DNA from: a virus
DNA length: 64,000 bases
Reading direction: 5' to 3' (one strand)
IMG/VR virus record: IMGVR_UViG_3300019776_000365
Coordinates: 1-64,000 of that record
Part shown: in pieces, positions 1-64,000 of the stretch
Layout: each line of letters begins with the position of its first letter
How positions within the stretch are numbered: position 1 is the stretch's first letter
Notes under the pieces: generated by a model
Told to the model about the DNA's origin: nothing
Databases searched by the model: none
The model's input: only the letters and a program-made list of their open reading frames with translations
Position numbers and translations under genes: made by a program

Positions 1-231
1 AACAAAAGATTTTTTGAATATAATTTCAAAATATCAAGATTTTGTTCCATCAATGAAATATAAATTTCTTGAATATTATAATCTATCGTAACGCATAGGA
101 AATGAAATAATTTTCCCACGAGTTCCCAACCCTTAGCGTAAAGTCGAAGGTGAAAATATATGCTGACCATTACTGATGGTAAAGGTAATGAACTACTAGA
201 TAAAAAGCTAGTAGGATAACAAGCCCCAATG
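1..231 (+). mobile_element. 3' part of a group I intron in the major capsid protein gene (5' end lies upstream of the window)
   Basis: P7-like pair GCATA (93-97)/TATGC within S-like GAAAATATATGCTG. P9-type hairpins CATTAC/GTAATG and CTACTAG/CTAGTAG. Terminal G at 231 is followed by GAA CGT GGG GCA (ERGA), which I recognise as the second half of the crAss MCP TGERG motif. Confidence 0.8.
2..91 (+). CDS. C-terminal end of an intron-encoded homing endonuclease, probably LAGLIDADG family (partial)
   Basis: Frame 2 reads TKDFLNIISKYQDFVPSMKYKFLEYYNLS*. The F..II..Y..PSMKYK ending is typical of LAGLIDADG_2 endonucleases. The stop overlaps the intron core. Confidence 0.65.
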   Translation, partial: TKDFLNIISKYQDFVPSMKYKFLEYYNLS

Positions 232-744
232 GAACGTGGGGCAGCTAAATTCAATAAGGCAGTTAAAGACACAGTATCTGGATGGTACGCAGTTGGATTC
301 TATGGATCTGCTGCTAATAACCCTGCTGTAATTAGCAAGGCTCAAAGTAAACTGCATGATAATGCATTGTCTGCTGGATTCCAGTTTACTGAATATAAAG
401 CACCTAATGGTGTAACAATCACAATTGATGTAGATCCTTTGTATGATGATAAAGTTCGTAATAAGATTATGCACCCACAAGGTGGCGTAGCGATGTCTTA
501 TCGTTATGACATTCTTTACATTGGTACTATGGATCAACCTAACATTCAGTTGTGTCGGATTAAAGGCGCAGAAGAACATCGTGGTTATCGATGGGGTATT
601 AGAAACCCGTTCACTGGAGCACTTAACAATCCGAATATGTCGATGGATACTGATGAAGCAGAAATCCACAGAATGACAACTCTTGGTGTGATGATCTTAG
701 ATCCTACACGCACAATGAGCATAATTCCTTCAATTTTAGGATAA
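232..744 (+). CDS. major capsid protein, last exon
   Basis: ERGAAKF, AGFQFTEYKAPNG, DPLYDD, HPQGGVAMSYRYDI and DPTR motifs of crAss-like MCP. The ATG at 229 is most likely the intron end rather than a start. Confidence 0.9.
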   Translation, partial: ERGAAKFNKAVKDTVSGWYAVGFYGSAANNPAVISKAQSKLHDNALSAGFQFTEYKAPNGVTITIDVDPLYDDKVRNKIMHPQGGVAMSYRYDILYIGTMDQPNIQLCRIKGAEEHRGYRWGIRNPFTGALNNPNMSMDTDEAEIHRMTTLGVMILDPTRTMSIIPSILG

Positions 745-753
745 CATAATTAA

Positions 754-783
754 GGTATATAGGTGTTAATTCGCCTATATACC
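754..783 (+). terminator. stem-loop after MCP (possible terminator or stabiliser)
   Basis: GGTATATAGG/CCTATATACC 10-bp stem, weak U tract. Confidence 0.5.
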
Positions 784-816
784 ACTATTATTATTTAATG
801 GGAGAAGAATAATAAG

Positions 817-1818
817 ATGGCAAAAAAACAAGTAGAAGAAGTTAATTTTAATTATCAAGTAGATGATACAGAACCTGTAGAAGAGTTAATTCCTCTAAGT
901 AGTGGTTCTTTTGATGTTGATACTGTTGTAGAAAAATCAACTAAAAAGCAAACAAAAGGTTTAATTTCGTGCCTTCGTAACGAAAGGGTTATTGCAAGAT
1001 ATATAAATAGACCAAACAATAATATTCAGAATCCACGTCATGAATTATATGGCGGTATGGCTAATACTGCATTTATTGCATATACAGTGCCTATGCTTAG
1101 GTCTGGTGCATTAGTAAATGTATTAACAGATTCTGAGAAGGCATTTCTTGAGGAATATATGGGTTTAGATAATAATGCTTTATCTGTATATCTCAAGACA
1201 AACAACTATTGGTCTAATTTTAGAGTTCGCCTAAACAAAGGTGATAATATTTTTGATCTTAGTACACCAGAGGATTATATAAAATATAAAGTTCTTTTAG
1301 CAAACAAAGATGATATTTGCCCAAGTATGACGGATTTATCTGACAGAAAAAGAGCTACATATAGATTTGTTTTAATTAATGAAGGCGATGAGGTTAAAGA
1401 TTCTAACACCAAACTAAATATTGCAATGGAAGCTTCTATGCTTCTTGGTAAATATATGGACGATAAGAGCACTCTTAAACTAATAGTTGAAACAATAACC
1501 AATAGATCTATATCTAAAAAATCTAAACTAGACTTTATAAAAGCTCAAGCATTTGAATGCATTCAATCAAATCCAAAACTATTTGTGTCTTTAGCAAAAG
1601 ATAAATACCTTAAAACAAAGGTTTTGATTTCTGAATGTTTAGAGTATGGTCTTATTGTAAAGCGCAATGAATATTACTATTTAGCAAGCGATAGAAGCCC
1701 GCTGTGCGAAGCAAATGAGGAGTCTACATTAGAAGTATCATCGGCTTATTTAAATAGCCCAAAACGTCAGGAAATCAAACTTACGTTAGAGGCAAAACTA
1801 AAAGCAGTTAAAGAATAA
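817..1818 (+). CDS. conserved crAss-like protein downstream of MCP
   Basis: 333-aa ORF with DLSTPEDYIKYKVLLAN motif. Its position follows the usual crAss capsid module. Confidence 0.75.
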   Translation: MAKKQVEEVNFNYQVDDTEPVEELIPLSSGSFDVDTVVEKSTKKQTKGLISCLRNERVIARYINRPNNNIQNPRHELYGGMANTAFIAYTVPMLRSGALVNVLTDSEKAFLEEYMGLDNNALSVYLKTNNYWSNFRVRLNKGDNIFDLSTPEDYIKYKVLLANKDDICPSMTDLSDRKRATYRFVLINEGDEVKDSNTKLNIAMEASMLLGKYMDDKSTLKLIVETITNRSISKKSKLDFIKAQAFECIQSNPKLFVSLAKDKYLKTKVLISECLEYGLIVKRNEYYYLASDRSPLCEANEESTLEVSSAYLNSPKRQEIKLTLEAKLKAVKE

Positions 1819-1820
1819 TT

Positions 1821-2510
1821 ATGACAATAAATACTACATGGCTAAGAGATCGCTTTAATCTACAATACAACAATATATTTAGTAATATAGCATCTGGTCT
1901 TGTAGATGAAGAAATATCAATGTATTTAACTATGGCTCATATAGAGATTATAGATGAATATAGCGATGACTTAGATGTTTTTGAAAAATACAGATCGGTA
2001 TTAACATCATATATATATGATGATGTTATAGTTGGGTCAATAGCTGCGACTAAAACTCGTGGTATAGATTATCAAACATTTGAATTCACAAAAGACTACT
2101 GGCGTATATTGAAAGAATATGCAATCACTAATGATAATTCTGATGGATTTCCAATAAAGCCAATAAAATATGATGAGTTTAACACAATGTCAGCCAATCC
2201 ATTTAAATGACCGAATGGGTTAAAGGGTTGGCGTTTAGATATAAATAATGATCCAAACACCGATTCTTTGCGTGATGTAAAGATATTATTTAAAAAACAA
2301 TCTACTGGAGATTATATAAAAGAATACCGTGTTGTTTATTTAGTTCAACCAGAAGGGTTTGATTTAACCAGTGGTGAAATTCCACCACAGTTAACAAACA
2401 ATCAATTCTTAGCCGAAAAGATAGTCAACAGAGCCGTTGAACTTGCGACACGCGACTACAAAGACAACACACTATCAACACAAATACAGATCAATAAAAG
2501 ATCTGAATAA
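1821..2510 (+). CDS. virion ring/adaptor-type structural protein (229 aa, one TGA=Trp at 2208)
   Basis: ORFs 1821 and 2268 are in one frame, joined through NPFK[TGA]PNGLKGWRLD. Ends TAA. Confidence 0.8.
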
Positions 2511-2535
2511 TATTAATTTAATACAGAAATTTTAA

Positions 2536-3708
2536 ATGGCAACATTTTCAACTAGTTCAGTTAGACAACTATTTGTCGCTAACGCATCTTCTGGTACAAC
2601 CGCTGGCAGCTTTGGTGCTGCTACAGTAACAGATGGTGAACTTTCTTTTACTATTTACAATGCATTAGGAAAGCTAGTTAGCTCACCTAGAATTCCACTG
2701 TCAAAAATTCGTTCAGTAAAATCAACAGCGTATTCTCCAAAATGTTTGCGAAAGGATGCTATTAGTTTTTCAACTCCAGTGGTTGGTGAGACTTATATTA
2801 TTCGTTTCGTTATGCGTCAATGGGGTAGTGGTTCTGCTGAAAACCAATACTTTAAACATGTAGGTGCTTACAAAGCAAAAACTGGAGATGATGCAGAGGA
2901 TATTGTAGACGCAATGATTGCTAATGCAGCTGTTAACTTCTCAAGAGAGTCATCAACAATGTTTACGTTTAGCAAGGAAAATTCTGGAGCTGATGCTAAA
3001 CTTATTGTAACAGAGTATGCTCAACCTTGGGTTAAAGGAAAACAGCAAGGTCGTCCATTGGATTATACAATTCAGTTTGTAAAAATCAATGACTCTGGTA
3101 GTGACGTTTACGACTGGGGTACTGTAACAAACATCTTTAAAGCATATCCAGGAGTTGGAACTAACCATGAAGCTCAAGATATGGAGTATTTCTATATGGG
3201 AGAGCGTGGCGATGTTTATCGTAATGTTGGATATCCATTCACATTTGATACTCAGTATATTGCAGACCCTACGGCAAATTACTCAATTATTGACATTGCT
3301 TATTATACAAACGAACCACACAATAGTGGTGGAGAATTTGCTGAAAAAGTAGTCACAATACTATGTAAAGAAGCGGCGACTACAGCTCAGTATGCAATTC
3401 AAATTGCTATTGCAGGTGCTATCAATACAGCCACTGGTGCTACTACTGTACCACTTCTTGTTAATACAGGCTCTTATGTAATACTAAAAGCTGGATCTCT
3501 TGGAACTGCTGGTAATACAGAAATTACATCACTAACATCAGCAACTAAATATGTAATTTATACAAACCCTGGCACTCCTAACGAAACGAAAGGATATGTT
3601 AAGGGGGATGGTACTGTTTCTGCAACAGAATCAGATATTGCTAATTTAGTTAGTACAAAAATTACTGGACTTACAAACGGTGTTACATACTTTGTTAAAG
3701 TATACTAA
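2536..3708 (+). CDS. abundant virion structural protein (auxiliary capsid-type)
   Basis: 390 aa, MATFS..VRQLFVAN start, MEYFYMGERGD motif, Thr/Gly-rich C-terminal extension. Confidence 0.7.
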   Translation: MATFSTSSVRQLFVANASSGTTAGSFGAATVTDGELSFTIYNALGKLVSSPRIPLSKIRSVKSTAYSPKCLRKDAISFSTPVVGETYIIRFVMRQWGSGSAENQYFKHVGAYKAKTGDDAEDIVDAMIANAAVNFSRESSTMFTFSKENSGADAKLIVTEYAQPWVKGKQQGRPLDYTIQFVKINDSGSDVYDWGTVTNIFKAYPGVGTNHEAQDMEYFYMGERGDVYRNVGYPFTFDTQYIADPTANYSIIDIAYYTNEPHNSGGEFAEKVVTILCKEAATTAQYAIQIAIAGAINTATGATTVPLLVNTGSYVILKAGSLGTAGNTEITSLTSATKYVIYTNPGTPNETKGYVKGDGTVSATESDIANLVSTKITGLTNGVTYFVKVY

Positions 3709-3737
3709 TAATTGAATTTAAACTAAAAAACCAATAT

Positions 3738-3774
3738 GGGGTATATGGGGTTATCTCATATACCCTTTTATTTT
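3738..3774 (+). terminator. intrinsic terminator
   Basis: GGGTATATGGG/CTCATATACCC stem followed by TTTTATTTT. Confidence 0.75.
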
Positions 3775-3784
3775 ATATAAAACT

Positions 3785-4162
3785 ATGGATGAAAAAATAA
3801 AATTAGTCATTAATTTAGTTAATTGTATTATAGGTTCTTGTTTGCGCATTAGAGAAATTCATTGGAATACTCACATACAAGCACAGCACAATCTTACAAA
3901 CGATATAATGCCAGAGTTAACAGACGAGATTGACCAAATACTTGAGATTATGATGGGTATATCTGATAGACCTGGTTTTGATATATTAAAGCCAATAATA
4001 CCATCATCTAAAAACCTAAAAGAGATATTACAAGCTCTAGTAATTAAAATAGAAGCTGTTAGATCAATGACAGAAGAGCCAGCATATAAGGGTCTTCATG
4101 CAAATCTTGATGAGCTTACCGCTAATTTAAATAGGTGGATTTACCTATCAGTAAATTCATAA
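3785..4162 (+). CDS. ferritin/Dps-like four-helix protein
   Basis: IHWNT..AQH...D.I.E motif and C-terminal LDEL...LN..IYL. Confidence 0.6.
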   Translation: MDEKIKLVINLVNCIIGSCLRIREIHWNTHIQAQHNLTNDIMPELTDEIDQILEIMMGISDRPGFDILKPIIPSSKNLKEILQALVIKIEAVRSMTEEPAYKGLHANLDELTANLNRWIYLSVNS

Positions 4163-4204
4163 CAACAATAGTATTGATATACTAGATATAAAAAATTATA
4201 AAAC

Positions 4205-4237
4205 CTTTGTATATGTGAGTTTTTTTACTTATATTGC
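4205..4237 (+). promoter_or_regulatory. putative Bacteroidota-type promoter
   Basis: TTTG, ~19 nt, then TTATATTG, an imperfect match to TTTG/TAnnTTTG. Shares CTTTGTATAT with 11344-11375. Confidence 0.4.
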
Positions 4238-4264
4238 AGAGGTTTTAAATTTTAAACACGTAAC

Positions 4265-5197
4265 ATGACAAAACAAGAAGTTCTAAAAAGATTTAGTAAA
4301 AAACCATACCTTTTAGAGATGGGCGCTGGCAAGTTGTCAAAATGGTTTGGTGTATCTGTTGATGTAATTAAAGAGTGTAAATCTTTGATTAGAGGTTATA
4401 ATATAAAATATGTAGATGCAAAAGATGTAGTATATAAAAAAACTGGCCTTAAAATTCTAATAATAGACATTGAGACATCTCCAATGAAAGCATACATTTG
4501 GAAGCGATGGAAAGAAAATATATCATTACCTCAAACTATATCAGAATGGTTTATGTTATCATGGTCTGCCAAATGGCTGGATGGTGATTTACATTCAGAT
4601 GTATTGACCTCAGAAGAGGTTTTAAGTGAAGATGACAAGCGCATAACAAACAATTTACTTATATTGCTAAATGAAGCTGATGTTGTTATTGCGCACAATG
4701 GCGATAGGTTTGACTTACCAAAAATAAATACAAGAGCACTGCTAAATAATTTTGGCCCTATTAAACCATTTCAAACTATTGATACATTAAAAGTAGCAAA
4801 ACAACAGTTTGGATTTAGCTCTAATAAATTAGATGCATTAGCTATATTTTTTGGATTAGATTGCAAGCTTCATACTGATTTTGATTTATGGAAGCGTTGT
4901 ATGAATGGAGATGAAACCGCATTGTCTTATATGTTAGAGTACAACAATTATGACGTGGTTCTACTAGAGAAAATCTACAAAAAACTTAAACCTTGGATTA
5001 AAAACCATCCAAATGAAGGTCATTTTAGTGAAGAGGCAGTTTGTCCTACATGTGGCTCTACTCATATAAAGTATAATTCAAACTATTATACAAATGCTGG
5101 TAGATATAAATTGTATAAATGTGATGATTGCGGTGCATTATCTAAAACAAGAAAGTCAGAGAAAACAAATATAAAATTAACATCAAATATAAGATAA
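4265..5197 (+). CDS. RNase H-like/DnaQ 3'-5' exonuclease with C-terminal Zn ribbon
   Basis: IDIETS, AHNGDRFDLP and YNNYDV motifs, CPTCGS...CDDCG. Confidence 0.85.
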   Translation: MTKQEVLKRFSKKPYLLEMGAGKLSKWFGVSVDVIKECKSLIRGYNIKYVDAKDVVYKKTGLKILIIDIETSPMKAYIWKRWKENISLPQTISEWFMLSWSAKWLDGDLHSDVLTSEEVLSEDDKRITNNLLILLNEADVVIAHNGDRFDLPKINTRALLNNFGPIKPFQTIDTLKVAKQQFGFSSNKLDALAIFFGLDCKLHTDFDLWKRCMNGDETALSYMLEYNNYDVVLLEKIYKKLKPWIKNHPNEGHFSEEAVCPTCGSTHIKYNSNYYTNAGRYKLYKCDDCGALSKTRKSEKTNIKLTSNIR

Positions 5198-5198
5198 G

Positions 5199-5954
5199 AT
5201 GCATACCTATCGAGACATGATATTTATGGTAACCGATGAGCTTAAAGTTTTTTCAGATGATACTTGAGTTGAGTCTGAACACATAGTGCATCTATTAAAT
5301 AAATATAGAGCATTGCTGTTTAAGCAAAGATATGGAAGTAAAAAAACTGAAATACCATACTCATACTATCAAAGACTTAAAGTAAAACTAACTCCAGGGA
5401 GTTATAACAAATATATGTTTAAATCAGAAAAGCCACTACCTAATACTATTAGCTTACAAGATATGTGGAAAGACGGGTTTATTCATATAGACGGTATTAG
5501 AACTGATAATATAAACTTTATTAATCCTAATAGATTTAAGTTTATTGGGTCAAACAAATGATTGGCAAATCAATCGTATGCTACAATAGACTACGATAAA
5601 CACATGTTTATAAAGTGGTCTCAATCACAATTTACGGTTGGTATATTAACATATGATGGAAATAATTCATATATAACAACAGATGAGACAGAAGAGTACC
5701 TGCTAGCATTAGAGGATTTGATGGCTGAAAGTGTATACTATGACGCTATACTAGATGATCCTACAGATATAATATCATTTAATGAGCTAAATGAACTATA
5801 TATAGATCAAGAGTTTCCAGTTGAAGAGGCATTAGTACAACCAATAATAGATCTATGCTTAAAAGAACTTGGTGGCGCTTTGTATAGACCACGTGATGTT
5901 AACAATAATGCAGGTGATGATCTAAGTAACATCAATCAAAATCAACAACAATAA
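5199..5954 (+). CDS. tail ring-type structural protein (251 aa, TGA=Trp at 5265 and 5559)
   Basis: MHTYRDMIFMVTDELKVFSDDT[W]...LLNKYR...FIGSNK[W]L in a single frame, TAA stop. Confidence 0.85.
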
Positions 5955-6511
5955 TGAATAAATCATTTCAAGAGTACGCAAAAAAAGTTAAAAAAGTATC
6001 TGGTAGTAGAAATCATAAGATTAAAAATAGTCTTGGAATGAAAGACGCATACTTTTATTATAGAAAAAACAGACCATCTGATAATAAATACGCATTAACA
6101 GAAAGACAATACTCTTCTATAATAAATGAGATGAATTATTTATGGACTGAAGAGTTAATCAATAAAGGAAAGATGATGTTTCCAGAAGGTCTTGGCGGTG
6201 CTCATATAGTAAAAAATGACGTATCACCAATAATAGATAAAAATGGTAATCTTAAGATTAGAAGAAATGTAAACCCATCTGCTACATTAAAATTATGGTT
6301 TGAAGACGATGAAGCTAGACAAAATAAAACTCTAGTTAGATTTGAATCTGATGAGTCTTTTAAAATCGTTTATTGGATGTCTAAAGCTAAATTTAAGAAT
6401 TACCCATATGTTAGAATACAATTCACCAGAGCTCTTAAAAAACGCCTCCATGAGCGTATTATGAGTGGGGGTTATGATACTTTTGAAAATAGTAAAAAAT
6501 GGGAAATATAA
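5954..6511 (+). CDS. IHF/HU-like DNA-binding protein
   Basis: Basic 185-aa protein with GKMMFPEGLG and F..ALK..L segments, at the usual position in the crAss tail module. Confidence 0.6.
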   Translation: MNKSFQEYAKKVKKVSGSRNHKIKNSLGMKDAYFYYRKNRPSDNKYALTERQYSSIINEMNYLWTEELINKGKMMFPEGLGGAHIVKNDVSPIIDKNGNLKIRRNVNPSATLKLWFEDDEARQNKTLVRFESDESFKIVYWMSKAKFKNYPYVRIQFTRALKKRLHERIMSGGYDTFENSKKWEI

Positions 6512-6517
6512 TATTAT

Positions 6518-7234
6518 ATGTCACAAATAAAATGAACTAGTTTAAAAATAGTACTAGATAAATTACTTAGAGATCCATTGTTTATAGGTACTCCATTTGA
6601 AACAGTAATGGATTATTTTATAGACTTTATAACAATAGTCGGAACTCCTGAGTTATTTGATGAAAAAGTTACAGACCCTCCGCTAACTATAACTAATTAC
6701 AGGGCTGATCTTCCTATTGATTTTGTAGATGTTGTGCAATTATCTATAAATAAACATATGGCTAGATATACACCAGATACTCATGCTGGGTATTATGATA
6801 AAATAAATGAATATCTAGAAATACCAATACCAGATCAATCACAAGAAGTTACATTTAGAATAAAGGGTAATTACATATATACATCTAAAGAGACTGGAGA
6901 TTTGCTTATGGTTTACAAGTGTATTAAAGTACAAGATGATGTGGATGCTGATGATTATGGATTTCCAATGATACCAGACGATCCTGTGTTTATCAAAGCA
7001 TTTAGGTTGTATGTAGAGAAAGAATTACTTAAATCATTATGGCGTATCGGTAAGGTTGATCAGCGTGTATACGAAGATGTTAAGCAAGAATATGCATGGG
7101 CTGTTGGCCAATATGAAACTCATGCAAAACGACTTGATCTTAGTAAGATGGAAACTATATCTAGATTATTTAGAAGTTTACAATACAAAAATAATGAGTT
7201 CTATACTAGATTTAGACACTTAGGAACTAAATAA
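6518..7234 (+). CDS. tail tubular/ring protein (238 aa, TGA=Trp at 6533)
   Basis: MSQIK[W]TSLKIVLDKLLRDPL extends ORF 6578 in frame. GFPMIPDD and YAWAVGQ motifs. Confidence 0.85.
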
Positions 7235-7236
7235 TT

Positions 7237-10200
7237 ATGCAGATAAAAAGCGAAACATATAAAATTAAAGGTATGAGTAGGGATTTATCCTACTCTGCTT
7301 TTAATAAAGACTTTTCATGAGATAACTACAATGTTAGATTAACACAAAGAGATGGTAACGACTTGCTTGCTATTACAAACGAGCGTGGTAATTTAAAACT
7401 AATAACATCTATTGATATACTTGGATCAACATTGGGTACTTGTGTTATAGATGAGTATTTGGTTATATTTACACATGATAGTACTCATGATAGGATATAT
7501 AGATTGTCCAAACCATCAAACAATAATTCAACTACAGTATTGCTGTTTGAAGGAAATTTAAATCTATCTGAAAGAATTCAAGCATTACCATTCTATGAAA
7601 ATGAAAATATACAGAAAGTCTATTGGATAGATGGTATCAATCAACCTAGGGTTATTAATGTGGTTGCTGATTATTCATCGTATACAGATACAAGTTTTGA
7701 TTTTGTTCAAGAACTTAAATTAGAAGAAACTGTATCAATAGAAAAACAAACGTATGGTGGTTCTTTTAAATCTGGTGTTATACAATATGCATTTACATAT
7801 TTTAATAAAAATGGTGTTGAGTCAAACATATTCTATATAACTCCAATTCAATACATATCACCACCAGATAGGGGTGGTAAAATTGATGAATTTGTGAATA
7901 ATAGCTTTAAAATAGATATTTCAAATCTTGAAACAAAATTTGAATATATTAGAATTTATGGAGTATTTAGAACATCAATAGATACTACTCCAGAAGTTAG
8001 GAATATAATTGATTTAAAAATAAACAGCACATCTGCATCATTTGTTGATACTGGCATAGAAGGTGAAGCTATATCTTCTGATTACTTATTGTATGTTGGT
8101 GGTGAAGAGTTGATACCTAAAGCGATGACTCAGAAAAATAATGTGTTATTTTTAGGAAATATAGACTTAAAAAAAGAAGCAATAACGCCAATAAAATTAA
8201 CAGAAATTGATACAATATCTGAAGGCGATGTTAGTTCTATGTTTTCATGGAATTGATCAGACGATATAAGTCTTGAAAACACAACCACAGATAATAATGT
8301 GACGTATCCATATAAACCAAAGCTAACATCTTATTCTAATTCTGTAAAGCACTGAAAGTTTGATGAAATATATAGACTTGGAATACAAGGTCAGTACTCA
8401 AACGGTAGATGATCAACTCCGATCTGGCTTGGAGTTGACTTTAAGGTTGATAAAAGATACAAATCATCATTTAATGATTATTCTTACAATATAGAAAGTA
8501 GGGAGGTTGTAGTTAATAGTGTTTTCGGTAAAATATCATTAACAGATGATATTAAACTGAAGCTAATTGATTATGGATTTGTAAAAGTTAGGCCGGTTTA
8601 TGTAGCGCCAAATATAAATGATAAGAAAATACTAGCTCAAGGCGCAGTGACAAACACTATAAGCCTAATAAAGAATAGACATACGGACAACATACAGACA
8701 AATGTTTTTTCTTACCCAGATTACACAAGAAGGTCAGCATCACCTATAATAAACGCAGTCAGTCGAGATGGGCATTTTAGACTTTTAACGCCAAATATAG
8801 CTCATGTACCAGGGACTGCTCCTGAAAATTACTTGCCACCATATGGTATAGAAATAATGGCTGGTCATTTATCTGGAGATGGTAGTACAGATGATTATTG
8901 GTCAACAAATTATTCAATATCTGATTTGACAACGGAGGGAACACCTGAGCTTAATTCTAAAATGCTTATGTTTAAGGATTTTAATTTTGTTAATTTTTGA
9001 AGCCCAGACATTGTTAATAATTATGAAAGATTGAATCAATATATTGACTCGTGCGATTCTATTGGATTATATGGATATGCGATGTTATCTGGACTTAGTA
9101 AAAAAATGGATACATATTCAGACAGAAATAGCGAATGATTTTCTGTAGTTCCAGAAACTGGTGGGCCAATATTAAGAAAGGAAAATTTTAACTATCATAG
9201 TGGTTGTATATCTGGAACTTTTCGTGGGTTGTTTCCAAGAATAAAATACGATACTGGTAATATGTATTTTTTTCCAGTATGATCTCCAGAGGTATTTGCA
9301 TTTACTAATAATGGTGGATCTTGGTACAATAATGTTGATTTAACTTTCACAAAATTCAATGTATCATCTTTTGAATATTTTGGTTGTAATAATATATTAA
9401 ATACTTATGATGAAAATGTTTATAAATTCCCTATAAATAAGCCATCATTGTTTTATGATAACAACACTGGTTATGTTAAAACAAACACATCAGACAATCC
9501 TTCGTATGGTGGTAATGTTTTATATTCTAAAAACACAGACATAGAGTATGTGCCAGGGTCGTATTCAACAATAGCTAGAGGTAATGCGAGCAATCCATTT
9601 TATGTCTCATCAAGATATTCTAAGGTTAATTCTGGTATGTATGTAAAATACAACACGAATACTCACTTAGCATTTTCTTTTGGCATAAAAAATGGTAAAT
9701 ATAAATGTATACCAGCTCCAAAAGCAACAATAAATACAGGTACAAGTGATGTAATTTCAAATCCATGATATAGAACAGACGAAACTTCATTTGAAATGGA
9801 TTTCATCGGAGATGATAAATTCTATAACCAATGGGGCGATGATATTGACCCAGATGGATTTCAATATGGATCAATGGCTATAATAGATCTATACAGGAAT
9901 GTTGGTGATAATTTTGAAGATTATATATATGGAGGTAAATCGAATGATGCATTGTATAGCAACCAATGAATACCATGTGGTGATTCTGTTAAAATAACAA
10001 CATCCCCACTAGTTGTGAAATATACAGACGGTGATACATATATTACAAGATTTGACCTATTACGTGTATTTCCAAATGATATAAAACAAGTTGTTCAACA
10101 TACTGGTATTATTTCTTTTTTATGTGAATCATTAATAAATATAGACGGTAGATGTGATAAGAACAGATACAACACAGACAGTTCATTGATGACTACATCT

Positions 10201-11286
10201 AATTATGGATTGTTGAATACAATATATTCTCAGAAAGATAATTACTTTAACTACAATATATTAGACTCTACTACATTTAACTTAACCAAATTTCCAACAA
10301 CAATAACATGATCTAAAGCAAAAACCTCTGGGGAGCTTACAGACACTTGGGCTAATATATCAATGTTATCAACAATGGATTTAGAGGGGATTAATGGCGA
10401 TATATCATCAATAAACCTAATTAATAATGAACTGTATGCATTTCAACCTAAAGCTATAGCCAGGATACTATTTAATGAAAGAATTCAGCAGACGGCTTCT
10501 GATGGTGTTTCTATAGAACTTACTAATGGGTATACAGTTCCAGGGTACAGATATCTTACTAATCAATATGGTTGTTCAAATAAATGATCAATAGTTGAAA
10601 CCAAAAGTGGTATTTATTTTGTGGATGAATTAAATAAATCATTAAATTCATTAGGTGATGGTATAAAAGATATATCTACTCAATACGGATTTAAGTCATA
10701 TTTTAACAACCTATCGTCATTTAATTTAAATCTATCATATGATAAACAAAACAAAGATATATACATACATGATGAAAGTTATTGCTTTAACTTCTCCGAA
10801 CTTCTACAATCATTTGAGTCTTTCTATAGCTATAATGATGTAGATGCTATGCATAATGCATGAGATGATTTTATATCAATTAAATCAGATGCAGCAAAGT
10901 CTTATGTGTATAGGCATAACAAAGGAGACTACGGTATATTCTATGGCGATAAAAAGAATTTTTATGTAGAATACATATTAAATCCAGACCCATTAGTTGA
11001 TAAAGTTTTTGATACATTTGAGTACAGGCTTACAAATGATGATATAAACTGAAATTCTCTTATAGCATCTACTTATTATCAAACTGGAACTTATAATAAA
11101 ACTAAGTTTGCAGCAAATAATAAAAAGAGATTCAATGTTTACAGGTCTAGAATGCCAAGAGAGGATAATACAATAAACAGAATTAGATCTACATGAGCTA
11201 AATTAAAACTAATGTATACTAATGAATCAACAAATATAAATAAAAAGTTTAGTCAGCAAGACTTGACTGTATGGTATACAATTTAA
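7237..11286 (+). CDS. tail stabilization/muzzle protein (1349 aa, 14 TGA=Trp)
   Basis: One frame with no TAA/TAG from ATG 7237 to TAA 11284. TGAs at 7318, 8254, 8353, 8410, 8998, 9136, 9280, 9766, 9967, 10309, 10585, 10861, 11050, 11194. Motifs KGMSRD, TNERGN, VYWIDG.NQPR, GDTYI.RFD, GCSNK[W]S, RIRST[W]. Confidence 0.92.
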
Positions 11287-11293
11287 TAATTAC

Positions 11294-11335
11294 AATAGGG
11301 TGGATATTTATTTTATATTCATCCTATTTTTTTTT
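11294..11335 (+). terminator. intrinsic terminator
   Basis: AATAGGGTGGATAT/ATATTCATCCTATT stem and 9-T run. Confidence 0.8.
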
Positions 11336-11343
11336 GTAATTAA

Positions 11344-11375
11344 CTTTGTATATACAATATATTTTACTATATTCG
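11344..11375 (+). promoter_or_regulatory. putative Bacteroidota-type promoter of the cargo operon
   Basis: TTTG, 19 nt, then TATATTCG, lying directly after a terminator and 20 nt before ATG 11396. Confidence 0.45.
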
Positions 11376-11395
11376 TAGTTATTAATAAATTAAAT

Positions 11396-12157
11396 ATGAA
11401 AAAAAATAACAAACCATTAAAAATAAAACCACAATCTATTTTTGACAATAGATATGACGGAGGTGGATTTATAGACTTATCAAAAACATGAACTCCAAAC
11501 CTACAGCAAGAGACGCAAAATGTTAATCTTCAAATGCTTAAAGATCAAAAAGCAGGAAGGTATGATGTAAATTTAACACAATCAAATAAAACTAATTTTG
11601 GCGATTTAGCTACTAATGGTCTTGGTGTTGCGCAGGGTGTTATGCAATTAGGCTCTCAGATTGGAAATAATTTATCAACTTCTAGTATTGGTCATGAAGT
11701 TCAAGGTGTTCAAGATATATCCAGAGGCGATATTATGAATACAAATATACATGTGGATTCTAATAAAACAAACAGCTTAGGTCAAGCGGCGAGCGGTGCA
11801 TTAACAGGCGCTAAAACTGGCTCTGCATTTGGGCCAGTTGGCACTGCAATTGGCGCTGGCATAGGAGCTATAGCTGGTGGTGTTTCAAGCATATTTGGAA
11901 ATAAGGCTAAAGAGAAAGCAGCTCAAAAAGCAGAAGATATATGAACTAATAATTTAGAAGCTAAAGAAAGACAATTTGAATTTCAAGATTTAAGACAAAA
12001 TATGGCAAATTATTCAGCGTATGGTGGCGATATATTCGCTTATGGTGGACAATTCAGCAATGGATTAACAGAGTATTCCGTTGGAAATGAATATGACCTA
12101 GATGAAAATACTATTAATGATTTAATTAAAAATGGGTATAAAATCGAATACATATAA
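11396..12157 (+). CDS. cargo/ejection protein with glycine zipper (253 aa, TGA=Trp at 11489 and 11942)
   Basis: Continuous frame, GAKTGSAFGPVGTAIGAGIGAIAGG, ends GYKIEYI*. Confidence 0.85.
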
Positions 12158-12863
12158 GGTATATAAACACACATCACCATCGAATAAGGTCTATATAGGT
12201 ATAACAAGCACCAGTGAGACAAATAGATGGTCAGATGGCATGGGATATAGTAGGCAGCCATATTTTTTTAAAGCAATAGTAAAATATGGATGAATTAATT
12301 TTAAACATGAGATATTATTCGATAATTTACAAAAAGATGAAGCTTATAGGCTGGAAACTGAATTAATAAAAGAATATAAAAGTTCTGATTGTAATTATGG
12401 GTATAATATACATATTGGTGGATATATAGACTTCACAATAAGTAAAACTGGAAGAATTTATAAGAAAAGGACAAAACCTGTATCTATTAATCCAAAGTTG
12501 TGACGCAAGGTGACAAAAAGCGATAAAAATGGAAATATAATAAATATATTTGATAATGTTAGGCTTGCAGCTGAAGATGCAAAAGTTCCAACAGAAACTC
12601 TTAGAACTTGATGCAAATTTAATAAACGTCCAAGAAATAATGATTATATATATTCATATGAAGATAATGCTTCAATAGAAAAAACAATTGGATATAAAAC
12701 TGTAAAAGTAGAAAGATATGATTTATCTGGAAATTACATAGATACATTTGATTCAATTGAAGATGCTGGTAGAATTTTAAATATAAAAACAAATCATATA
12801 CCATGCGTTTGTAGAGGGAGACGAGTTCAAACCGGTGGTTATAAATGAAAATATAAAGAATAA
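12132..12863 (+). CDS. free-standing GIY-YIG homing endonuclease with two NUMOD1-like domains (243 aa, TGA=Trp at 12291, 12501, 12609, 12846); absent from the ORF track
   Basis: YKVYKHTSPSNKVYIGIT, NRW, AIVKYG[W]INFKHEIL, E.ELI, GYN, YDLSGNYIDTFDSIEDA, GGYK[W]KY. Confidence 0.9.
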
Positions 12864-12864
12864 A

Positions 12865-14802
12865 ATGAAAATAAAAATAACATCTATACCAAATAAATAT
12901 TCTAATGGTGGCCAAGTGGACTCCATGAATGGTATGCATCTAAAAAAAGATTTAATCTCCTTTTCTACAGGTGGCACACACGAAGACAATCCAAATGGGG
13001 GAATTATGCAGGGCATTGGTGCTAATGGTCAGCCAAACCTAGTGGAGCAGGGAGAAACAAAGCACGATAATTATATATTCTCAGATAGATTAAAAATTGA
13101 TAAGAATATACAACAAGCTTATAGATTACCAAAATCAACTATTGGTAAATCATTTGCAGATGCATCCAAAATCATCAATAAAGAGACTAAAGAAAGACCA
13201 AATGACATTATAAGTAAGAATGGTCAGAAAGCTATGTTGTCAACACTTACTGAGGCTCAAGAAGCACTTAAGCAACAAGACCAAATAGACCAACAAGATA
13301 ATGAAAAAATAAATGTATTAGGTCATGGTGATTCTATATTTGCTAAAGGTGGTCAAATACATATTAAAAAAGAAAATAGAGGTAAATTTACAGAAGCGGC
13401 AAAACGTGCTGGTATGGGTGTTCAAGAATATGCTCATCATGTAATGGCTCATTCACACAATGCAGCATTACGTAAGCGAGCAAACTTTGCTATACAGTCC
13501 AAACGCTGACATAAAGCCTTTGGTGGTGACTTATTTGCGAAAGGAGGGGATTTGTATGATCATTCGGATTATCAATCCTTGGCTGTAGATAAGGGTGATT
13601 ATATAGAGTTACCATCATATGCAAGTGGAGGCGATTTAGATTTATTTGCTTTTGGTGGAGATATGTCACACTTTCATAGAACAGATCATCAGGGCACTAT
13701 AACATATAAAGATGGCGGCAATTTGCAAGATAATAAAACAATAGATGTTTATGGCGATGATTATGTAAAATCATTAATAGATAAAACTGATAAACCAACT
13801 CTTGATAGGTATAATTTTCTTATTAATGAAACAAAAAGATTAAGAGATTTAAATGACCCAAAATATCAACAAGAATTAAATAGGAGAGCAAATCAATTAG
13901 CTATATTAAAATCATCATTACTTCCTGGTGATGTTAAATCAAAAGAGCTACTAAATGAGCCTGGTTATCAACCACAAAGAAGTGATATTATACCAATGTC
14001 TATATTTGCAAAAGGTGGTAATAAAACAACAAGATTACCAAGTTCTTCATTAATTGGATTAAATGATGTTGGAGTGGATATGTCCAAAGTGTATACACCT
14101 AATTTGAAATTAGAAACTCTTGCATCCAATAAGCAACTCAAAGCTAATCAAGCCGCTGACATGTATGATGTACAACCGCAAGATTACAGCAATTCTTATT
14201 ATAATTATAGCGGATTTGACAGATATGCCCCAGTAATGGCCAATATAGGTTTGGGTATATCTGATATATTCTCAAAACCAGAGAGTGTACAATATGGTAG
14301 ATATACACCAGAAGCTATAACATCAAGAATGGATTACACACCATTTGATACAGAATGAATGACTAATAAACTTAAATCACAGGCAGCAGCTACACGTCAA
14401 GGTATTTTAAACACATCCTCTGGCAATAGAGCTACAGCTATGGCTGGTTTATTAGGCGCTAATCAACAATCTAATGAAGCTATAGGTGATGCTTACATGA
14501 GAGCTGCGCAATATAATCAACAACTTAAAAATCAAGCACAACAGTTTAATCTGGGTGTAGAGCAAGCAAATGTAGCGGCAAAAAATCAAGCTCAACTTCA
14601 AAATCTACAATTTCAGCAACAAGAATCACAAGCTAATATGGCTAATAGAGCAGCACAAAGAGCGGCGGTTAGACAAGCTATTATTAATGCAGCATCTAAT
14701 CTTGGTAGCATAGGTCGAGAAAATTGGGCAGCTAACACTGGCTCTCAAATGTTTGGTTATTCTGTAGATCCAAGAACTGGTAAATTAACTTATAATAGAT
14801 AA
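12865..14802 (+). CDS. cargo/ejection protein (645 aa, TGA=Trp at 13507 and 14356)
   Basis: GGTHEDNPNGG, PNLVEQGE, IFSDRL, IHIKKENRGKFT, ANFA...R[W]H motifs and a Gln/Ala-rich C-terminus. Confidence 0.88.
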
Positions 14803-14806
14803 TATA

Positions 14807-16465
14807 ATGGCGATAAGTCAATTCGATAAAATAGATTATGCTCAATTTAACCCACTCTCCACTCAGGAGATGTGGGCTCCATTGCAATACTTAAGAGAGC
14901 AACACGATAAAACAGAGGAAGCTTTATCTCAACAATCACAGGTTAATGCTGCTTCATTGCAAGGCTTAAATGCAAGTATAGATAAAGCGGCTATAGATAT
15001 ACATAATGCTTACACAGATCAAATAAACAAAGCTACACAGGATTTGATGTCAAAGGGTTTTTTAGATTCTGGTAGACGTAGAAATCTAAACAATTTAAAA
15101 GCTGAATATAACTCCAAGATAGTGCCACTTCAAACAGCCTTACAACAAAGACAAGCAATGGCAGAAGAGCAACGTAAGATGATGTTACAAGACCCTACAC
15201 AGAGATTTACTAAAGGTGTAGGTGATATAGCTCTTGCTGATATAGTTGCAGATCCTACGAAGCTCTCATATCAAAGTGTTAGCGGTAGAGATTTATCAAA
15301 AGAGGTTGCTCAAAAAGCTCAAATGTTAGAAAAGACAATAGAACAACAAGCCCCTGAGTTAAAAAGCTCTGGAATATTTGGAAAGTATTTAACAGCAGTA
15401 AAATCTGGAGCATCATTATCCGAAGTAGAATCTGCTATGAGACAGCAATATGGTAGTGGTCTTACTAATAAAATGACAAACGTGCTTCATAATCTAGTTA
15501 ATCAAACTATGAATGAGTATGGTGTTTATGATAAGTTTGCTGGTAATCAAAAAGCTATTGGCGATTTGTGGAATTCAGCGGCTAGTGGGTTGTATGCAGC
15601 TATAGGTTCTAAACAATTTGGTTATCAAGATGATCCAATGGCAATATGGAGAGCTCAACAAAAAGAACTTAAAGCGCAATCCCCAGAACCGCCTGGTAAA
15701 GTTCATATGGAGTATGAGGGCGCATATGATGAGAAAGATTTTAAGGAGATAAATAGATTAAATAAAGAGTCAAAAATGGGTAAGGTGACTTCTGGGTCAA
15801 CATTTACTGGAGCTCCATATGGAAACTTTACTGGAGGACAAAGTTCTCTTGATAAAAACAAGTATACAGAAAATCCATCATTTAGCAAACTATATATGAT
15901 GGCAAAATCAGCCGGAATGAATAATATTCCAACAAAAATAGCAAATAAAGATATAGGTCAATGGGCTGATAAAATCTCTGAATTCTTAAAAGAAAAGCAT
16001 AGAACTGCTAATAAAAATAGATATTTTTACAATGTTAGCGATGAGACAACTAGTAAATTATCATCAGCATTATCAGACATTGATGATATAAAAGATGTTT
16101 CTGGTAACAGTGTTAAAAAGTCCAATATATTTAAAAATGGTAAATTAGTTTCAGATCCAGTACTGACATACGGGTCACATGGCGCTGCACTAAAGATTAC
16201 AGATAGTGACGGAAAATCACATGTTGTCCCATTTGATATGCACAAACTTGGGAATCCAGAATTAGCTGGATATGATCGTGAAATACAGTCAATCAATAAT
16301 GATATAAGTGTATTGGACGACAATAAGTTTAATAAAAAATACGATGGAATATCTAAAGCTAAGGCAAAAGAATATATAAATAACCAAATGAATCTAATAT
16401 CTCAAATATTAAGTGGTGAAGCATATTCTAAAACCAAATCGGCAGATGTTTATCCTGGATATTAA
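14807..16465 (+). CDS. cargo/ejection protein (552 aa)
   Basis: FNPLS.QEMWAPL N-terminus, helical composition, position between cargo genes. Confidence 0.75.
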   Translation: MAISQFDKIDYAQFNPLSTQEMWAPLQYLREQHDKTEEALSQQSQVNAASLQGLNASIDKAAIDIHNAYTDQINKATQDLMSKGFLDSGRRRNLNNLKAEYNSKIVPLQTALQQRQAMAEEQRKMMLQDPTQRFTKGVGDIALADIVADPTKLSYQSVSGRDLSKEVAQKAQMLEKTIEQQAPELKSSGIFGKYLTAVKSGASLSEVESAMRQQYGSGLTNKMTNVLHNLVNQTMNEYGVYDKFAGNQKAIGDLWNSAASGLYAAIGSKQFGYQDDPMAIWRAQQKELKAQSPEPPGKVHMEYEGAYDEKDFKEINRLNKESKMGKVTSGSTFTGAPYGNFTGGQSSLDKNKYTENPSFSKLYMMAKSAGMNNIPTKIANKDIGQWADKISEFLKEKHRTANKNRYFYNVSDETTSKLSSALSDIDDIKDVSGNSVKKSNIFKNGKLVSDPVLTYGSHGAALKITDSDGKSHVVPFDMHKLGNPELAGYDREIQSINNDISVLDDNKFNKKYDGISKAKAKEYINNQMNLISQILSGEAYSKTKSADVYPGY

Positions 16466-16479
16466 AAAATAAATAAAAT

Positions 16480-19400
16480 ATGCCAATAAAAGAAGTATAT
16501 GAGGGTGATATAAGCCCAAACGAAGAGGCTAGTGGAATGAAGGCGTACTACTCAAGTGGTAAGAAAAATAAAAACCCTTCATTTCTTAGCGCAGCTCAAC
16601 AAACATGAGGTAGAAATAGTCAGGCTCAATGGTCACGACCTCTTAGCGAGGTTGTTGGCCCTACTGACTATGGTAGTAGTGCATATGATGTTCAGGGTGA
16701 ATCAATGAGCCAAATTGAAGACCTTGAGGATACTAGATCTAAAATACAACCATTTGTTGATAAATTTGGTGCAGGCGTAGGTACGTTTTTAGGAAAAACT
16801 CTTACAGCTACTGCTGGTGGTATTGGTACATTAGTTTATGGTGTGCCAAATGCTATTTTCGGCACAGATGGCACTGCTGGCGAAAAACTTAGAGCTGTAT
16901 ATGATAATGATTTTAATAAGTGGTTAGATAAAATAAATTCAGGCATAGATGATGCATTTACAGTACATTTAGCTAAATCTGAAAGAGAAGGTAGTTTATT
17001 TGATCAAACAATAGGTTCTGCTGGATTTTGGACTAAATCATTTCTTGGTGATGGACTGTCTTTTGTTGCAGGAGCTGTATTATCATCATGGGCAACTGGT
17101 GGAGCTGGTAAGCTTATTGGATGAGGGGCTAAAGGTATTGGTTTAACTGGCGCTTTATCAAAAGGCGCAACTGCTGTTGGGGATGTTCTTAGTGAATCAA
17201 AATATTTATCAAAAGCAGCTAATGTGTTAAAGGGAGCATCATCTATATCAACTGGATTAGAAGATGCAACTCAACTTGCAAATAAAGCCAGATTTGATAA
17301 GTTTATAGCAGGATCTAAGAAGCTAGCAGATGTTGGTCAAAAGTTTGTAGTTGGCTCTGCGTATGAAGGTGGCGTTGAAGCTAATGACTTTATAAAACAA
17401 TCAACAAGTAATTATATACAACAATACCAAGACAAGTATGGGCAACTACCATCTGAGGATGAACTAGCAGATTTTAATAAGAAAATACTACCACAGGCTA
17501 ATGCTTTATTTTTAGGAAATGTTGCTTTAGTTGGAGCGGAACATATGATTGCCTTGCCGCATATTTTTGGTCCAGGTGTTAATACTGCTATAAAAGATGC
17601 TAGAAAAGCTATTGGCAAAAGAGTTGTAGGTGAAGCTGAAGAGTTATTTGTTAAAGATGCAGAAAGATCAACCTTAGGCAAAATAGCAACTGGTGCCTCC
17701 AGGGGGTTAAAGCCAATAGTATCTGAAGGTCTTATGGAGGAGGGTGGTCAGAATTTTATGAAAACATGAGCTTTAGATTATGCTGATAAGAAATATAATC
17801 CAGACTCAGCTAAAAGAACTTATGATTTAATGAACTCTCTTGGTAACGCTTTTAATCAAGCATATGCAACTACAGATGGTTGGAAGGAGATATTAGCTGG
17901 TATGATTATTGGCGGCATGGGTGCCCCTAATATAAATGCTATAGGCAGTATTAGAACTAAAGAGAATGGATTTAAAGAATTTAAACCATTTAGTGTAGAT
18001 AAAGAGAAATCGCTATGGACTGGTGGAGTGTTCGGTCAATTTCAAGATGTTCATCATAAAAATATGATTGCTCAACAGTTGATTGATGATTATAATAAAC
18101 AAGACGCATCAGCAGCCTCCGAACACTTTAATAGAGCTTTATCACAAAATCAAGGTATTGTATCTCAAATAGGTGACATAAACCATCAAAACTCATTAAC
18201 GGATGGATATGATGCTGCAGTTGAGTCTGGAGACCATTATACTGCAAAGAATTTAGAAGATGATAAATTTCACTCATTCATAAAATCAAGAATTGATTCT
18301 GGATATTACGATTCATTAGAAAGTGAGTTGGTAAAACCAATCAAAGATATGACTGATGATGAATTTAAAGAAAGCTTTGGCTATGGTGATAAGCTAATAT
18401 CAAATGAAGAATTATCAGATAGAAAGAGAAAAACTATAGAGCAAGCCAGGAAAAGTATTAAAAATGTCAAAGAAGCTATAAGCACTGTTGATAGTGTTAT
18501 GGATGTTGATTTATCTAAAGAAGATAATAGACTTCATAGAGATTTACTAATATATGCTTTATCTACAAATAAATCAGTTGGCGATAGAATAGAATCTATA
18601 TCTAAGTCCATTAAAGATACAATAAAAGATCAAGCTTGGGGTCAAAATCTTCAAGTGTTAAATGATATAATTTCTAGAGATAAAGAATCTTTAGCCACAG
18701 AGACTGATAGTGACAAAATAAAACTACTAAAAAAAAGGATTGAAGATACAGAAGAAAACATATCTAAAATAAAAAATTTAGAAGCTGAATTGCCAACATC
18801 TGTCATAGGTATGAAGGAGTTTGCTAAAGAAGCTAAAGAAAGATATGTAAATAAAGCTGGTATTGATGATGGATCAAAAGAGGACTTCAATCAATCATTA
18901 GATGACTTAGTTAAACTAATGAGACGAAAAGTAGAAGCTATAGAGTTGTATAACACAATGAAAGATCCTAAAGCTTTTAATAATCTATATAGAACCGAAA
19001 GAATAGATACCAAGATTAGACAATGGCAAGAAGAGGCCTTACAGAAAATAGTTGATTCACAAAATGAAGAGATAGCAAAAGCTAAAGATCATGTAGATAA
19101 TGGTGGTGATCCTATTGAAGCTCAATCTATATCTGGAGCTGAAATAAACAATATTCAAAAGATTGTTGACAATAAAAATCTAATAGATCAATTGGATAAG
19201 GCTAAAACTGATGTAGAGTTTTTAAAAGTTATAAATTCAAACAGCGAGAAACAATATGATAATATAGATGATTTTCTAGAAGATGTTACAGATGCTCATC
19301 AATCAGGTGTTGTATCCGATGAAGAACTAGCGGCTATCAATAAATTATATGGAGATATTTATACTAGCTCTTATCTCTATACTAAAAAACCAGTACAACA

Positions 19401-21270
19401 AACTCCAGATAAACTAGAATCTAAAGGATCGTTACAAAAAGGTAATCCAAATAATTCTGTATTAGGCAAAAATACTGTAAGTCAAGTAGAAAATGAGGCT
19501 AATAATGTAGATAAAACATTAGGAGAATCTGAGAGAAAATCAACCAATAATGAAGGTGAAAAACTATTTGACGCATATGATCATATAGCTTGGTTAGGAA
19601 TGTCTTATGATATATCTGAAGGCAAATTTATAGACAAAGGTGTAAATAAAGATGCATCTAAAATAACATTAGATTTTAAAAAGCTTAATAAAGGTGATAA
19701 AATAACCTTTGAAGTTGTATATGATGACGCATTTATGCCAGGAAAATCATATACAGATGAAGAATTAACAGATTTTGTGACAATATCTATAAAAAAAGAT
19801 GGCGAAATAGTTGGATATGTCCATAAAATTGATTACATTCGTGAGGATAGAATAATTAAGACAGATTCTGATGGTAACGATAACCTAGAACGCAATAAAG
19901 AAGAACTTAGAAGGTTTAGGTCTTTCATCATTAAAAATAAAGGTTGAGAGTCTGTAGTTACAGACAGATGGAATGGTAGGTTGATGTTTAGTAAAGCACC
20001 ACAGCCAACAAGAAATGCATTACCAGATAAAAAACTTAATGTAGCAATAGTTACAGACGGTAATATAACAAGACCAAAATCATTTAAAAGTAATGATGTA
20101 ATTATAAATGAGGAAAAGATTAAATCTTCAGCTAAAGGTTATTTTAAAAATGGAGCTTATGCAATACTGCCAGTAAACAAAGATAATACAAACAACTATT
20201 ATATAGCAGTGCCATTAAGCCCATCCAATTTGGCGCAATCACCTCTTGAATCAGCTAATATAATAGCTCATCTCGTAAGGATGTTTATTAAAAGTCAACT
20301 GGGAGATATATCAGAAGGTGATGCTTTTAATAGAATATCTAAAGATATATCAGATAAAACAAAAGTAAAAGACTTAGATGGTGATCCTATAAATATGAAT
20401 GCCAAATCACTAGAAGGTCTTAGAAATATAATAAGTTTATTTACATACCCAAGGCAGTCATATAGAGATGATCTTGGTGTTACGGATGTTAATGGTAATA
20501 TATTTGGGATAAACTACACCAAAGATGGCAAGGCTTTAGTATTATCATTTGGTGTTGCTAATGATTTAAATACATATACAATATGGTTAAATAAACCATT
20601 AGATGAAGAAACCTTTGATAGAATGACAGAAGGGATGATAGAATCTCTATCACAGCAGTTTTTCTATCATAATAAAAACTTAACTGGTCAAACCATTAAC
20701 TTTCCTAAAATATCAACAATTAATGGCAAGATTGATGTTGAGTTCTCAGAAATGCCTTATGAAGAGTTTGTAAAAGATCATACACAAACAAACGTATCAT
20801 CACATAATATAGGAGATGATATTAACCCCAACTATATATATACTATACAATCTAATATTGTATATAAAATGCCTACTAATGATGAGTATGGTTCTATTAT
20901 AAAAAAACAAGAAGAACCAACTGAAGTTCCTAATAAACCAGAAGTTAAAAAAGCTGAAGTTGATAAAGATGTGGAGAGTATTGGCTCATTATTTTCAGTA
21001 GAAGAAAAACCAGAACCAACTAAGCCTAAAAGAGAGCGTAGAACTGGTACAGATGGTAAAGCTAGGCCAAGAGCTAGCTCTTCTAATTTTATGCCAGACT
21101 TTACATCAATAGAGACTTTAGAAGTAAATTCTGGATTTAAAATAACCCCACCGTCTAACACGTTAGGTATGAGCGTTTTAGAATTCTCTAAAAGATTTGA
21201 TTCAGAATATAGAAGATCATTTATGAAGATGGTTAGAGAAAAACAAATAGAATTTACATGCAAGTATTAA
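16480..21270 (+). CDS. giant ejection protein 1 (1596 aa, TGA=Trp at 16606, 17122, 17767, 19945)
   Basis: ORFs 16705, 17224, 17830 and 19981 share one frame joined only by TGA. Gly/Ala-rich membrane-like segments, EG..EA and EG..EEG.Q motifs. Confidence 0.88.
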
Positions 21271-21286
21271 TAAAAATATATAAAAA

Positions 21287-24200
21287 ATGATTTGTTCATC
21301 AAACGATCCAAAAGTAAAACAGTTTGAGACTATAGTAAAAGACAATGGCGCAGCAGTTGATGCTGTCCATTGGGCTTTGACTAGTTTTAGTGGTAATGAT
21401 GTAAGAAAAGTTAATGATGCAATTAAGTTTGTAGAACGTATTAAATCAGCTAAACCAACAAGTAAATCTGATGCTGATAAGATATTATCTACGTTAGAAA
21501 AGCAAGGCCTTATAAAGAAAGTGACTACTAGGGCTGGCGATCACTACTCAACTATACACCCAGAACTTCTTAATTATATTATTGAAAATAAAAGAAATGT
21601 AATTAAATCAGCTCGTGGAAATATTAGTGATAACGAAGAAGCGCTTCCGTATGACTATTTGTATTCTGTAAAACCTATCAAAGCAAATACTCAGGATATG
21701 GCTGATTTTGATGATAAAACCAGACTTGAAAAAGTTGGTTTATCTATGGTTGGTACATCATTAATGTCTACCGATGGAGTTGTAAGGATTGAGTTGGTAA
21801 ATCAAACAGTAGACACAATAGTAGAGGATATAGCAAGGGCCGTAATAGATTCAGGTGATAAAGGTATATCAAGGGATGATGTTAAAAAGATTTTTGATAC
21901 ATACTATGATACATTTGCTAGTATAGCTGATGAGTTTGAAGAGGATGGCAATGAGCTTGGCGTTAAACACGCAGAAAGCTATCTCAACAGTTGGAGTAAC
22001 CTTGAAAATATGGTTCTTGACGCTTTAAAAAGAAGGGCTGGTATTGTATTTAAAAATAACAAGCAAGAAAATATTACAGATACTTTATCAAATACAGATG
22101 TAGAAAAAATATCTGAAAATAGTGGTGCTGATTTAGATGGTGCTGATAAAACTCAAGGTATATATTCGGATGATTTTTCTATCACTCTTGATAGTAAGAT
22201 TGGGTTGTCTGGTAGATTAAAGCTATTTATGTCTACATTAAAGAGTGGTAAGGTTCACTACTTAACTAATGAGCCATTATTTGAAAAATTTGATACGGCA
22301 TACAATACTCTTAATGCTATCCTTTCTAATACAGAGCCTAACTTTGGCAAGATGATAGCTAGATTGGATCAATTTAGAGATTATGAATGAATTGCCGATC
22401 TATCAGACAAACTAAAAGCTCAAGGTAGAGATAGCAAATTATCCAAAGAGTTCATTACGGCGATGAATAAACACTACGTTGATATGTCATATATAAGCTG
22501 GTCTAATATGGGCTCTAATGGCTTTAAAATGGCTATTAATGGTGACAATTCAAATTCCAGAGTTAGAATGATATTTAATGATTGGAATGAATCTTTTTAT
22601 AATAGTAATATAGTAAAAACGAACTCTAATTATGTGCAATACTATGACACAAAAGCTGCTAATGACGCTGTGGCTGCATTTGACCATATGTTTGAAAATT
22701 CAGGCACAATTGATGCTCAAACCATTGTAAATACTATGGGTCTTGTTGGTATTAGATTGTCAAATAATACAGCAGAAAATCTATTAAAAAATGGATTTAA
22801 ATATGGAAGAAAACAACTAAATACAAATCAATTATTTGATATAAAGAATACTAATTCTCCAATAACAAGTGTATATAAAAAATTAGCTGCTATATCTAAA
22901 TTAAAAGACAACGTAGAGGTTGGTTCTGATGAAGAGTTAGATTTTCTAAAAGGCGGTGCAATGAGAGCATTGGCTGCTATGGAGTCTAAATACACAAAAC
23001 ACCTATACAGTAACTCATTTCAATCAGGTAATAAGACAATATTTTCATACACTAATGATAAGTTTATAGTTGATAGGTTTTCAGATTTACTTAATGGATA
23101 TAATAATGGAGATTATTCATTATTAGATAGTTTATCTACAGATGCCTTTGCTAAAAACTCAAGATGGTTAACACAGCTATTAAGAGCGAAAGATGCTACT
23201 AATGATAATGATACAGCCTTTTCTGAGGTGTTTGATTTTCTTTACCTATCATTAGATCCTCTTAAAAAAGAGAAAGGCGAAGCCGCTGATAGACCATTAG
23301 CTGATTTATCTCCAAAAGAGATACTGGCGGCTAAGTTAGCCTTGATGTATAACAATGGCATGACAATAGCTGGTGATAAAAATAGAGTTGGTAAAATGTT
23401 TTACCCAACAATGTCAGACAAAACCACTATGATTGCCATACAGAATATATTATTATCAAGACAATATACAAAATTAGACACCGATAATAATGGCAATATA
23501 ACTGTTAACAACGATCTAGTAGATTATATATATGATAATGTAGTTAAAGCTGAAATGAATAGAATGTATGCTATTCAAGAGAAGACTAAAAACTATAGAG
23601 AATCATTAAATGTTGAAGGTTTTGATGGTGGTGCTAGATATTTCTATACAATACCAGAATTGAATGGTATAGCCGACATGTTTACATGAGATGAAGCTTC
23701 TGGTAAACGTTATTTAAAGCAAGAGGATGACTTTATAAAATCATTACCTTTAATTAAAGAGTCTATCAGGTTATCATTAAACGCTATTGTTACAAATCAG
23801 ATAGAGCAATTTAAAAAAGAAGGTATTGGGTATGCGGTTGATGCTGAAAATAAAGAATTGCCATTGCAATATATAGATAGCAGGTTGGTATCATCAGTTA
23901 GAGATTCTTTGGATGATAAATCACTTAAAAATATATCAGATAATATAGCCGCCGACTTTGCTGTTAACTATTTCTTGCATAATCTTAATGTAGCGCAATT
24001 GTTCCATGGAGATTACGTTAACTACTTTAAGAAAAATAAAGCTCAAGAAGAGCTTGAAAAGCAGTTAAAAACAGGTAATGTTTCAGACCTAGCATTGCTG
24101 TATGACGCAGTTAAAGAAACATTTGATAACTTAGGCAAGCGTCTTGCTGCAGATTTAGCTCCTGGCTATGAGGCTGACTATGGTGAGTCTAAGCCATTTA

Positions 24201-25756
24201 TTAAAGTAACTACATCTAATGATAGAAATGTTAAATCATTAGCATCAGATATAGTAAAAGAAGTATTCAAGGATGGTAAGAAAGATCAATCTGAGTCTGA
24301 TAAAAATTCAATAGCTGCATGGAGTAACATTAACTCATCTGACGCTCAATCTTGGAGTTCTTTGGAGTTTCACTTAGATACACTTTATAACTTTGGCAAT
24401 AAATTGGTATCAGAAACTGACTATAAAAAACTAAAAGCAAAAATAAAAGAAGCTAGAGATAATAATAAATATAATGAGTTAGATTTTTCTCAGGATGAGC
24501 TATCTATTATATTAAATCCAACTAAGCCGTTATATTCCAACAATAGACAAGTACCACTTGATGGTGATAGTACTATCGGTGTTAGATCATATATAAAAAC
24601 ATCTTCATTTCCATTAATACCACAATTAGTTAAAGGTACTGATCTAGAGCATGTTGTGAATGCAATGGAGAATGGCGGTGTTGATTTGCATGTATTTGAG
24701 TCTGGTTATAAAGTTGGTTCTACAATACATAGCACTGATAGTAAAGCAGATTCTAATAGTAAGCTAGACTTATTTGATAAAGATGGTAATATGCTATATG
24801 ATAATGTAGCTGCCTTATCTGATAGTAAAAATCACATAATACTTGATATAAAAGGTTTTAAAATACAACAAGAAGTTCCATATCATGATCATCCTGGATA
24901 TATCAATAAGGGATCCCAGGAGTCTAAGTTGTTATTCTCAAACATCAGAGCAATAGAAGGCTTTGAATATGATGGTAAAAAAATGAATGGCGCAGAGCTT
25001 GAAAAAATATATAACCAAAAGTATAAAGAGCTATATAGAAAAGAAGCTGAAAAACTTAGAAATGAAGTATTTGTAAAAGATGCTGATGGTAATCCTACTG
25101 GTCAAGTGGACATACATATGATTCAGAAGTTGTTTAGAGAAGCTGCTAATGATAGAAATTATTCTATCAACGATAAGATAGGTTTATCTCTTGATGATAA
25201 AAATGAAGCATTTAAATTTCCACTATGGTGTTTGCCTGCTGCTCACAAATATGAATCACTACTAATATCTATAGTGGATAATAGAGTTAGAAAGCTTAAA
25301 ATACCTGGTAATTCATTTGTATTAGGCTCTGAGGCTGGATTTAGATTTAAAGATCAAATAATAACAGATAAAAAAGACCAACAAAAGATATTTAAAAAAT
25401 ATCAAGACCAAATAATATTTACAAGTAATGCTGTAATAGAAAATGGTGAGATAAATCTTCAAACATATAGAAGAGATGGTAAGAATATGAAGCCTACTCA
25501 GGTATTTATACCATGTAAACTTCAAGGAAAGAATGGTCACTTTATAGACTTAATGAAATATACTATCAAAAAAGATGGTAGATTATATATAGATGAGAAT
25601 AGATTTCCTAAAGAACTCTCAAATATGTTTGGCTTTAGAATACCAACACAAGGGCACAACTCTATGACATCAATAGAAGTGGCTGGATTCTTACCAGAGG
25701 CTTGTGGCGACTTAATTATAGCTACACAAGATTTGGTTGTACAGATGGGATCGGAT
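21287..25756 (+). CDS. virion RNA polymerase polyprotein, exon 1 (TGA=Trp at 22388 and 23687)
   Basis: SDAQS, KVG, KIPG, FRIPTQG and QMGSD motifs of phi14:2 gp66-type two-barrel RNAP. Confidence 0.9.
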
Positions 25757-26027
25757 AAACGTTAATGTCCGAGTAAAATCCTGTGAATTGCTGGAAACCC
25801 CTTAGAGTAATTCAAACTACAACATAGATAGTAATATCAAATGTGAATGTTTAAAAATTGAATTAATTGGGCAATCAGCAGCTAAGTAACTATCCTGTCA
25901 ATTATGATAGTTAAAAGTTCAACGACTAGAGGTGAGCCGACAGAGCAATAAAACCTCAATAGCGCAGGACACCTTAATGGTGATGATATAGTCTAATCTT
26001 TATAGAAATATAAAGCTAATAAAAATG
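25757..26027 (+). mobile_element. ORF-less group I intron (271 nt) in the RNAP catalytic motif
   Basis: P1 TCGGAT/GTCCGA with U-G at the splice site. P10 ACGTTAA/TTGACGT. Core elements AATTGCTGGAAA, AATCAGCAG, TTCAACGACTAG and GATATAGTCTAA. Terminal G. Splicing restores GSD|FDVDKL. Confidence 0.95.
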
Positions 26028-29000
26028 TTTGACGTGGACAAACTATACACATACATGTATGCTACGAAAGAAATTATCGTAGATAAAGAAAAATCTAAGG
26101 AATTTAAAGCAAAACTTAAAGAGTATTATACCAAAGATCAGATAGAAGCTCGTAATCAATTTGGTGATATTGTAAATATACTTAATAGTGATATTGAGTT
26201 GACAGAAGATCAAGAGTCTATGCTTATTGATACACTAAATAGTATAAAAGAAGCTCATAATGATATTAAAGAAATTAAATCATGGCTTAAAAATAATATA
26301 AAGATTGTTAAAGATGAGGAAAAATCTTTGTTTAATGACCTTTTAGATATACATTTGGCTGTATTTAAAAATGGTAGTGATGATTTGTATAGATTAATTA
26401 TGGCTCCAAATGGTTTTGGTCAGTTAAAAACTGGTAAAACCACTGGACTTGGGTTTGATATTGAGAGACTAAAAGACAACGCTAATAAAAATAGATTAAA
26501 CTATCTATCTCCAGAATACCAACAGATGAAATTCCTTAACGGCACTTCAGGCAAACAAGGTGTGGGAATTTTTAGTTCGCTATCTATGTTTAACTCAATC
26601 ACCCAAGGCAAAGAGCTTAGATATGTTAATAAGTCATCAGATAGCGATAGAAGTGTATTCAGTGTTACATTTGGTAATGAAAAATCTAATGGCGAGTTGG
26701 GTTTATTAAAAACAATCAATGGAAAGTACTTCACATCTAAAGTTATTGAAGCGTTTCAGTCTGCATCTGTAGATAATGAGAAAGAACAAATTCTATACAA
26801 ACTAAATATAAACAAATACACAGCACCCGTTATTAATGCTTTAGCTGTTTTAGGCTTTGATGAAGAGACTATATGTTATTTCATTAATCAGCCTATAATA
26901 GAATATTACACAGAATTTATGGCATCTAAGGATTCATCATTAAATGATTTCGATCCAGATGCCGGCGCTAATGTTTTTGATAAAATAGAGAATTTTATAA
27001 TAGGCAAGTACAATATAACTGATATTGACAACTCATTAAATAATTCTGGAGTTGATGTTTTAAAAGAACAAATTGCAACTAAAGAACAAAATAGATCTAA
27101 AAGTTTTTGGGAAAAACAACTTGGATTGCTTAGAAAATTTGAAGAAATTAACGAAGTTGGCAATTCAGTTCAAGCATTGATGCAAACCGTAAATGCAGAG
27201 TCTAAAGGACTCGGTAAGACATTGTTTGGCTCATTATCAAGAGAAGATAAAATTAATGATATAGATGATGTAACTGAGAGGTATAACTCTGGTAAGTCAG
27301 CTACAGGTATTATTAATGCAGGTAGAATTCTATATGAATTTAATGAAGATGGTGAGTATACAACTAATGAGTTTAATGGAAAAATCACAGACTCATTAAA
27401 TGGTTTTGTAGCAGAGTATGGCACTAAAATATTAAATAATATTGGTTCTCAAATATTCCCATATAGAAAGAAGCCAATTAATGATATATTTGATTATCTA
27501 AGAGAGCTATTAGGCAAGAAAGGTTCTTCAATATCTCAAGATGAAGATTTTATGGGTAAAACTTTTACAGCAATGAAGTCGTATTTATTCTCTAATACTA
27601 ATCTATATGGAGATAAAGTTGATTTAAAGGCTGAAAGAAAACGTTTATTTCTTGGTGAATATAAACTATTAGATCCAAATAATCCTAACGGAGAAGCTAT
27701 ATTAGTAAACCCATCACTTGCTGACACCATAGAAGCATTAAAAAATGAAAACATAGGTAAGTCTAACATGCTACTCAGGATGCTTACAGTGGACAAAAGA
27801 ATGACCTCTAGCGCTGTTAAACTGGTTAAATATAATGCAGCATCTGGTCAAAATGCAGATGAGTCTGAAATACACCAAGCATTTATAGCTTTATTTAGAG
27901 AAAATGTGCCATTAGAGTATAAAATTGGTGATAAAATTAATAAGATAAACTCAAGAGATCTTGCTTTAGATTTAATTAAATACACTTATTTATCTGGTGG
28001 CTCTCAAGAGGCTATACAATTCACTAGATATATACCTATAGATGTGCTTGAATATATTGGATTTGGCGATAGAATCAATACTATAGCAAAAAATATTAGC
28101 TTATCACATTTTGGTACAAGTGTAGAAAAAAATTCAATTAAAAATTCCAACTTTGTTGAACAGTATTTACAACATAACCCAAGTAAAGTGCCAGTCAAAA
28201 TTAAAGGTAAACTAAACAAAGGCAATAAAGATTTAAAAAATGTTCAAATAAAAGATGGTATTGTTTGGAAATTCACTCCAAACTTTACAGTAGATACAAC
28301 TAAAGGTTCCGCTGATTATATGTTAGGTCAAAAATATGTTGTTGGCATGACCGACAATATGAAATATCTAATATATAAATTTAATGGTACTGAGTTTGTA
28401 AATATACCTACACTTGGAACATTTGGTATGAGTGAATATGACTTTAACCTACCATCAGGAGAAGTTGCTCAATCTGTAATTACATCAAGAAATATAACTC
28501 CTTTAAATGAAAACAAACCTAGTGATATTAGCAATAAATTATCACAACAGGTTAAGCAAGAAGAGTTAGATGTAACAAAAGAATATGACTTATATAAGAA
28601 TTCATTAGATAATGAAAATCAAATTAAAGGTATATTAGAGTTAATATCAAAAAATGGTAATGAAGCCAACAGTCGCATTGCTAAAAAGCTATTAGAAAAC
28701 ACTCACCTTTTAAATTCTATTAGTGATTATAATTTATCTTATGGAGATGTTGGTAGGTCATCTGGTAGGCACAACATGTATGATAAAACTATAACCATAT
28801 CTAATATTAAAAACAAGTTTAAATCAAAAGATAAACTTGAAAATACTTTAGTTCATGAAATAGTTCATGCATATACTGTTAGAACGCTTAGATTAATATT
28901 TGATGATAAATTCAAATCAGAAAATATAGAAGAGTTTGAAAATCTAGATCCTAAAATTATTGAATCCGCTCGTAGAATTAGATCTATAAGAAGAGCTTTA

Positions 29001-31691
29001 GTTTATAAGGCTAAGTCATCTTCTAAAGAACTTAGCGATAAACTTAAAGACATAGAAGCTTGGTGGGCCAACAACAAAACAACTAAACTTACAGAAGAAC
29101 ATAAATTTGCTTATTCATTGAGTGATGATTTTGAGTTTGTCTCAATGGCGCTTACAGATAGTAGTTTTAGGTCAGAGATTGATAAACTAGATTCTATAAG
29201 TGATAATAATAGCACTCTAAAGAAGCTATGAGACGCTTTGCTTAAATTCTTAGGTCTTGATAGTGTATCTAATATAGATAAAACATTTATTGAAAACAAT
29301 ATATTTAATTTTATAGATACTATTGAAACATCTATTAAAGAACCATCAAAAAAGATTGACAAGAAAGAATTTAAAGATAATGAAGAGTATAGAAACTTAT
29401 CCAATATACTTGATGAAATAGAGTCTAAAAAAGAAGTTGAGATAATTAAAGAGCCAGTTAAATATTACGAAGGAAATATAACTCCAGATAAAAATACTAT
29501 ATTTGTTTTTGGTAGTAATCCAGAAGGTCGTCATGGTGCTGGTGCCGCTAAAATAGCGAGAACACAATTTGGCGCTATTTATGGTCAAGGTGAAGGATTG
29601 CAGGGTAATGCATATGCTCTACCAACAAAAGATCTCAGGATTACCGAAAATAAAGGATTTAAATATATATCATTTGATCAAATCGTAGAAAACATTAAAA
29701 AACTATATGAAGTTGCCAAACAAAATCCAGATAAACAATTCAAAATAGCTTATAGAAATACTACGACAACATCTTTAAATGGATATACTGGATTGGAAAT
29801 GATTGAGATGTTTAAAACTGCCGGTGATATTCCATCAAATATTGTATTTAGTAAAGAGTGGATTGAAACTGGCGAATTTAATAAAAAAGAAGAACCAAAA
29901 GTTGAAGAGCAAACAAAACAAGAAGATCCAAAAAGTAAATCATTTTCATATAAAGGTGTATCAATAGACACTGAATTTCAATTAGGTGAAGACCAAGACA
30001 AATCACTTAAAGAGTTAATAGATTTTATTGATGGCTCATCTGACACAGCAATGACACTACAAGGTGCTGCTGGTACTGGCAAAACAGCTACAATTGGTTA
30101 TCTTCAGAAATACTTAAACAAAAAAGGTTATACTCCTTTTGTTTATATGGCTCCAACACATGCAGCAACTGTAGAATTAGCATTTGCTACTGTTAAAACT
30201 GGAAATACATCTATGCCATTTACTGTAGCTAAGGCTGTAAGATATGATAGTCTAAATAAAAAGAATGTATTTACCATGAGAATAAATGAAATTTTATCTT
30301 ATGGTGGTGTTATAGTAGTCGATGAATCTTCAATGCTTGATGATAATGACGTAAATGCTATAATAGAAGCATCTGAAAATATTGGTGTTAAGGTTGTTTT
30401 TATGGGTGATGAGAAGCAGATACCAAAGGTTAGCAAAGAAGGTGGTGATGTAATGTCATTATTTGGTGAAGATTTTGGGACTATTAAAAAAAGAGTATCA
30501 TCTGCTTTTACGAAACTAAAGCAAACAAATCTTAGACAAGTTTTTAGACAATCAGACAATGGATTGCTTGCACTTTTATCTAAAATGAGATCTCAAAATA
30601 ATTTTAAATTATTTAAAGTGAATAACAGAAAGTCTGTAAAATTTGTTGATAGAAGTGAGTATAATAAATTATTAAGGGAAGATATATTAAACGATCCTGA
30701 AAATACTATTGTTATATCATACACAAACGGTTCTGTTCAAGAAGTTAACAAAAATGTTAGATTAATTAGAGGTATGAGTGGTAGTCCAAAAGTGTTTGAT
30801 GTTATCATTGGATATATAGGGTATGCCAATAAAAAGATAGATGCTGGGAATATAGCTAATAGTGTTCAATATACTATTGATACAATACAAAGAGATGGCT
30901 CAGAACTTAGAATTATAGCAAATTCTGATAAACTAAAACAACTAGTTGATTTAGGGATATCTGGTATATCTAAAGTAGCATTTACTAGATATTTGCAGTT
31001 ATCACAAGGTGATAGTCTTTCTATTGATGATATGACAAAAGAAGATTATGACAACAACAATGAAACATTATCTAATATATTTAGATCGGTGCATGAATTA
31101 AATATGGCTTATGACAGAAAACAGATTAAATATTACACATATCTAAATGCATTAGCAGAAAAAACTGCTATTTTAGCTGAATTGTCTGTTGGTGATAGTT
31201 ATATTTATAATCCAAAAATCGATAAAATGGAGCGTTATGATCAAAAGATTCATAAAAACATCAAATCATCTGGTAGTGGGTCTTTGTTGTTTGAGAAGGG
31301 CGTTGATTATGGTCATGCTATAACAATACATAAATCTCAGGGATCTACTATAAACAATGTTTATTTTGACGCAGATTCAATAAATTCAGCTAGAGATACA
31401 AAAATACTTGATGAAAAAGACAATCAAGTCACAACTGAAAAAATGGCTTTAGCTTATGTAGCTATGAGTAGAAGTAAGAATAAACTTGTTGTAAATAAAG
31501 GTAGTCAAGCTTTTGAACAGATAGATGAAAATGAAGTTGAATCATTGCCTGAATTTAACGACTCTAGTTTTTTCGAATTAACAGAGGATGAAAGCAAAAC
31601 TTTAATTAAAAAGCATGGCGACAAAGCTATAGAGATGTATAATAACTTAAATGACGAACAAAAAGAAATAATACTTAAATGTTTAAGATAA
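26028..31691 (+). CDS. virion RNA polymerase polyprotein, exon 2, with zincin, macro-like and SF1 helicase domains (TGA=Trp at 29229; about 3377 aa in total)
   Basis: FDVDKL, SASVDNEK, HEIVH, FVFGSN..GRHGAGAA, GAAGTGKT, DESSM, GD..Q, TIHKSQGS and YVAMSR motifs. Confidence 0.9.
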
Positions 31692-31692
31692 T

Positions 31693-34600
31693 ATGGCTAA
31701 ATGTATAATACATAATGATAAATTTAAAGACCTGGTTGAAAAATCAGGTCTTAACTCTATGCAATTAGAGGCTGAGATGAATCTTTGGATGACTAGAAAT
31801 AATACAGATATTTGGCCAACTCTTAGTCAATTGGGTATTGAATTCAAAGATATAACAAAAGAACATAAAGGCATTATAAGAAATAGACTTTCAGATATAA
31901 TCCCAAACATATCTGAAGATAAATTTAAAGAGATATATGAAAATTATACTTCATTAATGGGTAGAGGCGGTAGGCCTGGGAAGGAATTGCCTTTTAATAA
32001 ATTCAAAGCGTTTGTTTCAAATGCAAATGTGTATAACTATAAAGATACTTTTATTTTTGGACACTATGATACAATAAATAATGTTTTTATAACTACCATA
32101 AGTAGCAGCCCAAGTAGTAAAGAACTTTTAGCTGAAGCTATACCAAATATAGCTAAGAATTTTGATGTTATAGGATTTGCGCCAAAGGATGTTGTTGGCA
32201 AATATAAAAGAAGTGGATACGTTGTTAGCGATGCATTTTTTAATTATAATTTTAGAGGCGAAGAAATGAATAAATTTCTATATGCATCAAATCCTAATAT
32301 AACAAAACGTATATATGGTAAAAATATAGAAGATTTATCTCAGAAGGAAATATTGGATTTAGATAATAGATCGTTGGGGTATATTTCATTTAGAAATCTT
32401 CTTGACGAATTAGTTACAAATAAAGATAATTATAACTATAATATTGTAAACAATAACCTAAAAGAGCTTAGGGTTCCAGCTCATCAAAGAGAGAGGTTTT
32501 TAAAAGAAATAAAAAATGGTAGATATGAATATACAGAATACTCACTAATACCAGCAATCAAAAAGCTATACGATTTTAAAAAGGTTGATATTGATGAGAA
32601 AGACGAAAATGCTCTAAATCAAATAGTTCCAGATACCGAAAATCAATTAAACAAACTGTTAGTCAATTATCTTTCTAACTTTGGAATAAAAACAGAATAC
32701 ATTGAAGATATACAAAATAAACTTGGTATAGATTCACTAGGAACTGTTGATATTCTTAACAAAATTGCATATGTAGATAAAGATAATACTGAAGATTTGC
32801 CGGAAATTGCAGGTAAATTTATAGCATATATGCTTCAACACAACCCATTGATAACATCCACATATGAACAGCTTAGAAAAATAGGTAAATATAAAAATAG
32901 TAATAAGGATGAATTGTTAGATATAATAGGCGAACTTATAGCTAAAGAGTTGCACAACAAAACGGATGTTAATTTACCTAAATCTTTAGCAGAAAAAATA
33001 CAATCTATAATTGCATATTTTTTTGATTTACTAACAAAGGCCAGAATAAATAAAATCAACAAAGATATTGGAGTTATTGTTGATTCAATCTTATCAAATA
33101 ATAAATCATTAATAACCGCAAGTAAATACAAGCCAGGATCTCCTGGTAAACAGGTTTTGCAAGTGTCACTAAAAGAGGCATTAAGATCTGATAGTTTTGC
33201 TAACTCTATAGTTAACAAGATGGCTGATAAAGGATTTATTCTAACTGGAAGTGTTGTTCTTTCAGAGCAGGGCTCTATATTTAGACCAGAAGAAAATCAA
33301 GTTCATGATTTAGATTGGGTAAATCCTCATAATGAAGAAAAAACTAATGAGATATTAGATGAAATATATCCAAATAGAAAACATATAAGAAATATATATA
33401 ACGAAGGTGAAGAGTCGTATACTCATACATTTTTAATAAGTCCAGAAGGAACTAAAATAACAAACCTAAAACTTGAGGGGTCAAATTCCATAGTTAGATC
33501 ATACAATATAGTAAATGATAATAATGAAATAGTTGGCTCTTATTCCAATGAAAATGGTGTTGAAAGATCTAATGGTATTGAAGGGAAGGCTATAGATCTA
33601 TTTATGAATGAACGTAACAAATTAACTCCAACTCAAACAATATTAGAATCTGGAATAGTTTTAAACATGTCAAATTGAAGAGATATTTTTAAAGCTAAAC
33701 TAAGATATGCAAGATTAAAAGATATCTGAGACTATAATAGATTTATACCAAATGAAAATATAACAATAAAAGAAATTGCAAAATCAGAAATTAAAGGAGA
33801 AACTTATAATTCCACAGAAGATGCCCCAGATATGACAGAGCCAGATGATATTACCGAAATGGGAACTTTATTTGACATAGAAATACCTGATGAATATAAG
33901 CTGTCAGATTTCAACTTAACAGAAGAAGATGAAGATACTATAAGTCAAAGCTCATACGCTAATCTTACAAGGATGCTTATATATAGACGCAATGATATAT
34001 ATAATGACATGCAAAATACTAGTACAGCCATTAGAAATGCTAAAGATGAATCTGAAAGAACCAAACTTAGAGAAAAGTACGCTGAGTTAAAAAGCAAAAT
34101 GGACTCTATCGTTGAACGTATAGATAAAGCCAATCAGCTTAAAAACATATCTCAATTAGTTACATTTGGTGAAGAGGATTTATCTGAGGCTATAAAGTTG
34201 TTAGAAGATCCTAATTTAACAGAGCATGGCCTTAGATATGCTAAAAGAATTGTTGATTTTTGGATTAAAGTAGCTGATTTTAATGTAGAGCGTGAGGGCC
34301 ATGTTTTATTTGGTAAGAGCTACGATAAAGTTATATCAGATAAAGAAAAAAATGAGTTTTTAGATTTGGCTAATAGAAAAGAAACTGGTGCTATAGCTTT
34401 GAGTCATATAATCAATGGGCTATCTAGAGATTATATATCAAAAATGGTTAATAAACAATTAGATGGGACATTTAGTATAAAAGATATATATAAAGCTATA
34501 GAAGATATTAACTGGTGGAAAGCTAATGCATTCTCAATACAAGACTATTCTTCGCCATTATTAACGGCTATGTATAAAACTATGCGTCAAGCCGACATGG

Positions 34601-37389
34601 ATGCTTCTAAAGAGGCTGAAGTGCTATCTAAACAGTTGAATGATCTACTTAGTAGGGTTAACAAAAAGCTAACATCAAAAGGAAGTGGTAGATATAGGAT
34701 ATTCTATCAAGAAGAGAATGGTAAGCTAAATGGTAATCTAGTAAGGATATATACAAAGAAATATCAAGATACAAAAGAAGAGTTACTTAAAAAAGCTCAA
34801 AATGCCACTGGTGACAATAAGGCTAGAGCTTGGGATGATTTTAAAAGATGGTCTAAAGCCAATGAAGATCTAATAGATATTAGATTGTTGTTCCCCACAG
34901 AAGAGTTAACTCAAGATCAACAAATAGCAGCAGATAAACATAAAGCTCATATACTTAAAATGTTGGGTCAACGACAGTACGATAAAGTTATGAGTGAAAT
35001 TTCTGAAGCTTTAATTGATTATGATATATCAAGAAATCTAAAGAAGAATCAATTAGAATTAGATGATACTTTATCTGAAGATGATAAGTTTTTTAAACTA
35101 AAAGAGTGAGAGCATAAGAAATCTCCATATATTGAGATGGAGAGACGCTTGGGTAGTTTAGAAGATGATGGTACATACAAGGATTCTAAAGTTATGTTAG
35201 GCCCTAATAGAACATTTGCAGACAAAGGCGTTAGAGGTCTTAGAACTATTGCAAAAGAGTATTTGAGTGATGGTACAAAAACAGAATGGTATGATCCTAA
35301 ATTTAAAGAAATATCTAAAGATAAGGATTTGTTAGAGCTGTATAACTTCATATACGATACTATGGATTATATGAAGACATTATTACCAGAGCATCAGAGA
35401 AATCAAATATCAACTAATACACTACCATTTATAGAAAAATCTATTGTTGATATGTTTTCTGAAAACTCCGCTATTGGCATGGCTAATATGTGGAGTGAGA
35501 TACAGAACTCATTTATGATTAAAAACTTAGATGAACGCAAATATGATGAAATTGATGTAACAACAGGCAAGGCTATATCAAAGGTAAAAGTTACCACCTT
35601 TATGTCTGGAGATAAGAGATTAAATGATGCTATAAAAATAAAAGAAGCTGAGTTCATAGCTAAGACTGGTAAAAACCCATCAAAAGAAGATGCAGTAAAA
35701 TTTAGAAAAGAAGCTTTAGATGATTTAAATAAAGAAAGATCATTTGATTTGCCATCATTAATAAAGATGTATACAGGCTCGTTATTGGCCTATAAGCATA
35801 AATCTAACGTTATAGATATAATAGAGATAGCTAGAGATGCCGTTGATGAAATAAGCGAAATATCGACATCTAATGCCGGTAGAGAGCAAATAGATCCATT
35901 GACTGGTAAGCCTAGAGTTCAAGCTGGACTAACACACCTCAAAGAGTCATTAGATTACGCCATGGATGCTTTTAAAGGGCAGCCAATACATACTAGAACG
36001 GCTGCATCACAAAATAAAAAATACAACCATAAAGACAAAGTAGAATTAAATAAGTTATTATCTACTAAAGCTTTGTTGGATGAAAAATTTAATAAAGGTA
36101 AGATTAGCAAAGCAGAGCATGATAAGCAAATATCTGTAATAGACAGTAAAATAAACTCATTGGGAGGATATGCTTCTTTTGAAAAAGCTGGTGAAAATGT
36201 ATTGAAATACATTCAACTTAAAGGCATGGGATTTAATGCTATAGCAGGTGCTGTCAATCTAACTACAGGCTGGTTAGAGAACTGCATTAGATCTGCTGAT
36301 GGTAGGTTCTTTGATTCATCTCAATTAGGAGCTTCATATAGAGATGTTATGTCTACTATATACGACCCTATGAGAAAAAATAGCACTACTAGAAAATTGG
36401 TAGGTATAGAAAAGTCCTTAAGGATATTAAATAATCCAGCTCATGAGTTGTATAAAACCGAGTCTAAGTTTGGAAAAGTAGCTTATATTATAACAGAAAA
36501 GACTGAGTTTGTGAACGTTATGTCTATGTCTGGTGCTTATCTTAGAAATATTAAAGTTAAAGACGCTAAAGGCAATGATTCTAATCTATATGAAGCATTT
36601 AAAGAGGATGGGTCTATTAAAGATGGCTGGAAGTTAAGCAATACTAAAACTAATGATGAGTTTTTGTTTGATGTAAGCCAAGCTATACAAGCTTTAATTA
36701 AAAGATCTCATGGTAACTACAGAGATTCACTCAAGGGTAAAAAAACTATATTGGGTCAAATGGCCTTTCAGTTTAGGACTTGGATGCCAGAATTGTACAA
36801 TTCAAGGTGAGGAGCAACTCAGTATGACTATATACTTAATAAAGAATTTAAGGGTAGATGGAAATCATATGGCACATTAACTGGTAGTGAGTTTAATGGA
36901 AATACATTTACAGCAGCAGACAATACATTGTATACATTAGGTCAGCTATGTAGAAAGATATTATTTATGAGGACTTCATTTGATGGTAGGATGTCAGAAG
37001 TTGATGCTGCTAACATGAAAGCAAACCTTATGGAGCTTCATTTTGTACTTGGTACTATAGCTTTGATGTTAATGTTAAGAGCAGCCATTCCAGATGAAGA
37101 TAGAAAGAAAAACTTTACATATAATATGTTGATTAATCTTATTACAAGACAGCAGAATGATATATTAGTTTTCGCTAACCCTGGGACATTTGAGCAGATT
37201 AATAAAAATGTATTACCAGTAACAAGTGTTATATCTGATACTAAAAACTTAATGACGGCTATTAAAAATGAATTTAGCGATGATGATAAACAGCATGGTA
37301 AATCATTTGTTAAGGCCGTTAAGATGGTCCCACTTGGAGGCCAGCTAGTTAGAATTGGTCAATATGGATCTAAAGAAATAGCTCAATAA
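31693..37389 (+). CDS. giant ejection protein 3 (1898 aa, TGA=Trp at 33676, 33727, 35107, 36808) with internal nucleotidyltransferase-like domain
   Basis: Four ORFs in one frame joined only by TGA. HGNY, QFRTWMP and GRWKS motifs. Internal LTGS...DLD. Confidence 0.88.
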
Positions 37390-37412
37390 CGTTTTGTTGG
37401 ATAAAATTTTTT

Positions 37413-37450
37413 ATAGGTGGGACTTTTTACATCCCACCTATTTTTGTTTT
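37413..37450 (+). terminator. terminator at the junction of the convergent blocks
   Basis: ATAGGTGGGA/TCCCACCTAT stem followed by a T tract. Confidence 0.85.
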
Positions 37451-37910
37451 ATTTTTTACTATCAATTAAGTCAGTACAAAGATAAACACTTGAAATTACT
37501 GGAATTCCTACTTGTTTGCAAGAATTTTTAATATCATTAATTGAATACATTGGTTTATTATATTTAATATATTCTTCTGCTTTTTCTTTAGTTGAAAAAT
37601 ATTTATAATTCATTAAATCTGGGTTACATAGAGTATTGCTATAATCAATTCCCATTGAAAATGACTTTAAATTTACATAAAATATATCCGGATGGTTGTT
37701 TTTATAAATATCTACACCATCTTCTGTTGTAAATAATGGTCTTGGTTTTACCAACTCCCAGTATTCTGGATAACTGTTATAAAAATTAGTACCCATCCAA
37801 TCAGGGTGAGATCTTAAATGCAATACATCAATACCATCATACCAATGTATTGTATTTAAAGATGGGCTACCAGGATATGTTTTGATTAATTTATACTCTA
37901 TTTTACTCAT
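37449..37910 (-). CDS. hypothetical protein
   Basis: 153-aa ORF, LIKTYPGSP and FTTEDGVDIY segments. Confidence 0.7.
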   Translation of the reverse strand: MSKIEYKLIKTYPGSPSLNTIHWYDGIDVLHLRSHPDWMGTNFYNSYPEYWELVKPRPLFTTEDGVDIYKNNHPDIFYVNLKSFSMGIDYSNTLCNPDLMNYKYFSTKEKAEEYIKYNKPMYSINDIKNSCKQVGIPVISSVYLCTDLIDSKK

Positions 37911-38163
37911 ACACTTGTGTTTTTATTAATTGTTTGTTTTTATCGTAAGTTTCTATTACATTTAAATTAAGCTTATTTGCAGCCTGTTTAAGCGCATATC
38001 TCAAGTCAAACATGCCATTGCTTATCAATTGAAATATAACCCGGATTTCGTCAGCGGAAGGCTCTTTAACGCCACATAGGTTGCAATAATATACTATAAA
38101 CTCAGTTAGTTTATTTTGATCTACACTATTGTTCTCAAGTGTGTTTTTTATGAAATCTTTCAT
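37903..38163 (-). CDS. hypothetical protein
   Basis: 86-aa ORF overlapping the next gene. Confidence 0.6.
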   Translation of the reverse strand: MKDFIKNTLENNSVDQNKLTEFIVYYCNLCGVKEPSADEIRVIFQLISNGMFDLRYALKQAANKLNLNVIETYDKNKQLIKTQVYE

Positions 38164-38181
38164 AAATACTTATGATTAACT

Positions 38182-38412
38182 TTATTTGATATTATTTATA
38201 GTTATAAATGCATCAAACTCTTTAAATATTTCATTATGCTCAAATACGATTCTATCTTTCACTTCATCTTCAAATTCATCCTCTGGTAGTTTAAATAGGT
38301 TTGATTGCATATCATAATATCCAATATTGCTATGTTTAAACACAAGACCACCAATGTCAATTAATATATCATATTCTACTCTTACTGAAATTTCATCTCT
38401 TGGGTCGTGCAT
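38182..38412 (-). CDS. hypothetical protein
   Basis: 76-aa ORF in operon orientation. Confidence 0.55.
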   Translation of the reverse strand: MHDPRDEISVRVEYDILIDIGGLVFKHSNIGYYDMQSNLFKLPEDEFEDEVKDRIVFEHNEIFKEFDAFITINNIK

Positions 38413-38551
38413 AATATTTATTTATTTGTAATCAACCGCAGGGTTACTGGTTTGTAATGTTTAGTGTTAACCATTTTTATTTAGCGTATTACCTAACAGC
38501 TCTCCTTCAAGCAATACAATTGCCGTTTAGTGTGTTTTGGTTGATTGTTTA

Positions 38552-38803
38552 TTATTTTTTAGTTAATTTAGCCCCAATGCCAAGGCCACCACATATAGCT
38601 ATTACATATCCGCAAGCAGTAAATAAAACAGGCGACACATGATATGAGTTTTGCAAATCAAAGTATTTATCCATTGCAAGAACTCCAGCATTAGCCACAC
38701 CTATGGTTATTGCATAGCTTTTTACTTTTTTAAAAAAGATTGGACTTTCTGCCTTCCACCTAATAAATACTTCTTTTATAAATGATGTTTCTTTAAATTT
38801 CAT
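38552..38803 (-). CDS. small two-TM membrane protein, holin-like
   Basis: RWKAESP.FFKK followed by two hydrophobic segments and a basic C-terminus. Confidence 0.55.
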   Translation of the reverse strand: MKFKETSFIKEVFIRWKAESPIFFKKVKSYAITIGVANAGVLAMDKYFDLQNSYHVSPVLFTACGYVIAICGGLGIGAKLTKK

Positions 38804-39026
38804 TTTGTTTTTCCTCTAATATTTTTATTAGTTTCTCGATATACCACTTAGCTTTTTTAATATCTTCTAAGCCATTCTTATCTTCATATCTCCATAGGTA
38901 TTTAATGGCATTCGCTGTACATATAGCTTCAATACCAGATTTACCTACTGTTGCACTTTCTAATGCATCAATACATTCTATTTTACCATTTTTATAATGG
39001 TTTGGATTAATATTATCTTTACTCAT
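38793..39026 (-). CDS. DUF3310-family phage protein
   Basis: INPNHY..GKIECID, NAIKYLWRY..KNGLEDIKKA.WY. Confidence 0.85.
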   Translation of the reverse strand: MSKDNINPNHYKNGKIECIDALESATVGKSGIEAICTANAIKYLWRYEDKNGLEDIKKAKWYIEKLIKILEEKQNEI

Positions 39027-39627
39027 TTGTTTTGCCTGTAATTAAATTTGACATTGGTAATGTTTCGATAAAGTCACAAAAGTATTGCCATTCATCAAGT
39101 TTATGATGTCTTCTTTGCGAATAAATTGTTTTTAATTGAAGATAATTCGTAGAAATTCCCATCCATTTTAAATAGCCAGAAGGAATATTTGAAATAATCT
39201 TGTTAAAATAATGAGATTTTTCCTCTTTTGAGTCTACTAGATTATAAGAGTCTATATAATCATTTATTGCAGCAATAAAATCTGGGTCTGTGCTGTCTGT
39301 AAAATCATCTAACGTAAGACTTCTTGATGTAATCTTATGCATTTTAGATTGGCTGCTAATGATGTCAACCCAATGATATCGTTGTAATTGTGGGCTAAAA
39401 TACTCAGGGTAACACAAATCAAATTGAATGATTATGCCTTTGAGAAAATTCGAATGGCCTGACCCATTTGGGGCATTGGATAATTGACATGCTCTTTTTA
39501 TTCTGTTGGTTGTAAGATCTTCGCTATTAATAAATTCAAGGCTAATAGGCTCTCCTACTTTCATTGGGTATTGGCTGCGAATTATTGACTCATTCAATCC
39601 ATACACTTCTAAATTCTTAATCTGCAT
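39019..39627 (-). CDS. divergent ThyX-like protein
   Basis: GH.NFL, QLQRY, SQSKMH, TNY.QL..IY.QR..HKL.EW pattern. Confidence 0.5.
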   Translation of the reverse strand: MQIKNLEVYGLNESIIRSQYPMKVGEPISLEFINSEDLTTNRIKRACQLSNAPNGSGHSNFLKGIIIQFDLCYPEYFSPQLQRYHWVDIISSQSKMHKITSRSLTLDDFTDSTDPDFIAAINDYIDSYNLVDSKEEKSHYFNKIISNIPSGYLKWMGISTNYLQLKTIYSQRRHHKLDEWQYFCDFIETLPMSNLITGKTNE

Positions 39628-39793
39628 TTTCTTCGTATTCTTTTATTAGTTTATTGCTTTCTTTTTTAACAAAATTTCTAGCCAATTTTGACCATCTTTT
39701 TGTTTTGCTATTTTGGGCTTTTGACCAATGCCTTGGAAGGTAATCATCCATATCCCAGCCAAGTATTTGGATTAATATTCTACGACCAGTCAT
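39617..39793 (-). CDS. small basic hypothetical protein (58 aa)
   Basis: MTGRRILIQILGW... fills the gap between neighbours, TAA stop. Confidence 0.5.
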   Translation of the reverse strand: MTGRRILIQILGWDMDDYLPRHWSKAQNSKTKRWSKLARNFVKKESNKLIKEYEENAD

Positions 39794-39795
39794 AT

Positions 39796-40488
39796 TTAAT
39801 CGTAATTACAATTTAACAACATTTTATTACTTTCTCCCCACATAAAATCTTCATAGTTTTCAATAGTACATTTAACCCCAAATTTACCTTTAATAATATC
39901 AATCAATTCATAAGTTGGTGATATAAATAAGTCTTGATGAAATGTTCTTTGAAAAACCTGCACATTGCCTTTTTGTATAAATACACCAAGATTATCTTCT
40001 ATCCATTCAATTATATCATTAGACCATACTTTAGGATCTAAATGTATTACAAAAATAGTTCCTTTCTTAAAATCTACATGTTCTAATAACTTACATTTGT
40101 CGAATGTACAAAATTCATTTCTAACACTCAAATTAAACAAACAGCATTTACCAACTATTAACTGATTTGCAAACTCTTTAAATGTTTTTTCATTGCAATA
40201 CACTTTTATTGAGCTATAATCATCAACTAAATATATCCATAAAAACATATTGCCAGCTTGTGATGTCTTATATTCTATTTTATCTATCACAGCGGCTATC
40301 ATACAGCCTTTAAGGTCATTTCTATCAAGTATTTGCTCATTTAAATACGCAATGTTACTTAGATTCCAATTATCTGCTTTAAGCTTATATTCGCCTAATA
40401 CGGAGGTTAAATTAAACCCTAAAACTTCTCTTTCTAATGATAGTAATTGTTGTTTAGTTGGATTAACTATTCTTTCTTTTTTTGCCAT
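39796..40488 (-). CDS. OB-fold protein resembling the DnaE (Pol III alpha) C-terminus
   Basis: LSLEREVLGFNLT then IAAVIDKIEYKTSQAGNMFLWIYLVDDYSSIKV. Confidence 0.6.
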   Translation of the reverse strand: MAKKERIVNPTKQQLLSLEREVLGFNLTSVLGEYKLKADNWNLSNIAYLNEQILDRNDLKGCMIAAVIDKIEYKTSQAGNMFLWIYLVDDYSSIKVYCNEKTFKEFANQLIVGKCCLFNLSVRNEFCTFDKCKLLEHVDFKKGTIFVIHLDPKVWSNDIIEWIEDNLGVFIQKGNVQVFQRTFHQDLFISPTYELIDIIKGKFGVKCTIENYEDFMWGESNKMLLNCNYD

Positions 40489-40774
40489 TAAATATAAACA
40501 AATATCCTACATTTTCGTCATATTTGAAGTCAATTATTTCACCCAAATACTCTCTTGAATTAGATTCTGTATTTTTACAGTCTAATTGCATTCCTACATA
40601 CAATCTAGGACATGTGTGTATCTCAATAAATTTCTCACCCTCGTCATTGTAGCCAATATACACAGGATTTGGCCCTGTAATTAATTTAGCAGCCCTAAAT
40701 GAAGGTCTGCTTTTGATTGGTATTAAAAACCTTAAGAACGAATCACTCTTTTTAAATATTTTGTATGTTGCCAT
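40463..40774 (-). CDS. hypothetical protein
   Basis: ATG at 40774 (MATYKIFKK) is the more plausible start. Confidence 0.55.
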   Translation of the reverse strand: MATYKIFKKSDSFLRFLIPIKSRPSFRAAKLITGPNPVYIGYNDEGEKFIEIHTCPRLYVGMQLDCKNTESNSREYLGEIIDFKYDENVGYLFIFNGKKRKNS

Positions 40775-40958
40775 ATTTTTCTTGTAAGAATAAATTAAAC
40801 AATTCGTATTCGTCAAACCCACCTAATCCATTGTTATAGTCGTGGTAGTAATATTTAACTGATTTATCTACATGTCTTATTGCAAAGAAATGCTCACTAG
40901 TCCACTTTAAGAACTCAATAGATAGGCTTTTAGATTCCTCTTTTACTACATCTACCAT
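40752..40958 (-). CDS. hypothetical protein
   Basis: 68-aa ORF. Confidence 0.5.
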   Translation of the reverse strand: MVDVVKEESKSLSIEFLKWTSEHFFAIRHVDKSVKYYYHDYNNGLGGFDEYELFNLFLQEKYGNIQNI

Positions 40959-40963
40959 AATTA

Positions 40964-41473
40964 TTACTTTTTAACCCAAACTACCAGTTCATCAAAATCT
41001 AAAGACCATTTGTTTTTATTGAAGAATTGCCCACTTAAAATACCGACGATATTAACACCATACGCATTATTTAGTTGTTCAAATGTATTCAAATTTATAA
41101 CATCAAAAGAACATTCTTGCTCTAATACTCCACTAATATTTATGTTGATATAAGTTTCATAAGAATCTACTACAACCTCATGGCCAGTAATCGTGCTTGT
41201 TTTACCAGTGTTTTTTAGTAGATCTTTATGTTTATCACAAAACGATCTACTAATACAATTATCGCTAGCACCGCTGTCTAAAAGCATATAAACATCTTCG
41301 CCAAATATAGTTGCTTTAATAATTGGCAGCTTTGTAATATTGAAATTATCTTTAAAGCAAATTGAATACTTATTTTGTTTTTTTATCTTATTACTAAGAT
41401 CTTTAATTATTAAATATACACCAATTGCACATCCAATAATTAGCCCTGAAATATATACATATCCTAAAATCAT
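40964..41473 (-). CDS. membrane-anchored retropepsin-like aspartic protease
   Basis: N-terminal TM helix, LLDSGAS, GILSG.FF. Confidence 0.85.
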   Translation of the reverse strand: MILGYVYISGLIIGCAIGVYLIIKDLSNKIKKQNKYSICFKDNFNITKLPIIKATIFGEDVYMLLDSGASDNCISRSFCDKHKDLLKNTGKTSTITGHEVVVDSYETYININISGVLEQECSFDVINLNTFEQLNNAYGVNIVGILSGQFFNKNKWSLDFDELVVWVKK

Positions 41474-41479
41474 CTATTA

Positions 41480-41725
41480 TTATTTTTCATGTTTATAATC
41501 ACCAAATGTTATATATCTAACAAATGTTTCAAATGGTGTTTTATCATATTCGTAATAATGATACTTACCGTAAACTCTTTTTCCTGTGAACCACTCCCAA
41601 TTTGACCTTTTTGCTTTAAAATCCCATAAGAATCTAATCGTTATATAAAATAAATATACGATTAAATCCATAATCCACAATAAAGTTGCAAATATAATCC
41701 ACACTGGATATAAAATATATTTCAT
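41480..41725 (-). CDS. hypothetical membrane protein
   Basis: hydrophobic N-terminal half. Confidence 0.55.
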   Translation of the reverse strand: MKYILYPVWIIFATLLWIMDLIVYLFYITIRFLWDFKAKRSNWEWFTGKRVYGKYHYYEYDKTPFETFVRYITFGDYKHEK

Positions 41726-41728
41726 TTA

Positions 41729-41989
41729 TTATTTGTTTTTGTTAATACCATTCTTATTATCCCAAATAAGCGTTCCATCCCAATCGTAAAATTCTTCAGT
41801 TGGATTGCCGTCATTCTCTTCTACTGAAATATCCTCCATTGAATCATATAGAGATTCAGATTCATAGTTTACATTATAGATCTCGCCATTTTTAATAAGT
41901 TCGATAATCTCTTCATCTGAAATATCATCGTCAAGCCATTGTCTATCCCAGATAGTAAATTTTCTATCTATATATTTTCTTCTACCCAT
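41729..41989 (-). CDS. acidic hypothetical protein
   Basis: 86-aa ORF. Confidence 0.6.
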   Translation of the reverse strand: MGRRKYIDRKFTIWDRQWLDDDISDEEIIELIKNGEIYNVNYESESLYDSMEDISVEENDGNPTEEFYDWDGTLIWDNKNGINKNK

Positions 41990-41992
41990 AAT

Positions 41993-42475
41993 TTATTTAT
42001 TATATCCACCAGTAGAACCAAATCCACCACGAGATTCGTTATTAAAATGTTTTACTTTCTCAAACACCGGCCTGCCAATAAATATATGCCTAATTTTAGC
42101 CCACCACGGAGCGTCTTGAGTGAGTCTAATTTCAAACTGACATATACGTTCATACTTGTTTACTTCAGTCGCTTTAAGAGCAAATAAAGGACATTTCCAT
42201 ATGTCATTATTACCAATATAGCCTTTATTATAATTATTTGGCCCATCAATTACCCCATAATGGTTTAAAACAACTAGGTGTTTTTTAATACCAAGACTAC
42301 TCCTGGGTACTATATTTGCTTGATAATACCTAGGTAGATTCATTGACAATCCTAATGACACTACAGCTTGACCGAATCTTTCAAACTTTATGTGTTCTGC
42401 TGATTTAAGATCGTACCAATTGCCATTCTTTTCAATTTTACACCCATTGTCGTGATATATTACTTGTATTTTCAT
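41993..42475 (-). CDS. dut: trimeric dUTPase
   Basis: YDL, PRSS, GVID..Y.G, RICQ and RGGFGSTG motifs. Confidence 0.92.
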   Translation of the reverse strand: MKIQVIYHDNGCKIEKNGNWYDLKSAEHIKFERFGQAVVSLGLSMNLPRYYQANIVPRSSLGIKKHLVVLNHYGVIDGPNNYNKGYIGNNDIWKCPLFALKATEVNKYERICQFEIRLTQDAPWWAKIRHIFIGRPVFEKVKHFNNESRGGFGSTGGYNK

Positions 42476-42487
42476 TTAATTATTATT

Positions 42488-42928
42488 TTATTTCTTAAAC
42501 TTAAAAATTAGGCCATCTTCTGATTTTGTATACATTTTATCAATTTTTACTCTTTTGTATATTGTTGCATATGGTATATTAAGAATTATTGATGCTATTG
42601 TTATGTTTTTAAATTCAGCGATTTTATCCCCATTAAGACTATAACATTCGATTGGGGTATTATCGTACTTGCCTATTCTTATATTTGAGAATTTATCATT
42701 AATTATTCTATATAATTTCACAATATCATCCCTATATGTTCTTTTTTTTTTGAAAAGAAGCGTATCGTCTGGTAATACATGGATATCATTATTTTTTGAA
42801 AACATTGGATATTTACCAATTGTGTCTGGATAAAATTTATTCCTAGCGTCATTTAAACAATCGAATGATTCTATAAAAGATCCATCATTATTGTATCTAA
42901 AAACCTTTATTTTTTGTCTTCCACTCAT
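42488..42928 (-). CDS. NUMOD1-like domain protein without an evident nuclease domain
   Basis: Two Y..dG.fI..F....A repeats. Confidence 0.65.
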   Translation of the reverse strand: MSGRQKIKVFRYNNDGSFIESFDCLNDARNKFYPDTIGKYPMFSKNNDIHVLPDDTLLFKKKRTYRDDIVKLYRIINDKFSNIRIGKYDNTPIECYSLNGDKIAEFKNITIASIILNIPYATIYKRVKIDKMYTKSEDGLIFKFKK

Positions 42929-42945
42929 TTTGATTTATTTGTTTA

Positions 42946-43830
42946 TTAAAATATTTCTGGGCATTTATCTTTTATCTGCTGTGTACAAAAATACGATAAC
43001 CGTTTAAAATCGATTATAGGGTTTTTAAATTCTTTAATGAAATTCCAACACTCCTCTTTTACAAGACAATAAAAAACAGTATTTATTAATCGTGGAATAA
43101 ATTTAGAACTCCAATCTCCGTTATTATCGTTTTCAATTTTTGACTTTTCTTTGTCAATAAGTGCTTTTGTAATATATTTTTTACAAATTTCTTCCTCAAT
43201 AATTTTAGCTTCTTTTATTTCAGTTATTTGCACTTTTTGATGTCTTGCTTTAAAATCATTGGTTACAATTTTAGCCCATATTTGATTTCCAAATCTATTT
43301 TTATAGTCGTAGTTTTTTATAACAATTCCTTCTCCGACCCCATTGCCATCTTTAATTAAATATCCATTTTTATCTAATTGATTTATGAGTCTTTCATATG
43401 TTGGATTTTCAATTTTGCATATTGGAGGAATATATTCAATATCAAATTCATCAAGTAACTCTTTATATTCTTCGTATGGTAAATATTCATTTTCATTCAT
43501 TACATCAAAAGCATAAAACTTTCTCCAAGCTGAATCTTCATACGTCTTTAAAGAGTGTGGTACTAACCACTCTCCATATAATCGCAAATTAGGATATTTG
43601 CAGAAAAACAAATTGATATTATCTTGCTCTAAAACCCATTTATAAAAACCGGCATTGTCATATTCCAATGAAAGTTTTCTGTTTCTAGAGCCAGCCATTA
43701 GTATGTTATTTTTCCAAATCTGCGCATTTGTTCCATCGATTTTTGGGAAAATATAGCATATGCCATTTTCTATTCCATTTGTTTCAGTAGTGCCAAATCT
43801 CTCTACGTGTTGATATTTTAAAAAATCCAT
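42946..43830 (-). CDS. ATP-dependent RNA ligase (Rnl2-like)
   Basis: KIDGTN, GSR, YGEW, FDV, EGIVIK and AKIV motifs. Confidence 0.85.
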   Translation of the reverse strand: MDFLKYQHVERFGTTETNGIENGICYIFPKIDGTNAQIWKNNILMAGSRNRKLSLEYDNAGFYKWVLEQDNINLFFCKYPNLRLYGEWLVPHSLKTYEDSAWRKFYAFDVMNENEYLPYEEYKELLDEFDIEYIPPICKIENPTYERLINQLDKNGYLIKDGNGVGEGIVIKNYDYKNRFGNQIWAKIVTNDFKARHQKVQITEIKEAKIIEEEICKKYITKALIDKEKSKIENDNNGDWSSKFIPRLINTVFYCLVKEECWNFIKEFKNPIIDFKRLSYFCTQQIKDKCPEIF

Positions 43831-43849
43831 GTAATCTTTTTTTTAATGA

Positions 43850-45706
43850 TTATTTAATCTCGCAATTTCCACCACTACATGCACCTTCGGCTTGTAGATT
43901 TACATTATCATCTAATTCAATAACATCATCTAGATTGACTTGATTTACATATTGCATTAGATTGTCATAAACCTCTTTAGTGCATTCCTCAAATGGTGCT
44001 TGTTTAAATGTACCACCATTGTATGGTAAAATACTCAATCCGTTATAAAACTTCTTGTTATTCCACATCCAATCTCTAACAGCATCCCACTCATCATTTT
44101 TAATAGATACTGTGGCTGAGATGTTATGAGTGTTAGATCCTTTAATATGACCAGGTAATACCCATTCATTATAAACCTTCTTAATACGCTCTAATAAATC
44201 AACGGATGTTTCATTTCTAATAATACAACCATCTGGAGATTTAACTGGCATACTAATAACTGCAGTGTCTTTAGGATTCATCCAATCATCTTCAACAAGC
44301 TGTGGTAGATTATTTTTCAAGTAAGTGTAAATCTCTTCATTCTTATTTACACGTACTCTACGAATGTAATACTGTGCATAATAAGCATGTATGCCACTAG
44401 ACGATCCAACAACTAACGAGGATGTTCCTGCTGGTTTAATACATGTAGTTCTTGCGGCAGCGTTAATACCAATTTGTTCCGCTACTTTCCTGTTAGTCTC
44501 TACAACTAATTTAGCACCTTCTGATAAATCAACTATATTTAGGTTACCAGATGCTATTCCAGTAATACTAACACCTAGTAAGGAGTCTAACTCTGTATTT
44601 TCACGCCATTTATCACGCAAATAATAAAAGTCGGTATAACCAGCTTGCAGTGTGCCAATAAACGATGCTGCATAACATCTTTCCAAGAAATCTTCCTGGT
44701 TTTCTACTGATGCTAAATTAATTTCTGTTAAATTACAATAAGTGTTTTCTTTTAACGATGCTTCACAACACGGATTATAACCCATATTTTTGTCATTACT
44801 AAAGATAAAAGCAGGATCACCCTTACCTTCCTTAACTTTCTCCCAAAAGTAGTTAAAGTCTTCACGTTTGATTTTATGTCTAATAACCATAGCTGAATTA
44901 TTAGCCATAGCTCTTTGACTATTCAATTCCCACCAATTACCATACTTGCATGTAGTCATAAGCTCATCATCAATACTAAAGATTGATATGATAGAGCTAC
45001 GTCTAATACCACCAGCCAATACAGCCTGAGCAATAAAACACATAATATCATGGCATTCCAATGTTGTTAGCTTGGAAAAATCATCTTTAGAATCTAAAAT
45101 GCCTTGAATTTTAAGAATGCATTCCTTTAATGGTTGTGGTCCTGGAGCTACACCACCTGATGTTAATAGCTTGGCTCCTTTCTTTCTAATTTGACTATAA
45201 TCGAATTTAATAGTATATCCACCATTAACATATGATTTCATCAACACCTTAATTGCATCAGACCAGCCTTGAATATCATCACTTACTACAAATCTTTTTG
45301 TTTTCTTTGGGTTTGGTTTATGAATTTCTGGTAATTTATCTACATGATGCTTTTGCACAGATATACCTTGACCAGCCCCAGATAATAAGTTAAACATTGC
45401 TTCCGAAAATGCTTTAATATTATCAACTGGCATATAAGCACAGTTAAACAAACGAGTATTATTTACTTCAATAGCCTTACCTCCAAACTGAAGAGATCGC
45501 ATCGAGGGTAATACTTTTTTATCTAACACATATTTAGAAAACACTCTGTAAATTTCATCTGCTATATGAGGGTATTTCTTTGCGTGCATATCTGCACATC
45601 TCATAACAATTTCCGTCCAATTCTCACGTCTATTCAATTTTGGAATATAGCGTGCATACTTCATGTAAACAACTAAATCGCTTAATACCTTCTGACTTTT
45701 ATCCAT
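43850..45706 (-). CDS. nrdJ: class II (B12-dependent) ribonucleotide reductase
   Basis: PSMR, FNC, GGIRRS, NPCCE, KPAGT and C-terminal CSGGNC. Confidence 0.93.
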   Translation of the reverse strand: MDKSQKVLSDLVVYMKYARYIPKLNRRENWTEIVMRCADMHAKKYPHIADEIYRVFSKYVLDKKVLPSMRSLQFGGKAIEVNNTRLFNCAYMPVDNIKAFSEAMFNLLSGAGQGISVQKHHVDKLPEIHKPNPKKTKRFVVSDDIQGWSDAIKVLMKSYVNGGYTIKFDYSQIRKKGAKLLTSGGVAPGPQPLKECILKIQGILDSKDDFSKLTTLECHDIMCFIAQAVLAGGIRRSSIISIFSIDDELMTTCKYGNWWELNSQRAMANNSAMVIRHKIKREDFNYFWEKVKEGKGDPAFIFSNDKNMGYNPCCEASLKENTYCNLTEINLASVENQEDFLERCYAASFIGTLQAGYTDFYYLRDKWRENTELDSLLGVSITGIASGNLNIVDLSEGAKLVVETNRKVAEQIGINAAARTTCIKPAGTSSLVVGSSSGIHAYYAQYYIRRVRVNKNEEIYTYLKNNLPQLVEDDWMNPKDTAVISMPVKSPDGCIIRNETSVDLLERIKKVYNEWVLPGHIKGSNTHNISATVSIKNDEWDAVRDWMWNNKKFYNGLSILPYNGGTFKQAPFEECTKEVYDNLMQYVNQVNLDDVIELDDNVNLQAEGACSGGNCEIK

Positions 45707-45736
45707 AATAATTTATTTGTGTTTTATTTATAACTT

Positions 45737-46417
45737 TTAAATTTCAATTTTAATAGGCCCATGTTTTTCCAAACAATCACAAAATAGTACTTCTGCATTT
45801 TTGGTTGTATGTTGTTTTGGCTTATCTACTGGTGTATGTCCTACTATTTGCTTAAATCCTTGCAATGGCTTTTTAAGTTCTTGCCTATCACACCAGAATA
45901 TACCACCTACATTACATCTCATACCACCCCTTAAATAACCTACATCATGTAGGGTGATTTCTTGCCATTTATCTTTTGGCTTATTTAATTGGTCTGCAAT
46001 ATTCTTATCTATATCACCTTTATATCTTTCTACAAACCAATTGTGCTGAATCCCCGCATGAGTAAAAATTACGTCTTCTATTTGATAAGCGTTTTGAAAT
46101 AAATTCTTATTTGGATGTAAAATATCATAAATATCGTATTGTATTTCAGGTCTTAGGCCACTACATTTAAATTCATTTGTATGCGGATATAAATAATTAA
46201 ATTCATGATTACCGTAAAGTAATACAACTTTATCTAAATTGTCTAACTTAAATTGTATAATATCTTTTAAGTTATTTATCATTTGCTCATTGCTATAAAT
46301 ATATGAATCAACATAATCACCTAAAAAGACAATTTTATCACAACTTAGATCAATATATTTCTTCCATATATCAGAGCAATGAATATCGCCAAAAACTTGT
46401 GTATTTATTTTACTCAC
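45737..46417 (-). CDS. calcineurin-like metallophosphoesterase
   Basis: GDIH, GDYVD, GNHE, HAG and GHT motifs. Confidence 0.9.
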   Translation of the reverse strand: MSKINTQVFGDIHCSDIWKKYIDLSCDKIVFLGDYVDSYIYSNEQMINNLKDIIQFKLDNLDKVVLLYGNHEFNYLYPHTNEFKCSGLRPEIQYDIYDILHPNKNLFQNAYQIEDVIFTHAGIQHNWFVERYKGDIDKNIADQLNKPKDKWQEITLHDVGYLRGGMRCNVGGIFWCDRQELKKPLQGFKQIVGHTPVDKPKQHTTKNAEVLFCDCLEKHGPIKIEI

Positions 46418-46420
46418 ATT

Positions 46421-46651
46421 CTATAATTTTTCAATTTCTTGTTTGACTTGTTGCCAATATTCTTTTGCTCCATAAGTTACTGGCAAATAAAATGTTTTTA
46501 TTATTTCATCAACTGCAATTAATGCACATTGTTTAGCATCACTATCTGTTAAAGAATATTCTTTTTCCCATAATCCATCAACCAATATGGTTTCACTATT
46601 TACTAATGAAAATTTATTTATTAATTCTATTGCTTTTTCTTTTGCTGTCAT
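46421..46651 (-). CDS. hypothetical protein
   Basis: MTAKEKA.EL...AKQCALIAVDEII...YWQ.VK.EI pattern. Confidence 0.7.
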   Translation of the reverse strand: MTAKEKAIELINKFSLVNSETILVDGLWEKEYSLTDSDAKQCALIAVDEIIKTFYLPVTYGAKEYWQQVKQEIEKL

Positions 46652-46652
46652 C

Positions 46653-47681
46653 TTATAAATGATTTAAATCAATAATACAATCACCATTTTGTTTTACCAC
46701 TTTGACTGGATAATCAAAATAGTCATTTTTAATATGCCAATGAGCATTTTGAGCTAATGTCATCCAATTAACACCGAATTTATCCATAGACCAATTATTC
46801 ACGCTGGCAGCACTTGGTATAGTCCAGCACATAGGCATTTTATTACGCCTATTTACTACAATGAATTTAAATGGTAATATTTTGTAATCAGAGTATTCGG
46901 TATCAGCTATAATGCTCTCGATTAAATAAGTATACTGTGGGCTTTGTATCCAATAATTCCATTCAACAAATGATTTCTCAAAATCCCACTCATTCTTACC
47001 TGTGGTTTTTAAGTCAATAGGTTGTATTGTTTTAGCTTCATTATCAACAATAATCTTGTCAAGCATACCTCTAATCGGAACATCACCATAAAATGACTTA
47101 AATTTAAGCTGATAATAATGTTCTACTAGATAATCAAATGGATCTTCGTTGAAATATTCTTTAGTAAATGAGTTTGTCTTTAAAGCATCAACACATTCTA
47201 AAGCGTCGGTATAATCATATTGAGATACTTTTATTTTACCAATAGATTCCTTTAGGATGTTAAAATATTCAGATCCTTCTTTGATTATTTTATCATATCT
47301 AGTTTGATCTTTCCAGTTTGATTGATAACCAACTGCATCAGCTAGTACTATAACTGATTCCATAGGAATTTCATTTAGTGGTATTTTATCAAACCCTTCA
47401 ACATTAAATTCAAAATTAATATTTTCAACTATCTTCCTAATAGAATCACTTGGAATCTTATCATTTCTAGCTATATAAAACCTATCATTTAATGTTTCTG
47501 GCTCTGTAATTAAACAGTCAACCAAACTGCCAAATCTCAAAGAATCAGTATCTTTCTTTTCTTTAGATATTAGCGACTTTGGCCCACTTCTATAAAACTC
47601 ACTCAATCCTGAGTATGACAGAGAGGAGTCTTGTCTGTACTCCTCTTCTGTTACATTCCATGCTAAATCTTTAAATATCAT
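46653..47681 (-). CDS. PD-(D/E)XK exonuclease (RecE/ExoVIII-like)
   Basis: LSYS.L, FGSLVD, RGMLD..., DLKTT, Y.IQ...Y. Confidence 0.8.
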   Translation of the reverse strand: MIFKDLAWNVTEEEYRQDSSLSYSGLSEFYRSGPKSLISKEKKDTDSLRFGSLVDCLITEPETLNDRFYIARNDKIPSDSIRKIVENINFEFNVEGFDKIPLNEIPMESVIVLADAVGYQSNWKDQTRYDKIIKEGSEYFNILKESIGKIKVSQYDYTDALECVDALKTNSFTKEYFNEDPFDYLVEHYYQLKFKSFYGDVPIRGMLDKIIVDNEAKTIQPIDLKTTGKNEWDFEKSFVEWNYWIQSPQYTYLIESIIADTEYSDYKILPFKFIVVNRRNKMPMCWTIPSAASVNNWSMDKFGVNWMTLAQNAHWHIKNDYFDYPVKVVKQNGDCIIDLNHL

Positions 47682-47940
47682 ATTCGTTTAAAATAAAATT
47701 ATTCTCACCTTCATAATAGAAATTTACATCATTAACCAATGATTTCATTGACATGAGATTGCAATATCTTTCTGTCATTTCTTCAGGATTGCATTTTTTA
47801 TACTCTTTTTTAATCTCAGATTCTACAATCTCACTTATACTTTGGAAATCTCTTTTATCAATAAATCTATTTACAATGATGTTATCTTTAAATGATAGAT
47901 TATTAATAGAATATTCTTTTAGCTTATCTAGCTTTTTCAT
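47671..47940 (-). CDS. hypothetical protein
   Basis: 89-aa ORF overlapping both neighbours. Confidence 0.6.
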   Translation of the reverse strand: MKKLDKLKEYSINNLSFKDNIIVNRFIDKRDFQSISEIVESEIKKEYKKCNPEEMTERYCNLMSMKSLVNDVNFYYEGENNFILNEYDI

Positions 47941-48340
47941 TTTCTTTTATTATTTCTATTGCTTTTAAGATTGCTTGTTCTTTGGTATGATCTAAATTGT
48001 CATAAAATTTATTCCTAAATTTACCCCTTGAATCAAATCCTGAATCAATCATATCTAAATTTCTAACAGTAAAATACATTCTTCGAATTTTTCCAAATAT
48101 ATCTAAATGATCAAATTCGATATTAATAATAATAAGATGTTTTTCTCTGAACCAATCAATTACTTGTTGCCAAAGAGGTGCATCAATAATATAATCATTT
48201 GACTCCACAATATTTGAGTGTGAATAATTCGTTTTATTAAACTTTTTATTTTCTATATAATAAAGTCCCATACATGGTTCATTAAAACATAATTCTTTCA
48301 GCTTCAATGCTATTTCATAAGTTACAAATTGCTCCTTCAT
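47924..48340 (-). CDS. MKEQ-family hypothetical protein, copy 1
   Basis: MKEQFVTYEIALKLKEL...APLWQQVIDWFREKH...AILKAIEII. Confidence 0.75.
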   Translation of the reverse strand: MKEQFVTYEIALKLKELCFNEPCMGLYYIENKKFNKTNYSHSNIVESNDYIIDAPLWQQVIDWFREKHLIIINIEFDHLDIFGKIRRMYFTVRNLDMIDSGFDSRGKFRNKFYDNLDHTKEQAILKAIEIIKENEKAR

Positions 48341-48346
48341 TTATTT

Positions 48347-48538
48347 TTACTTTTTAATTTCATTAAACATACTATTTAAATCGTCTAGGTTGTACTCGAA
48401 ATCATCAACCAATGATTGTATAGACTCAACTATTTGATCTCCATCAAAGCCATTATATAAATACTTATTACACTCTGATTTGATTGAAGCAATTCTTAAC
48501 TTAAGCTCTTCAACTATAGAATTAAATGATCTTTTCAT
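48347..48538 (-). CDS. hypothetical protein
   Basis: 63-aa ORF. Confidence 0.5.
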   Translation of the reverse strand: MKRSFNSIVEELKLRIASIKSECNKYLYNGFDGDQIVESIQSLVDDFEYNLDDLNSMFNEIKK

Positions 48539-48942
48539 TATTGTTTGTTTTTAATGATTTCTATTGCTTTTAGAATTGCAGCTTCACGGGCTTCTTCATA
48601 TGAATCAATTAATTCATCAGTAGCGCCTAAATCGATTTCGTTGCATAGAATACCATATAGCTCTTCAGAGTCTTCAACTATCGAATAATACCAGCATAAT
48701 TCAATATTATCTTCATTATTTCTATATGGCAGTATTGCAGTATATATCGAATGTTTTTCTCTAAACCAATCTATAGTTTGCTGCCAAAGCGGAGCTTTTA
48801 TTACCGGGATATCTTTAGAGCTATAAACAGAATCGCTAGTAATTAATAAGTCACCACACACAAATACACCTAAGCATTCTTCATCAAACTCTAATTTTTT
48901 TAAAGCTAGAGCAATTCTATAACTTACAAATTGTTCTTTCAT
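48538..48942 (-). CDS. MKEQ-family hypothetical protein, copy 2
   Basis: MKEQFVSYRIALALKKL...APLWQQTIDWFREKH...AILKAIEII. Confidence 0.75.
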   Translation of the reverse strand: MKEQFVSYRIALALKKLEFDEECLGVFVCGDLLITSDSVYSSKDIPVIKAPLWQQTIDWFREKHSIYTAILPYRNNEDNIELCWYYSIVEDSEELYGILCNEIDLGATDELIDSYEEAREAAILKAIEIIKNKQ

Positions 48943-49397
48943 TATTTTAGTGATTTAATTATATCAATACACTCATTTATATGTTTTTGACTATGAGGCT
49001 CTAAAAACACTGGTTTTTCTGGTAATAGTGGGTAATTGTCTTCAATCCATTTAATGAACATCTTCCTTACTAATGGATATGTATCATTACCTCTACCTTT
49101 ACATTCCACAAAGATAACATAATTATCTTTCCTAACAACAAAATCTGGTGTATAAACTTTCTTTTGTGCATTTTTACGCTCTTTTAACGTCTTGGTATCT
49201 ACACCAGTGTCATTTGGTCTTACTACCAATGCTTCGACTATATCATATTTGGGTATTAATTCAAAAGACTCTTTGTTATAAGTGAAGGAGAGATTACTCT
49301 CCTTCAACTTTTTATAACAATATAGCTCTAATTTACTATCAAAATTAACACCATCAAAGCTTACTTTTGTTGCATTTCTTACTTTTTTATTTATCAT
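48942..49397 (-). CDS. PD-(D/E)XK endonuclease (DUF1064/resolvase-like)
   Basis: DGVNFDSKLE, YTPDF, VECKG. Confidence 0.8.
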   Translation of the reverse strand: MINKKVRNATKVSFDGVNFDSKLELYCYKKLKESNLSFTYNKESFELIPKYDIVEALVVRPNDTGVDTKTLKERKNAQKKVYTPDFVVRKDNYVIFVECKGRGNDTYPLVRKMFIKWIEDNYPLLPEKPVFLEPHSQKHINECIDIIKSLK

Positions 49398-49719
49398 TAG
49401 TTTTTATTAAATTAAGTCCAACAACCAATGCTGCTTCTAGTGCATCTTCATATGAATCGAATATTTTTTGCTCATTTATATAGCCGTAAATCCACCCATA
49501 AGAGTTTATAAACGCAACATATTTACCTTTTATTCCAGCGGTATCTACCAATAGATTAACATCATGCACTTCTCTCAACCATTTTTGCAATAAAGATTGG
49601 GTTGGATTTAAATTGTCACAGATGCATTCTGGAAATCCACCACATTTACATACTTTAATATCAAGCCCCTTCTCTTTAGCTAATTCAGCTGTTTCAAAAC
49701 TTATTAATTGTTCCTTCAT
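49387..49719 (-). CDS. MKEQ-family hypothetical protein, copy 3 (divergent)
   Basis: MKEQLISFETAELAKEKG...PTQSLLQKWLREVH...YEDALEAAL. Confidence 0.7.
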   Translation of the reverse strand: MKEQLISFETAELAKEKGLDIKVCKCGGFPECICDNLNPTQSLLQKWLREVHDVNLLVDTAGIKGKYVAFINSYGWIYGYINEQKIFDSYEDALEAALVVGLNLIKTNDK

Positions 49720-49720
49720 A

Positions 49721-51139
49721 TTAATACAGTATTAATGGCGTTTTAAATATTTGTTTTGAGTCTTCTATTAGATCAAAATATCCATAGTTATCATTAAATA
49801 GATTGTTGCATCTAGTAAAATAAGTAGATCTTTCATTTATATAATCTAATAAATAAACAGATTCTTGCCCATTTGTTACAAGAATAATGTCTTCTAACGA
49901 TGTTTTAACTCCTTGCTTATACTCAACCTCTTCTGCATATTTTAAAATACTCATGCAAATAAACAACCAGTTAATAATTTTATATTTATTCAAAGTAGCA
50001 TTATGCATTCTAAATTCAACAGTTTTACCGCCATTACCAAACAACAAATTGATAAAATTAATTGCATAATATCTGCGATTTATCTCCCATTTGCGATTTC
50101 TATCTGGATCTGATGGGTGAGGGTCATAAAATCCATTGAATTCAAAACCATCTTCTCCAGATAAATATTCATACAGCTTATCAAATTCTTCAAATTGAAG
50201 ATCATCTGGCAATCTTTTGCAGTAATCCTTACCATGGCTTTTATATTCAGCGGTGTTAAAAATAGATCTTGGCATAATTGAAGATAAATCATCTTGAATG
50301 TCCACTAGAATATTATAAAGATTCATAATTTTACACTTATCTAATGGGAATCCACCTAAATGCAAATGCACCGAGCATTCTTTGTCAATAAGACATTTAT
50401 CATTAAGCTCGTCCAATTGGTTTAATAATAGATTTACACCATCTTTACCTTGCATTGGAATAGTTGTATACTCATGGCCATTAATAGAGCCATCCCTAAG
50501 TGGAATCAACCCTAATTGTTTGCATGTAAACTCTGGAATTAACCCACTAGATGTCTCAAACTCAAAGCCAAATGAATATTTATCTAGCAAATCAAACCAA
50601 TTATTATAATCGAACTTAGCTTTTGTATATTTAGAATTGTTAATATCTTTAAATAAACTTATAATCTTATCAGAATTATACACCCTTTCAAAAGAATAAT
50701 AATATTTATTATGGTAGGTTTTTCTTGATAAGTCATACCCAGAATACATTGCAGCTTTATAGTCAAAATACTCGCCCCTATTGCCAATATAAATCTTTGG
50801 AATAGAATCAAACACATTCATATTTATAACAGAAACATTTCCATTTCCATATGTTTGTATTTTAATATCAATTGATTTATCTTTCTCAAATCTACCAAAT
50901 ACATATTTATTATAGTCTTGTTTATATTCAACAATACCTATAGTTGTATTCTCTGTAGTCTTTAAATATCTTTGCAGTTCATTGTTGAAATAAATTTTTG
51001 GATTACCTTTTCTATACCACTTGCCATCAATATTAAAACAGTCAACATTCTTTTCAAAGAAATAATCGCCAATTTTAATACAGTCTTTTCTTAAAACCTC
51101 TTTACCTGATATTGTTGTTACAAAATTTACTTGTGCCAT
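49721..51139 (-). CDS. putative amidoligase (COOH-NH2 ligase fold)
   Basis: FGFEFET, DGSI..HEY, CSVHLH, RYYAINF and TVEFR motifs. Confidence 0.85.
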   Translation of the reverse strand: MAQVNFVTTISGKEVLRKDCIKIGDYFFEKNVDCFNIDGKWYRKGNPKIYFNNELQRYLKTTENTTIGIVEYKQDYNKYVFGRFEKDKSIDIKIQTYGNGNVSVINMNVFDSIPKIYIGNRGEYFDYKAAMYSGYDLSRKTYHNKYYYSFERVYNSDKIISLFKDINNSKYTKAKFDYNNWFDLLDKYSFGFEFETSSGLIPEFTCKQLGLIPLRDGSINGHEYTTIPMQGKDGVNLLLNQLDELNDKCLIDKECSVHLHLGGFPLDKCKIMNLYNILVDIQDDLSSIMPRSIFNTAEYKSHGKDYCKRLPDDLQFEEFDKLYEYLSGEDGFEFNGFYDPHPSDPDRNRKWEINRRYYAINFINLLFGNGGKTVEFRMHNATLNKYKIINWLFICMSILKYAEEVEYKQGVKTSLEDIILVTNGQESVYLLDYINERSTYFTRCNNLFNDNYGYFDLIEDSKQIFKTPLILY

Positions 51140-51162
51140 TTTATTATTTGTAATTTAATTAA

Positions 51163-52626
51163 TTATAGAAATCTTACTATCTCATCTGCTATCATTTCTT
51201 CTAGCATTTCATCGCTAATCATACCCATTCTAATTCTAGAGTCAAGTAAAAGTGAATCTTTAGTTTGCTCATAAGATGGAATTCCAGCAGTTTTAAATTT
51301 ATTAAACTCTGTAATTTCACCATTACTGTTGCATTTATAAATCTCTTTGTCTAATGTGAAATATACCTGAAAAACACCACAGAATGGTAATATTGATTTA
51401 GTTGATGTATCAAAATGGTACATCTGATAGTCATTAGCACTGATTTCAAATGGTACTGGATGTACAGCAAATGGAGCTAAAAACACATCAATAAAATCAT
51501 CGTCAGATTCTTGCTCTAATGCACTAATATATGCGTTTGCGCATAAATAGTCAAAATAGCTTTTAATCATAACTCCATCAATAAAGTAATAAGTAGATCC
51601 ATAGGTTTCTGAATTAATTTCGTAACCACTATTGCTTAGCTTATACTCACCATTAGCTTTTTTATTATTAATGTAATAATACCCATCTGAAGATATTCCC
51701 ATTTTTTTATTAACAAAAAGCTTTTGAGCTCGTATTTTATTTACAAATTCTTTCTCTGTTGGCTGGTTTGTACTGTGTTTGCTATTATAATACCCACCAT
51801 AATCATAATCATCATAATCTTCATAAGAACCAAATGGCAGATATCTTTGACCAACAGTGCTTTTATAAGACAATTGTTTTGTTTGTTTTCTTTTAGATCT
51901 ATCAATCTCTATTGTAGATTCAATATTACCGTTTTTAATTTTATAAAGAGTGTTACACTCCATGTCAACAATAGTATCATTGTCGTCCATTATGAATTCT
52001 AATGAGTTTTCCATTGATGAAAACCAAAATGAATTCTTATGATTAATAAAATATAACGGTCTTTCTTCATATAGTTTATCATCATTTTTATAAAACAATG
52101 ACGCACCCTTGAAGATAAATACTGTATTTAGATCTACACGACTATCCCAAAAAACAAAAGCACCAGCACCTTCATATTCTGATAATACCTTAAAGCCAGC
52201 TTTATAAACTATTTTACAAAATATTTGAGAGTCAGTTTCGTGATTGCTATATGCAACATCATATGTATTTGCAAGTTCTTCATAGTTAATTAAAGTGCCA
52301 TTATGAATCATAGCAAATACAGGCTTGTCGTTCTCATATATAACCACTGGTTGAGCTTGTTGTAGTCCTATAGCGCCTACTGATGCTTTTCTACAATGAC
52401 CTAGAGCTATTGTTGGTTTACCTATTTTTGCATCAATAAATAAACCATTTTCTACAAAATCTTTGAATTTTTTGTTTTTATCAGCACCATAAGCTACATC
52501 TGTTTTTAATTTACCGTGATGAAACACCCCACATGAATCACCACCTCTAGCGTCATTGTACAACCCTAATACTTTGAATTTATTTTTATCGTAATTTGTT
52601 CCAATATGTCCAAAAATTCCACACAT
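51163..52626 (-). CDS. class II (Ntn) glutamine amidotransferase
   Basis: MCGIFG, RGGDSCG, GHCRKAS, HNGTL, ETDS. Confidence 0.92.
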   Translation of the reverse strand: MCGIFGHIGTNYDKNKFKVLGLYNDARGGDSCGVFHHGKLKTDVAYGADKNKKFKDFVENGLFIDAKIGKPTIALGHCRKASVGAIGLQQAQPVVIYENDKPVFAMIHNGTLINYEELANTYDVAYSNHETDSQIFCKIVYKAGFKVLSEYEGAGAFVFWDSRVDLNTVFIFKGASLFYKNDDKLYEERPLYFINHKNSFWFSSMENSLEFIMDDNDTIVDMECNTLYKIKNGNIESTIEIDRSKRKQTKQLSYKSTVGQRYLPFGSYEDYDDYDYGGYYNSKHSTNQPTEKEFVNKIRAQKLFVNKKMGISSDGYYYINNKKANGEYKLSNSGYEINSETYGSTYYFIDGVMIKSYFDYLCANAYISALEQESDDDFIDVFLAPFAVHPVPFEISANDYQMYHFDTSTKSILPFCGVFQVYFTLDKEIYKCNSNGEITEFNKFKTAGIPSYEQTKDSLLLDSRIRMGMISDEMLEEMIADEIVRFL

Positions 52627-52663
52627 AAGTTAATTGTTGTTAATTTATAATACTTAATAGTTT

Positions 52664-52700
52664 AAAAAAAAAGAAACGCCTAGTTTTTACGCTAGGCGTT
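52664..52700 (-). terminator. intrinsic terminator inside the amidoligase cluster
   Basis: AACGCCTAG/CTAGGCGTT stem followed on the - strand by TC and 9 T. Confidence 0.8.
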
Positions 52701-52707
52701 ATTGCAA

Positions 52708-53526
52708 TTACATAATAGCTTCTTCTTGATAGATTTTGAATTTACTTATAATTGATTTAGCTAAATCCCTATCACCAGTATTAATACACTGAATAATATC
52801 GTTTTTAGCTTCATTAATGGCATCGAGTCCAAACTCATTAAGATATTCAATAGCCATTAAAGTTCTGTCTAACGACCATTTAAACAGTTCTCTTGAGCTG
52901 ATAAAATGACCAGAAAGAACTCTATATTCGCATCCGAATGGAGTTAGCCTGAAGCATCCAGCCTTACCATACAATCTACGTCTATTCATGTCACCATCAA
53001 GAAGCGCAGATGGCACCCCAACGAATAAATCCATTGCTTTAATTAGGTTTAAAGATGCATTTGGGTTAAAATCATCATATCCAACATGGATGTGACATCC
53101 CGCCGATCTAAGGTTTGTATTTTGACCGTTCGGCTTTTCGTTTTTGTTTGCAGTCCATGCATTATAGTCTGGATCACAACCGAACATTTTAGATTCATCT
53201 GATTGTAGCTGGTCATCAGCAAACACACCAGAAGCCGCATATACTGGTTTTAAATTAAATGAGCTAAGATATTCAGTAATATACGATTTCATTAGCTCTA
53301 CATTATCCGCCACAACTGATGGGCTACTATGTGGTGGTACATTAAACTCACCTAACACATTATCTACCTGAATTGCATATCCTTTGCCTAGTGATAATAT
53401 GTGAGATGGTTCATCTTTAGTTCCTTGAATAATACCAATAGAACTAATTAGTTTGCCATTATTGTCTGAAATGAAAAACTCTGGATCTGTGCCTAATGTT
53501 ACGTTTTTATATTGAAATGGTTTCAT
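52708..53526 (-). CDS. phiEco32-like COOH-NH2 ligase type 2
   Basis: LGTDPEFF, DNV..EFN, FGCDPDYNAW, RSAG.HIH.G, RRRLYGKAG.FR, EYR.LS. Confidence 0.92.
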   Translation of the reverse strand: MKPFQYKNVTLGTDPEFFISDNNGKLISSIGIIQGTKDEPSHILSLGKGYAIQVDNVLGEFNVPPHSSPSVVADNVELMKSYITEYLSSFNLKPVYAASGVFADDQLQSDESKMFGCDPDYNAWTANKNEKPNGQNTNLRSAGCHIHVGYDDFNPNASLNLIKAMDLFVGVPSALLDGDMNRRRLYGKAGCFRLTPFGCEYRVLSGHFISSRELFKWSLDRTLMAIEYLNEFGLDAINEAKNDIIQCINTGDRDLAKSIISKFKIYQEEAIM

Positions 53527-53560
53527 TTTATTTTATTTTAATAATTAATAAATAACTGTT

Positions 53561-53746
53561 TTAAATTCTTCCACCAATAATATCGCCATTATTTCTTACA
53601 GCTATATATAATTGATCTGGAATAAAAGCATTTTCCCATATTGGATCTATACCCATTGGTTGTCCTTGTAATTTAATATGTTTTCTAACATTTCCCAAGG
53701 CAGCCATCATTTTCTCTGCGTCAAATTTTACATCTTTTACTTCCAC
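53561..53746 (-). CDS. small hypothetical protein in the amidoligase cluster
   Basis: 61-aa ORF overlapping the upstream gene end. Confidence 0.5.
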   Translation of the reverse strand: MEVKDVKFDAEKMMAALGNVRKHIKLQGQPMGIDPIWENAFIPDQLYIAVRNNGDIIGGRI

Positions 53747-54423
53747 TTCTTTTTGTGGTTTAGCTGGCTTTTAGGCTGTTCTTTTTTAACCACATCATCA
53801 AGAAGTTCATTTACCAACATATTGATAAACTTAACAGCTTCTGACTTTTTAGGCATATATTCAGGATGACCTTGAATACACAAGCAATTTGTTTTATTAT
53901 AATAAACAATCTCTGGTTCTACGAAATTATCCGGCAATTTTTTCTCGTTATCCCATCCATCTAAATATGTTTTAGATAGATTTTTTGAAGATTTTGCAAT
54001 AATCGTATAGTCAGATGGATTCATATCAAATGGATACATCATTTGATGATGTGTACTAGTGATATTAAATTTAATATTAGCACCCAACACTTCAATTTCG
54101 TGGTCGCCATTGCAATGCCCAGTAGTGTGTTGCACTAATTTACCCCCAGATTTAGCTGTGCAAAATTGACTTCCACGGCATATTCCAACTATTATTTTCC
54201 CCAAATTAACAGCTTTTTCAAATTCTTCAATTTCATGAAGATCTCTAGATGTGTTATAATACGTTTGTTTACCTTTTGGTTCGTCATATAATGATGGATG
54301 TACATCTTCTCCGCCTGTAAATATAACTAAATCAGCCAACTCCATGTCGTCAACCAATTCAAATTTACATGTTAGAAAATTAGCATAATTTGTTGCACCA
54401 CTTACTACATATACTTTTATCAT
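53737..54423 (-). CDS. class I glutamine amidotransferase / peptidase C26-like
   Basis: FTGGEDV.P..Y, GICRGSQ, STHHQ, QGHPE. Confidence 0.9.
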   Translation of the reverse strand: MIKVYVVSGATNYANFLTCKFELVDDMELADLVIFTGGEDVHPSLYDEPKGKQTYYNTSRDLHEIEEFEKAVNLGKIIVGICRGSQFCTAKSGGKLVQHTTGHCNGDHEIEVLGANIKFNITSTHHQMMYPFDMNPSDYTIIAKSSKNLSKTYLDGWDNEKKLPDNFVEPEIVYYNKTNCLCIQGHPEYMPKKSEAVKFINMLVNELLDDVVKKEQPKSQLNHKKKWK

Positions 54424-55187
54424 AATCCAATAATTTTTTTATTATTTTTTAATAGTTTTAATGTCTTTTTATCTATTGTGTTTGTTTTCATTAAATCTAC
54501 AAACTGGTCGCTTTCTTCATAGTCACGAAACACCTCAAGTTTACCTCTATAGCTATCATCTAGTTGAATAGATTTTCCCACTTTATTAACATCCTTGTCG
54601 TTTATATTCTTGATTATATCTATATCAGTAATTGTTGATTTCGCTCCAAAAGAAGTGCATTCGTGAATACCTGAATTAAAACCTGGCATAATACTATTAG
54701 CCAATACGTATCTTTTAGATAAACTCAATCTTTTAAATCCACAGGTATTTTTCATAGCAAAAGCAAGTTTAACTGGGGCTAATACTTTCATCTCATATAG
54801 ATTCCTAACCATAGTTAATGCTAGTTTAATCTTATAATGAGACATATTCTCAAAATCAGAATGTACCACTATGAATTTACCATGAACACCATCACTAGGA
54901 AAATTATCTTTAATTTCAAATTTGAATTTAGTTAATTTAGTTACCCATTGTAGATATTCTTTTATTTCGTCCATAGTTAATGGGCAATAGTTGTTTAGAT
55001 TTTCATCTAAATCACTTTCATCTAATCTAACTAAAACCCCAAAATAACCATTATTGTTTTTTGGTTTAAAAGAATCACCCCCACTAAACGCTCTACTAAA
55101 ACATGCTGAATTTACAAATATTTTTTCTTCACCACCATTTACTTTGTAGTAATATGTAGTTGAATATGACAGAAATTTAATATTCAT
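54420..55187 (-). CDS. hypothetical protein in the amidoligase cluster
   Basis: 255-aa ORF coupled to both neighbours. Confidence 0.7.
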   Translation of the reverse strand: MNIKFLSYSTTYYYKVNGGEEKIFVNSACFSRAFSGGDSFKPKNNNGYFGVLVRLDESDLDENLNNYCPLTMDEIKEYLQWVTKLTKFKFEIKDNFPSDGVHGKFIVVHSDFENMSHYKIKLALTMVRNLYEMKVLAPVKLAFAMKNTCGFKRLSLSKRYVLANSIMPGFNSGIHECTSFGAKSTITDIDIIKNINDKDVNKVGKSIQLDDSYRGKLEVFRDYEESDQFVDLMKTNTIDKKTLKLLKNNKKIIGL

Positions 55188-55189
55188 CT

Positions 55190-55966
55190 TTAAACCATTT
55201 TTTTAAGTTGTTCAATATATTTTTCTAATGTTATATCTCCAAGTGAGCTTGCGGAGTTTGTTTCTAAAATAATAAAGTAAGGTTCAAAATCATCTTTTTT
55301 GTTTTTTTCTGTTTGAACCTTAACATCACATGAGCAAATATCTAAACCTACCGCTTGCATAGCTTTAACGCATTCTTCAACTATTTTATCCCAGTTTTTA
55401 GGTTTTTCAAATAAATCATTGTCTTCAAGAATCCATACTGAATTCATGTCGTGTCTATGCCATCTAACTTCTGCATCATTTTTAAGCATTTTACGACATG
55501 TGTAAAAGCAACCATCTTTAGTTACGTGCAAACGATACTCTTTAGTGCAATTATAATATTTTTCAATAATATAATTTCCTACATTATGATTAGCTACAAA
55601 TTCAGATAATTTTTCTTGATTTTCTATATAGAAAATACCATTACCTTTTGAGCTATTCTTATGTTTGATGATTGCTGGGAATATATCCCAATTAAATTCA
55701 GCATTATTGAAATATAATGGAGACCATTCTGCTGACTTTATTTTATGATAATCAAACCATCCCTTCATTATAATCTTATCACCACTTTTTGCACAAGCTT
55801 CTGCTGTGTTTATCTCACGAATTGGCTTACCTAACTTAACTCCTTTTGGGAATATCTTTTCAGTTGGTGTTGTTGAGCCCATTCGTAATACAGTTCTAAC
55901 ATCGCAATCTATTAGATTCTTCAGTGGCTTTGCTGAGTAATTTCTACTTCTAATTTGTAATTTCAT
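55190..55966 (-). CDS. ATP-grasp peptide ligase (RimK-like)
   Basis: DK..MK, FPAIIK...SSKGNGI, EKY...EYRLHV, GLDI...DV, ETNSA. Start placed at ATG 55966. Confidence 0.88.
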   Translation of the reverse strand: MKLQIRSRNYSAKPLKNLIDCDVRTVLRMGSTTPTEKIFPKGVKLGKPIREINTAEACAKSGDKIIMKGWFDYHKIKSAEWSPLYFNNAEFNWDIFPAIIKHKNSSKGNGIFYIENQEKLSEFVANHNVGNYIIEKYYNCTKEYRLHVTKDGCFYTCRKMLKNDAEVRWHRHDMNSVWILEDNDLFEKPKNWDKIVEECVKAMQAVGLDICSCDVKVQTEKNKKDDFEPYFIILETNSASSLGDITLEKYIEQLKKMV

Positions 55967-55974
55967 TTTATCAT

Positions 55975-56003
55975 AAAAATAAAGGGCTATATTTCTATAG
56001 CCC
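55975..56003 (-). terminator. terminator-like hairpin just upstream of the ATP-grasp gene
   Basis: GGGCTATA/TATAGCCC stem followed on the - strand by TTTATTTTT. Confidence 0.7.
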
Positions 56004-56014
56004 AATTAATAATT

Positions 56015-56233
56015 TCAATACAATTCTTTAACTTTGTTATATACTAGATTAGCTAAATCCTTTGTAGATAACCTCATATACATACCAAATTGGTTACAAC
56101 CTTTGGCTGCATTTGTTGATTTTATGATCCAATACAATTCCCATCTGCTAAGAGATGAAAATCTTCTAGCACTTAAATTAGAAAGAAATGGAAATCTTTG
56201 AATTAACTTATTAAACAAAACTGCTTTTTTCAT
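56015..56233 (-). CDS. hypothetical protein (TGA stop)
   Basis: 72-aa ORF. Confidence 0.55.
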   Translation of the reverse strand: MKKAVLFNKLIQRFPFLSNLSARRFSSLSRWELYWIIKSTNAAKGCNQFGMYMRLSTKDLANLVYNKVKELY

Positions 56234-56235
56234 AA

Positions 56236-57243
56236 TTATTTTATTAAATTAAAAATTGTTTCTTTGAATATCTTTTCACCATGATTTCTATAAAGATCAA
56301 ATGAATCTTTTGATAGTAATTTAGTTGGTATTTCTATTTGAGGTAACTTAAACTCATTTGCTATTTTAGCACCATAAATTCTACCGTGATTTTCATCTTT
56401 ATCAAAATCATTGTCATATAATACAAAAATGTTTTTAAATCTACTTTTTAGTTCATCTACTACTTGTTTTTTAGGAAATCCACTTTCTGACTGTAATGAT
56501 GTGCATGGTATCCCAGCATGTTTCCATATAGTTAATGCGTCTTTTCTTGATTTGGTTATAATCAACACATCACCAGTAGATGGTAGCTGCTGCCATAAGT
56601 CCCATACGCCATCCTTGTGAGATGTAAGCCATTTAAAACACTTGCTGTATGGTTGATATGTCTTTATAGTTTGAATATTATCCTTAGCTTCTAAATAAGC
56701 ATACGCCAATCTATCCGCTGGTATAATTGATTCTTTTAAATCACCAAATCTATCTATTCTTTTATAGAATATATGAGTTATTGGATATACATTGCCAAAT
56801 CTAAGAAAATCCTCATCTAAACCACCTTGCATCCAAAACTCATTGTCATAGCTTCTGAATTTTCTAATTTTAACATTAAGTTCTACGTTTGAACTATATA
56901 CTTTGTGTTGTGATTTTTGCTTTTTGATTTTATCTGGTTTTTCATCTAATGATTCTATGATATCTTTATGAATTTTCTCAACACACGATTGAAATGGAAG
57001 CTTCCATGTTTTAATAAAAATATCAATTAATCCGCCATACTCGTCTGTGCTAAAATCATGAAATATTATTCTATTAGATGAATTGTAGTATAGCCCAAAG
57101 GAAGGACTTTTATCCTCCCTAAATGGGCTATTGATTACAACAGGTATTCTATCTATATCAAAGTAAAAAGACAATATATCAAATTCTGTTTTGTAGTCAA
57201 ATATATCACTTAATGATATTGTTTTACTTCCTTTAGATATCAT
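56236..57243 (-). CDS. DnaG-type DNA primase (TOPRIM)
   Basis: SPFREDKSPSF, DF...G, ITKSRKDA, LYDND. Confidence 0.88.
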   Translation of the reverse strand: MISKGSKTISLSDIFDYKTEFDILSFYFDIDRIPVVINSPFREDKSPSFGLYYNSSNRIIFHDFSTDEYGGLIDIFIKTWKLPFQSCVEKIHKDIIESLDEKPDKIKKQKSQHKVYSSNVELNVKIRKFRSYDNEFWMQGGLDEDFLRFGNVYPITHIFYKRIDRFGDLKESIIPADRLAYAYLEAKDNIQTIKTYQPYSKCFKWLTSHKDGVWDLWQQLPSTGDVLIITKSRKDALTIWKHAGIPCTSLQSESGFPKKQVVDELKSRFKNIFVLYDNDFDKDENHGRIYGAKIANEFKLPQIEIPTKLLSKDSFDLYRNHGEKIFKETIFNLIK

Positions 57244-57246
57244 TTA

Positions 57247-58203
57247 TTAAAATGGTAAATCATCTTTATTTACTGGCCATGCATTAACTTCTTGCCTTAC
57301 TTCTTTTGCTGGTTCTTGAGCGCCTCCCCATACATCCTCTGATGCGTCTTGTTTAACAAAATCAGTCGCCTTAAGCTCGTATTGCTTAAAATCTGTAGTT
57401 TTACCAAAGTCTACGTTAGGATATGAACCATTATCTTGTTTTTCTTTGATTTGCTTCATGGTATAGTCATACTTTTTAGTAGCAAATCTCATTGGGAATT
57501 CTTTGGCAAATTGCTGATAAAGCTTATTGTCGTCTGTTGATTTAACTCCACATACAAGCTTAACCCTGTTGTCTGGGTTAATACCAATAGCATCTTTTAC
57601 ACACTTAATATTACCCTTAAGTAATTCTTTAATTTCCGCAGCCTCAAATTGACATTCAGCATCTTCTGGTTTGTCAATTTCTACTCTAGACCAAGAACCA
57701 TCGTCATTCTTTTTAGGTCTCATACGGTCTGGAATTGATAGAAATGCTTTAATAAAGTTAGTAAAATCAACTTCTCCAACAAAAGCGGGGCGCATACCCT
57801 TGGTTGGAAACCAACTCATATTTTCAGGCATCTTACCAGATTTTGCATTATCTACTGGTATATAAGAAGATTCGCCATATGCATTAATTACTTGAATTTT
57901 AAGACCATCATTACTGTATTTTACCTTATTGCTTATGAAATACATAATACGATCTTTCATCTGAATTTTCTCATCATCACCTGCATATTCAAGAATAAAT
58001 TTAATCTCCGCTTGATCTACACCATCTTTGTTTTTAATATATTCTGGTTCATTTTCGATCTCACGACCATAAATATCAGACATTTCTTTTGCTGTAGGAT
58101 TAATTGAAATTACTTTAAATGGAGCTACACCTGTATAGCGAGCAAAGTTGTTTCCTGTTGTTGATTCTGCGTTGTTTGTTTGATTACCTTTAGAAAATGC
58201 CAT
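57247..58203 (-). CDS. single-stranded DNA-binding protein (crAss-type)
   Basis: YTGV...V..INP motif, acidic DDLPF tail, next to primase. Confidence 0.75.
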   Translation of the reverse strand: MAFSKGNQTNNAESTTGNNFARYTGVAPFKVISINPTAKEMSDIYGREIENEPEYIKNKDGVDQAEIKFILEYAGDDEKIQMKDRIMYFISNKVKYSNDGLKIQVINAYGESSYIPVDNAKSGKMPENMSWFPTKGMRPAFVGEVDFTNFIKAFLSIPDRMRPKKNDDGSWSRVEIDKPEDAECQFEAAEIKELLKGNIKCVKDAIGINPDNRVKLVCGVKSTDDNKLYQQFAKEFPMRFATKKYDYTMKQIKEKQDNGSYPNVDFGKTTDFKQYELKATDFVKQDASEDVWGGAQEPAKEVRQEVNAWPVNKDDLPF

Positions 58204-58208
58204 AATTT

Positions 58209-58388
58209 TTATTTTTTAATTTGGTTAATTGTTTTGTTTATTTCTAAAATTTGATTCTGTAAATCTTTAATTTGTTTGTCCATTTCCCCTACTATCTTGC
58301 TTCTTTTTACTTGCAAGCAAACTACTTTTGCATATAGCTTTTGTTTTGATTTTTCAAGTAATATCTCTTGAGTTTTTACTATAGACAT
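58209..58388 (-). CDS. small coiled-coil protein (59 aa)
   Basis: MSIVKTQEILL... fills the gap between SSB and the Thg1-like gene. Confidence 0.5.
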   Translation of the reverse strand: MSIVKTQEILLEKSKQKLYAKVVCLQVKRSKIVGEMDKQIKDLQNQILEINKTINQIKK

Positions 58389-58394
58389 AATTGT

Positions 58395-59181
58395 TTATTG
58401 ATAAATATATTGATCAATGTAATCTCTGTTTTGTGTAAAAATTGGAATTTCTGTGTCAATAAACCATTTATTTCTAACAACACCATTTGCTTCAATTTCT
58501 TTTTTAATAACACAAGAGCCTCTTTTATAATGTGTTTTAAAATCGTTAAAATTGATATCTTTTTCTATAAAAAGTTTTTCTTGAATTTGATTACAATTTT
58601 TATTTTCTAAACTTTTATGTGAAAAATTAGTTCTCCCAACCATTTGGATTGCATTTCTTGTTGCATCTTGTTGTCTCCAAATAAAACAATTACAAACTTC
58701 TTCTTTTGGTAAATTAAATACACGTGAATCGAATACAGCTTTATTAAATCTGTTTAACATAGTGTTTTTTTTAAGTTTATCATCTAATTCATTATTGTCA
58801 ATACAATTATTCACGTTTTCAATAAAATACTTATTGAAAGCTAATGTCGCTAATGAAGCTGAAATAGAACACATTTTTTTTTGGATGTTTTTTATCAAAC
58901 CAAGATTGGGTTGTGATATTTTCATAATCAGTTAGAACTAATGTTATTTCATCTGATTGTGTATAAGCAATTTTACAACTTTGGATATTTTCACAAAGGA
59001 ACTTTGCTGTTTCTTGCATTGTTTTAATTAAAACATCGTCAAATGGTTTTTTAAACCCTCTTGTGAATGTGTGAAATGCTTTACCATCCAATCTTATAAT
59101 TGTTGGACTTCTTCTCATTAGAAAACGTCTTTCGATATTTTCATACTGTTTCATCCTATCGCCTAAACTATCTTTTTTCAT
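58395..59181 (-). CDS. Thg1-like tRNA(His) guanylyltransferase / 3'-5' polymerase, frameshifted at about 58890
   Basis: LGDRMK.YE, RLDGKAFHTFT and YTQSDEI in one frame; QK.CSISAS, FDSR.F, WRQQDA.RN and KRG in another. Confidence 0.88.
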
Positions 59182-59286
59182 AATTATTTCTTTCTTTTTT
59201 TTGGTTGAGCTCCACTGATATAATGGGTTACATAGATTAACTGACCTTCGCAAGATCCAATACAATATTTTACCTCATGCATATTA

Positions 59287-60000
59287 TTATTTATAAAATT
59301 CGTTAATCCTATCCACCACATACCCTAGGTCATTTGGTATGTATAGTTCTTCAAACATACCAAATGGACTTTTAGGAGAGCTACAGAATTCATCTTCATT
59401 TGTAATAAACTCTTTTACTACTTTTTTAGCACCAGCATCAAACCTACTTTTACCAACTAGTGTTATATCAAACAAACCTTCTGGCGTGGAGTATTCGTCC
59501 ACCATTTTGCCGGTGGTTTTAAATTTCACATAAACCCTACCATCTTGGCTAGGCACATCTTCACCATGAGCTAAAACAAATACATTTCTATCTAATGTGC
59601 TGTATTTATCGATAGCAGAAAAAAATTTACCCATGAAATAACCAATTTTTTTCGGTGCTTCCCAACCCGACTTTAAAGCATTATCCATATACCAGTCTTG
59701 CATCATATAGTTAGAATCATCTACAATAACATTTGTAAATGGACTATTTGGTGATGCCAATTTATCTAACACGGTTGCAACAACCTCTGGATTGTTGGAT
59801 ATAATACGATTACCTTTCGCTAATTGATCTGGTGTAGTTAAAATATAATCTTTCGCATTAGCAAATGGCAGCGGCTTACCTTTTACGCTAATTACAAAAG
59901 TTTTTTTAGGATCTAATCCTTTAATATTTAATTGTGGAATTGAACCAAAACTTGATGATTTTCCAAAACCGCTTTTTGCTAATACTAGAATTCTGCTCAT
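59287..60000 (-). CDS. AAA_24-like ATPase
   Basis: AKSGFGKSSS Walker A, IVDD, K.KT.GKMVD, PEGLF. Confidence 0.85.
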   Translation of the reverse strand: MSRILVLAKSGFGKSSSFGSIPQLNIKGLDPKKTFVISVKGKPLPFANAKDYILTTPDQLAKGNRIISNNPEVVATVLDKLASPNSPFTNVIVDDSNYMMQDWYMDNALKSGWEAPKKIGYFMGKFFSAIDKYSTLDRNVFVLAHGEDVPSQDGRVYVKFKTTGKMVDEYSTPEGLFDITLVGKSRFDAGAKKVVKEFITNEDEFCSSPKSPFGMFEELYIPNDLGYVVDRINEFYK

Positions 60001-61165
60001 TTCTTTTTGTTTTAAATAAAAAATTAATAGTTTTAAATTTCTCTGCTTCGTTTATTTTGTTTTTATGCATTAGATTGTAGAACCTCTCTAACTCTGGTTG
60101 ATTGTTAGATAATGGTAACTCCATAAAGAAATTAACCTTACCATCAAAGTACAATGGGCATGTCATACCATTACCACCTTCACGAGAAATCATAATTTCC
60201 ATAAATCTAATGTTATCCCTAAACTTATCTATAGAATAACCCATATATTCATGAATATCATGTCTAAATGGGCTAAAGATTCCTAACATAATGTTACAAT
60301 CTCTTGAGGTCAACTTATTATCACCGAGATCCGCTACAGACGGTTTAAGTTTATTAAGCTTTACATTTTCAGTAGATTCACCAGCTAATGCCTGTTGCTG
60401 TATTGCCACTGGAATATACTTATAATCATCTTTTAGCTCAAGAAAATACTTTGAAGATAGTCTGCTCATAGATTTGTGCAAGTCCTCACCACCCTCTGGT
60501 GTTATTAAACCTATGTGGTCTGTTATAACCAAAACATATTCATCTGGATCATTAGGTTCATAATAGTCATTAACCACAGTGGGGGTAATTTCTCCTGTAG
60601 CTTTATCAACTATATTAATAGTCTTTTTATGCCACTTACCATTAGCTTCTGCATATTTTTTCATGAACTTCATAATACCAGTTGGATTCCTAATATCAGA
60701 TATAATAGTAATACATTCCTCAAAGAAATCGTAATACTTTTGATATTCTGGCGAATCCATAATGTCAATTATTTCTTGGCTTAAAGGCTTACCTTTTGTA
60801 ACTGAGTTTAGTTCTCGCTGATCTATTCTAATTTTGCCATGAGATAATTTATATAATAAATGACATAAAAACTGTTTGTATTTTTCTTCTGCTGATATTT
60901 CTAAGCTAAAATAAAATATCTTTAATCTTATCTTATCTGGATTATTAAATGCATAAAAGAATGGGTCATATAAAAACATCTTATCTGCTAATTGAGTCTT
61001 ACCAACTTTTTGCTGTGCCGTGACAATTATGTACTTACCCTTCTCTATACCAGGCCATTCTTGACTAAACCTAGGAAAGCTACATGGTATGCAGTTGATC
61101 TTACCAGATAAAACTCTTTCTCTACGCCTAATTAAGTCATCCCTAGTTCTTTCATATAGTGTCAT
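59921..61165 (-). CDS. SF4 (DnaB-like) replicative helicase
   Basis: AQQKVGKT, FSLE, ITDH, IQQQ, SREG. Confidence 0.88.
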   Translation of the reverse strand: MTLYERTRDDLIRRRERVLSGKINCIPCSFPRFSQEWPGIEKGKYIIVTAQQKVGKTQLADKMFLYDPFFYAFNNPDKIRLKIFYFSLEISAEEKYKQFLCHLLYKLSHGKIRIDQRELNSVTKGKPLSQEIIDIMDSPEYQKYYDFFEECITIISDIRNPTGIMKFMKKYAEANGKWHKKTINIVDKATGEITPTVVNDYYEPNDPDEYVLVITDHIGLITPEGGEDLHKSMSRLSSKYFLELKDDYKYIPVAIQQQALAGESTENVKLNKLKPSVADLGDNKLTSRDCNIMLGIFSPFRHDIHEYMGYSIDKFRDNIRFMEIMISREGGNGMTCPLYFDGKVNFFMELPLSNNQPELERFYNLMHKNKINEAEKFKTINFLFKTKRNEQNSSISKKRFWKIIKFWFNSTIKY

Positions 61166-61350
61166 TTGTTTCTAGTTATAGGTGTTTCATCTATCTCAAG
61201 AAGATCTTTATCTGTGCGCATTCCATCATTTTCAAATAATGTCCATGTTGAGTCAATAGAAGAATACCACGCAGGTTCCCATGTTGTATATTCTAATTCT
61301 CTAATCCAATAATAACCAGACTCTCTTTTTATACTATTTGACTCGTCCAT
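61162..61350 (-). CDS. hypothetical protein (TGA stop in ATGA overlap)
   Basis: RESGYYWI...WEPAWY. Confidence 0.65.
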   Translation of the reverse strand: MDESNSIKRESGYYWIRELEYTTWEPAWYSSIDSTWTLFENDGMRTDKDLLEIDETPITRNK

Positions 61351-61904
61351 AATTGATTATTCTCCTCATCTTTAATGTTGTCTATATTTTCAATACTTGT
61401 TAATAACTCAGAATTACCATCTTTTATAATAAAATATGGTAGTATCCTCATTAATTGTTTATCATCACCAAAGCTTTTTACATACTTTTCTGTAGCTTTA
61501 ATTACAATATCGTCATCAAATCTACCATAAGCTTTAAAGAATGTATTTAGCTTGTTAATAACACTAGGCTTATTATCACGCCAGTATTTATTAGTGCCAT
61601 TCTTCTTACCTTGGGGATATATATCTTGCAGGCATTTAGCAAGTTCATCTAAAGATTTATTTTTATCTGTATTTTCATCTATAGATTTAATTTCAATATC
61701 TTTGATGAATTTAATACCATCACCAGTTATATAATATGACTTATCGTATTGTCTCACAAAACCGAGCTTCAATGAATTAGACATATCTAAGTCTGTATTT
61801 ATATTGGGCTTTAACATTAAAATTCTCATAAATAAAAACTCAGATAAATTTACACCACTATCTTTGATTAGTTTTGTGTCAAACTTGAATATATTTTTAT
61901 CCAT
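61329..61904 (-). CDS. hypothetical replication-associated protein
   Basis: wHTH-like N-terminus, IYP.GKK motif, upstream of the helicase. Confidence 0.6.
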   Translation of the reverse strand: MDKNIFKFDTKLIKDSGVNLSEFLFMRILMLKPNINTDLDMSNSLKLGFVRQYDKSYYITGDGIKFIKDIEIKSIDENTDKNKSLDELAKCLQDIYPQGKKNGTNKYWRDNKPSVINKLNTFFKAYGRFDDDIVIKATEKYVKSFGDDKQLMRILPYFIIKDGNSELLTSIENIDNIKDEENNQLWTSQIV

Positions 61905-61937
61905 TTATGTCATAATTATTTTATTTATAGTTAGTCT

Positions 61938-62090
61938 TTAGTTCTCTGTAAGATCACGCAACTCTTCCATATATACTTCTGGTATAATATGACTAATTGC
62001 CCCTTCGCAAACATCATATAGATTGCAACTATCACATGATTTATCACAATGTAATGATATGTTTTCTGCGTTTTGATATAAATCTTCCAT
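61938..62090 (-). CDS. small Cys-rich protein
   Basis: MEDLY...CDKSCDSCNLYDVC, ATG at 62090. Confidence 0.45.
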   Translation of the reverse strand: MEDLYQNAENISLHCDKSCDSCNLYDVCEGAISHIIPEVYMEELRDLTEN

Positions 62091-62106
62091 AATTATTTTA
62101 TATTTT

Positions 62107-62262
62107 TTAAATAAATTTCCAATGCTTAGCGTGATATCCACATTTTTTGCACCTCATATATACTTTTGTTCCGTTTTTAAATTCATATTCGCAATGTTTT
62201 TCTTTATAAATCCATTCATGTTTGCAAAAAATTTGTCTAATGTAATTTACTATTGTTCTCAT
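62107..62262 (-). CDS. small Zn-ribbon-like protein (51 aa)
   Basis: MRTIVNYIRQIFCKHEW...MRCKKCGY. Confidence 0.6.
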   Translation of the reverse strand: MRTIVNYIRQIFCKHEWIYKEKHCEYEFKNGTKVYMRCKKCGYHAKHWKFI

Positions 62263-62265
62263 TGT

Positions 62266-62629
62266 TTATTTAATTTGATTAATAGTATTAAGAATTGAGT
62301 TTTTATTTACAGTAGTCCAATTTTCATCAAATGATTTTTTAACTTTTTTGATATTCATAAAAATTATTCAATAACTTTTAATAATTGTAATGATGTTTTT
62401 AATGGTAAATTCAAAACACCAATTAAACAACCATCATATAACCCGAAATCTAACTCAGCGTTCTGAATAATTTTTAAAACATCTTTTTTATCATTTGTGA
62501 TATTATTTCGTTTATAAAGATTATTAATAACTTTAAAAGAATGAATTACATAATCAATTTCAACACCATCTCAATATTTATGGAACTCAATTTGCTTTCA
62601 AGTATTTCTTCTAAATTAATTTCTTTCAT
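62266..62629 (-). pseudogene. frameshifted hypothetical gene (or sequence error)
   Basis: ATG 62629 (MKEINLEEILE) closes after 27 codons, while another frame stays open about 100 codons to TAA 62266. Confidence 0.5.
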
Positions 62630-63233
62630 AATTTTTTAAACTCAATATATTTACAAATCCAACCAATTAATATACTAAAATTATCAGAACTTAAACTTCT
62701 ATTTACTTCAGAAGTTAAATTAAGTTCTTTGTCAATTAATCCTGAATGATATAAAAGATAATGAGATAAAAATTCAATTTGAAAATAATCTTTTTTACAA
62801 TCATCAACATTGTCCCATTCTCCATCTATATATTCAATTAGTACTGGCTCTCCACACCAACTTCTAGATATAAACCAATTATTTCTTTCTATAATTGGAT
62901 ATATTAAATTATTAAAAGAATTATATAGTGATTTTGATATCTGTTCATTTAAAATTGTAGTAATATTATCAATTGCTTTTTGATCAAACTCATTATAAAA
63001 ACAATAAGGAATTCCATTAATTAAATATATTTCAGCATATTTAAATTTTTTCTTTATTACATTTACAATTTCATAAACTGTTTTACAATTAGAAATATCT
63101 GGCACATCTTTCTGATAAGATACATATAATTTTGTTAACTCTAAAACATTCATATCTTTGTCGGAATATAATTCATAATATTGCAAAATACCAGAAGCTG
63201 AAAATCTTATAGTTATTTTATTGGTTTTTTCAT
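62626..63233 (-). CDS. hypothetical protein; start probably ATG 63233 with a 1-nt shift in an A6 run (TGA stop)
   Basis: The frame is open upstream of TTG 63186 up to ATG-AAAAAA. A7 would give MKKTNKITIRF. Confidence 0.55.
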
Positions 63234-63721
63234 TTCACAAATTGTTTTAGTTTTTCAACATATTTCTTATCACTTGCATATCTCAATCTGAGTCTTTCAT
63301 AATATTCTTCATTAGTAAGATTCTTATAATGACTCATTTGAAGTAATGCATAATCAATTAACGATTCTCTCCAGTTAGCATAATAGGCATAACCATTTAA
63401 TACTTGATTAGATGTTGTAGCTCTTTGACCACAACATTTCATTCCAAACATATTATGATTTGTTTTGAATAGATTGCTTCTTAAGCTATCCGTCTCATGT
63501 AACACTTGGCTATATACAATTTCAGGATGTTCAATCTCTAATTTCAAAATTTCATTATAAATTGAATCATATAAAGATTGTTGTATTACGGTTTGTTGTT
63601 TAATTTGTTTTGGTTGTTGTTTTTCTGTTTTTGTTGTCCAATCGTATTCAACAATAAATGGTACCGAAAAACACCACATTATAAAAATAATCATTAACCA
63701 ATTCTTTTTAATCCAATTCAT
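63230..63721 (-). CDS. membrane-anchored glucosaminidase (GH73-like peptidoglycan hydrolase)
   Basis: N-terminal TM, Q..HET, N.FGMK, YA.Y..W.ES..DY, YASD..Y..KL. Confidence 0.85.
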   Translation of the reverse strand: MNWIKKNWLMIIFIMWCFSVPFIVEYDWTTKTEKQQPKQIKQQTVIQQSLYDSIYNEILKLEIEHPEIVYSQVLHETDSLRSNLFKTNHNMFGMKCCGQRATTSNQVLNGYAYYANWRESLIDYALLQMSHYKNLTNEEYYERLRLRYASDKKYVEKLKQFVK

Positions 63722-63739
63722 AAATAAATAATTTAATTT

Positions 63740-63777
63740 AAAATAAATAAGTGTGTAAATCAATACACACTTATTTT
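63740..63777 (-). terminator. intrinsic terminator
   Basis: AAATAAGTGTGT/ACACACTTATTT stem with T-rich tail on the - strand. Confidence 0.65.
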
Positions 63778-63787
63778 AGTTATTGTT

Positions 63788-64000
63788 TTAAAATTGTTTT
63801 TCAATTGTGTTTGTAATTTCAGAATTTATTTCTGACATATCTTTTACTAATCTATCAATTGGTAAATAAAACTCATCACCAACTTTATGAAATGAGTTTT
63901 CGGTTCTTACTTGGCAATAAATTTCATTATCGCCAAAGTAGTCAAAATACACATCAGTAAAGCAATTCCTTCGATGTTCTACAACTCCAATATATGGAAA
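63788..64000 (-). CDS. hypothetical protein, partial
   Basis: 70 open codons from the window edge to TAA. Confidence 0.45.
   Translation of the reverse strand, partial: FPYIGVVEHRRNCFTDVYFDYFGDNEIYCQVRTENSFHKVGDEFYLPIDRLVKDMSEINSEITNTIEKQF

Follow-up and report, generated by a model that had tools for sequence, protein, structure and literature searches.

A crAss-like phage in which TGA probably encodes tryptophan in the late genes and the early genes keep the standard code

Introduction

Reassignment of TGA limited to late genes is already known in crAss-like phages, as the sequence-only reading of the present DNA had noted for stop codons in general, and the case described here matches the pattern reported by Yutin et al. 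(2021; PMC7886860) as well as the findings of Borges et al. (2021; 10.1101/2021.08.26.457843). The genomes of the former study belong to the same phage order but come from the human gut, whereas the phage analyzed here is apparently not a gut phage. The latter study described the code-4 "Agate" and "Jade" phages and a model based on late-gene expression and lysis timing. These phages share with ours recoded structural and lysis genes, replication genes that are not recoded, a depletion of TGA stops, TGA-rich homing-endonuclease genes, and a tRNA(UCA) that, like its neighbor genes, lies in standard code. They are however of other lineages, and Jade adds RF1 and a tryptophanyl-tRNA synthetase (TrpRS), both absent from the present genome.

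Among named phages, crAss001 and cr108_1 (Steigviridae) have the same gene order, from a tRNA cluster through TerL, portal, major capsid protein (MCP) and gp43-gp47 to a giant polymerase, with 43-62% identity in TerL and portal. Where their late genes align, the TGAs of this phage are matched by TGG or a Phe/Tyr codon, with no stop in any alignment, and crAss001 carries a tRNA-Trp(CCA) instead of a UCA tRNA. The zeta crAss-like phage Lera (PMC12386605) has TGA-interrupted terminase, polymerase, helicase, lysin and holin genes together with a tRNA-Sup(TCA), and the tryptophan meaning of its TGAs was deduced from homologues, as it is here. Lera belongs to a different family, its genome is nearly twice as large and it has an additional tRNA-Sup(CTA).

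Genome Organization and Extent of the Recoding

The window, i.e., the whole stretch of DNA analyzed (64 kb), represents 70% of a phage genome of 90,821 bases (~90.7 kb) with a 99-base terminal repeat, rated 100% complete. This phage is crAss-like and closest to Steigviridae: the hallmarks of Crassvirales are present (crAss-type TerL, portal and MCP, a giant virion RNA polymerase with a DxDxD motif, and two opposed gene blocks), with a TerL identity to named phages of at most 58% and IMG/VR contigs as its closest relatives. The stretch occurs in a single sequencing run, that of an aquatic metagenome, from which the phage may originate.

The late block starts at genome position 76020, continues across the genome ends and reaches window position 37389; it encodes terminase, portal, tail, lysis, capsid and virion proteins as well as the giant virion RNA polymerase; the opposed block, for replication and nucleotide metabolism, follows on the other strand (Table 1). 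When read with table 4, eleven + strand frames between positions 1821 and 37389 hold 37 in-frame TGAs. Since a group I intron separates two of these frames, which as exons belong to a single gene, the earlier count of 37 TGAs in ten + strand late genes is correct. Re-calling genes with code 4 against code 11 bore out the proposed joining of adjacent frames: after every table-11 TGA "stop", an in-phase frame continues that table 4 joins to it, and no TAA or TAG interrupts any such frame. TAA closes each of the 18 + strand frames in the window (17 had been counted); the exclusive use of TAA does not extend to the rest of the genome, where four + strand frames close with TAG.

Table 1. Features of the window (positions are window positions).
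Feature	Position	Strand	In-frame TGAs	Observations
MCP exon 2	229-744	+	0	Late block
Late-block gene	817-1818	+	0	
Structural gene like crAss001 gp34	1821..2510	+	1	2208 spanned by homologue alignment; variable site, R/E
Late-block gene	2536-3708	+	0	
Late-block gene	3785-4162	+	0	
Exonuclease	4265-5197	+	0	Late block
Virion protein, phrog_9863, like crAss001 gp40	5199..5954	+	2	5265; 5559, W in cr108_1, F in crAss001
HU/IHF-like gene	5954-6511	+	0	Late block
Tail tubular protein like gp43	6518..7234	+	1	6533, W in crAss001, Y in cr108_1
1349-aa virion structural protein like gp44	7237..11286	+	14	8 TGG; W at 8410, 9967, 10309, 10585, 11194; F/Y at 7318, 8353, 9766
Glycine-zipper protein	11300..12157	+	2	11489, 11942; no TGG; frame continuity only, outside homologue cover
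Free-standing GIY-YIG/NUMOD homing endonuclease	12132..12863	+	4	1 TGG; W at 12291, 12846
Protein like gp45	12835..14802	+	2	13507, W in cr108_1; 14356, ATG directly after, inside alignments, aligned residue Y/F
Late-block gene	14807-16465	+	0	
1596-aa protein like gp47	16480..21270	+	4	16606, 17122, 17767, 19945; variable sites, none W; 1583-aa homologue P0138 aligns unbroken over residues 5-1595
Giant virion RNA-polymerase-like gene, exon 1	21287..25756 (frame 21287-25765)	+	2	22388, 23687; ends ...QMGSD
Group I intron without ORF	25757..26027	+		Rfam RF00028, 94 bits, at 25729-26015
Exon 2, polymerase C-terminal part fused to Dda/PIF1-like helicase	26028..31691 (frame 26025-31691)	+	1	29229
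1898-aa giant late protein	31693..37389	+	4	All spanned by homologues: 33676, W 6/8; 33727, W 5/8 and F 3/8; 35107, W 2/5; 36808, W 2/8 and F 6/8
Standard-code block, replication and nucleotide metabolism	37449..64000	-		TGG only; TGA as stop, at 54420, 56015, 61162, 62626, 63230

Counted over the complete genome, Trp codons of the late block comprise 53 TGA and 118 TGG (TGA, 53/171), against none and 149 in the 60 - strand ORFs (Fisher p = 7e-17). TGA accordingly makes up 31% of late Trp codons; it is found across most late genes (20 of the 31 late-block frames), without positional or +4-base preference. Among conserved genes, TerL holds six, the portal gene two or three and the gp44-like gene fourteen, and each of the three lysis genes holds one. 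Recoded genes are interspersed with TGA-free ones between 229 and 6511. In the window, the 30 long - strand ORFs contain 103 TGG codons and no internal TGA, in agreement with the earlier observation on the intact genes of this strand, and in three of them the stop is TGA. TGA is a rare stop in the early block too (6 of the 60 ORFs), and back-up stops are no nearer to these six TGA stops than to other stops (p = 0.22).

The recoding had been called strand-restricted. Its limitation to late genes holds, but its boundary is set by module rather than by strand: the + strand block opens with a leader of about 4 kb (72159-76020; four tRNAs and ten small ORFs) without a single TGA among its 10 Trp codons, and recoding begins at the terminase gene. 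Structural, packaging and lysis genes are thus recoded, and the standard code suffices for the early genes.

Residues Aligned With TGA Codons

With each TGA written as X ahead of alignment, TGA faces Trp in 22 of 56 aligned pairs with crAss001 and cr108_1; the phage's own TGG codons, used as a control, do so in 65 of 124. The five TGAs whose surrounding motifs had suggested conserved tryptophans (12291, 12846, 10585, 8410 and 9967) are aligned with Trp in crAss001 and/or cr108_1. Against 63 IMG/VR loci, the residues found at TGA are Trp (242), Tyr (83), Phe (31) and Gly (3), and at 61 further aligned positions the relative has a stop symbol, every one of which is itself a TGA. Moreover, in the TerL and portal genes of relatives, in-frame TGAs stand opposite TGG codons of this phage 64 times, and among fifteen IMG/VR relatives TGA and TGG are exchanged at the same sites.

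Roughly one in three TGA sites with homologue cover is a variable position without an aromatic counterpart; at these sites, the alignments support read-through alone and not the nature of the residue. In the first comparison, 14 of the 37 window TGAs were without cover, and six still rest on frame continuity (8998, 9136, 9280, 11489, 11942 and 16606, the last being spanned at a variable site). Taken as a whole, the evidence makes it very likely that TGA is read as Trp from the terminase gene to the giant polymerase gene and that the early genes follow the standard code.

The same frames would be expected if the phage simply followed a host code with TGA as sense, either table 4 or table 25 (Gly), for which some phages of Gracilibacteria/Absconditabacteria provide a precedent (10.1101/2021.08.26.457843). 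We regard this as very improbable. The 60 - strand ORFs avoid TGA at all 149 Trp codons and six end on it, the hosts of crAss-like phages are Bacteroidota, with table 11 as their code (PMC7886860), and a tRNA(UCA) of its own would be needless for the phage in such a host. Gly, which together with random residues would have been the alternative to Trp, is opposite TGA only 3 times among about 520 pairs, most TGAs being aligned with Trp or Phe/Tyr. Code 25 does not fit, as TGA is almost never aligned with Gly and is not used in all gene classes.

The Giant Polymerase Gene and Its Intron

The intron of the giant polymerase gene sits within the D-F-D-V-D (DxDxD) motif, and uninterrupted homologues read ...MGSD|FDVDKLY over the gap; the 5' exon ends with T and the intron with G. 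In exon 1, TGA 22388 corresponds to Trp in 62 of 126 homologues, and 23687 is a variable site. In exon 2, the single TGA lies close to the border between the polymerase and helicase domains. P0020 and P0022 are single proteins which span both parts with Trp at this position and, more generally, the junction-like TGAs of the giant ORFs fall within single continuous proteins of other phages.

Such a location raises the question of partial suppression, with truncated and full-length products made side by side and some TGAs, such as 29229, serving as programmed leaky stops that set a protein ratio. In favor of leaky stops, the host presumably keeps an active RF2, and the phage genome yielded no anti-RF2 factor. 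However, with 14 TGAs, the 1349-aa protein would yield almost no full-length product unless suppression were efficient, the TGAs of the terminase and portal genes are at conserved Trp positions, and the homologues have Trp at 29229 inside one continuous protein. We therefore consider partial suppression with programmed leaky stops unlikely.

The Phage tRNA(UCA)

A phage-supplied UCA tRNA had been predicted. ARAGORN locates a tRNA with anticodon tca at genome position 71652-71724 (tRNA proper, 71652-71722), 7.65 kb past the window end, where it precedes all other genes of the + strand block; the 64-kb window itself, in which the earlier reading saw no such factor, contains no tRNA. The gene matches the Rfam tRNA model over its full length (54 bits, all stems paired) and folds into a normal 7/5 cloverleaf with a 4-base variable loop, an A1-U72 pair and G73 as discriminator. 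G73 is also found in 7 of 7 distinct tRNA-Trp(CCA) genes of related phages, in which tRNA-Gln has A73, tRNA-Cys U73 and tRNA-Gly U73 or A73. Crude isotype profiles built on the tRNAs of related phages gave Gln as the best match (22 bits), with Trp outside the top six. As these profiles fail to group the tRNA(UCA) with Trp, the case for its Trp identity is made by G73, C35-A36 and the protein alignments. The search of the rest of the genome for partners yielded this tRNA, but neither a release factor (PF00472) nor a TrpRS (PF00579) matched anywhere in the complete genome.

ARAGORN labels this tRNA "SeC" because of its anticodon, which would suit selenocysteine codons. Its acceptor stem has however 7 bp and its variable loop 4 bases, without the long extra arm and the 8- or 9-bp acceptor stem of tRNA-Sec, and the aligned residues are Trp and not Cys/Sec, so that selenocysteine recoding was rejected. 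Assembly errors and decayed genes fit no better: the interruptions are exclusively TGA, with no TAA or TAG among them, and are in phase without exception, and TGA recurs at these sites in relatives that come from different samples. The likelihood that the TGAs have any of these three origins is negligible.

Five close relatives also have a tRNA(tca) upstream of TerL. Comparing phages whose TerL is at least 71% identical and which have TGA at the same Trp sites, we found different designs: a plain one with common anticodon and T arms in this phage and in L007, L012 and L013, another plain one in L065 that is unrelated to that of this phage, and a two-armed one with a spare CCA hairpin in L036 and L067 (TerL 71-76% identical). 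The latter do the same job at the same locus, whereas the present phage has the UCA arm only, with no second CCA-loop hairpin between its anticodon and T arms. This second arm also occurs in L129 and L189-L191, and we found no paper on a two-armed tRNA(UCA) with a spare CCA hairpin. With at least three designs at one locus upstream of TerL, the opal suppressor is perhaps a swappable cassette in this clade, a proposal which we put at somewhat below an even chance. If it were true, this phage would be a natural control in which A1-U72, G73 and C35-A36 are sufficient for Trp charging, and the spare CCA arm would be an optional booster, not a requirement.

Possible Roles of the Recoding

The explanation that accounts for these results as a whole, a two-code phage with its own tRNA(UCA) as decoder, is very likely correct. 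The tRNA would presumably be charged by the host TrpRS and compete with host RF2. The host is presumed to use the standard code, given the TGA-free early block, the six early TGA stops and the Bacteroidota hosts of Crassvirales. In the published model, late and lysis proteins could not be completed until the phage tRNA accumulates. The endolysin illustrates what would be at stake: it matches Peptidase_M15_3, with H73 and D80 present and a TGA at codon 115, ahead of H117, so that, unsuppressed, the TGA would cut it two codons short of its third zinc ligand. The possible RF2 inhibition and timing switch put forward in the sequence-only reading belong to this published model and are not new (10.1101/2021.08.26.457843; PMC7886860).

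Whether the recoding serves as a timer or a safety lock is nearly a balanced question, leaning slightly to the negative. The tRNA(UCA) gene shares its strand and the head of its block with the late genes; it may hence be made together with them and not earlier, which weakens a simple timer. The six early genes with TGA stops, for which back-up stops are no nearer, also count against the explanation. The recoding could also be real without any timing switch, as a by-product of neutral drift or because the tRNA mainly harms translation in the host, whose TGA stops it would read through, both ideas being discussed in PMC7886860 and 10.1101/2021.08.26.457843. In the neutral version, a genome of 31% G+C with rare TGA stops would have captured a suppressor tRNA, after which TGG drifted to TGA in the genes translated while the tRNA is present. 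The minority share and even spread of TGA among late Trp codons, its rarity as a stop even in the early block and its free exchange with TGG among relatives all favor such a reading. By contrast, the sharp boundary (0/149 in the - strand block and 0/10 in the + strand leader genes) and the presence of TGA in all three lysis genes argue against it, and drift would keep this boundary only if the TGA-free genes precede the action of the tRNA, which is the timing model again. Recoding without a timing switch is a substantial possibility, though well below an even chance.

Concluding Remarks

Standard gene calling splits the late half of this genome into about twice as many false fragments, and table 4 applied genome-wide produces false antisense frames; correct annotation needs two codes and two intron joins. 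The observation by itself raises no new question. It adds an environmental lineage, apparently non-gut and with at least 15 IMG/VR relatives, to the crAss-like phages that recode TGA in late genes and, with one tRNA and neither a release factor nor a synthetase, offers a compact case for the lock-or-timer model.

Recoding of TGA in the late block

The record, of which the window forms the first 64 kb, is a single contig of 90,821 bases with a G+C content of 30.6%. Its first 99 bases are repeated at its end; it is listed in IMG/VR under direct terminal repeats, and CheckV puts its completeness at 100%. Using PHROG profiles and tblastn, we recognised a crAss-type large terminase (TerL), portal and major capsid protein, homologues of gp31, gp33, gp34, gp36, gp40 and gp42-gp47 of the Bacteroides phage crAss001, and a giant virion RNA-polymerase-like protein. 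Among named phages the closest are two Steigviridae, crAss001 and the uncultured phage cr108_1 (TerL 58% and portal 62% identical to cr108_1), with which the phage shares its gene order. An aquatic metagenome, possibly its source, is the sole sequencing run containing the stretch; no RNA run is listed. The + strand block extends from the tRNA genes at 71.65 kb across the record ends to window position 37389, and faces a − strand block (see the table of features).

When genes of the window were called under both codes, the + strand genes were fragmented by table 11 (TGA read as stop) and joined by table 4 (TGA read as Trp). The 37 in-frame TGAs of the sequence-only reading were recovered; they fall in eleven frames from 1821 to 37389, and that reading's count of ten genes is explained by two frames that are exons of one gene. 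The recoded frames are interrupted by neither TAA nor TAG, the pieces following each TGA all keep phase, and TAA closes 18 of 18 + strand frames in the window, where 17 had been counted. Over the complete genome, the late block holds 53 TGA and 118 TGG codons in 31 frames, 20 of them with at least one TGA, whereas 60 − strand ORFs (at least 50 codons each) hold 149 TGG and no internal TGA (Fisher p = 7e-17 for the TGA share). These 60 ORFs end with TAA (52), TGA (6) or TAG (2), and imposing table 4 on the whole genome yields many false antisense frames. The restriction of recoding to one strand, as initially suggested, stands insofar as the − strand ORFs have no internal TGA, but strand as such is not the limit: the + strand leader has 10 TGG and no TGA, and recoding starts at the terminase gene. 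A 3'-5' exonuclease gene lying within the late block has 8 TGG and no TGA; it occupies the same place in cr108_1 and may be a replication-type gene kept legible under the standard code.

Coordinates and properties of features in the phage genome and in related loci
Feature	Position	Strand	Properties
tRNA array	genome 71652-72128	+	anticodons UCA, CAU, UAA, UAU
Leader	genome 72159-76020	+	ten small ORFs, counted with the four tRNA genes of the array
Opposed block	37449 to ~70.5 kb	−	ribonucleotide reductase, helicase, exonuclease, amidoligase cluster
tRNA-like element	genome 68859-69016 (L001 4859-5016)	−	in early block; Rfam tRNA, 38 bits
3'-5' exonuclease gene	window 4265-5197	+	phrog_403 'DNA polymerase exonuclease subunit', RNase_H_2 fold
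Group I intron without ORF	window 25757-26027 (271 bases)	+	Rfam RF00028, 94 bits
Capsid-gene insertion (~930 bases)	genome 90028-90722 (L002 12028-12722) and window 1-234		crosses record ends
Lysis gene 1			membrane-anchored protein, like crAss001 gp27; one TGA
Lysis gene 2			holin-like protein; one TGA, at transmembrane helix end
Lysis gene 3			M15 endolysin, H73 and D80; one TGA, codon 115, two codons ahead of H117
Long-armed tRNA(UCA)	L036 3997-4090		
Long-armed tRNA(UCA)	L067 6975-7068		
Long-armed tRNA(UCA)	L129 6885-6979	−	
Long-armed tRNA(UCA)	L189 8199-8291		
Long-armed tRNA(UCA)	L190 11110-11202	−	
Long-armed tRNA(UCA)	L191 4245-4343	−	
Ochre-reading tRNA	L061 2321-2393		anticodon UUA, within tRNA array

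The residue encoded by TGA

To keep the alignments free of bias toward tryptophan, each TGA was translated as X before alignment and the partner residue was then scored. In crAss001 and cr108_1, W was the partner in 22 of 56 cases, the remainder being mostly F or Y; as a control, the phage's own TGG codons faced W in 65 of 124 cases. Across 63 IMG/VR loci retrieved via TerL (a search for relatives via the gp44-like protein found none in IMG/VR), the partners were W (242), Y (83), F (31) and G (3), and a further 61 were stops, TGA in every case. These comparisons rule out Gly, Gln, Cys or random residues as what TGA generally encodes. Moreover, in-frame TGAs of the relatives lie opposite TGG codons of this phage 64 times, and all 15 loci with a TerL at least 71% identical show such TGA/TGG exchange with it. 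The five motifs in which conserved tryptophans had been proposed all have W in homologues. About one third of the covered TGA sites fall at variable positions, where the alignments show read-through but not which residue is inserted; for sites 8998, 9136, 9280, 11489 and 11942 the support is frame continuity.

Among more distant TerL relatives, L032 (IMGVR_UViG_3300035501_000201) and L037 (IMGVR_UViG_3300000062_000001), one has many in-frame TAGs, mostly opposite Q, and the other, with 48% identity and a genome of 106 kb, carries TGAs in frame at W sites; the code has therefore changed several times in this region of the crAss tree. Another locus, L061, carries an ochre-reading tRNA and a TerL gene devoid of in-frame stops.

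Giant frames, introns and homing endonucleases

Since a TGA in the giant frames could be a genuine gene end, uninterrupted homologues were sought. The TGAs at 33676, 33727, 35107 and 36808 lie inside unbroken alignments with W or F as partners. The one at 29229 falls between the polymerase-like and the Dda/PIF1-like helicase parts, and its partner is W in the homologues P0020 and P0022, single proteins spanning both parts. Of 126 homologues, 62 place W opposite 22388. The site at 23687 is variable, and so are those of all four TGAs of 16480-21270, which lie within an end-to-end alignment to P0138 (1583 aa).

The polymerase-like gene is split by a group I intron exactly within the metal-binding motif D-F-D-V-D: ...QMGSD closes exon 1 and FDVDKLY opens exon 2, and uninterrupted homologues read ...MGSD|FDVDKLY. 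The final three bases of the intron form an ATG that keeps phase with exon 2, so that translation of the second half could begin there even without splicing. At the same place, cr108_1 has a 290-base gap. In the major capsid gene, an insertion follows codon 333 (exon 2, window 235-744) and encodes a LAGLIDADG_2 homing endonuclease ORF with one TGA. This insertion, too, is probably a group I intron; Rfam, searched with it divided by the record ends, reported no match. Both homing-endonuclease genes contain TGA.

A candidate decoder tRNA

No tRNA gene was found within the 64-kb window. The UCA tRNA postulated by the sequence-only reading lies beyond it, as the first of four + strand tRNA genes. 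It matches the Rfam tRNA model over its full length (54 bits). Its acceptor stem has 7 bp and its anticodon stem 5 bp, the anticodon loop reads C-U-[UCA]-A-C and the variable loop has 4 bases; A1 pairs with U72, and the discriminator is G73. The acceptor stem and variable loop led us to reject a selenocysteine identity. Bacterial TrpRS recognises its tRNA chiefly by G73 and by the bases of the anticodon. In related phages, the seven distinct tRNA-Trp(CCA) genes share G73 without exception, and tRNA-Gln has A73, tRNA-Cys U73 and tRNA-Gly U73 or A73. Isotype profiles built from these phages' tRNAs scored Gln best without giving a clear assignment; their tRNA-Gln differ from the UCA tRNA by U1-A72 and A73. 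Overall sequence likeness placed it with no isotype, and a BLAST comparison with phage records and with genomes of E. coli returned no useful match.

With neither a release-factor domain nor a class Ib synthetase domain found in the complete genome, the UCA tRNA is the only visible code-change factor. Near it, sigma-70-like sites are no commoner than in shuffled sequence, and a Bacteroidota-type TAnnTTTG lies ~130 bases upstream, a motif expected dozens of times by chance genome-wide. In the early block, a tRNA-like element has perfect acceptor, D and T arms, with ~100 extra bases replacing the anticodon arm; ARAGORN made no tRNA call there.

Close relatives carry tRNA(UCA) genes of differing kinds at this locus; that of the present phage is of plain design. 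A long kind (93-99 bases) has a second hairpin between the anticodon and T arms, the loop of which copies the Trp anticodon loop (..UCCAA..). Beyond the tabulated genes, ~35 more occur in loci L192-L302, and two carriers are close TerL relatives of this phage. The extra-arm stems differ in each example and are complementary in all, and G73 is present in every one of these genes. A census of long-armed tRNA(UCA) genes, run without requiring the UCCAA loop, found it in nearly all of those with G73 and in none of those with C73. A literature search for an extra-arm CCA loop in phage tRNA(UCA) found no paper.

Lysis genes and the possible purpose of recoding

Late-gene recoding in crAss-like phages, together with phage suppressor tRNAs, was reported by Yutin et al. 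(PMC7886860), and the same recoding in eight further clades by Borges et al. (10.1101/2021.08.26.457843), who proposed a lysis-timing model; a Zeta phage was handled likewise in 2025 (PMC12386605). This phage adds one more member to the kind, and its environmental lineage is absent by name from these three papers. Its recoded lysis genes, three with one TGA apiece, and homing-endonuclease genes fit the picture drawn for other phages (10.1101/2021.08.26.457843).

TGA recoding may serve as a timer of late and lysis genes. Against this stand the position of the tRNA at the head of the very block that holds the late genes and the lack of special back-up stops behind early TGA stops, where the next in-frame TAA or TAG is no nearer than in other genes (medians 3.5 and 6.5 codons, one-sided p = 0.22); no tandem-stop adaptation is claimed. 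Sense TGAs also show no context bias, the base 3' of them (A 21, G 16, T 11, C 5) matching the usual first-codon-base composition. A neutral origin in a low-G+C genome and an anti-host role are serious rivals as to the purpose, not as to the code.

Decoding of the late genes by the phage tRNA probably proceeds as follows. The unmodified host would suffice to translate the early and leader genes, and full-length late proteins would appear only once the phage tRNA is charged and wins over RF2; an endolysin ended at codon 115 would be without its third zinc ligand.

Follow-up and report, generated by a model that had tools for sequence, protein, structure and literature searches.

Three giant cargo genes with cysteines at their facing ends

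The window analysed here, the whole 64,000-nucleotide stretch of virus record IMGVR_UViG_3300019776_000365, carries three giant genes in a row, which we call A, B and C. Their features are as follows.

16480..21270, + strand: gene A, 1596 aa (TGA=Trp reading; phmmer)
21256..21270, + strand: C-terminal tag of A, T-C-K-Y-stop (ends FTCKY-stop)
21287..25756, + strand: exon 1 of gene B, 1490 aa; MICSS start with Cys3 at 21293-21295, ends QMGSD
25757..26027, + strand: group I intron in the DFDVD motif (Rfam match 25729-26015; boundaries by protein homology)
26028..31691, + strand: exon 2 of gene B, 1887 aa; rest of the polymerase, zincin-like HEIVH, SF1 helicase and the tag LKCLR-stop
about 29979-31493, + strand: SF1 helicase within exon 2 of B
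31693..37389, + strand: gene C, 1898 aa (homology to B-C fused giants)

The genome encodes a tRNA(UCA), and its in-frame TGA columns are occupied in standard-code homologues by Trp or other aromatic residues, not by Cys, which ruled out a reading of TGA as Cys or selenocysteine. Translated with TGA as Trp, protein A has a sole Cys, residue 1594 (codon TGC, 21259-21261), the third residue from its C-terminus, and none at its N-terminus. Protein C begins MAKCII, with Cys4 encoded at 31702-31704, has 3 Cys in total and lacks one at its C-terminus. Between them, the spliced B protein of 3377 aa (1490+1887) has 6 Cys, of which four are internal and the other two lie in its MICSS start and its LKCLR-stop tag (codon 31680-31682). 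The initial annotation had described all three proteins in these terms, down to the Cys counts and the bare outer ends of the first and last protein, and its description was borne out to the residue.

The one break in gene B without Cys is an intron and not a protein junction. The intron matches Rfam family RF00028 with 94.1 bits, against a gathering threshold of 50. The final Asp of exon 1 opens the catalytic DFDVD motif, and joining 25756 to 26028 restores the sequence GSD/FDVD, with which the conserved GSDFDVDKLYTYMY in homologues aligns. Splicing at the ends of the Rfam model (25738/26016) was dropped because 25756/26028 is the join that restores DFDVD. Further into exon 2, HEIVH lies at 28854-28868 in a region with weak Pfam matches to Peptidase_M76/SprT; alignments A1 and A2 show its two His and its Glu in every sequence.

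If the 10 Cys of the three proteins were placed at random in their 6871 aa, all four junction-facing segments of 4 residues would be filled with P = 5.8e-10; at the overall Cys frequency of the phage (1.06%), the same filling has P = 3e-6.

The module belongs to a family of crassvirus cargo proteins

Gene B is homologous to PHROG 16227 (2e-58) and, by tblastn, to sequences of Fpv1/FpV4 (4e-46), to crAssphage gp44 and to crAss001-like phages. By this homology and its DFDVD and HEIVH motifs, B is a Crassvirales-type virion RNA polymerase with a zincin-like domain. Protein A corresponds to the N-terminal part, about 1400 aa long, of A-B fusion proteins in relatives (phmmer, 6e-42 for L028_1 and 9e-24 for P0037), and residues ~750-1890 of C are homologous to the C-terminal region of giants that unite B and C. 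From this homology, and from the position of the genes in a late-gene block, we infer that the three proteins travel in the virion and are ejected. The identity of the module to cultured phages is about 24-27%, and megablast found no match to the 21-kb module among phage genomes.

Module proteins of two cultured relatives, phi14:2 and crAss001, have been found in virions by mass spectrometry. The crystal structure of phi14:2 gp66 is known (Drobysheva et al.), and the recombinant protein is active by itself in reducing conditions. The window shares with the modules of phi14:2, crAss001 and crAssphage a DFDxD polymerase, a zincin HExxH, a C-like protein and the terminal-Cys pattern; it differs from them in having polymerase and zincin in one protein with an SF1 helicase, in its group I intron and in its use of TGA for Trp.

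In phi14:2, the sole Cys of gp67 (1797 aa, ending NTIC) is its last residue, gp66 (2180 aa, tail QECK) has only Cys3 and Cys2179, and gp65 (1421 aa) only Cys3. In crAss001, the facing residues are Cys2339 of gp47 and Cys5 of gp50, then Cys2404 of gp50 and Cys5 of gp49. The rule is followed by phi14:2 gp67-gp66-gp65, crAss001 gp47-gp50-gp49 (the C-terminal Cys of gp50 lying 9 residues from its end) and crAssphage gp45-gp44, and by gp33 and gp34 of the Flavobacterium phage Fpv1. The initial annotation had read the Cys as marking a linear chain in gene order. The A-B-C order indeed recurs in phi14:2 and crAss001, but gene order proved not to be essential: crAss001 gp47 is encoded on the strand opposite to gp50 and gp49, and the Cys pattern nonetheless predicts a single chain.

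Cysteines face each other where the module is split and are absent where it is fused

We surveyed 53 non-redundant architectures (loci), cultured crassviruses included, whose gene junctions fall at three recurrent cut sites; gene starts were first-ATG calls and trees were built by FastTree. Searches for related loci with single window proteins returned none, the query P0003 returned one and a second metagenome scan one. The chain proposed in the initial annotation implied that terminal Cys are conserved and co-occur among relatives, and this is what we found. At 54 of the 55 intra-module gene junctions, Cys lies no more than 9 residues from both facing ends; where the parts are fused, the corresponding stretch has no Cys, and the whole 5000-aa protein is often Cys-free. 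Outer ends rarely carry Cys (N-termini 2/34, C-termini 0/45). Cys make up 0.066% of the module, and 58% of them face a junction. They are also balanced along the chain, the first piece having Cys at its C-terminus only, middle pieces at both ends and the last piece at its N-terminus only.

The same relationship held among 150 B homologues that were searched. None of the 29 proteins with a C-like region has a C-terminal Cys, whereas 125 proteins without this region do. Among single-Cys proteins longer than 2500 aa, the Cys is one of the last 10 residues in 51 of 58. In phylogenetically independent pairs, Cys and fusion opposed each other in about 16.5 of 19 contrasts and went together in none.

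Judged from these sequences, the junction Cys pattern is a family-wide rule and not the product of chance. It could be objected that the pattern was chosen post hoc, that many of the surveyed loci are mutually related and that the first ATG was used as gene start. An origin by chance, by a gene-calling artefact or by shared ancestry without function is nevertheless hardly credible, given the probability calculated for the window, the recurrence of the pair at three different cut sites, the independent contrasts on the tree and the persistence of the rule in cultured phages of four genera whose annotations are curated.

The ends that carry the Cys have a recognizable form. Each upstream piece finishes with a short amphipathic helix whose Cys is followed by no more than 0-2 residues; this helical tail is acidic and ~15 aa long. 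Downstream pieces have Cys at position 3-5, that is 2-4 residues after Met, followed by a small helical head of one of two types, C-P-N-K-N..E-W-K..L-V...G or C-x-Y-x-V-N-G. In AF2 models of the window proteins, the Cys of the B tail sits on a confidently predicted terminal helix, and Cys4 of C lies just ahead of the first helices of a helical domain; Foldseek matched no PDB structure to the C-head model at E<=0.001. Searched with an HMM of the N-terminal head tag, fused proteins yielded no significant internal copy, and the tag is thus not an old junction sequence that simply acquired a Cys. In the closest relative, L060, the facing ends read IIIKCL-stop and MAHC, and a LAGLIDADG ORF occupies the site of the window's intron.

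A disulfide is the most probable link between the facing ends

The one direct precedent comes from the cyanopodophage A4 (Anabaena phage A-4L), in whose pre-ejectosome cryo-EM revealed a Cys1715-Cys5 disulfide between the adjacent ejection proteins gp27 and gp26 (PNAS 2025, PMC12002296). We checked both sequences: gp27 (1717 aa) has its sole Cys third from the end (NPCQF-stop), and gp26 (1114 aa) its sole Cys at position 5 (MSKHC). FTCKY-stop/MIC and LKCLR-stop/MAKC in the window share this syntax, likewise in giant proteins that are otherwise poor in Cys. In A4, moreover, the C-terminal helix of one ejection protein docks on a helical partner, and the paper presents the disulfide as one detail of the structure, without linking it to gene fission in a rule (PMC12002296). 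Unlike the window phage, A4 is a member of Saffermanviridae, has no virion RNA polymerase and makes one link instead of a three-protein chain; phmmer (E<=10) detected no similarity between A, B or C and A4 gp25-gp29. The resemblance is one of mechanism and not of family membership. Taking the junction pattern and this precedent together, the three giant proteins of the window are probably tied end to end by disulfides. The initial annotation had proposed disulfide or metal-bridged links, ordered co-packaging and ejection, and release in the reducing cytoplasm. That the link would be a disulfide, would serve ordered co-packaging and ejection and would be released by reduction has the analogy with A4 as its support.

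Co-occurrence of Cys is by itself silent on chemistry, and the facing ends might instead dock with the Cys pair binding a metal or aiding a non-covalent clasp. His adjoins Cys in some tails (KHCK), the conserved motifs flanking Cys in heads and tails could dock unaided, and a ferritin-like ORF lies in the ~490-nt gaps of mid-B junctions in relatives, in which Rfam found no intron. We consider such a link unlikely: a single Cys from each partner is insufficient for a metal site, no second ligand is conserved, and A4, with identical syntax, shows a disulfide in its map.

A disulfide could also be made with other partners, each protein being joined to the portal, the capsid interior, other cargo or a second copy of itself. 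The crAssphage protein gp47 (857 aa), whose sole Cys lies in its QSCR-stop end, has no obvious partner, and intermolecular disulfides are present in the tail of crAss001 virions (PMC10172136); the crAss001 cryo-EM and mass-spectrometry paper left the cargo proteins unresolved and reported no link among them, which counts against the end-to-end disulfides proposed here. That the module pieces are bound to something other than each other is nonetheless quite improbable, as the Cys are paired across every cut, their numbers balance and both are lost together upon fusion.

The idea that the Cys are nucleophiles, acting in a splicing-like ligation, a thioester or self-cleavage, draws on the likeness between a Cys near the start of the downstream piece and the residue that follows an intein, and on the zincin-like protease motif within the module. 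Pfam searches of A, B, C and the terminal 100 aa of heads and tails detected no Hint or intein domain, leaving no candidate for a split intein or trans-splicing; for the terminal segments, no family passed the threshold. The tags themselves measure about 15 and 30 residues, and behind the upstream Cys come 0-2 variable residues instead of a conserved catalytic block, making a catalytic role highly improbable.

Returning to the disulfide, phage N4 (Schitoviridae) offers a comparison. It too ejects a giant virion RNA polymerase (gp50) with partners (gp51 and gp52) and strongly avoids Cys, with 0 in 3500+644+150 aa, but its polymerase is unrelated (T7-like) and it has neither terminal Cys nor clasp. 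Because N4 ejects a Cys-free polymerase, a clasp is not needed in principle. In AB toxins, an interchain disulfide joins two chains in translocation and is reduced in the cytosol; these chains arise by cleavage of a single precursor and their Cys are not at the chain termini. The likeness to the window proteins is an analogy only.

A model for a disulfide-linked cargo thread

We think it likely that the crassvirus virion RNA-polymerase cargo module occurs here as the pieces A, B and C, joined end to end by disulfides. What is one polypeptide of 5000-7400 aa in other lineages is here encoded in pieces, and each facing Cys pair would form an intermolecular disulfide when the loaded particle comes into an oxidising environment. 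The disulfide would replace the lost peptide bond, uniting A, B and C in an unbroken thread of about 6900 residues, and the near-absence of other Cys would prevent wrong cross-links in unfolded or densely packed cargo. Such a thread would hold A:B:C at 1:1:1 and let its parts traverse the tail in succession; after entry, host thiol systems may cleave the links. The cytoplasm in which particles assemble is reducing and the gut in which many crassviruses live is anoxic, so oxidation would have to come late or might be incomplete. B, which has Cys at its two termini, might also close into a ring or form polymers if the tags did not confer specificity. The four internal Cys of B, the 9 residues behind the C-terminal Cys of crAss001 gp50 and the activity of recombinant phi14:2 gp66 on its own likewise speak against the model, and the intermolecular disulfides in the crAss001 tail speak for it.

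A broader form of this model, for and against which we see the arguments as evenly balanced, is that tail and head make up a portable 'cysteine clasp' of two parts, which does the work of a peptide bond but can be cut by reduction. It would have been added with each split of the cargo polyprotein, at at least three sites, so that the polymerase and its partners leave the particle as one thread of ~7000 residues and are then separated by host reductases; A4-like cyanopodophages would have come to it independently.

Implications for crassviruses

Crassvirales are the most abundant human gut phages, and the terminal-Cys rule bears on how their megadalton protein cargo, the RNA polymerase for early genes included, is packed and delivered. 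Our search of the literature found no paper describing such a rule for Crassvirales; published work on the fused crassvirus polyprotein calls it 'likely cleaved' and does not mention cysteines. The rule is also of use in annotation, a Cys pair marking a true protein junction and a Cys-less break pointing to an intron, a recoded stop or a frameshift; the intron and the TGA codons of the window both agree with this prediction. If the rule holds, it would explain the near-absence of Cys from these proteins and how 1:1:1 delivery is secured. It would also explain why fused and split genes are interchangeable, and would argue that continuity of the module is what is selected, and not cleavage of a polyprotein.

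Reading frames of the cargo module

The window comes from a 90.8-kb virus record that is complete and has terminal repeats; GC content is about 30%. With the standard code, late genes on the + strand are fragmented; reading TGA as Trp yields long frames (window 1-37389), with four, three and four in-frame TGAs, respectively, in the genes for the giant cargo proteins A, B (the virion RNA polymerase) and C. A tRNA with anticodon UCA is encoded at 71652-71724 of the genome, outside the window, and standard-code homologues show Trp, Tyr or Phe at the aligned TGA columns and Cys at none of them, supporting the TGA=Trp reading. A group I intron (Rfam RF00028, 94 bits vs. a threshold of 50) splits the B gene. 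Homologues conserve the catalytic stretch at this site, GSDFDVDKLYTYMY, and because the frames on either side (..QMGSD to 25756 and FDVDKLY.. from 26028) rebuild it, the splice joins 25756 to 26028. The spliced product agrees with the length of about 3377 aa estimated in the initial annotation.

Features of the cargo module in the window
16480-21270, + strand: gene A, 1596 aa
21287-31691, + strand: gene B, 1490+1887 = 3377 aa after splicing
25757-26027, + strand: group I intron, splitting the codons for the catalytic DFDVD motif of the polymerase (GSD|FDVD)
28854-28868, + strand: zincin-like HEIVH, the HExxH motif being invariant in alignments
29979-31493, + strand: SF1 helicase domain (AAA_30/PIF1/Dda-like; PHROG 325, 5.5e-56)
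31693-37389, + strand: gene C, 1898 aa

B carries a crass-type polymerase region (PHROG 16227), a zincin-like HExxH and a C-terminal SF1 helicase. The helicase, fused directly ahead of the Cys tail, is present in many relatives and absent in others. Among cultured phages, those of the Flavobacterium psychrophilum FpV4/Fpv1 group are most closely related (about 24-27% identity), with gut crassviruses next. The closest relative among the fetched loci, L060 (about 40% identity), likewise reads TGA as Trp, and its insertion at the same intron site carries a LAGLIDADG homing endonuclease ORF (L060:1837-2544).

Terminal cysteines of A, B and C

The initial annotation had proposed that terminal cysteines chain the three giants head to tail, and the residues it relied on are confirmed in the TGA=Trp translation. 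A has its sole Cys at residue 1594 (FTCKY*), B starts MICSS and ends LKCLR* with six Cys in total, C starts MAKCII and has three, and both the N-terminus of A and the C-terminus of C lack Cys. The Cys frequency is 1.06% across the whole phage; the five cargo-block proteins (12835-37389) contain 10 Cys in about 8080 residues, four of them junction-facing. Random placement of 10 Cys over A+B+C (6871 residues) would fill all four facing 4-residue windows with P = 5.8e-10 (3e-6 for the same pattern at the genome-wide Cys frequency), and we give chance almost no credence as the source of the pattern. Cys avoidance covers the whole block, including two unclasped proteins directly upstream of A with zero Cys (12835-14802, 655 aa; 14807-16465, 552 aa), the second of which has its homologue upstream of the module in loci L002-L004.

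Cysteine pairs at protein junctions

Scanning viral contigs with an alignment yielded 53 loci, each with 10-kb flanks, and other scans added two; + strand frames were called from the first ATG and assigned to A, B or C by homology. The 55 junctions, at three recurrent cut sites, come from 53 non-redundant architectures, among them those of the window, Fpv1, crAss001 and crAssphage.

Cut sites
J1: separates the A-like part from B (the window has this cut)
J2: splits B itself at about residue 1260-1280
J3: separates B from C

Cys pairs, with one Cys at most 9 residues from the upstream end and one within the first 9 downstream residues, occur at 54/55 junctions; the survey of orthologues suggested in the initial annotation thus finds the terminal Cys both conserved and co-occurring. 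In 49 of the 54 pairs, 0-2 residues follow the C-terminal Cys, and in 50 the N-terminal Cys is at position 3-5; in L060, for example, B ends IIIKCL* and C starts MAHC. The sole unpaired junction, in L006, lies between two Cys-free polymerase frames overlapping by 38 nt (L006:8078-8115) and probably reflects a frameshift, either programmed or due to misassembly, inside a single protein. All three gene interruptions other than protein junctions lack a Cys pair, as the rule predicts. At the outer ends, Cys is found in 2/34 first-piece N-termini (one an artefact of the length filter) and 0/45 last-piece C-termini, and 58% of the 186 Cys in the 280,441 module residues (0.066%) are junction-facing. 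We regard a paired function of the facing ends as nearly certain; binding of the terminal Cys to partners other than the neighbouring pieces seems improbable beside this distribution.

Window A matches the N-terminal extension (about 1400 aa) of A-B single-protein forms (6e-42, 9e-24, 1e-16), as do upstream genes encoded separately in other loci split at J1; C and two upstream cargo proteins, used as controls, had no matches to the A-B fused forms. In a FastTree of 168 B-core rows, minimum state changes were 9 for J1, 8 for J2 and 19 for J3, and phylogenetically independent pairs on supported branches gave 8, 6 and 5 contrasts, respectively, the tree being approximate and these counts rough lower bounds. 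Cys presence and fusion were opposed in about 7, 5 and 4.5 of these contrasts and went together in none (sign test for J1 alone, p ~0.016). Judged from these sequence comparisons, the association of Cys with fission is not one inherited accident.

All J2-split lineages (L008, L009, L011, L012, L016, L019-21, L025, L034, L038, L039) have a gap of about 490 nt between the halves; that of L009 holds a ferritin-like ORF (L009:8668-9153, 161 aa; Pfam PF00210, 1.7e-12), for which an iron or redox role beside the Cys clasp is possible. In L059, a 907-aa middle piece with Cys at both ends (L059:9728-12448; MAYC.. ..NDCLGGGI*) is flanked by a 3240-aa piece with the ending ..ETIC* and by one that begins MSCPN, and may represent a fourth cut site.

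Homologues of B and cultured phages

A profile-free exhaustive search with part of B returned 457 relatives, the best 150 of which, mostly giants of 3500-7400 aa, were analyzed. About 105 of these 150 have a Cys within the last six residues, and in dozens it is the single Cys in about 4000 residues; among single-Cys proteins above 2500 aa (n=58), it falls in the last ten residues in 51 and in the first ten in 2. Most relatives lacking a C-terminal Cys are longer and Cys-free, and phmmer shows homology of their final ~1100 residues to window C, so that the missing Cys is attributable to fusion of this region. Counting proteins and loci, 0/29 B-C fused forms end in Cys, as against 125/125 forms without the C part, apart from ten exceptions. 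Five of the ten are fragments, four of them probably cut at a recoded stop, since they end where the window's own standard-code fragment does (..KL before an in-frame TGA). Three others have a C-terminal remainder of about 1000-1300 aa without match to B or C, which may be a diverged C part, and two (P0034, P0085) are unexplained. An N-terminal Cys is present in 8/10 proteins starting where window B starts and in 1/107 carrying the N-terminal extension. Of the two lacking it, P0028 appears to have been called from too late a start, since the corresponding locus frame L010_1 shares its C-terminus but starts MNC, and P0035, with a P-loop motif at its start, may be a fragment.

The annotated records of Fpv1, crAssphage, crAss001 and phi14:2 all follow the terminal-Cys rule. 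Fpv1 gp33 (4401 aa) has its sole Cys at 4400 and gp34 starts MAC; crAssphage gp45 ends ..FSCM* and gp44 starts MSC. In crAss001, the sole Cys of gp47 (2339 of 2341), Cys5 and Cys2404 of gp50 (2412 aa) and the sole Cys of gp49 (position 5) predict a chain gp47-gp50-gp49, even though gp47 is encoded on the opposite strand. In phi14:2, the last residue of gp67 is its sole Cys, the polymerase that was crystallised, gp66 (2180 aa), has no Cys besides Cys3 and Cys2179, and gp65 none besides Cys3. By contrast, gp50, gp51 and gp52 of N4 have zero Cys. The 857-aa crAssphage gp47 (L057:1783-4356) has its sole Cys second from the C-terminus (..KQSCR*); gp46, encoded next to it, has none, leaving gp47 no obvious partner.

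Terminal tags

Whatever domain precedes, the last ~15 residues of upstream pieces show an acidic-then-hydrophobic pattern with Cys at the end (EEFKRICK, EKYLLICGK; EQKEIILKCLR in the window); a catalytic function for the terminal Cys is, in our estimate, very improbable. The window B tail is predicted to form two confident helices, with Cys closing the last (AF2, pLDDT 81-91). Downstream pieces have two head types, C-P-N-K-N-x-x-E-W-K-x-L-V-x-x-x-G or C-x-Y-x-V-N-G, each found at more than one junction class; that of window C is predicted to be a small helical domain with Cys4 directly ahead of the first helices (pLDDT 79). An HMM of the first type found no significant internal copy in fused proteins, and the head therefore seems to arrive with the split rather than pre-exist at the junction.

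A probable disulfide-linked chain

In cyanopodophage A4, cryo-EM shows a Cys1715-Cys5 disulfide that joins ejection proteins gp27 and gp26 (PMC12002296). The A-4L record gives these as the sole Cys of gp27 (1717 aa, ..NPCQF*) and gp26 (MSKHC), the same terminal-Cys syntax as in A/B/C, with no sequence similarity to A, B or C detectable by phmmer. Intermolecular disulfides occur in the tail of crAss001 particles (PMC10172136), and the phi14:2 paper describes the fused polyprotein only as 'likely cleaved'. Our literature search found no paper tying Crassvirales polymerase proteins to terminal cysteines or disulfides.

The best explanation, and a likely one, is a head-to-tail disulfide at each cut; it would restore the continuity that fused relatives obtain by peptide bond. 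Weak points are that assembly happens in the reducing cytoplasm, that many of these phages inhabit the anoxic gut, that B could cyclise, and that window B has four internal Cys. A metal or non-covalent clasp between the facing Cys would dispense with the disulfide; we hold it to be unlikely, if the foremost of the alternatives. The inferred purpose of such a chain could be to thread the proteins one after another through the tail, to fix their stoichiometry, to hold together the few molecules that are injected, or to allow release by reduction. To this family-wide pattern the window adds one case, a three-piece chain that combines recoded stops, a catalytic motif split by an intron and a polymerase protein bearing a helicase.

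Follow-up and report, generated by a model that had tools for sequence, protein, structure and literature searches.

A giant late gene with a conserved three-unit cassette

The stretch of DNA analysed here, referred to as the window (64,000 nucleotides), corresponds to positions 1 to 64,000 of IMG/VR virus record IMGVR_UViG_3300019776_000365 and belongs to a crAss-like phage. Its plus-strand late block, in which the major head protein and structural proteins of the virion are encoded, ends with an ORF of 1898 aa (31693..37389, + strand) that is open only when TGA is read as Trp. An 1888-aa polyvalent ORF lies directly upstream and a strand switch downstream. At its N-terminus, this last late-operon gene bears a fused, conserved mobile cassette that consists, all on the + strand, of a GNAT-fold domain (31858..32379, aa ~56-229), a helical/small alpha-beta linker domain termed Y (32380..33153, aa ~230-487), and, as the third and last unit, a Pol-beta-fold nucleotidyltransferase (NTase) domain (33154..33762, aa ~488-690). 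The joint model of the cassette reached a pTM of 0.79. An acidic linker follows 3′ of the cassette (33763..33972, + strand); it is of low confidence, both models ending with pLDDT values under 50. The folded NTase domain slightly exceeds the span 33230-33745 given in the original prediction, in which the cassette context had been missed.

The GNAT-fold domain was modelled with a pLDDT of 83.8 (model m131851cbab8b). It matched 3ey5_A in VIA (Z 10.4, 150 aligned residues), with 28 GNAT chains at Z ≥ 8, and Foldseek returned many GNATs at a probability of 1.00, SpeG and PAT included. In the ESM Atlas, this region hit unnamed clusters alone, at 0.90 or below. Conserved residues of the domain are S138, S139, P140, P164, D166, G175, E190, and K194. 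The Q/RxxGxG/A acyl-CoA pyrophosphate loop is missing, and the beta4-alpha3 loop reads SSPSSK instead, with S138, S139, and P140 conserved at 88-94%. Because the canonical loop is replaced, CoA binding by the GNAT domain is uncertain. Among 216 homologues, the NTase was found in 211, the linker alongside the NTase in 178, and the GNAT domain in 98. We also considered linker Y as a degenerate zincin and rejected this, since HExxH occurs at the aligned helix in only one of 197 homologues (P0185).

Motifs, conservation and in-frame TGA codons

Three motif sets had been proposed for the NTase, and all of them were found in frame in 31693..37389 under TGA=Trp. The first set, LTGS...G...R......HDLDW, contains the hG[GS] motif G519-S520 (33247..33252, + strand) and the putative metal-binding DxD after an invariant His, H538-D539-L540-D541 (33304..33315, + strand), as assigned from sequence and conservation. 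The order hG[GS] followed by [DE]h[DE]h is thus present, with a spacing from Ser to Asp of 18 residues compared to the classical 9-13. The third invariant carboxylate, D635 (33595..33597, + strand), lies in AIDLF on a predicted beta strand of the model and is aligned with the third-carboxylate column of AbiEii. The C-terminal helix carries the motif AKLRYARLKDIWDY (33697..33732, + strand), that is K669-x4-R674-x-K676-D677-x-W679-D680. As had been anticipated, this last motif is visible only with TGA=Trp, W679 being encoded by the TGA at 33727-33729.

Conservation was assessed in 214 homologous domain copies obtained with BLAST and phmmer, which are about 28-62% identical to the window domain. 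H538, D539, D541, and D635 are each present in 214 of 214 copies, so that the aspartates D539, D541, and D635, whose conservation had been named beforehand as a check, are invariant. Nearly all copies also retain G519 (213), S520 (203, with Gly in 10), G527 (207), R531 (208), and F637 (209), as well as the residues of the C-terminal helix (K669, R674, K676, and D677 in 211 each; D680 in 210). The column two residues before the first Asp is occupied by L (129), V (46), I (24), F (8), or M (6), Ser and Thr not being among the commonest residues. As judged from this alignment, the NTase motifs are far above chance expectation, and the domain is apparently catalytically competent by all sequence criteria.

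Two of the four in-frame TGA codons (W662, W679, W1139, and W1706) fall into the NTase domain. The homologue column of W662 (33676..33678, + strand) holds Trp in 132 of the 214 copies and an aromatic residue in 177, and W679 is aligned with Trp in 170. At the alignment level, these mostly-Trp columns support the TGA=Trp reading of the gene. The public gene call of the protein (P0087, 661 aa) is ended by the first TGA, 8 residues ahead of the catalytic Lys (K669), and is devoid of the K..R.KD..D helix. This provides a lesson for annotation, as a standard-code gene call drops the C-terminal catalytic helix of the NTase. The suggestion that the NTase is tied to a manipulation of decoding was not borne out: in a single-protein scan, nine related IMG/VR phage loci carried the domain in long ORFs without any in-frame stop. 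Judged by these ORFs, the relatives use the standard code, and a link of the NTase to recoding is therefore not supported. A search for tRNA genes in the window found none.

Predicted fold and family assignment of the NTase domain

In the AlphaFold (AF2) model of the NTase domain (mc85d6bd90768; pLDDT 89.4, pTM 0.85), a beta-rich insert, some 70 residues long, separates the DxD strand from the third carboxylate. Foldseek retrieved 4o8s (E 2.3e-5) and 8an5_B (E 9.4e-5), and VIA retrieved MenT1 (Z 10.2), TM1012 (9.7), TglT (MenT3; 9.5), LnuA (9.1), ANT(2'') (8.9), and JHP933 (8.2). These six proteins head both independent structure searches, and NTases dominate both lists (Z up to 10.2, 133-156 aligned residues), with Pol beta, CCA-adding enzymes, TUTases, and poly(A) polymerases among the lower matches. 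Structure prediction and Foldseek thus confirmed the Pol-beta-like fold of the original prediction, the nearest structures being MenT/AbiEii-type NTases. The viral structures of BFVD contained nothing closely similar (best E 3.8e-4, TM ≤ 0.41).

The Z scores of the tRNA-acting (MenT) and the small-molecule (LnuA, ANT(2''), TM1012) neighbours lie within about 1 unit of each other. This tie would suit a modifier of small molecules, in which GNAT domain and NTase, joined in some relatives by a P-loop kinase, would act upon entry to inactivate a signalling nucleotide or an antiphage metabolite, comparable to the action of AAC and ANT enzymes on aminoglycosides. The GNAT-fold partner beside the NTase points in the same direction, and some resistance enzymes indeed pair an NTase with an acetyltransferase-fold domain, as the phage cassette does. 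Additional support comes from one cluster of post-NTase sequences from 25 relatives, 21 of which contain a Walker-A motif. However, Pfam searches linked the NTase domain to no antibiotic-NTase family, PF10706 included, and we know of no case of an injected drug-modifying enzyme. In a set of 201 genomes, PF10706 itself was represented by a single locus. We consider a small-molecule modifier unlikely.

No model in Pfam, PHROG, PADLOC, or NCBIfam matched the NTase domain, and sequence searches of the PDB, with the single protein and with a profile, yielded no named family. With the AbiEii HMM (DUF1814, PF08843), neither the window domain nor the 33 members examined produced a hit at E ≤ 1, and a six-frame scan of the phage genome likewise gave no match. 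In a tblastn search of GenBank phages, cultured and gut crassviruses included, the cassette was found in no record. By these searches, the NTase is a member of an unannotated family. We additionally compared the 214 domain copies with 8 trimmed AbiEii sequences using hhalign, which aligned 161 columns with the motifs in register at a Prob of 1.7% and a P of 0.03 (not significant; reversed control P 0.24). Against an untrimmed alignment of 29 AbiEii sequences, the GS..DxD segment alone was aligned (Prob 0.3%). The proposed AbiEii/MenT-like character of the motif set therefore held in part: the motifs are colinear and the fold is closest to MenT/AbiEii, but no AbiEii HMM recognizes the domain.

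Distribution of the NTase family in polyvalent phage proteins

The NTase family comprises at least 270 cluster representatives at E ≤ 1e-3 (clusters at 50% identity). Nearly all members are located inside phage proteins of 1000-6000 aa, at varying positions, and in the related phage L005 the cassette forms a free-standing ORF of 762 aa (38% identity, E 1e-144). A domain-only profile search for stand-alone NTases revealed six short proteins; five of these are encoded on contigs under 2 kb and are probably fragments. The family is nearly confined to phages: a survey of 185,579 prokaryote species genomes revealed a single locus. The phages bearing the NTase are aquatic.

Domains co-occurring in NTase-bearing proteins include ART-PolyVal, Zeta toxin/AAA_33, PDDEXK_1, LysM, NADAR, and tRNA_lig_CPD. 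Several enzyme modules in one giant mobile-element protein represent the polyvalent-protein pattern (PMC5512222), and the protein under study fits this architecture, with unrelated enzymatic domains in one ORF and modules that are shuffled among relatives. An "84-member cluster" downstream of the NTase turned out to be a single-linkage artefact caused by shared linker peptides; the underlying modules differ and have no counterpart in the window.

Phage proteins that are injected with the DNA act ahead of any phage gene expression. Alt of T4 is the classic example and, like the MntA-type NTases that neutralise HEPN toxins, provides an analogue for a protein-modifying effector. In such an effector, the NTase would NMPylate (e.g. 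AMPylate) a host protein, for instance a nuclease of a defence system, an RNA polymerase, or a translation factor; the same or another protein would be acylated by the GNAT domain. The ART-PolyVal domains in the same proteins as the NTase are in line with this, as are the matches of the GNAT model to RimI and Naa-type protein acetyltransferases. The NTase domain has a median pI of 5.7 and a median net charge of -3. Such acidity offers no support for RNA binding by this domain on its own and would suit a protein target more than RNA. Protein substrates were indeed predicted for polyvalent NTase and GNAT domains by Iyer et al. (PMC5512222). However, the nearest solved NTases are not protein-modifying, and minimal MNT-type NTases are not at the top of the Foldseek or VIA lists. 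Overall, we regard a protein-modifying effector as rather unlikely, albeit with some weight.

Late-block context and proposed role

The C-terminal region of the ORF (35740..37389, + strand) resembles QOR59154.1 of crass-like phage cr111_1 as well as the final late ORF of L005. The similarity to QOR59154.1 is weak (E 1e-9, 24.6% identity over 361 aa), and the likeness to the crassvirus cargo protein is confined to this region, outside the cassette. QOR59154.1 is annotated as "putative RNA-polymerase subunit [phiCrAss001]" and is likewise the last late gene ahead of a strand switch. In crAss001, RNA-polymerase-associated proteins were detected in virions, that is, as cargo (PMC10172136). Because its C-terminus resembles this "RNA-polymerase subunit" cargo protein of crassviruses, delivery of the NTase-bearing protein at infection is plausible.

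The fusion of the cassette to a protein with such a C-terminus could also suggest an enzyme serving the phage itself, which might for example tail or mark the early transcripts of the virion polymerase, attach nucleotides to cargo proteins or to DNA ends, or work late in the producing cell. Late expression of the protein would agree with this, and viral poly(A) polymerases are among the structural matches (Megavirus, Z 8.9; ASFV and asfa-like in BFVD). These matches are no better than others, however, and the cassette has no fixed polymerase partnership, because it is attached to many proteins at varied positions and also stands alone. A phage-side enzyme is accordingly quite unlikely in our assessment.

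Taking the observed fold, motifs, conservation, cassette architecture, and late-operon position together, we infer, with a probability of roughly 60%, that a catalytically competent Pol-beta NTase resides in a virion cargo protein, is injected, and modifies a host molecule in the course of host take-over or counter-defence. The protein would be made late, and only after UGA is decoded as Trp, because Lys and Asp of the C-terminal catalytic helix follow the first TGA. It would share the capsid with the other giant cargo proteins and, at the next infection, be extruded into the host before or together with the DNA. There, D539, D541, and D635 would hold two Mg2+ ions, while G519-S520, R531, and K669 would hold the phosphates of an NTP, from which the NMP would be moved to a hydroxyl group on a host molecule, with take-over or counter-defence as the outcome.

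For an active injected NTase, the leading candidate target, at well below even odds, would be tRNA or other RNA of the host, modified at its 3′ end by analogy with MenT/AbiEii. NMPylation of a host protein would come next, modification of a small molecule, as by ANT/Lnu enzymes, would be less probable again, and other targets would share the remainder. This ranking is little more than a prior, because RNA, small-molecule, and other structural neighbours tie. A more specific scenario, which we consider unlikely, is that the cassette represents a virion-delivered two-enzyme device directed at the acceptor ends of host tRNAs as infection begins. Its NTase would lengthen the tRNA 3′ end like MenT, and its GNAT domain, in the manner of the GNAT toxins TacT and AtaT, would acylate charged tRNA. 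If true, this would be the first injected tRNA-end-modifying phage effector, and it would result in an immediate selective shut-off of host translation or in disarmed tRNA-based defences.

To our knowledge, few injected phage enzymes are understood. The NTase family is large, shows strict catalytic conservation, is nearly phage-only, and is missed by four HMM libraries; the closest structures solved to date include toxins that stop translation through tRNA-end extension. Its target, if found, may provide a handle on the earliest host take-over or counter-defence step in crAss-like phages.

Comparison with known systems

The predicted catalytic layout of the phage NTase, consisting of G[GS], Arg, DxD, a third carboxylate, and a C-terminal Lys with an R.[KR]D..D helix, is shared with AbiEii, with MenT1, MenT3, and MenT4 of M. 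tuberculosis, and with JHP933 of H. pylori, and MenT/JHP933 are its best structural matches (Foldseek E 2e-5 to 1e-3). The C-terminal helix aligns with EKL..A...R.[RK]D.YD of AbiEii, although the spacer from Lys to RxKD is ~8 residues shorter in the phage NTase. In MenT3, K189 and D211 represent C-terminal motifs III/IV, with residue roles taken from PMC7450476. The phage NTase differs in its beta-rich insert, in the invariant His that abuts the first Asp, in 4 added residues from Arg to DxD, and in its acidity, unlike the AbiEii/MenT comparison set. AbiEii/MenT toxins are stand-alone proteins of ~200-300 aa, whereas the phage domain is embedded in a giant late protein.

The structural likeness to MenT1/3/4 and JHP933, together with the colinearity of all four AbiEii motifs, might suggest that the phage happens to carry a toxin-antitoxin or exclusion module with a classical toxin of the AbiEii/MenT type. 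Against this, AbiEii HMMs do not match, and gene context revealed no antitoxin-like neighbour of the NTase, which is internal to the 1898-aa late ORF. Furthermore, the Ser/Thr phospho-acceptor for antitoxin control (S78 in MenT3, T39 in MenT1) is replaced by L/V/I. An inactive structural relic, in turn, is difficult to reconcile with catalytic residues that are invariant over 214 copies. We judge such a toxin or relic to be very improbable.

The likeness to ANT(2'')-Ia, LnuA, and TM1012 equals that to MenT within error (Z 8.9-9.7, 133-134 aligned residues). Two of these three enzymes modify antibiotics, but they have no sequence-family match to the phage NTase and occur in another gene context. 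The cargo proteins of crAss001 (gp45, gp46, gp47, gp49, and gp50; PMC10172136) are giant, and their genes close the late block, as does the ORF described here, although the C-terminal likeness is weak and packaging of the ORF's product is putative.

Finally, the polyvalent Pol-beta NTases described by Iyer et al. in 2017 (PMC5512222) are minimal four-strand, three-helix, NTox45-related domains, usually fused to ArdC-N, and were known only from conjugative elements, mainly of Firmicutes, and not from phage-type polyvalent proteins. Like the phage NTase, they form one module of a multi-enzyme mobile-element protein that is predicted to be delivered to the recipient. The phage NTase is larger, MenT-like, nearly phage-restricted, and GNAT-coupled. 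Because Pol-beta NTases were found only in conjugative elements in that census, the family described here extends this repertoire to phages and brings Pol-beta NTases, coupled with a GNAT domain, to putative phage cargo proteins.

An NTase domain in a recoded late protein

Under translation table 11, the frame bearing the nucleotidyltransferase (NTase) domain is split into four ORFs (31693..33678, 33832..35109, 35137..36810 and 36928..37389). With TGA read as Trp, we found a single ORF of 1898 aa at 31693..37389 (+ strand) containing four TGA codons (W662, W679, W1139 and W1706). The three motifs on which the original prediction was built, LTGS...R......HDLDW, AIDLF and AKLRYARLKDIWDY, are all present, and the last of these contains a TGA and is indeed readable only with TGA=Trp. 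The alignment columns of the two TGA codons within the domain hold Trp in 132 and 170 of 214 NTase copies, respectively, which lends independent support to this decoding. The public protein call for the gene (P0087, 661 aa; 31693-33678) stops at the first TGA, and databases therefore hold the NTase without its catalytic Lys/Asp helix.

A link between the NTase and the phage's manipulation of decoding, as had been proposed, was not borne out. None of the nine IMG/VR loci with the domain has an in-frame stop of any kind within it, and in most of them the ORF with the NTase is 2300-2750 aa long or longer under table 11, so the module is not tied to stop-codon recoding. In the phage studied here, the sole connection is the position of the catalytic helix after the first TGA, which is true of late genes generally. 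No tRNA gene was found inside the window.

The source genome is a complete virus record of 90,821 bp with terminal repeats. The NTase-bearing ORF closes a + strand block that is opened by the major head protein and includes, besides virion structural proteins, several that are 1350-1900 aa long. Directly upstream lies a polyvalent ORF of 1888 aa with one TGA (26025-31691, +). It has a match to phrog_16227 ('virion structural protein') in its N-terminal half, and it contains an HExxH region that is zincin-like (aa ~905-952; weak matches to SprT/M76), a domain of phrog_2072 (aa 1147-1281) and a helicase of Dda/RecD-like type (aa ~1249-1832). Within the late structural block, and overlapping the gene on either side, is a homing-endonuclease-like ORF (12132-12863, +; phrog_314, E 2e-24) that has four TGA codons in frame. 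Placed among late-strand head and virion genes are also a 'DNA polymerase exonuclease subunit' family protein (4265-5197, +; phrog_403, E 2e-87) and a phrog_858 match annotated 'starvation-inducible transcriptional regulator' (3785-4162, +).

The NTase belongs to a conserved cassette

We found 84 relatives of aa 470-690, with E as low as 1.5e-86, in proteins 1043-3322 aa long; when the search was made exhaustive, 270 cluster representatives reached E<=1e-3 and 166 of them E<=1e-10. The position of the NTase varies widely between proteins, for example residues 403-629, 2258-2480 or 2853-3074, and most of the seemingly stand-alone forms, which come from tiny contigs, are probably fragments. The domain occurs on nine IMG/VR contigs of 37-136 kb and in none of the GenBank phage records. 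A scan of 185,579 prokaryote species genomes turned up a single locus, which lies in a Myxococcales MAG on a contig of 139 kb. In the literature searched, we came across no account of this family or of the cassette described here.

BLAST of the whole protein against its homologues revealed conservation reaching upstream of the NTase. Among 216 proteins, aa 480-690 are common to 211, aa 300-479 to 178 and aa 60-290 to 98, and beyond aa 700 no segment is widely common. A model of aa 40-705 (42 sequences; pLDDT 83.8, pTM 0.79) has a GNAT fold at aa ~56-229 (3ey5_A, Z 10.4, 150 residues; 28 GNAT chains at Z>=8), with SSPSSK in place of the usual acyl-CoA loop motif. As judged from these alignments and this model, the conserved unit is GNAT, helical linker and NTase. 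At L005, a related phage locus of standard code, the cassette is a gene of its own (762 aa; 38% identity over P0001 residues 42-690, E 1e-144), after which come genes of 300 aa and 1152 aa and then a strand switch. The 1152-aa product and the C-terminus of the window's protein are homologous (E 7e-10), which indicates that the window's ORF is the cassette fused to the last late gene.

The linker helix EIAGKFIAYML (32800-32840, aa ~370-382) aligns with PHEYAHIYINLLEG in the distant homologue P0185, and a similar module, with ..PEEAAHFFVEML.., recurs elsewhere in relatives. This region may be a decayed zincin-like module; HExxH is found at the aligned helix in only 1 of 197 homologues. Directly after the cassette, relatives carry a second NTase-like segment with GS..DID (P0007), a GNAT motif of canonical form (P0012), ART-like segments or a kinase-like module with Walker A (the motif is present in 21 of 25 clustered proteins), P0131 being among those with such further modules. 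Recurring linker peptides, such as ..PGVEELF..NPELAN.VYEALGF.., join them.

Possible delivery with the phage particle

Crass-like phages have matches to the C-terminal region (aa ~1350-1860). Among the annotated ones the best is QOR59154.1 of cr111_1 ('putative RNA-polymerase subunit [phiCrAss001]'; 24.6% identity, 361 aa, E 1e-9), likewise the last late gene ahead of the strand switch. ART-PolyVal, Zeta toxin, PDDEXK and LysM domains occur in NTase homologues. Such a set of domains, and the way in which they are shuffled, agree with the polyvalent proteins described by Iyer et al., for which packaging and delivery are predicted; together with the C-terminal match, these features make it reasonable to infer that the protein is delivered as an ejection protein.

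The giant cargo or polyvalent proteins are almost free of Cys (0.08% over 219 homologues). A Cys is found at residue 3-4 (M.C.N..) in 98 of 209 and within the last four residues (..LKC..) in 91 of 219. Adjacent genes in the window (21250-21300 and 31670-31730) join as ..IEFTCKY*/MICSS.. and ..ILKCLR*/MAKCII.., and Cys-flanked junctions are likewise seen at L005 (4520-4550, 6810-6840, 7715-7745) and at L003, another related locus (7650-7690). The terminal Cys could serve end-to-end pairing of successive cargo proteins, or be a loading or ejection signal.

Fold, active site and candidate targets

The predicted Pol-beta-like fold was confirmed by structure prediction and Foldseek. The AlphaFold2 model of aa 480-702 (33-sequence alignment) reached pLDDT 89.4 and pTM 0.85. 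In the Foldseek search of the PDB, JHP933 (E 2.3e-5), MenT1, TglT/MenT3, MenT4 and TM1012 ranked first, Pol beta and viral poly(A) polymerases later. In the VIA-align comparison with 48,161 representative chains, MenT1 scored best (Z 10.2; 146 residues, 3.4 A), followed by TM1012 (9.7), TglT (9.5), LnuA (9.1), Megavirus poly(A) synthase and ANT(2'') (both 8.9), JHP933 (8.2) and MenT4 (6.7), and then TUTases, CCA-adding enzymes and Pol X members. Since the top rows lie within ~1 Z unit, structure does not tell an RNA from a small-molecule substrate.

Conservation was counted in 214 near-full copies, cut out and aligned to the domain HMM. The aspartates D539, D541 and D635 are conserved as anticipated, being present together with G519 and H538 in 213-214 copies; S520 is found in 203 (Gly in 10), R531 in 208, F637 in 209, K669, R674, K676 and D677 in 211, and D680 in 210. 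Such residues would be expected to catalyse two-metal NMP transfer from an NTP to a hydroxyl group. In a distant relative (L009, 3173-4132), the beta insert of the NTase holds an extra Cys/His-rich segment of ~120 residues (..GRGSPLGNPF.., ..CFCSPKACHGD..), indicating that the insert tolerates a nested domain.

If the enzyme is active and injected, RNA or tRNA ends are the leading candidate target, with a probability of about one third; the closest structural neighbours and the helix with motifs III/IV point to them, whereas the acidity of the domain (median pI 5.7) argues against RNA. Proteins are a somewhat less probable target, consistent with what Iyer et al. predicted and with the accompanying ART domains. 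Less probable still is a small molecule, suggested by the fact that LnuA, ANT(2'') and TM1012 are equally similar, by the accompanying GNAT domain and by the Walker-A kinase-like module that some relatives have immediately behind the NTase. Aminoglycosides are known to stop phage infection at an early step.

Comparison with AbiEii/MenT enzymes

The proposed AbiEii/MenT likeness holds for fold neighbours and active-site motifs and does not extend to a family-HMM match or toxin-antitoxin features. Neither the window's domain nor that of any of 33 relatives was matched by a model of Pfam, PHROGs, PADLOC or NCBIfam, and PF08843 was not found in six frames of the phage genome. We gathered AbiEii genes from bacterial genomes and compared 8 trimmed sequences with the 214-copy alignment by hhalign. 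Over 161 columns, four motifs were in register (G[GS] with Arg; DxD; the third carboxylate; Lys followed by R.[KR]D..D), yet the score was not significant (Prob 1.7%, P 0.03; reversed control P 0.24).

In contrast to AbiEii/MenT, the phage NTase has four more residues from Arg to DxD, an invariant His immediately preceding the first Asp, a ~70-residue beta-rich insert ahead of the third carboxylate, and a spacing from Lys to R.KD..D that is ~8 residues shorter. Two residues before the first Asp it has L/V/I, whereas MenT3 (S78) and MenT1 (T39) have the Ser/Thr phospho-acceptors used by their cognate antitoxins. The phage NTase is by no threshold a DUF1814 member and is without toxin-antitoxin features; so far as its active site can be read, it would work like a DUF1814 enzyme.

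Follow-up and report, generated by a model that had tools for sequence, protein, structure and literature searches.

A phiEco32/LUZ24-type amidoligase cassette with a lineage-typical accessory protein in an aquatic crAss-like phage

Introduction

Podoviruses of the phiEco32, LUZ24-PaP3-tf, RIO-1 and CW02 types carry an amidoligase cassette (Iyer et al. 2009; Hardies et al. 2013) that is described in a passage of PMC5498523. The enzyme set of the locus examined here is shared by LUZ24, by ECBP2 (a phiEco32-like phage) and by a cyanophage. In the podovirus cassette it consists of a PF14395 ligase, a PF12224 amidoligase beside a class II glutamine amidotransferase (GATase), a RimK-like ATP-grasp ligase and a gamma-glutamyl-cleaving enzyme, all from co-directional genes beside the primase. 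Among crAss-like phages, the cassette is already annotated in cr108_1 (NC_055878, gp028-gp034) and in Cellulophaga phage phi14:2 (NC_021806, g037-g041), both Steigviridae/Asinivirinae. No product, substrate or phenotype has been reported for any copy, and the literature from 2012 to 2025 offers hypotheses and indirect evidence (PMC3517423, PMC5498523, PMC10580990, PMC10945688, PMC11706807). Here we describe the copy found in a 64,000-nucleotide window (positions 1 to 64,000 of IMG/VR record IMGVR_UViG_3300019776_000365) of a 90.8-kb phage genome.

Results

All seven ORFs that the initial annotation had assigned to the cluster were found on the minus strand between positions 49721 and 55966 (Table 1), and the gene calls stay the same if TGA is read as tryptophan or TAG as glutamine. 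This stretch is a phiEco32/LUZ24-type amidoligase cassette in an aquatic crAss-like phage. Five genes encode enzymes with intact catalytic residues (ATP-grasp ligase, class I GATase/C26, COOH-NH2 ligase type 2, class II GATase and Amidoligase_2), and a 255-aa protein and a 61-aa ORF are interspersed among them. The enzyme families named in that annotation could be confirmed by Pfam and PHROG matches, and by Foldseek for the class II GATase. The surroundings contain nucleotide-metabolism genes (RNR, dUTPase, exonuclease), and the replication module is syntenic with that of Steigviridae crAss-like phages. The proposed identity as a phiEco32-like amide-ligation cluster in a crAss-like phage is correct. 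The primase and the endonuclease do flank the cassette as described, but the genes in between are not contiguous with them because a 72-aa ORF and a 110-aa ORF intervene. The cluster had also been called complete; this description does not hold, since GGCT, which belongs to the canonical set and is carried by the nearest relatives, is encoded nowhere in the 90.8-kb genome.

Table 1. Features of the cassette and its flanks in the analysed window.
Feature	Position	Strand	Assignment or remark
Primase	56236-57243		flank of cassette
72-aa ORF	56015..56233	-	between primase and cassette; kept in nearest relatives
Terminator-like hairpin (putative)	55984..56003	-	between 72-aa ORF and ATP-grasp start codon; consensus scan
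ATP-grasp carboxylate-amine ligase, 258 aa	55190..55966	-	phrog_2599 at 1e-25 (RimK-like ATP-grasp family)
255-aa protein (fam255)	54420..55187	-	cassette-linked family
Class I glutamine amidotransferase / peptidase C26-type gamma-glutamyl hydrolase, 228 aa	53737..54423	-	PF07722 at 6e-17
61-aa ORF, doubtful gene	53561..53746	-	GTG start; no family match (Pfam, PHROG, NCBIfam)
COOH-NH2 ligase type 2 (GCS2 / glutamine-synthetase-like fold), 272 aa	52708..53526	-	PF14395 at 6e-9
Terminator-like hairpin (putative)	52675..52700	-	9-bp stem then U run; consensus scan; MFE -13.3 kcal/mol
Class II (Ntn) glutamine amidotransferase, 487 aa	51163..52626	-	PF13522 GATase_6 at 5e-13; N-terminus MCGIFG
Amidoligase_2 (glutamine-synthetase-like ligase), 472 aa	49721..51139	-	PF12224 at 1e-10, residues 238-398
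110-aa Cys-cluster protein	49387..49719	-	phrog_12005 at 4e-21; directly downstream of amidoligase
RusA/Holliday-junction-resolvase-like endonuclease	48942-49397		other flank of cassette

Throughout the cassette, the catalytic residues are not degenerate but intact and invariant across homologues. The ATP-grasp protein gave no Pfam match at E<=0.01 and a run of weak, consistent NCBIfam matches to ATP-grasp families (Ddl, cyanophycin synthetase, RimK, PurK); its Gly-rich loop, its E-x-N metal motif and further residues typical of ATP-grasp enzymes do not vary among 10 homologues. The mechanical ORF call of this gene runs to a TTG at 56005. We favour the ATG at 55966 as the start because the upstream hairpin (56003-55984; MFE of the segment -12.9 kcal/mol) falls within the TTG extension. 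The preceding 72-aa ORF has HMM matches in the related loci L018 (E 3.5e-5) and L025 (1.5e-8) and also in L021; in all three the homologue is followed by a GGCT gene, confirmed by Pfam PF06094 (about 1e-17 to 1e-19).

The C26 protein also matches PF00117 GATase (2e-7) and phrog_7218 (4e-36), and its triad C82 (in the motif G-I-C-R-G), H186 and E188 is invariant in 7 homologues. The 61-aa ORF that follows had been counted as a cluster component. We found no homologue of it among 80 related loci, and the genes for C26 and the COOH-NH2 ligase lie end to end or overlap in the nearest relatives, with no gene in between. This ORF is peculiar to this genome and does not belong to the conserved cassette.

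The COOH-NH2 ligase matches phrog_3815 across its full length (1e-67), has homologues in 314 phage records and contains six residues (E16, E60, H145, H147, E200, R202) that are invariant in 11 homologues. The 81-nt gap between this gene and that of the class II GATase harbors the second hairpin; at the same junction, L021 and L025 have a hairpin that likewise carries a U run but is weaker. The class II GATase consists of an Ntn domain (residues 1-245), a disordered Tyr/Asp-rich linker (about 252-286) and a conserved C-terminal domain (290-487) for which no family match was found. Residues C2, R27, H77, R79, N109, G110 and D132 are invariant. The AF2 model of this protein (pLDDT 84) matches GlmS/PurF in Foldseek (1e-11), and the modelled Ntn domain gave VIA Z scores of 23.3 for PurF, 22.9 for GlmS and 19.8 for EgtC; PurF, GlmS and AsnB together span Z 19-23. 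This domain looks like the amidotransferases as well as the gamma-glutamyl hydrolase EgtC. The Amidoligase_2 protein (phrog_2443 at 1e-26; E193, E195, E223, H258, H260, E375 and R377 invariant in 31 sequences) begins with a conserved domain of about 190 aa that has no family match and that distinguishes the crAss-type amidoligase from the podovirus type. The 110-aa protein is a possible cassette accessory, with homologues within or beside the cassette in loci L008, L010, L016, L033, L070 and L080.

The 255-aa protein has no Pfam or PHROG match. An exhaustive HMMER search returned 47 representatives of this family (fam255), in which C29, R128 and E132 are invariant and F30, N66, Y131 and H175 near-invariant; C29 and F30 form a Cys-Phe motif. 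The AF2 model (pLDDT 83) has no clear fold match in the PDB. Its matches in BFVD are proteins from cr108_1 and ctelJ1, followed by weaker matches to LUZ24-gp15-type proteins, and fam255 may be related to LUZ24 gp14/gp15. Of 27 well-flanked loci, 20 have a family member next to their ATP-grasp gene. The protein with the Cys motif is a lineage-typical accessory, and this cassette-linked family is the new detail of a copy that is otherwise ordinary.

In cr108_1 and phi14:2 the cassette occupies the same position, after the primase and before endonuclease/UDG, exonuclease and RNR. The gene order in cr108_1 is also the same (ATP-grasp, accessory, C26, COOH-NH2 ligase, class II GATase, amidoligase), with identities of 57% for the ATP-grasp protein (gp028), 48% for C26, 46% for the COOH-NH2 ligase, 39% for the amidoligase, 35% for the class II GATase and 46% for the primase. 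However, cr108_1 encodes two fam255 paralogues (gp029 and gp030), where this genome has one, and lacks the 61-aa ORF. The order in phi14:2 is likewise conserved except that C26 is missing; this phage encodes GGCT, has no fam255 member, and its class II GATase is about 150 aa longer. The terminator-like hairpins ahead of the cassette and of the class II GATase set this genome apart from both phages. LUZ24 shows a different order (gp14, gp15, ligase, gp17, amidoligase, class II GATase, ATP-grasp, GGCT), and the podovirus sets compared contain GGCT and no recognisable C26, at a sequence identity of only 24-35%.

To the question of whether the genes are co-conserved, a neighborhood survey of 27 well-flanked metagenomic loci, chosen via the ATP-grasp gene, gave a clear answer: the class II GATase and the amidoligase occur in all 27, C26 in 26, the COOH-NH2 ligase in 24 and either C26 or GGCT in 26, although near-identical gut phage genomes are among the loci, so that fewer independent observations stand behind these counts than the figures suggest. 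The gamma-glutamyl-cleaving enzyme varies by lineage, with C26 only in this genome, GGCT only in phi14:2 and both in many loci. For cyclisation by GGCT, the alpha-amino group of the glutamyl residue must be free. The exchange of C26 and GGCT between lineages therefore suggests a product whose gamma-glutamyl group has its amine free, and a small soluble intermediate is a better fit to this than a peptidoglycan stem peptide.

No hydrophobic segment was detected in any cassette protein (maximum KD19 1.35), and three of the proteins need ATP, which together place the chemistry in the cytoplasm. The family assignments reach only the superfamily level, and substrate specificity cannot be read from homology because the RimK, GCS2 and GlmS/AsnB equivalog scores are far below their cut-offs.

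Discussion

We see about an even chance that the cassette encodes soluble cytoplasmic enzymes, from genes co-transcribed and expressed alongside the replication genes, for building, amidating and trimming a small gamma-glutamyl-type amide or short peptide. The acceptor would be a low-molecular-weight compound; its nature and the order of steps are what we infer from sequence. One of the two GS-fold ligases (COOH-NH2 ligase type 2 or Amidoligase_2) would convert a carboxylate into an acyl phosphate and couple it to an amine, most likely to form a gamma-glutamyl-X bond. More amide bonds could then come from the ATP-grasp ligase and from the other GS-fold ligase. The class II GATase might supply glutamine-derived ammonia with which the adjacent amidoligase, as synthase, amidates a carboxylate; alternatively, it might act as an EgtC-like gamma-glutamyl amide hydrolase. 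Finally, the C26 hydrolase (GGCT in other lineages) would take off the free-amino gamma-glutamyl group.

An unlikely but more familiar explanation is that the ligases and the amidotransferase alter the stem peptides of cytoplasmic UDP-MurNAc-peptide or lipid II, by extra or amidated residues or unusual linkages, and that the changed wall excludes superinfecting phages. This hypothesis goes back to Iyer 2009 and Hardies 2013, as passages of PMC10580990 and PMC5498523 relate; the latter speaks of a 'peptidoglycan modification cassette' and the former cites Iyer 2009. The functional proposals of the initial annotation restate the 2009 hypothesis as given in these passages, and nothing in our sequence and neighborhood analysis favours an envelope, tagging or anti-defence function. 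Peptidoglycan precursors are made in the cytoplasm, which is also the compartment of the cassette enzymes, and the stem peptides of these precursors contain a gamma-D-glutamyl bond as well as carboxylates that are amidated by relatives of class II GATases (textbook knowledge). All hosts in the comparison (Bacteroidota, Pseudomonadota and one cyanobacterium) are diderm with similar stem peptides. However, Pfam and NCBIfam searches of the cassette revealed no domain related to Mur ligases, transpeptidases or lipid carriers, and the D-isoglutamate of stem peptides lacks the free alpha-amino group needed by the GGCT that replaces or accompanies C26. Furthermore, the pair of amidoligase and class II GATase is reported from viruses assigned, by host prediction, to wall-less marine archaea (PMC11706807), and the benefit to a lytic phage is unclear.

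We consider it improbable that a host or phage protein receives glutamate-type tails, or residues joined by amide links, from the RimK-like ATP-grasp and GS-fold ligases, with C26 trimming or removing the tag. Precedents for such tagging are RimK, which acts on ribosomal protein S6, and PafA, which acts on its target proteins. The PHROGs annotation of the ATP-grasp gene is RimK-like, and PafA belongs to the GS-fold ligases (PMC7947786). The RimK subfamily score, on the other hand, reaches 17.8 bits where the cut-off is 143, and we found no small protein that is conserved and could be the substrate: the 61-aa ORF occurs in this genome alone, and the 72-aa ORF has no acidic tail and no conserved counterpart in cr108_1. 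The C-termini in the fam255 alignment are variable.

Still less probable is that these are auxiliary metabolic genes whose enzymes make no end product of their own and instead divert the host's glutamate, glutamine or glutathione-type pools to nucleotide and protein synthesis by the phage. This idea accords with the location among RNR, dUTPase and exonuclease genes, with the similarity of the enzyme set to glutathione synthesis and turnover (GCS-like ligase, ATP-grasp, GGCT/C26), and with a 2024 paper that, from indirect evidence, ascribes nitrogen-source growth effects to a phage with cassette genes (PMC10945688). Yet three different ligases and cassette-specific accessories conserved as a unit look like a dedicated pathway, and no cassette enzyme matches a housekeeping enzyme at the equivalog level. 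Hypermodification of a base or nucleotide by an added amino-acid-type group or by amidation, as protection of phage DNA, is the least probable, even though the cassette sits beside the primase in the replication module of crAss-like phages and LUZ24 and other phages have amino-acid-bearing bases (textbook knowledge), because the minus-strand ORFs searched include no hydroxymethylase, base-exchange transglycosylase, kinase or other known hypermodification enzyme and we know of no such pathway with this enzyme set.

The preferred reading, synthesis of a small gamma-glutamyl-type amide, can be compared with two kinds of known pathways. N-acetylglutaminylglutamine amide is made by the ATP-grasp dipeptide ligase Ngg and the class II amidotransferase AsnO, which amidates the product. 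The class II GATase of the cassette matches the AsnO family TIGR03104 weakly (1e-6; 27 bits against a cut-off of 570); it has no asparagine-synthetase-type synthase domain, and an acetyltransferase is not present. Pairs of gamma-glutamyl ligase and remover are known from putrescine (PuuA/PuuD), butirosin (BtrJ/BtrG) and ergothioneine (EgtA/EgtC) pathways, and GshA/GshB with GGCT-type turnover follows a comparable gamma-glutamyl logic. The resemblance is one of logic only: at the family level none of the cassette proteins is similar to these enzymes, and the cassette here has neither an oxidase nor a decarboxylase nor a carrier protein beside it. In these systems, a GS-fold or ATP-grasp ligase forms a gamma-glutamyl amide from which a C26, GGCT or Ntn enzyme later removes the glutamate, and all three types of remover occur across the cassette family. 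The gamma-glutamyl group may serve the phage cassette as a transient handle or protecting group, the part it plays in the pathways of Puu, butirosin and ergothioneine.

Genomic Setting and Gene Content

The virus record that carries the cassette is complete (90,821 bp with direct terminal repeats). The genome was assembled from an aquatic metagenome, and the sequencing runs listed as carrying it comprise one DNA run (an aquatic metagenome, probably its source) and no RNA run. In agreement with the initial annotation, which described a crAss-like phage, replication-module synteny and best similarity place this virus in Crassvirales: gene order and identities match those of the uncultured crAss-like phage cr108_1 and of Cellulophaga phage phi14:2 (both Steigviridae). 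The cassette genes are tightly packed and co-directional inside the replication module beside the primase, and their calls are identical under alternative genetic codes. Beyond the RusA-like endonuclease follow genes for an exonuclease, a metallophosphoesterase, an RNR, an RNA ligase and a dUTPase.

The mechanical open reading frame (ORF) of the ATP-grasp gene begins with a TTG codon at 56005. Because a terminator-like hairpin (56003-55984) falls within this extension and the homologue in cr108_1 is 252 aa long, the ATG at 55966, from which the cluster had been delimited, is the likelier start.

Genes of the cassette and its immediate neighbors, with the databases supporting each assignment
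Feature	Position	Strand	Support
Primase	56236-57243	-	Pfam/PHROGs/NCBIfam
72-aa ORF	56015-56233	-	
ATP-grasp ligase	55190-55966	-	PHROGs/NCBIfam
255-aa protein	54420-55187	-	
Class I GATase / peptidase C26	53737-54423	-	Pfam/PHROGs/NCBIfam
61-aa ORF	53561-53746	-	
COOH-NH2 ligase type 2	52708-53526	-	Pfam/PHROGs/NCBIfam
Class II GATase	51163-52626	-	Pfam/PHROGs/NCBIfam
Amidoligase_2	49721-51139	-	Pfam/PHROGs/NCBIfam
110-aa ORF	49387-49719	-	
RusA-like endonuclease	48942-49397	-	Pfam/PHROGs/NCBIfam

Elsewhere in the window, the adjacent ORFs 23858-25765 and 26025-29231 (plus strand) match positions 2744-3222 and 3399-4298, respectively, of the 4401 positions of phrog_16227, a giant virion-protein profile, which suggests one very large gene broken under table 11. 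The best phage matches of this protein, the sole virion protein compared, are Fipvunavirus phages of Flavobacterium (24% identity). A 169-aa ORF (40964-41473, minus strand) shows weak matches to retroviral-type aspartyl protease domains (about 6e-5 for PF13975 and PF13650, neither exceeding its cut-off). Faint matches to the N- and C-terminal domains of tRNA-His guanylyltransferase (Thg1, E about 5e-3, below the cut-offs) were found for a 176-aa ORF (58395-58925, minus strand), which shares its module with the RNA ligase gene (42946-43830). The calcineurin-like metallophosphoesterase (45737-46417, minus strand) also lies in the module of the cassette; in a paper on OM43 phages, this family is listed alongside amidoligase and GATase as a component of replication modules (PMC10580990).

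Enzyme Families and Catalytic Residues

The initial annotation had named degenerate catalytic residues as an argument against a functional cassette. Alignment of each enzyme with homologues from related loci revealed the opposite: the residues are present and invariant in all five. The COOH-NH2 ligase type 2 matches PF14395 (36 bits, cut-off 25) and phrog_3815 (1e-67), and the Amidoligase_2 protein matches PF12224 (42 bits, cut-off 22). Both of these glutamine-synthetase-fold ligases contain their Glu, His and Arg sets, which are invariant among homologues. Glutamate-cysteine ligase family 2 (YbdK-type) was rejected as a family-level assignment (NF010045, 16.4 bits vs a cut-off of 395); this relationship holds at the superfamily level only. 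The class I GATase / peptidase C26-type hydrolase (C26) matches PF07722 with 62.6 bits (cut-off 20.5) and has an invariant triad of C82, H186 and E188.

The ATP-grasp protein matches phrog_2599 (RimK-like, 1e-25), and its glycine-rich loop and E-x-N metal site are invariant among homologues. Searches found no Pfam ATP-grasp match at E<=0.01 and no match among PDB sequences. RimK itself was examined as a candidate and rejected (TIGR00768, 17.8 bits vs a cut-off of 143.4). By sequence, this protein is a predicted ATP-grasp ligase other than RimK.

The class II (Ntn) glutamine amidotransferase (GAT-II) begins with MCGIFG, matches GATase_6 (49.6 bits, cut-off 27) and contains an invariant Cys2 nucleophile, R79, N109-G110 and D132. 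The predicted structure of its N-terminal domain resembles PurF, GlmS, AsnB and EgtC (fold Z 19-23). For the C-terminal domain (residues 290-487) we found no Pfam or NCBIfam match and no usable Atlas match, and fold searches with the whole model were filled by the Ntn domain. The genes for GAT-II and the amidoligase are 23 nt apart and paired in 27/27 loci of the survey described below; a predicted complex of the two proteins scored 0.27, which is below the mark and weighs neither way. None of the cassette proteins contains a hydrophobic segment.

Conservation of the Cassette

To the ATP-grasp genes recovered by an alignment scan belong 80 metagenome loci, whose ORFs were classed with profiles built in this analysis. 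Counts were made on the 27 loci whose sequence extends for 3 kb or more upstream and 7 kb or more downstream from the ATP-grasp gene; several of these are near-identical gut phage genomes, so that they do not represent 27 independent observations. GAT-II and the amidoligase occur in all 27, C26 in 26, the COOH-NH2 ligase in 24, the family of the 255-aa protein in 20 and a gamma-glutamyl cyclotransferase (GGCT) in 13. This core is retained across ten different layouts, the commonest order being primase-[GGCT]-ATP-grasp-255-aa family-C26-COOH-NH2 ligase-GAT-II-amidoligase. Core gene counts of 24-27 in 27 loci, together with the annotated copies in cr108_1 and phi14:2, bear out the expectation that the genes are co-conserved. 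A homologue of the COOH-NH2 ligase is present in 314 phage records.

Five contigs of 120-197 kb (L050, L051, L053, L055 and L058, the last from human gut) carry the cassette including the 255-aa family, and no primase was detected within 9 kb. Unless these contigs are chimeric, the cassette reaches beyond crAss-like genomes of about 90-105 kb. A crAss-type cassette is also present in a cyanophage, Leptolyngbya phage Lbo-JY46 (PP438436, 1-12307), where it includes a GGCT, three paralogues of C26 and an ATP-grasp protein that is about 230 aa longer. The cassette of this phage directly follows genes annotated as PncB and PrsA, a pair that presumably resembles the two-gene phage NAD+ reconstitution pathway.

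GGCT Absence, Small ORFs and a Possible Internal Boundary

The description of the cluster as complete and phiEco32-like was correct in most respects. The five enzyme genes are intact, and the PF14395 ligase, the PF12224 protein beside GAT-II, the ATP-grasp ligase and the position in the replication module all agree with a phiEco32/LUZ24-type cassette. The exception is the GGCT of the canonical set: a search of the whole 90.8-kb genome with PF06094 gave no match, and since no GGCT is found anywhere in this genome, the cluster is not complete by the canonical definition. In the nearest relatives (L016, L018 and L025, with ATP-grasp proteins 58-61% identical), the ATP-grasp gene is preceded by a GGCT gene, confirmed with Pfam, which in L018 and L025 comes after a homologue of the 72-aa ORF. 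The genome of the window has lost the GGCT, whose function the C26 hydrolase probably takes over.

The 61-aa ORF had been counted as a component of the cluster, an assignment we abandon: none of the 80 loci contains a homologue, and in relatives the C26 gene runs up to or into that of the COOH-NH2 ligase. The ORF could have arisen by chance in a 210-nt spacer, or it could be a small gene particular to this lineage.

Between the genes for the COOH-NH2 ligase and GAT-II lies a strong hairpin (52700-52675, -13.3 kcal/mol) that resembles a terminator and runs into a stretch of U residues, and two relatives have a weaker hairpin at this junction. The GAT-II and amidoligase pair is also found alone in other phage groups (PMC10580990, PMC9348578). 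The hairpins and the stand-alone pair therefore suggest a two-part layout, with a putative split before GAT-II.

Directly downstream of the amidoligase, the 110-aa ORF encodes a phrog_12005 protein with a C-x-C-x5-C-x-C cluster, with paralogue-like neighbors at 47924-48340 and 48538-48942 (minus strand). Homologues occur inside or beside the cassette in six surveyed loci (L008, L010, L016, L033, L070 and L080), in L010 between the COOH-NH2 ligase and GAT-II. It may serve the cassette as an accessory or may instead represent a small mobile gene.

A Cysteine-Motif Family beside the ATP-Grasp Gene

The 255-aa protein matched no Pfam or PHROG family and, by tblastn, nothing in the phage collection; a word-indexed search returned only the protein itself, and Atlas matches scored too low to be usable. 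An exhaustive HMMER search uncovered 47 representative relatives of about 250 aa, in which C29, R128 and E132 are invariant and F30, N66, Y131 and H175 near-invariant. In cr108_1, both "hypothetical proteins" whose genes separate ATP-grasp from C26 are members (E 4e-21 and 2e-14). Because it adjoins the ATP-grasp gene in 20/27 loci, we consider this family specific to the cassette.

An AlphaFold model (pLDDT 83) found no solved structure by Foldseek against the PDB at E<=0.001, and a PDB profile search with the family alignment gave none either. The best scores of a VIA-wide fold search (Z 6.5 for a KH tandem, 5.1-5.7 for phosphagen kinases) are within the noise range and lend no support to a degenerate glutamine-synthetase/guanido-kinase fold. 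Comparison by hhalign with the two ligase families was also negative, in a test of low power, as the ligase-vs-ligase positive control failed too except for an H-x-H-x-G motif.

Among predicted viral structures (Foldseek BFVD), significance was reached by the two cr108_1 proteins and by a pair of proteins of another crAss-like virus. Below these rank, with E 0.004-0.34, uncharacterized proteins of 284-503 aa from an Aeromonas phage and from PaP4, GAP52, tf and CW02; PaP4, tf and CW02 carry the cassette, and GAP52 is phiEco32-like. In organism and length, the matches from PaP4 (319 aa) and tf (307 aa) correspond to the LUZ24 gp15-type genes that directly precede the COOH-NH2 ligase gene, and for this reason we infer that they are PaP4_021 (E 1e-2) and tf_18 (E 0.15). 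A Cys-Phe/Tyr-Gly/Ser/Ala motif near residue 30 is common to the 255-aa family, the PaP4 and tf gp15-type proteins, LUZ24 gp14 and ECBP2 0086/0087, and occurs at that position in 4/715 unrelated ORFs (0.56%). HMM and hhalign profile comparisons between the 255-aa family and gp15-type proteins were negative, the low power of the hhalign test applying here as well. Homology of the 255-aa family to LUZ24 gp14/gp15-type proteins is plausible but unproven.

A more far-reaching proposal, to which we give a small chance, is that the Cys-motif proteins (the 255-aa family, the two cr108_1 copies and possibly LUZ24 gp14/gp15 and phiEco32-type 0086/0087) constitute an unrecognized core of the cassette and serve as a Cys-dependent carrier or catalytic partner for amide assembly. 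In that case the cassette would represent a novel type of phage assembly line that makes amides non-ribosomally on a protein template, with a product used in the contest with the host.

Proposed Chemistry

The families set the available chemistry: three ATP-dependent carboxylate-amine ligases, one Ntn glutaminase domain and one enzyme that cleaves gamma-glutamyl bonds. For this last function, lineages exchange C26 for GGCT or keep both, and GGCT cannot act unless the alpha-amino group of the glutamyl residue is free. Because of this interchange and this requirement, the common substrate of the two enzymes is most likely an N-terminal gamma-glutamyl amide. In PuuA/PuuD, BtrJ/BtrG and EgtA/EgtC, a ligase adds a gamma-glutamyl group that a C26, GGCT or Ntn enzyme takes off, and all three of these remover classes are present across the cassette family. 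Given the likely substrate and this install-and-remove logic, we favor a cytoplasmic pathway in which the ligases would build a small gamma-glutamyl-type amide or peptide, nitrogen from glutamine would amidate this product, and the C26 hydrolase or GGCT would trim the gamma-glutamyl group. GAT-II may either supply ammonia to the adjacent amidoligase or act as an EgtC-like hydrolase. Family assignments, intact catalytic residues and gene linkage are direct observations; how the steps are ordered, which acceptor is used and what the phage gains are inferences.

Remodeling of peptidoglycan precursors, the hypothesis in print, is a possible alternative, but the isoglutamate of the stem peptide offers no free amino group to GGCT, and no wall-synthesis domains are found beside the cassette. 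That the ligases tag proteins is unlikely, given that no substrate gene is conserved and that the ATP-grasp protein is not RimK by score. Rerouting of nitrogen by the cassette enzymes, for which the evidence is indirect (PMC10945688), appears distinctly improbable. DNA modification is the least credible reading, as no supporting genes were found among the ORFs searched.

Comparison with Known Systems

Sequence data have documented the cassette since 2009, and publications as late as 2025 still describe no product (PMC5498523, PMC10580990, PMC11706807). It is among the most widespread phage enzyme sets without a known product. Copies from crAss-like phages are annotated in public records, and our literature search found no paper discussing them. 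The locus of the window alone leaves existing knowledge unchanged. The modest additions made here are a quantified crAss-type architecture, the interchange of C26 and GGCT with loss of the latter in this genome, evidence that the 61-aa ORF is not conserved, and a defined family of Cys-motif accessory proteins; the interchange narrows the chemistry, most likely to a gamma-glutamyl group whose amino end is free. Since phi14:2 infects a culturable Cellulophaga host, and LUZ24 and phiEco32 grow on laboratory strains, the question of the product is directly testable. Both phi14:2 and cr108_1 carry the annotated cassette at the same position as in the window, whereas in LUZ24, the phiEco32-like phage ECBP2 and Leptolyngbya phage Lbo-JY46 the enzyme set recurs in a different gene order.
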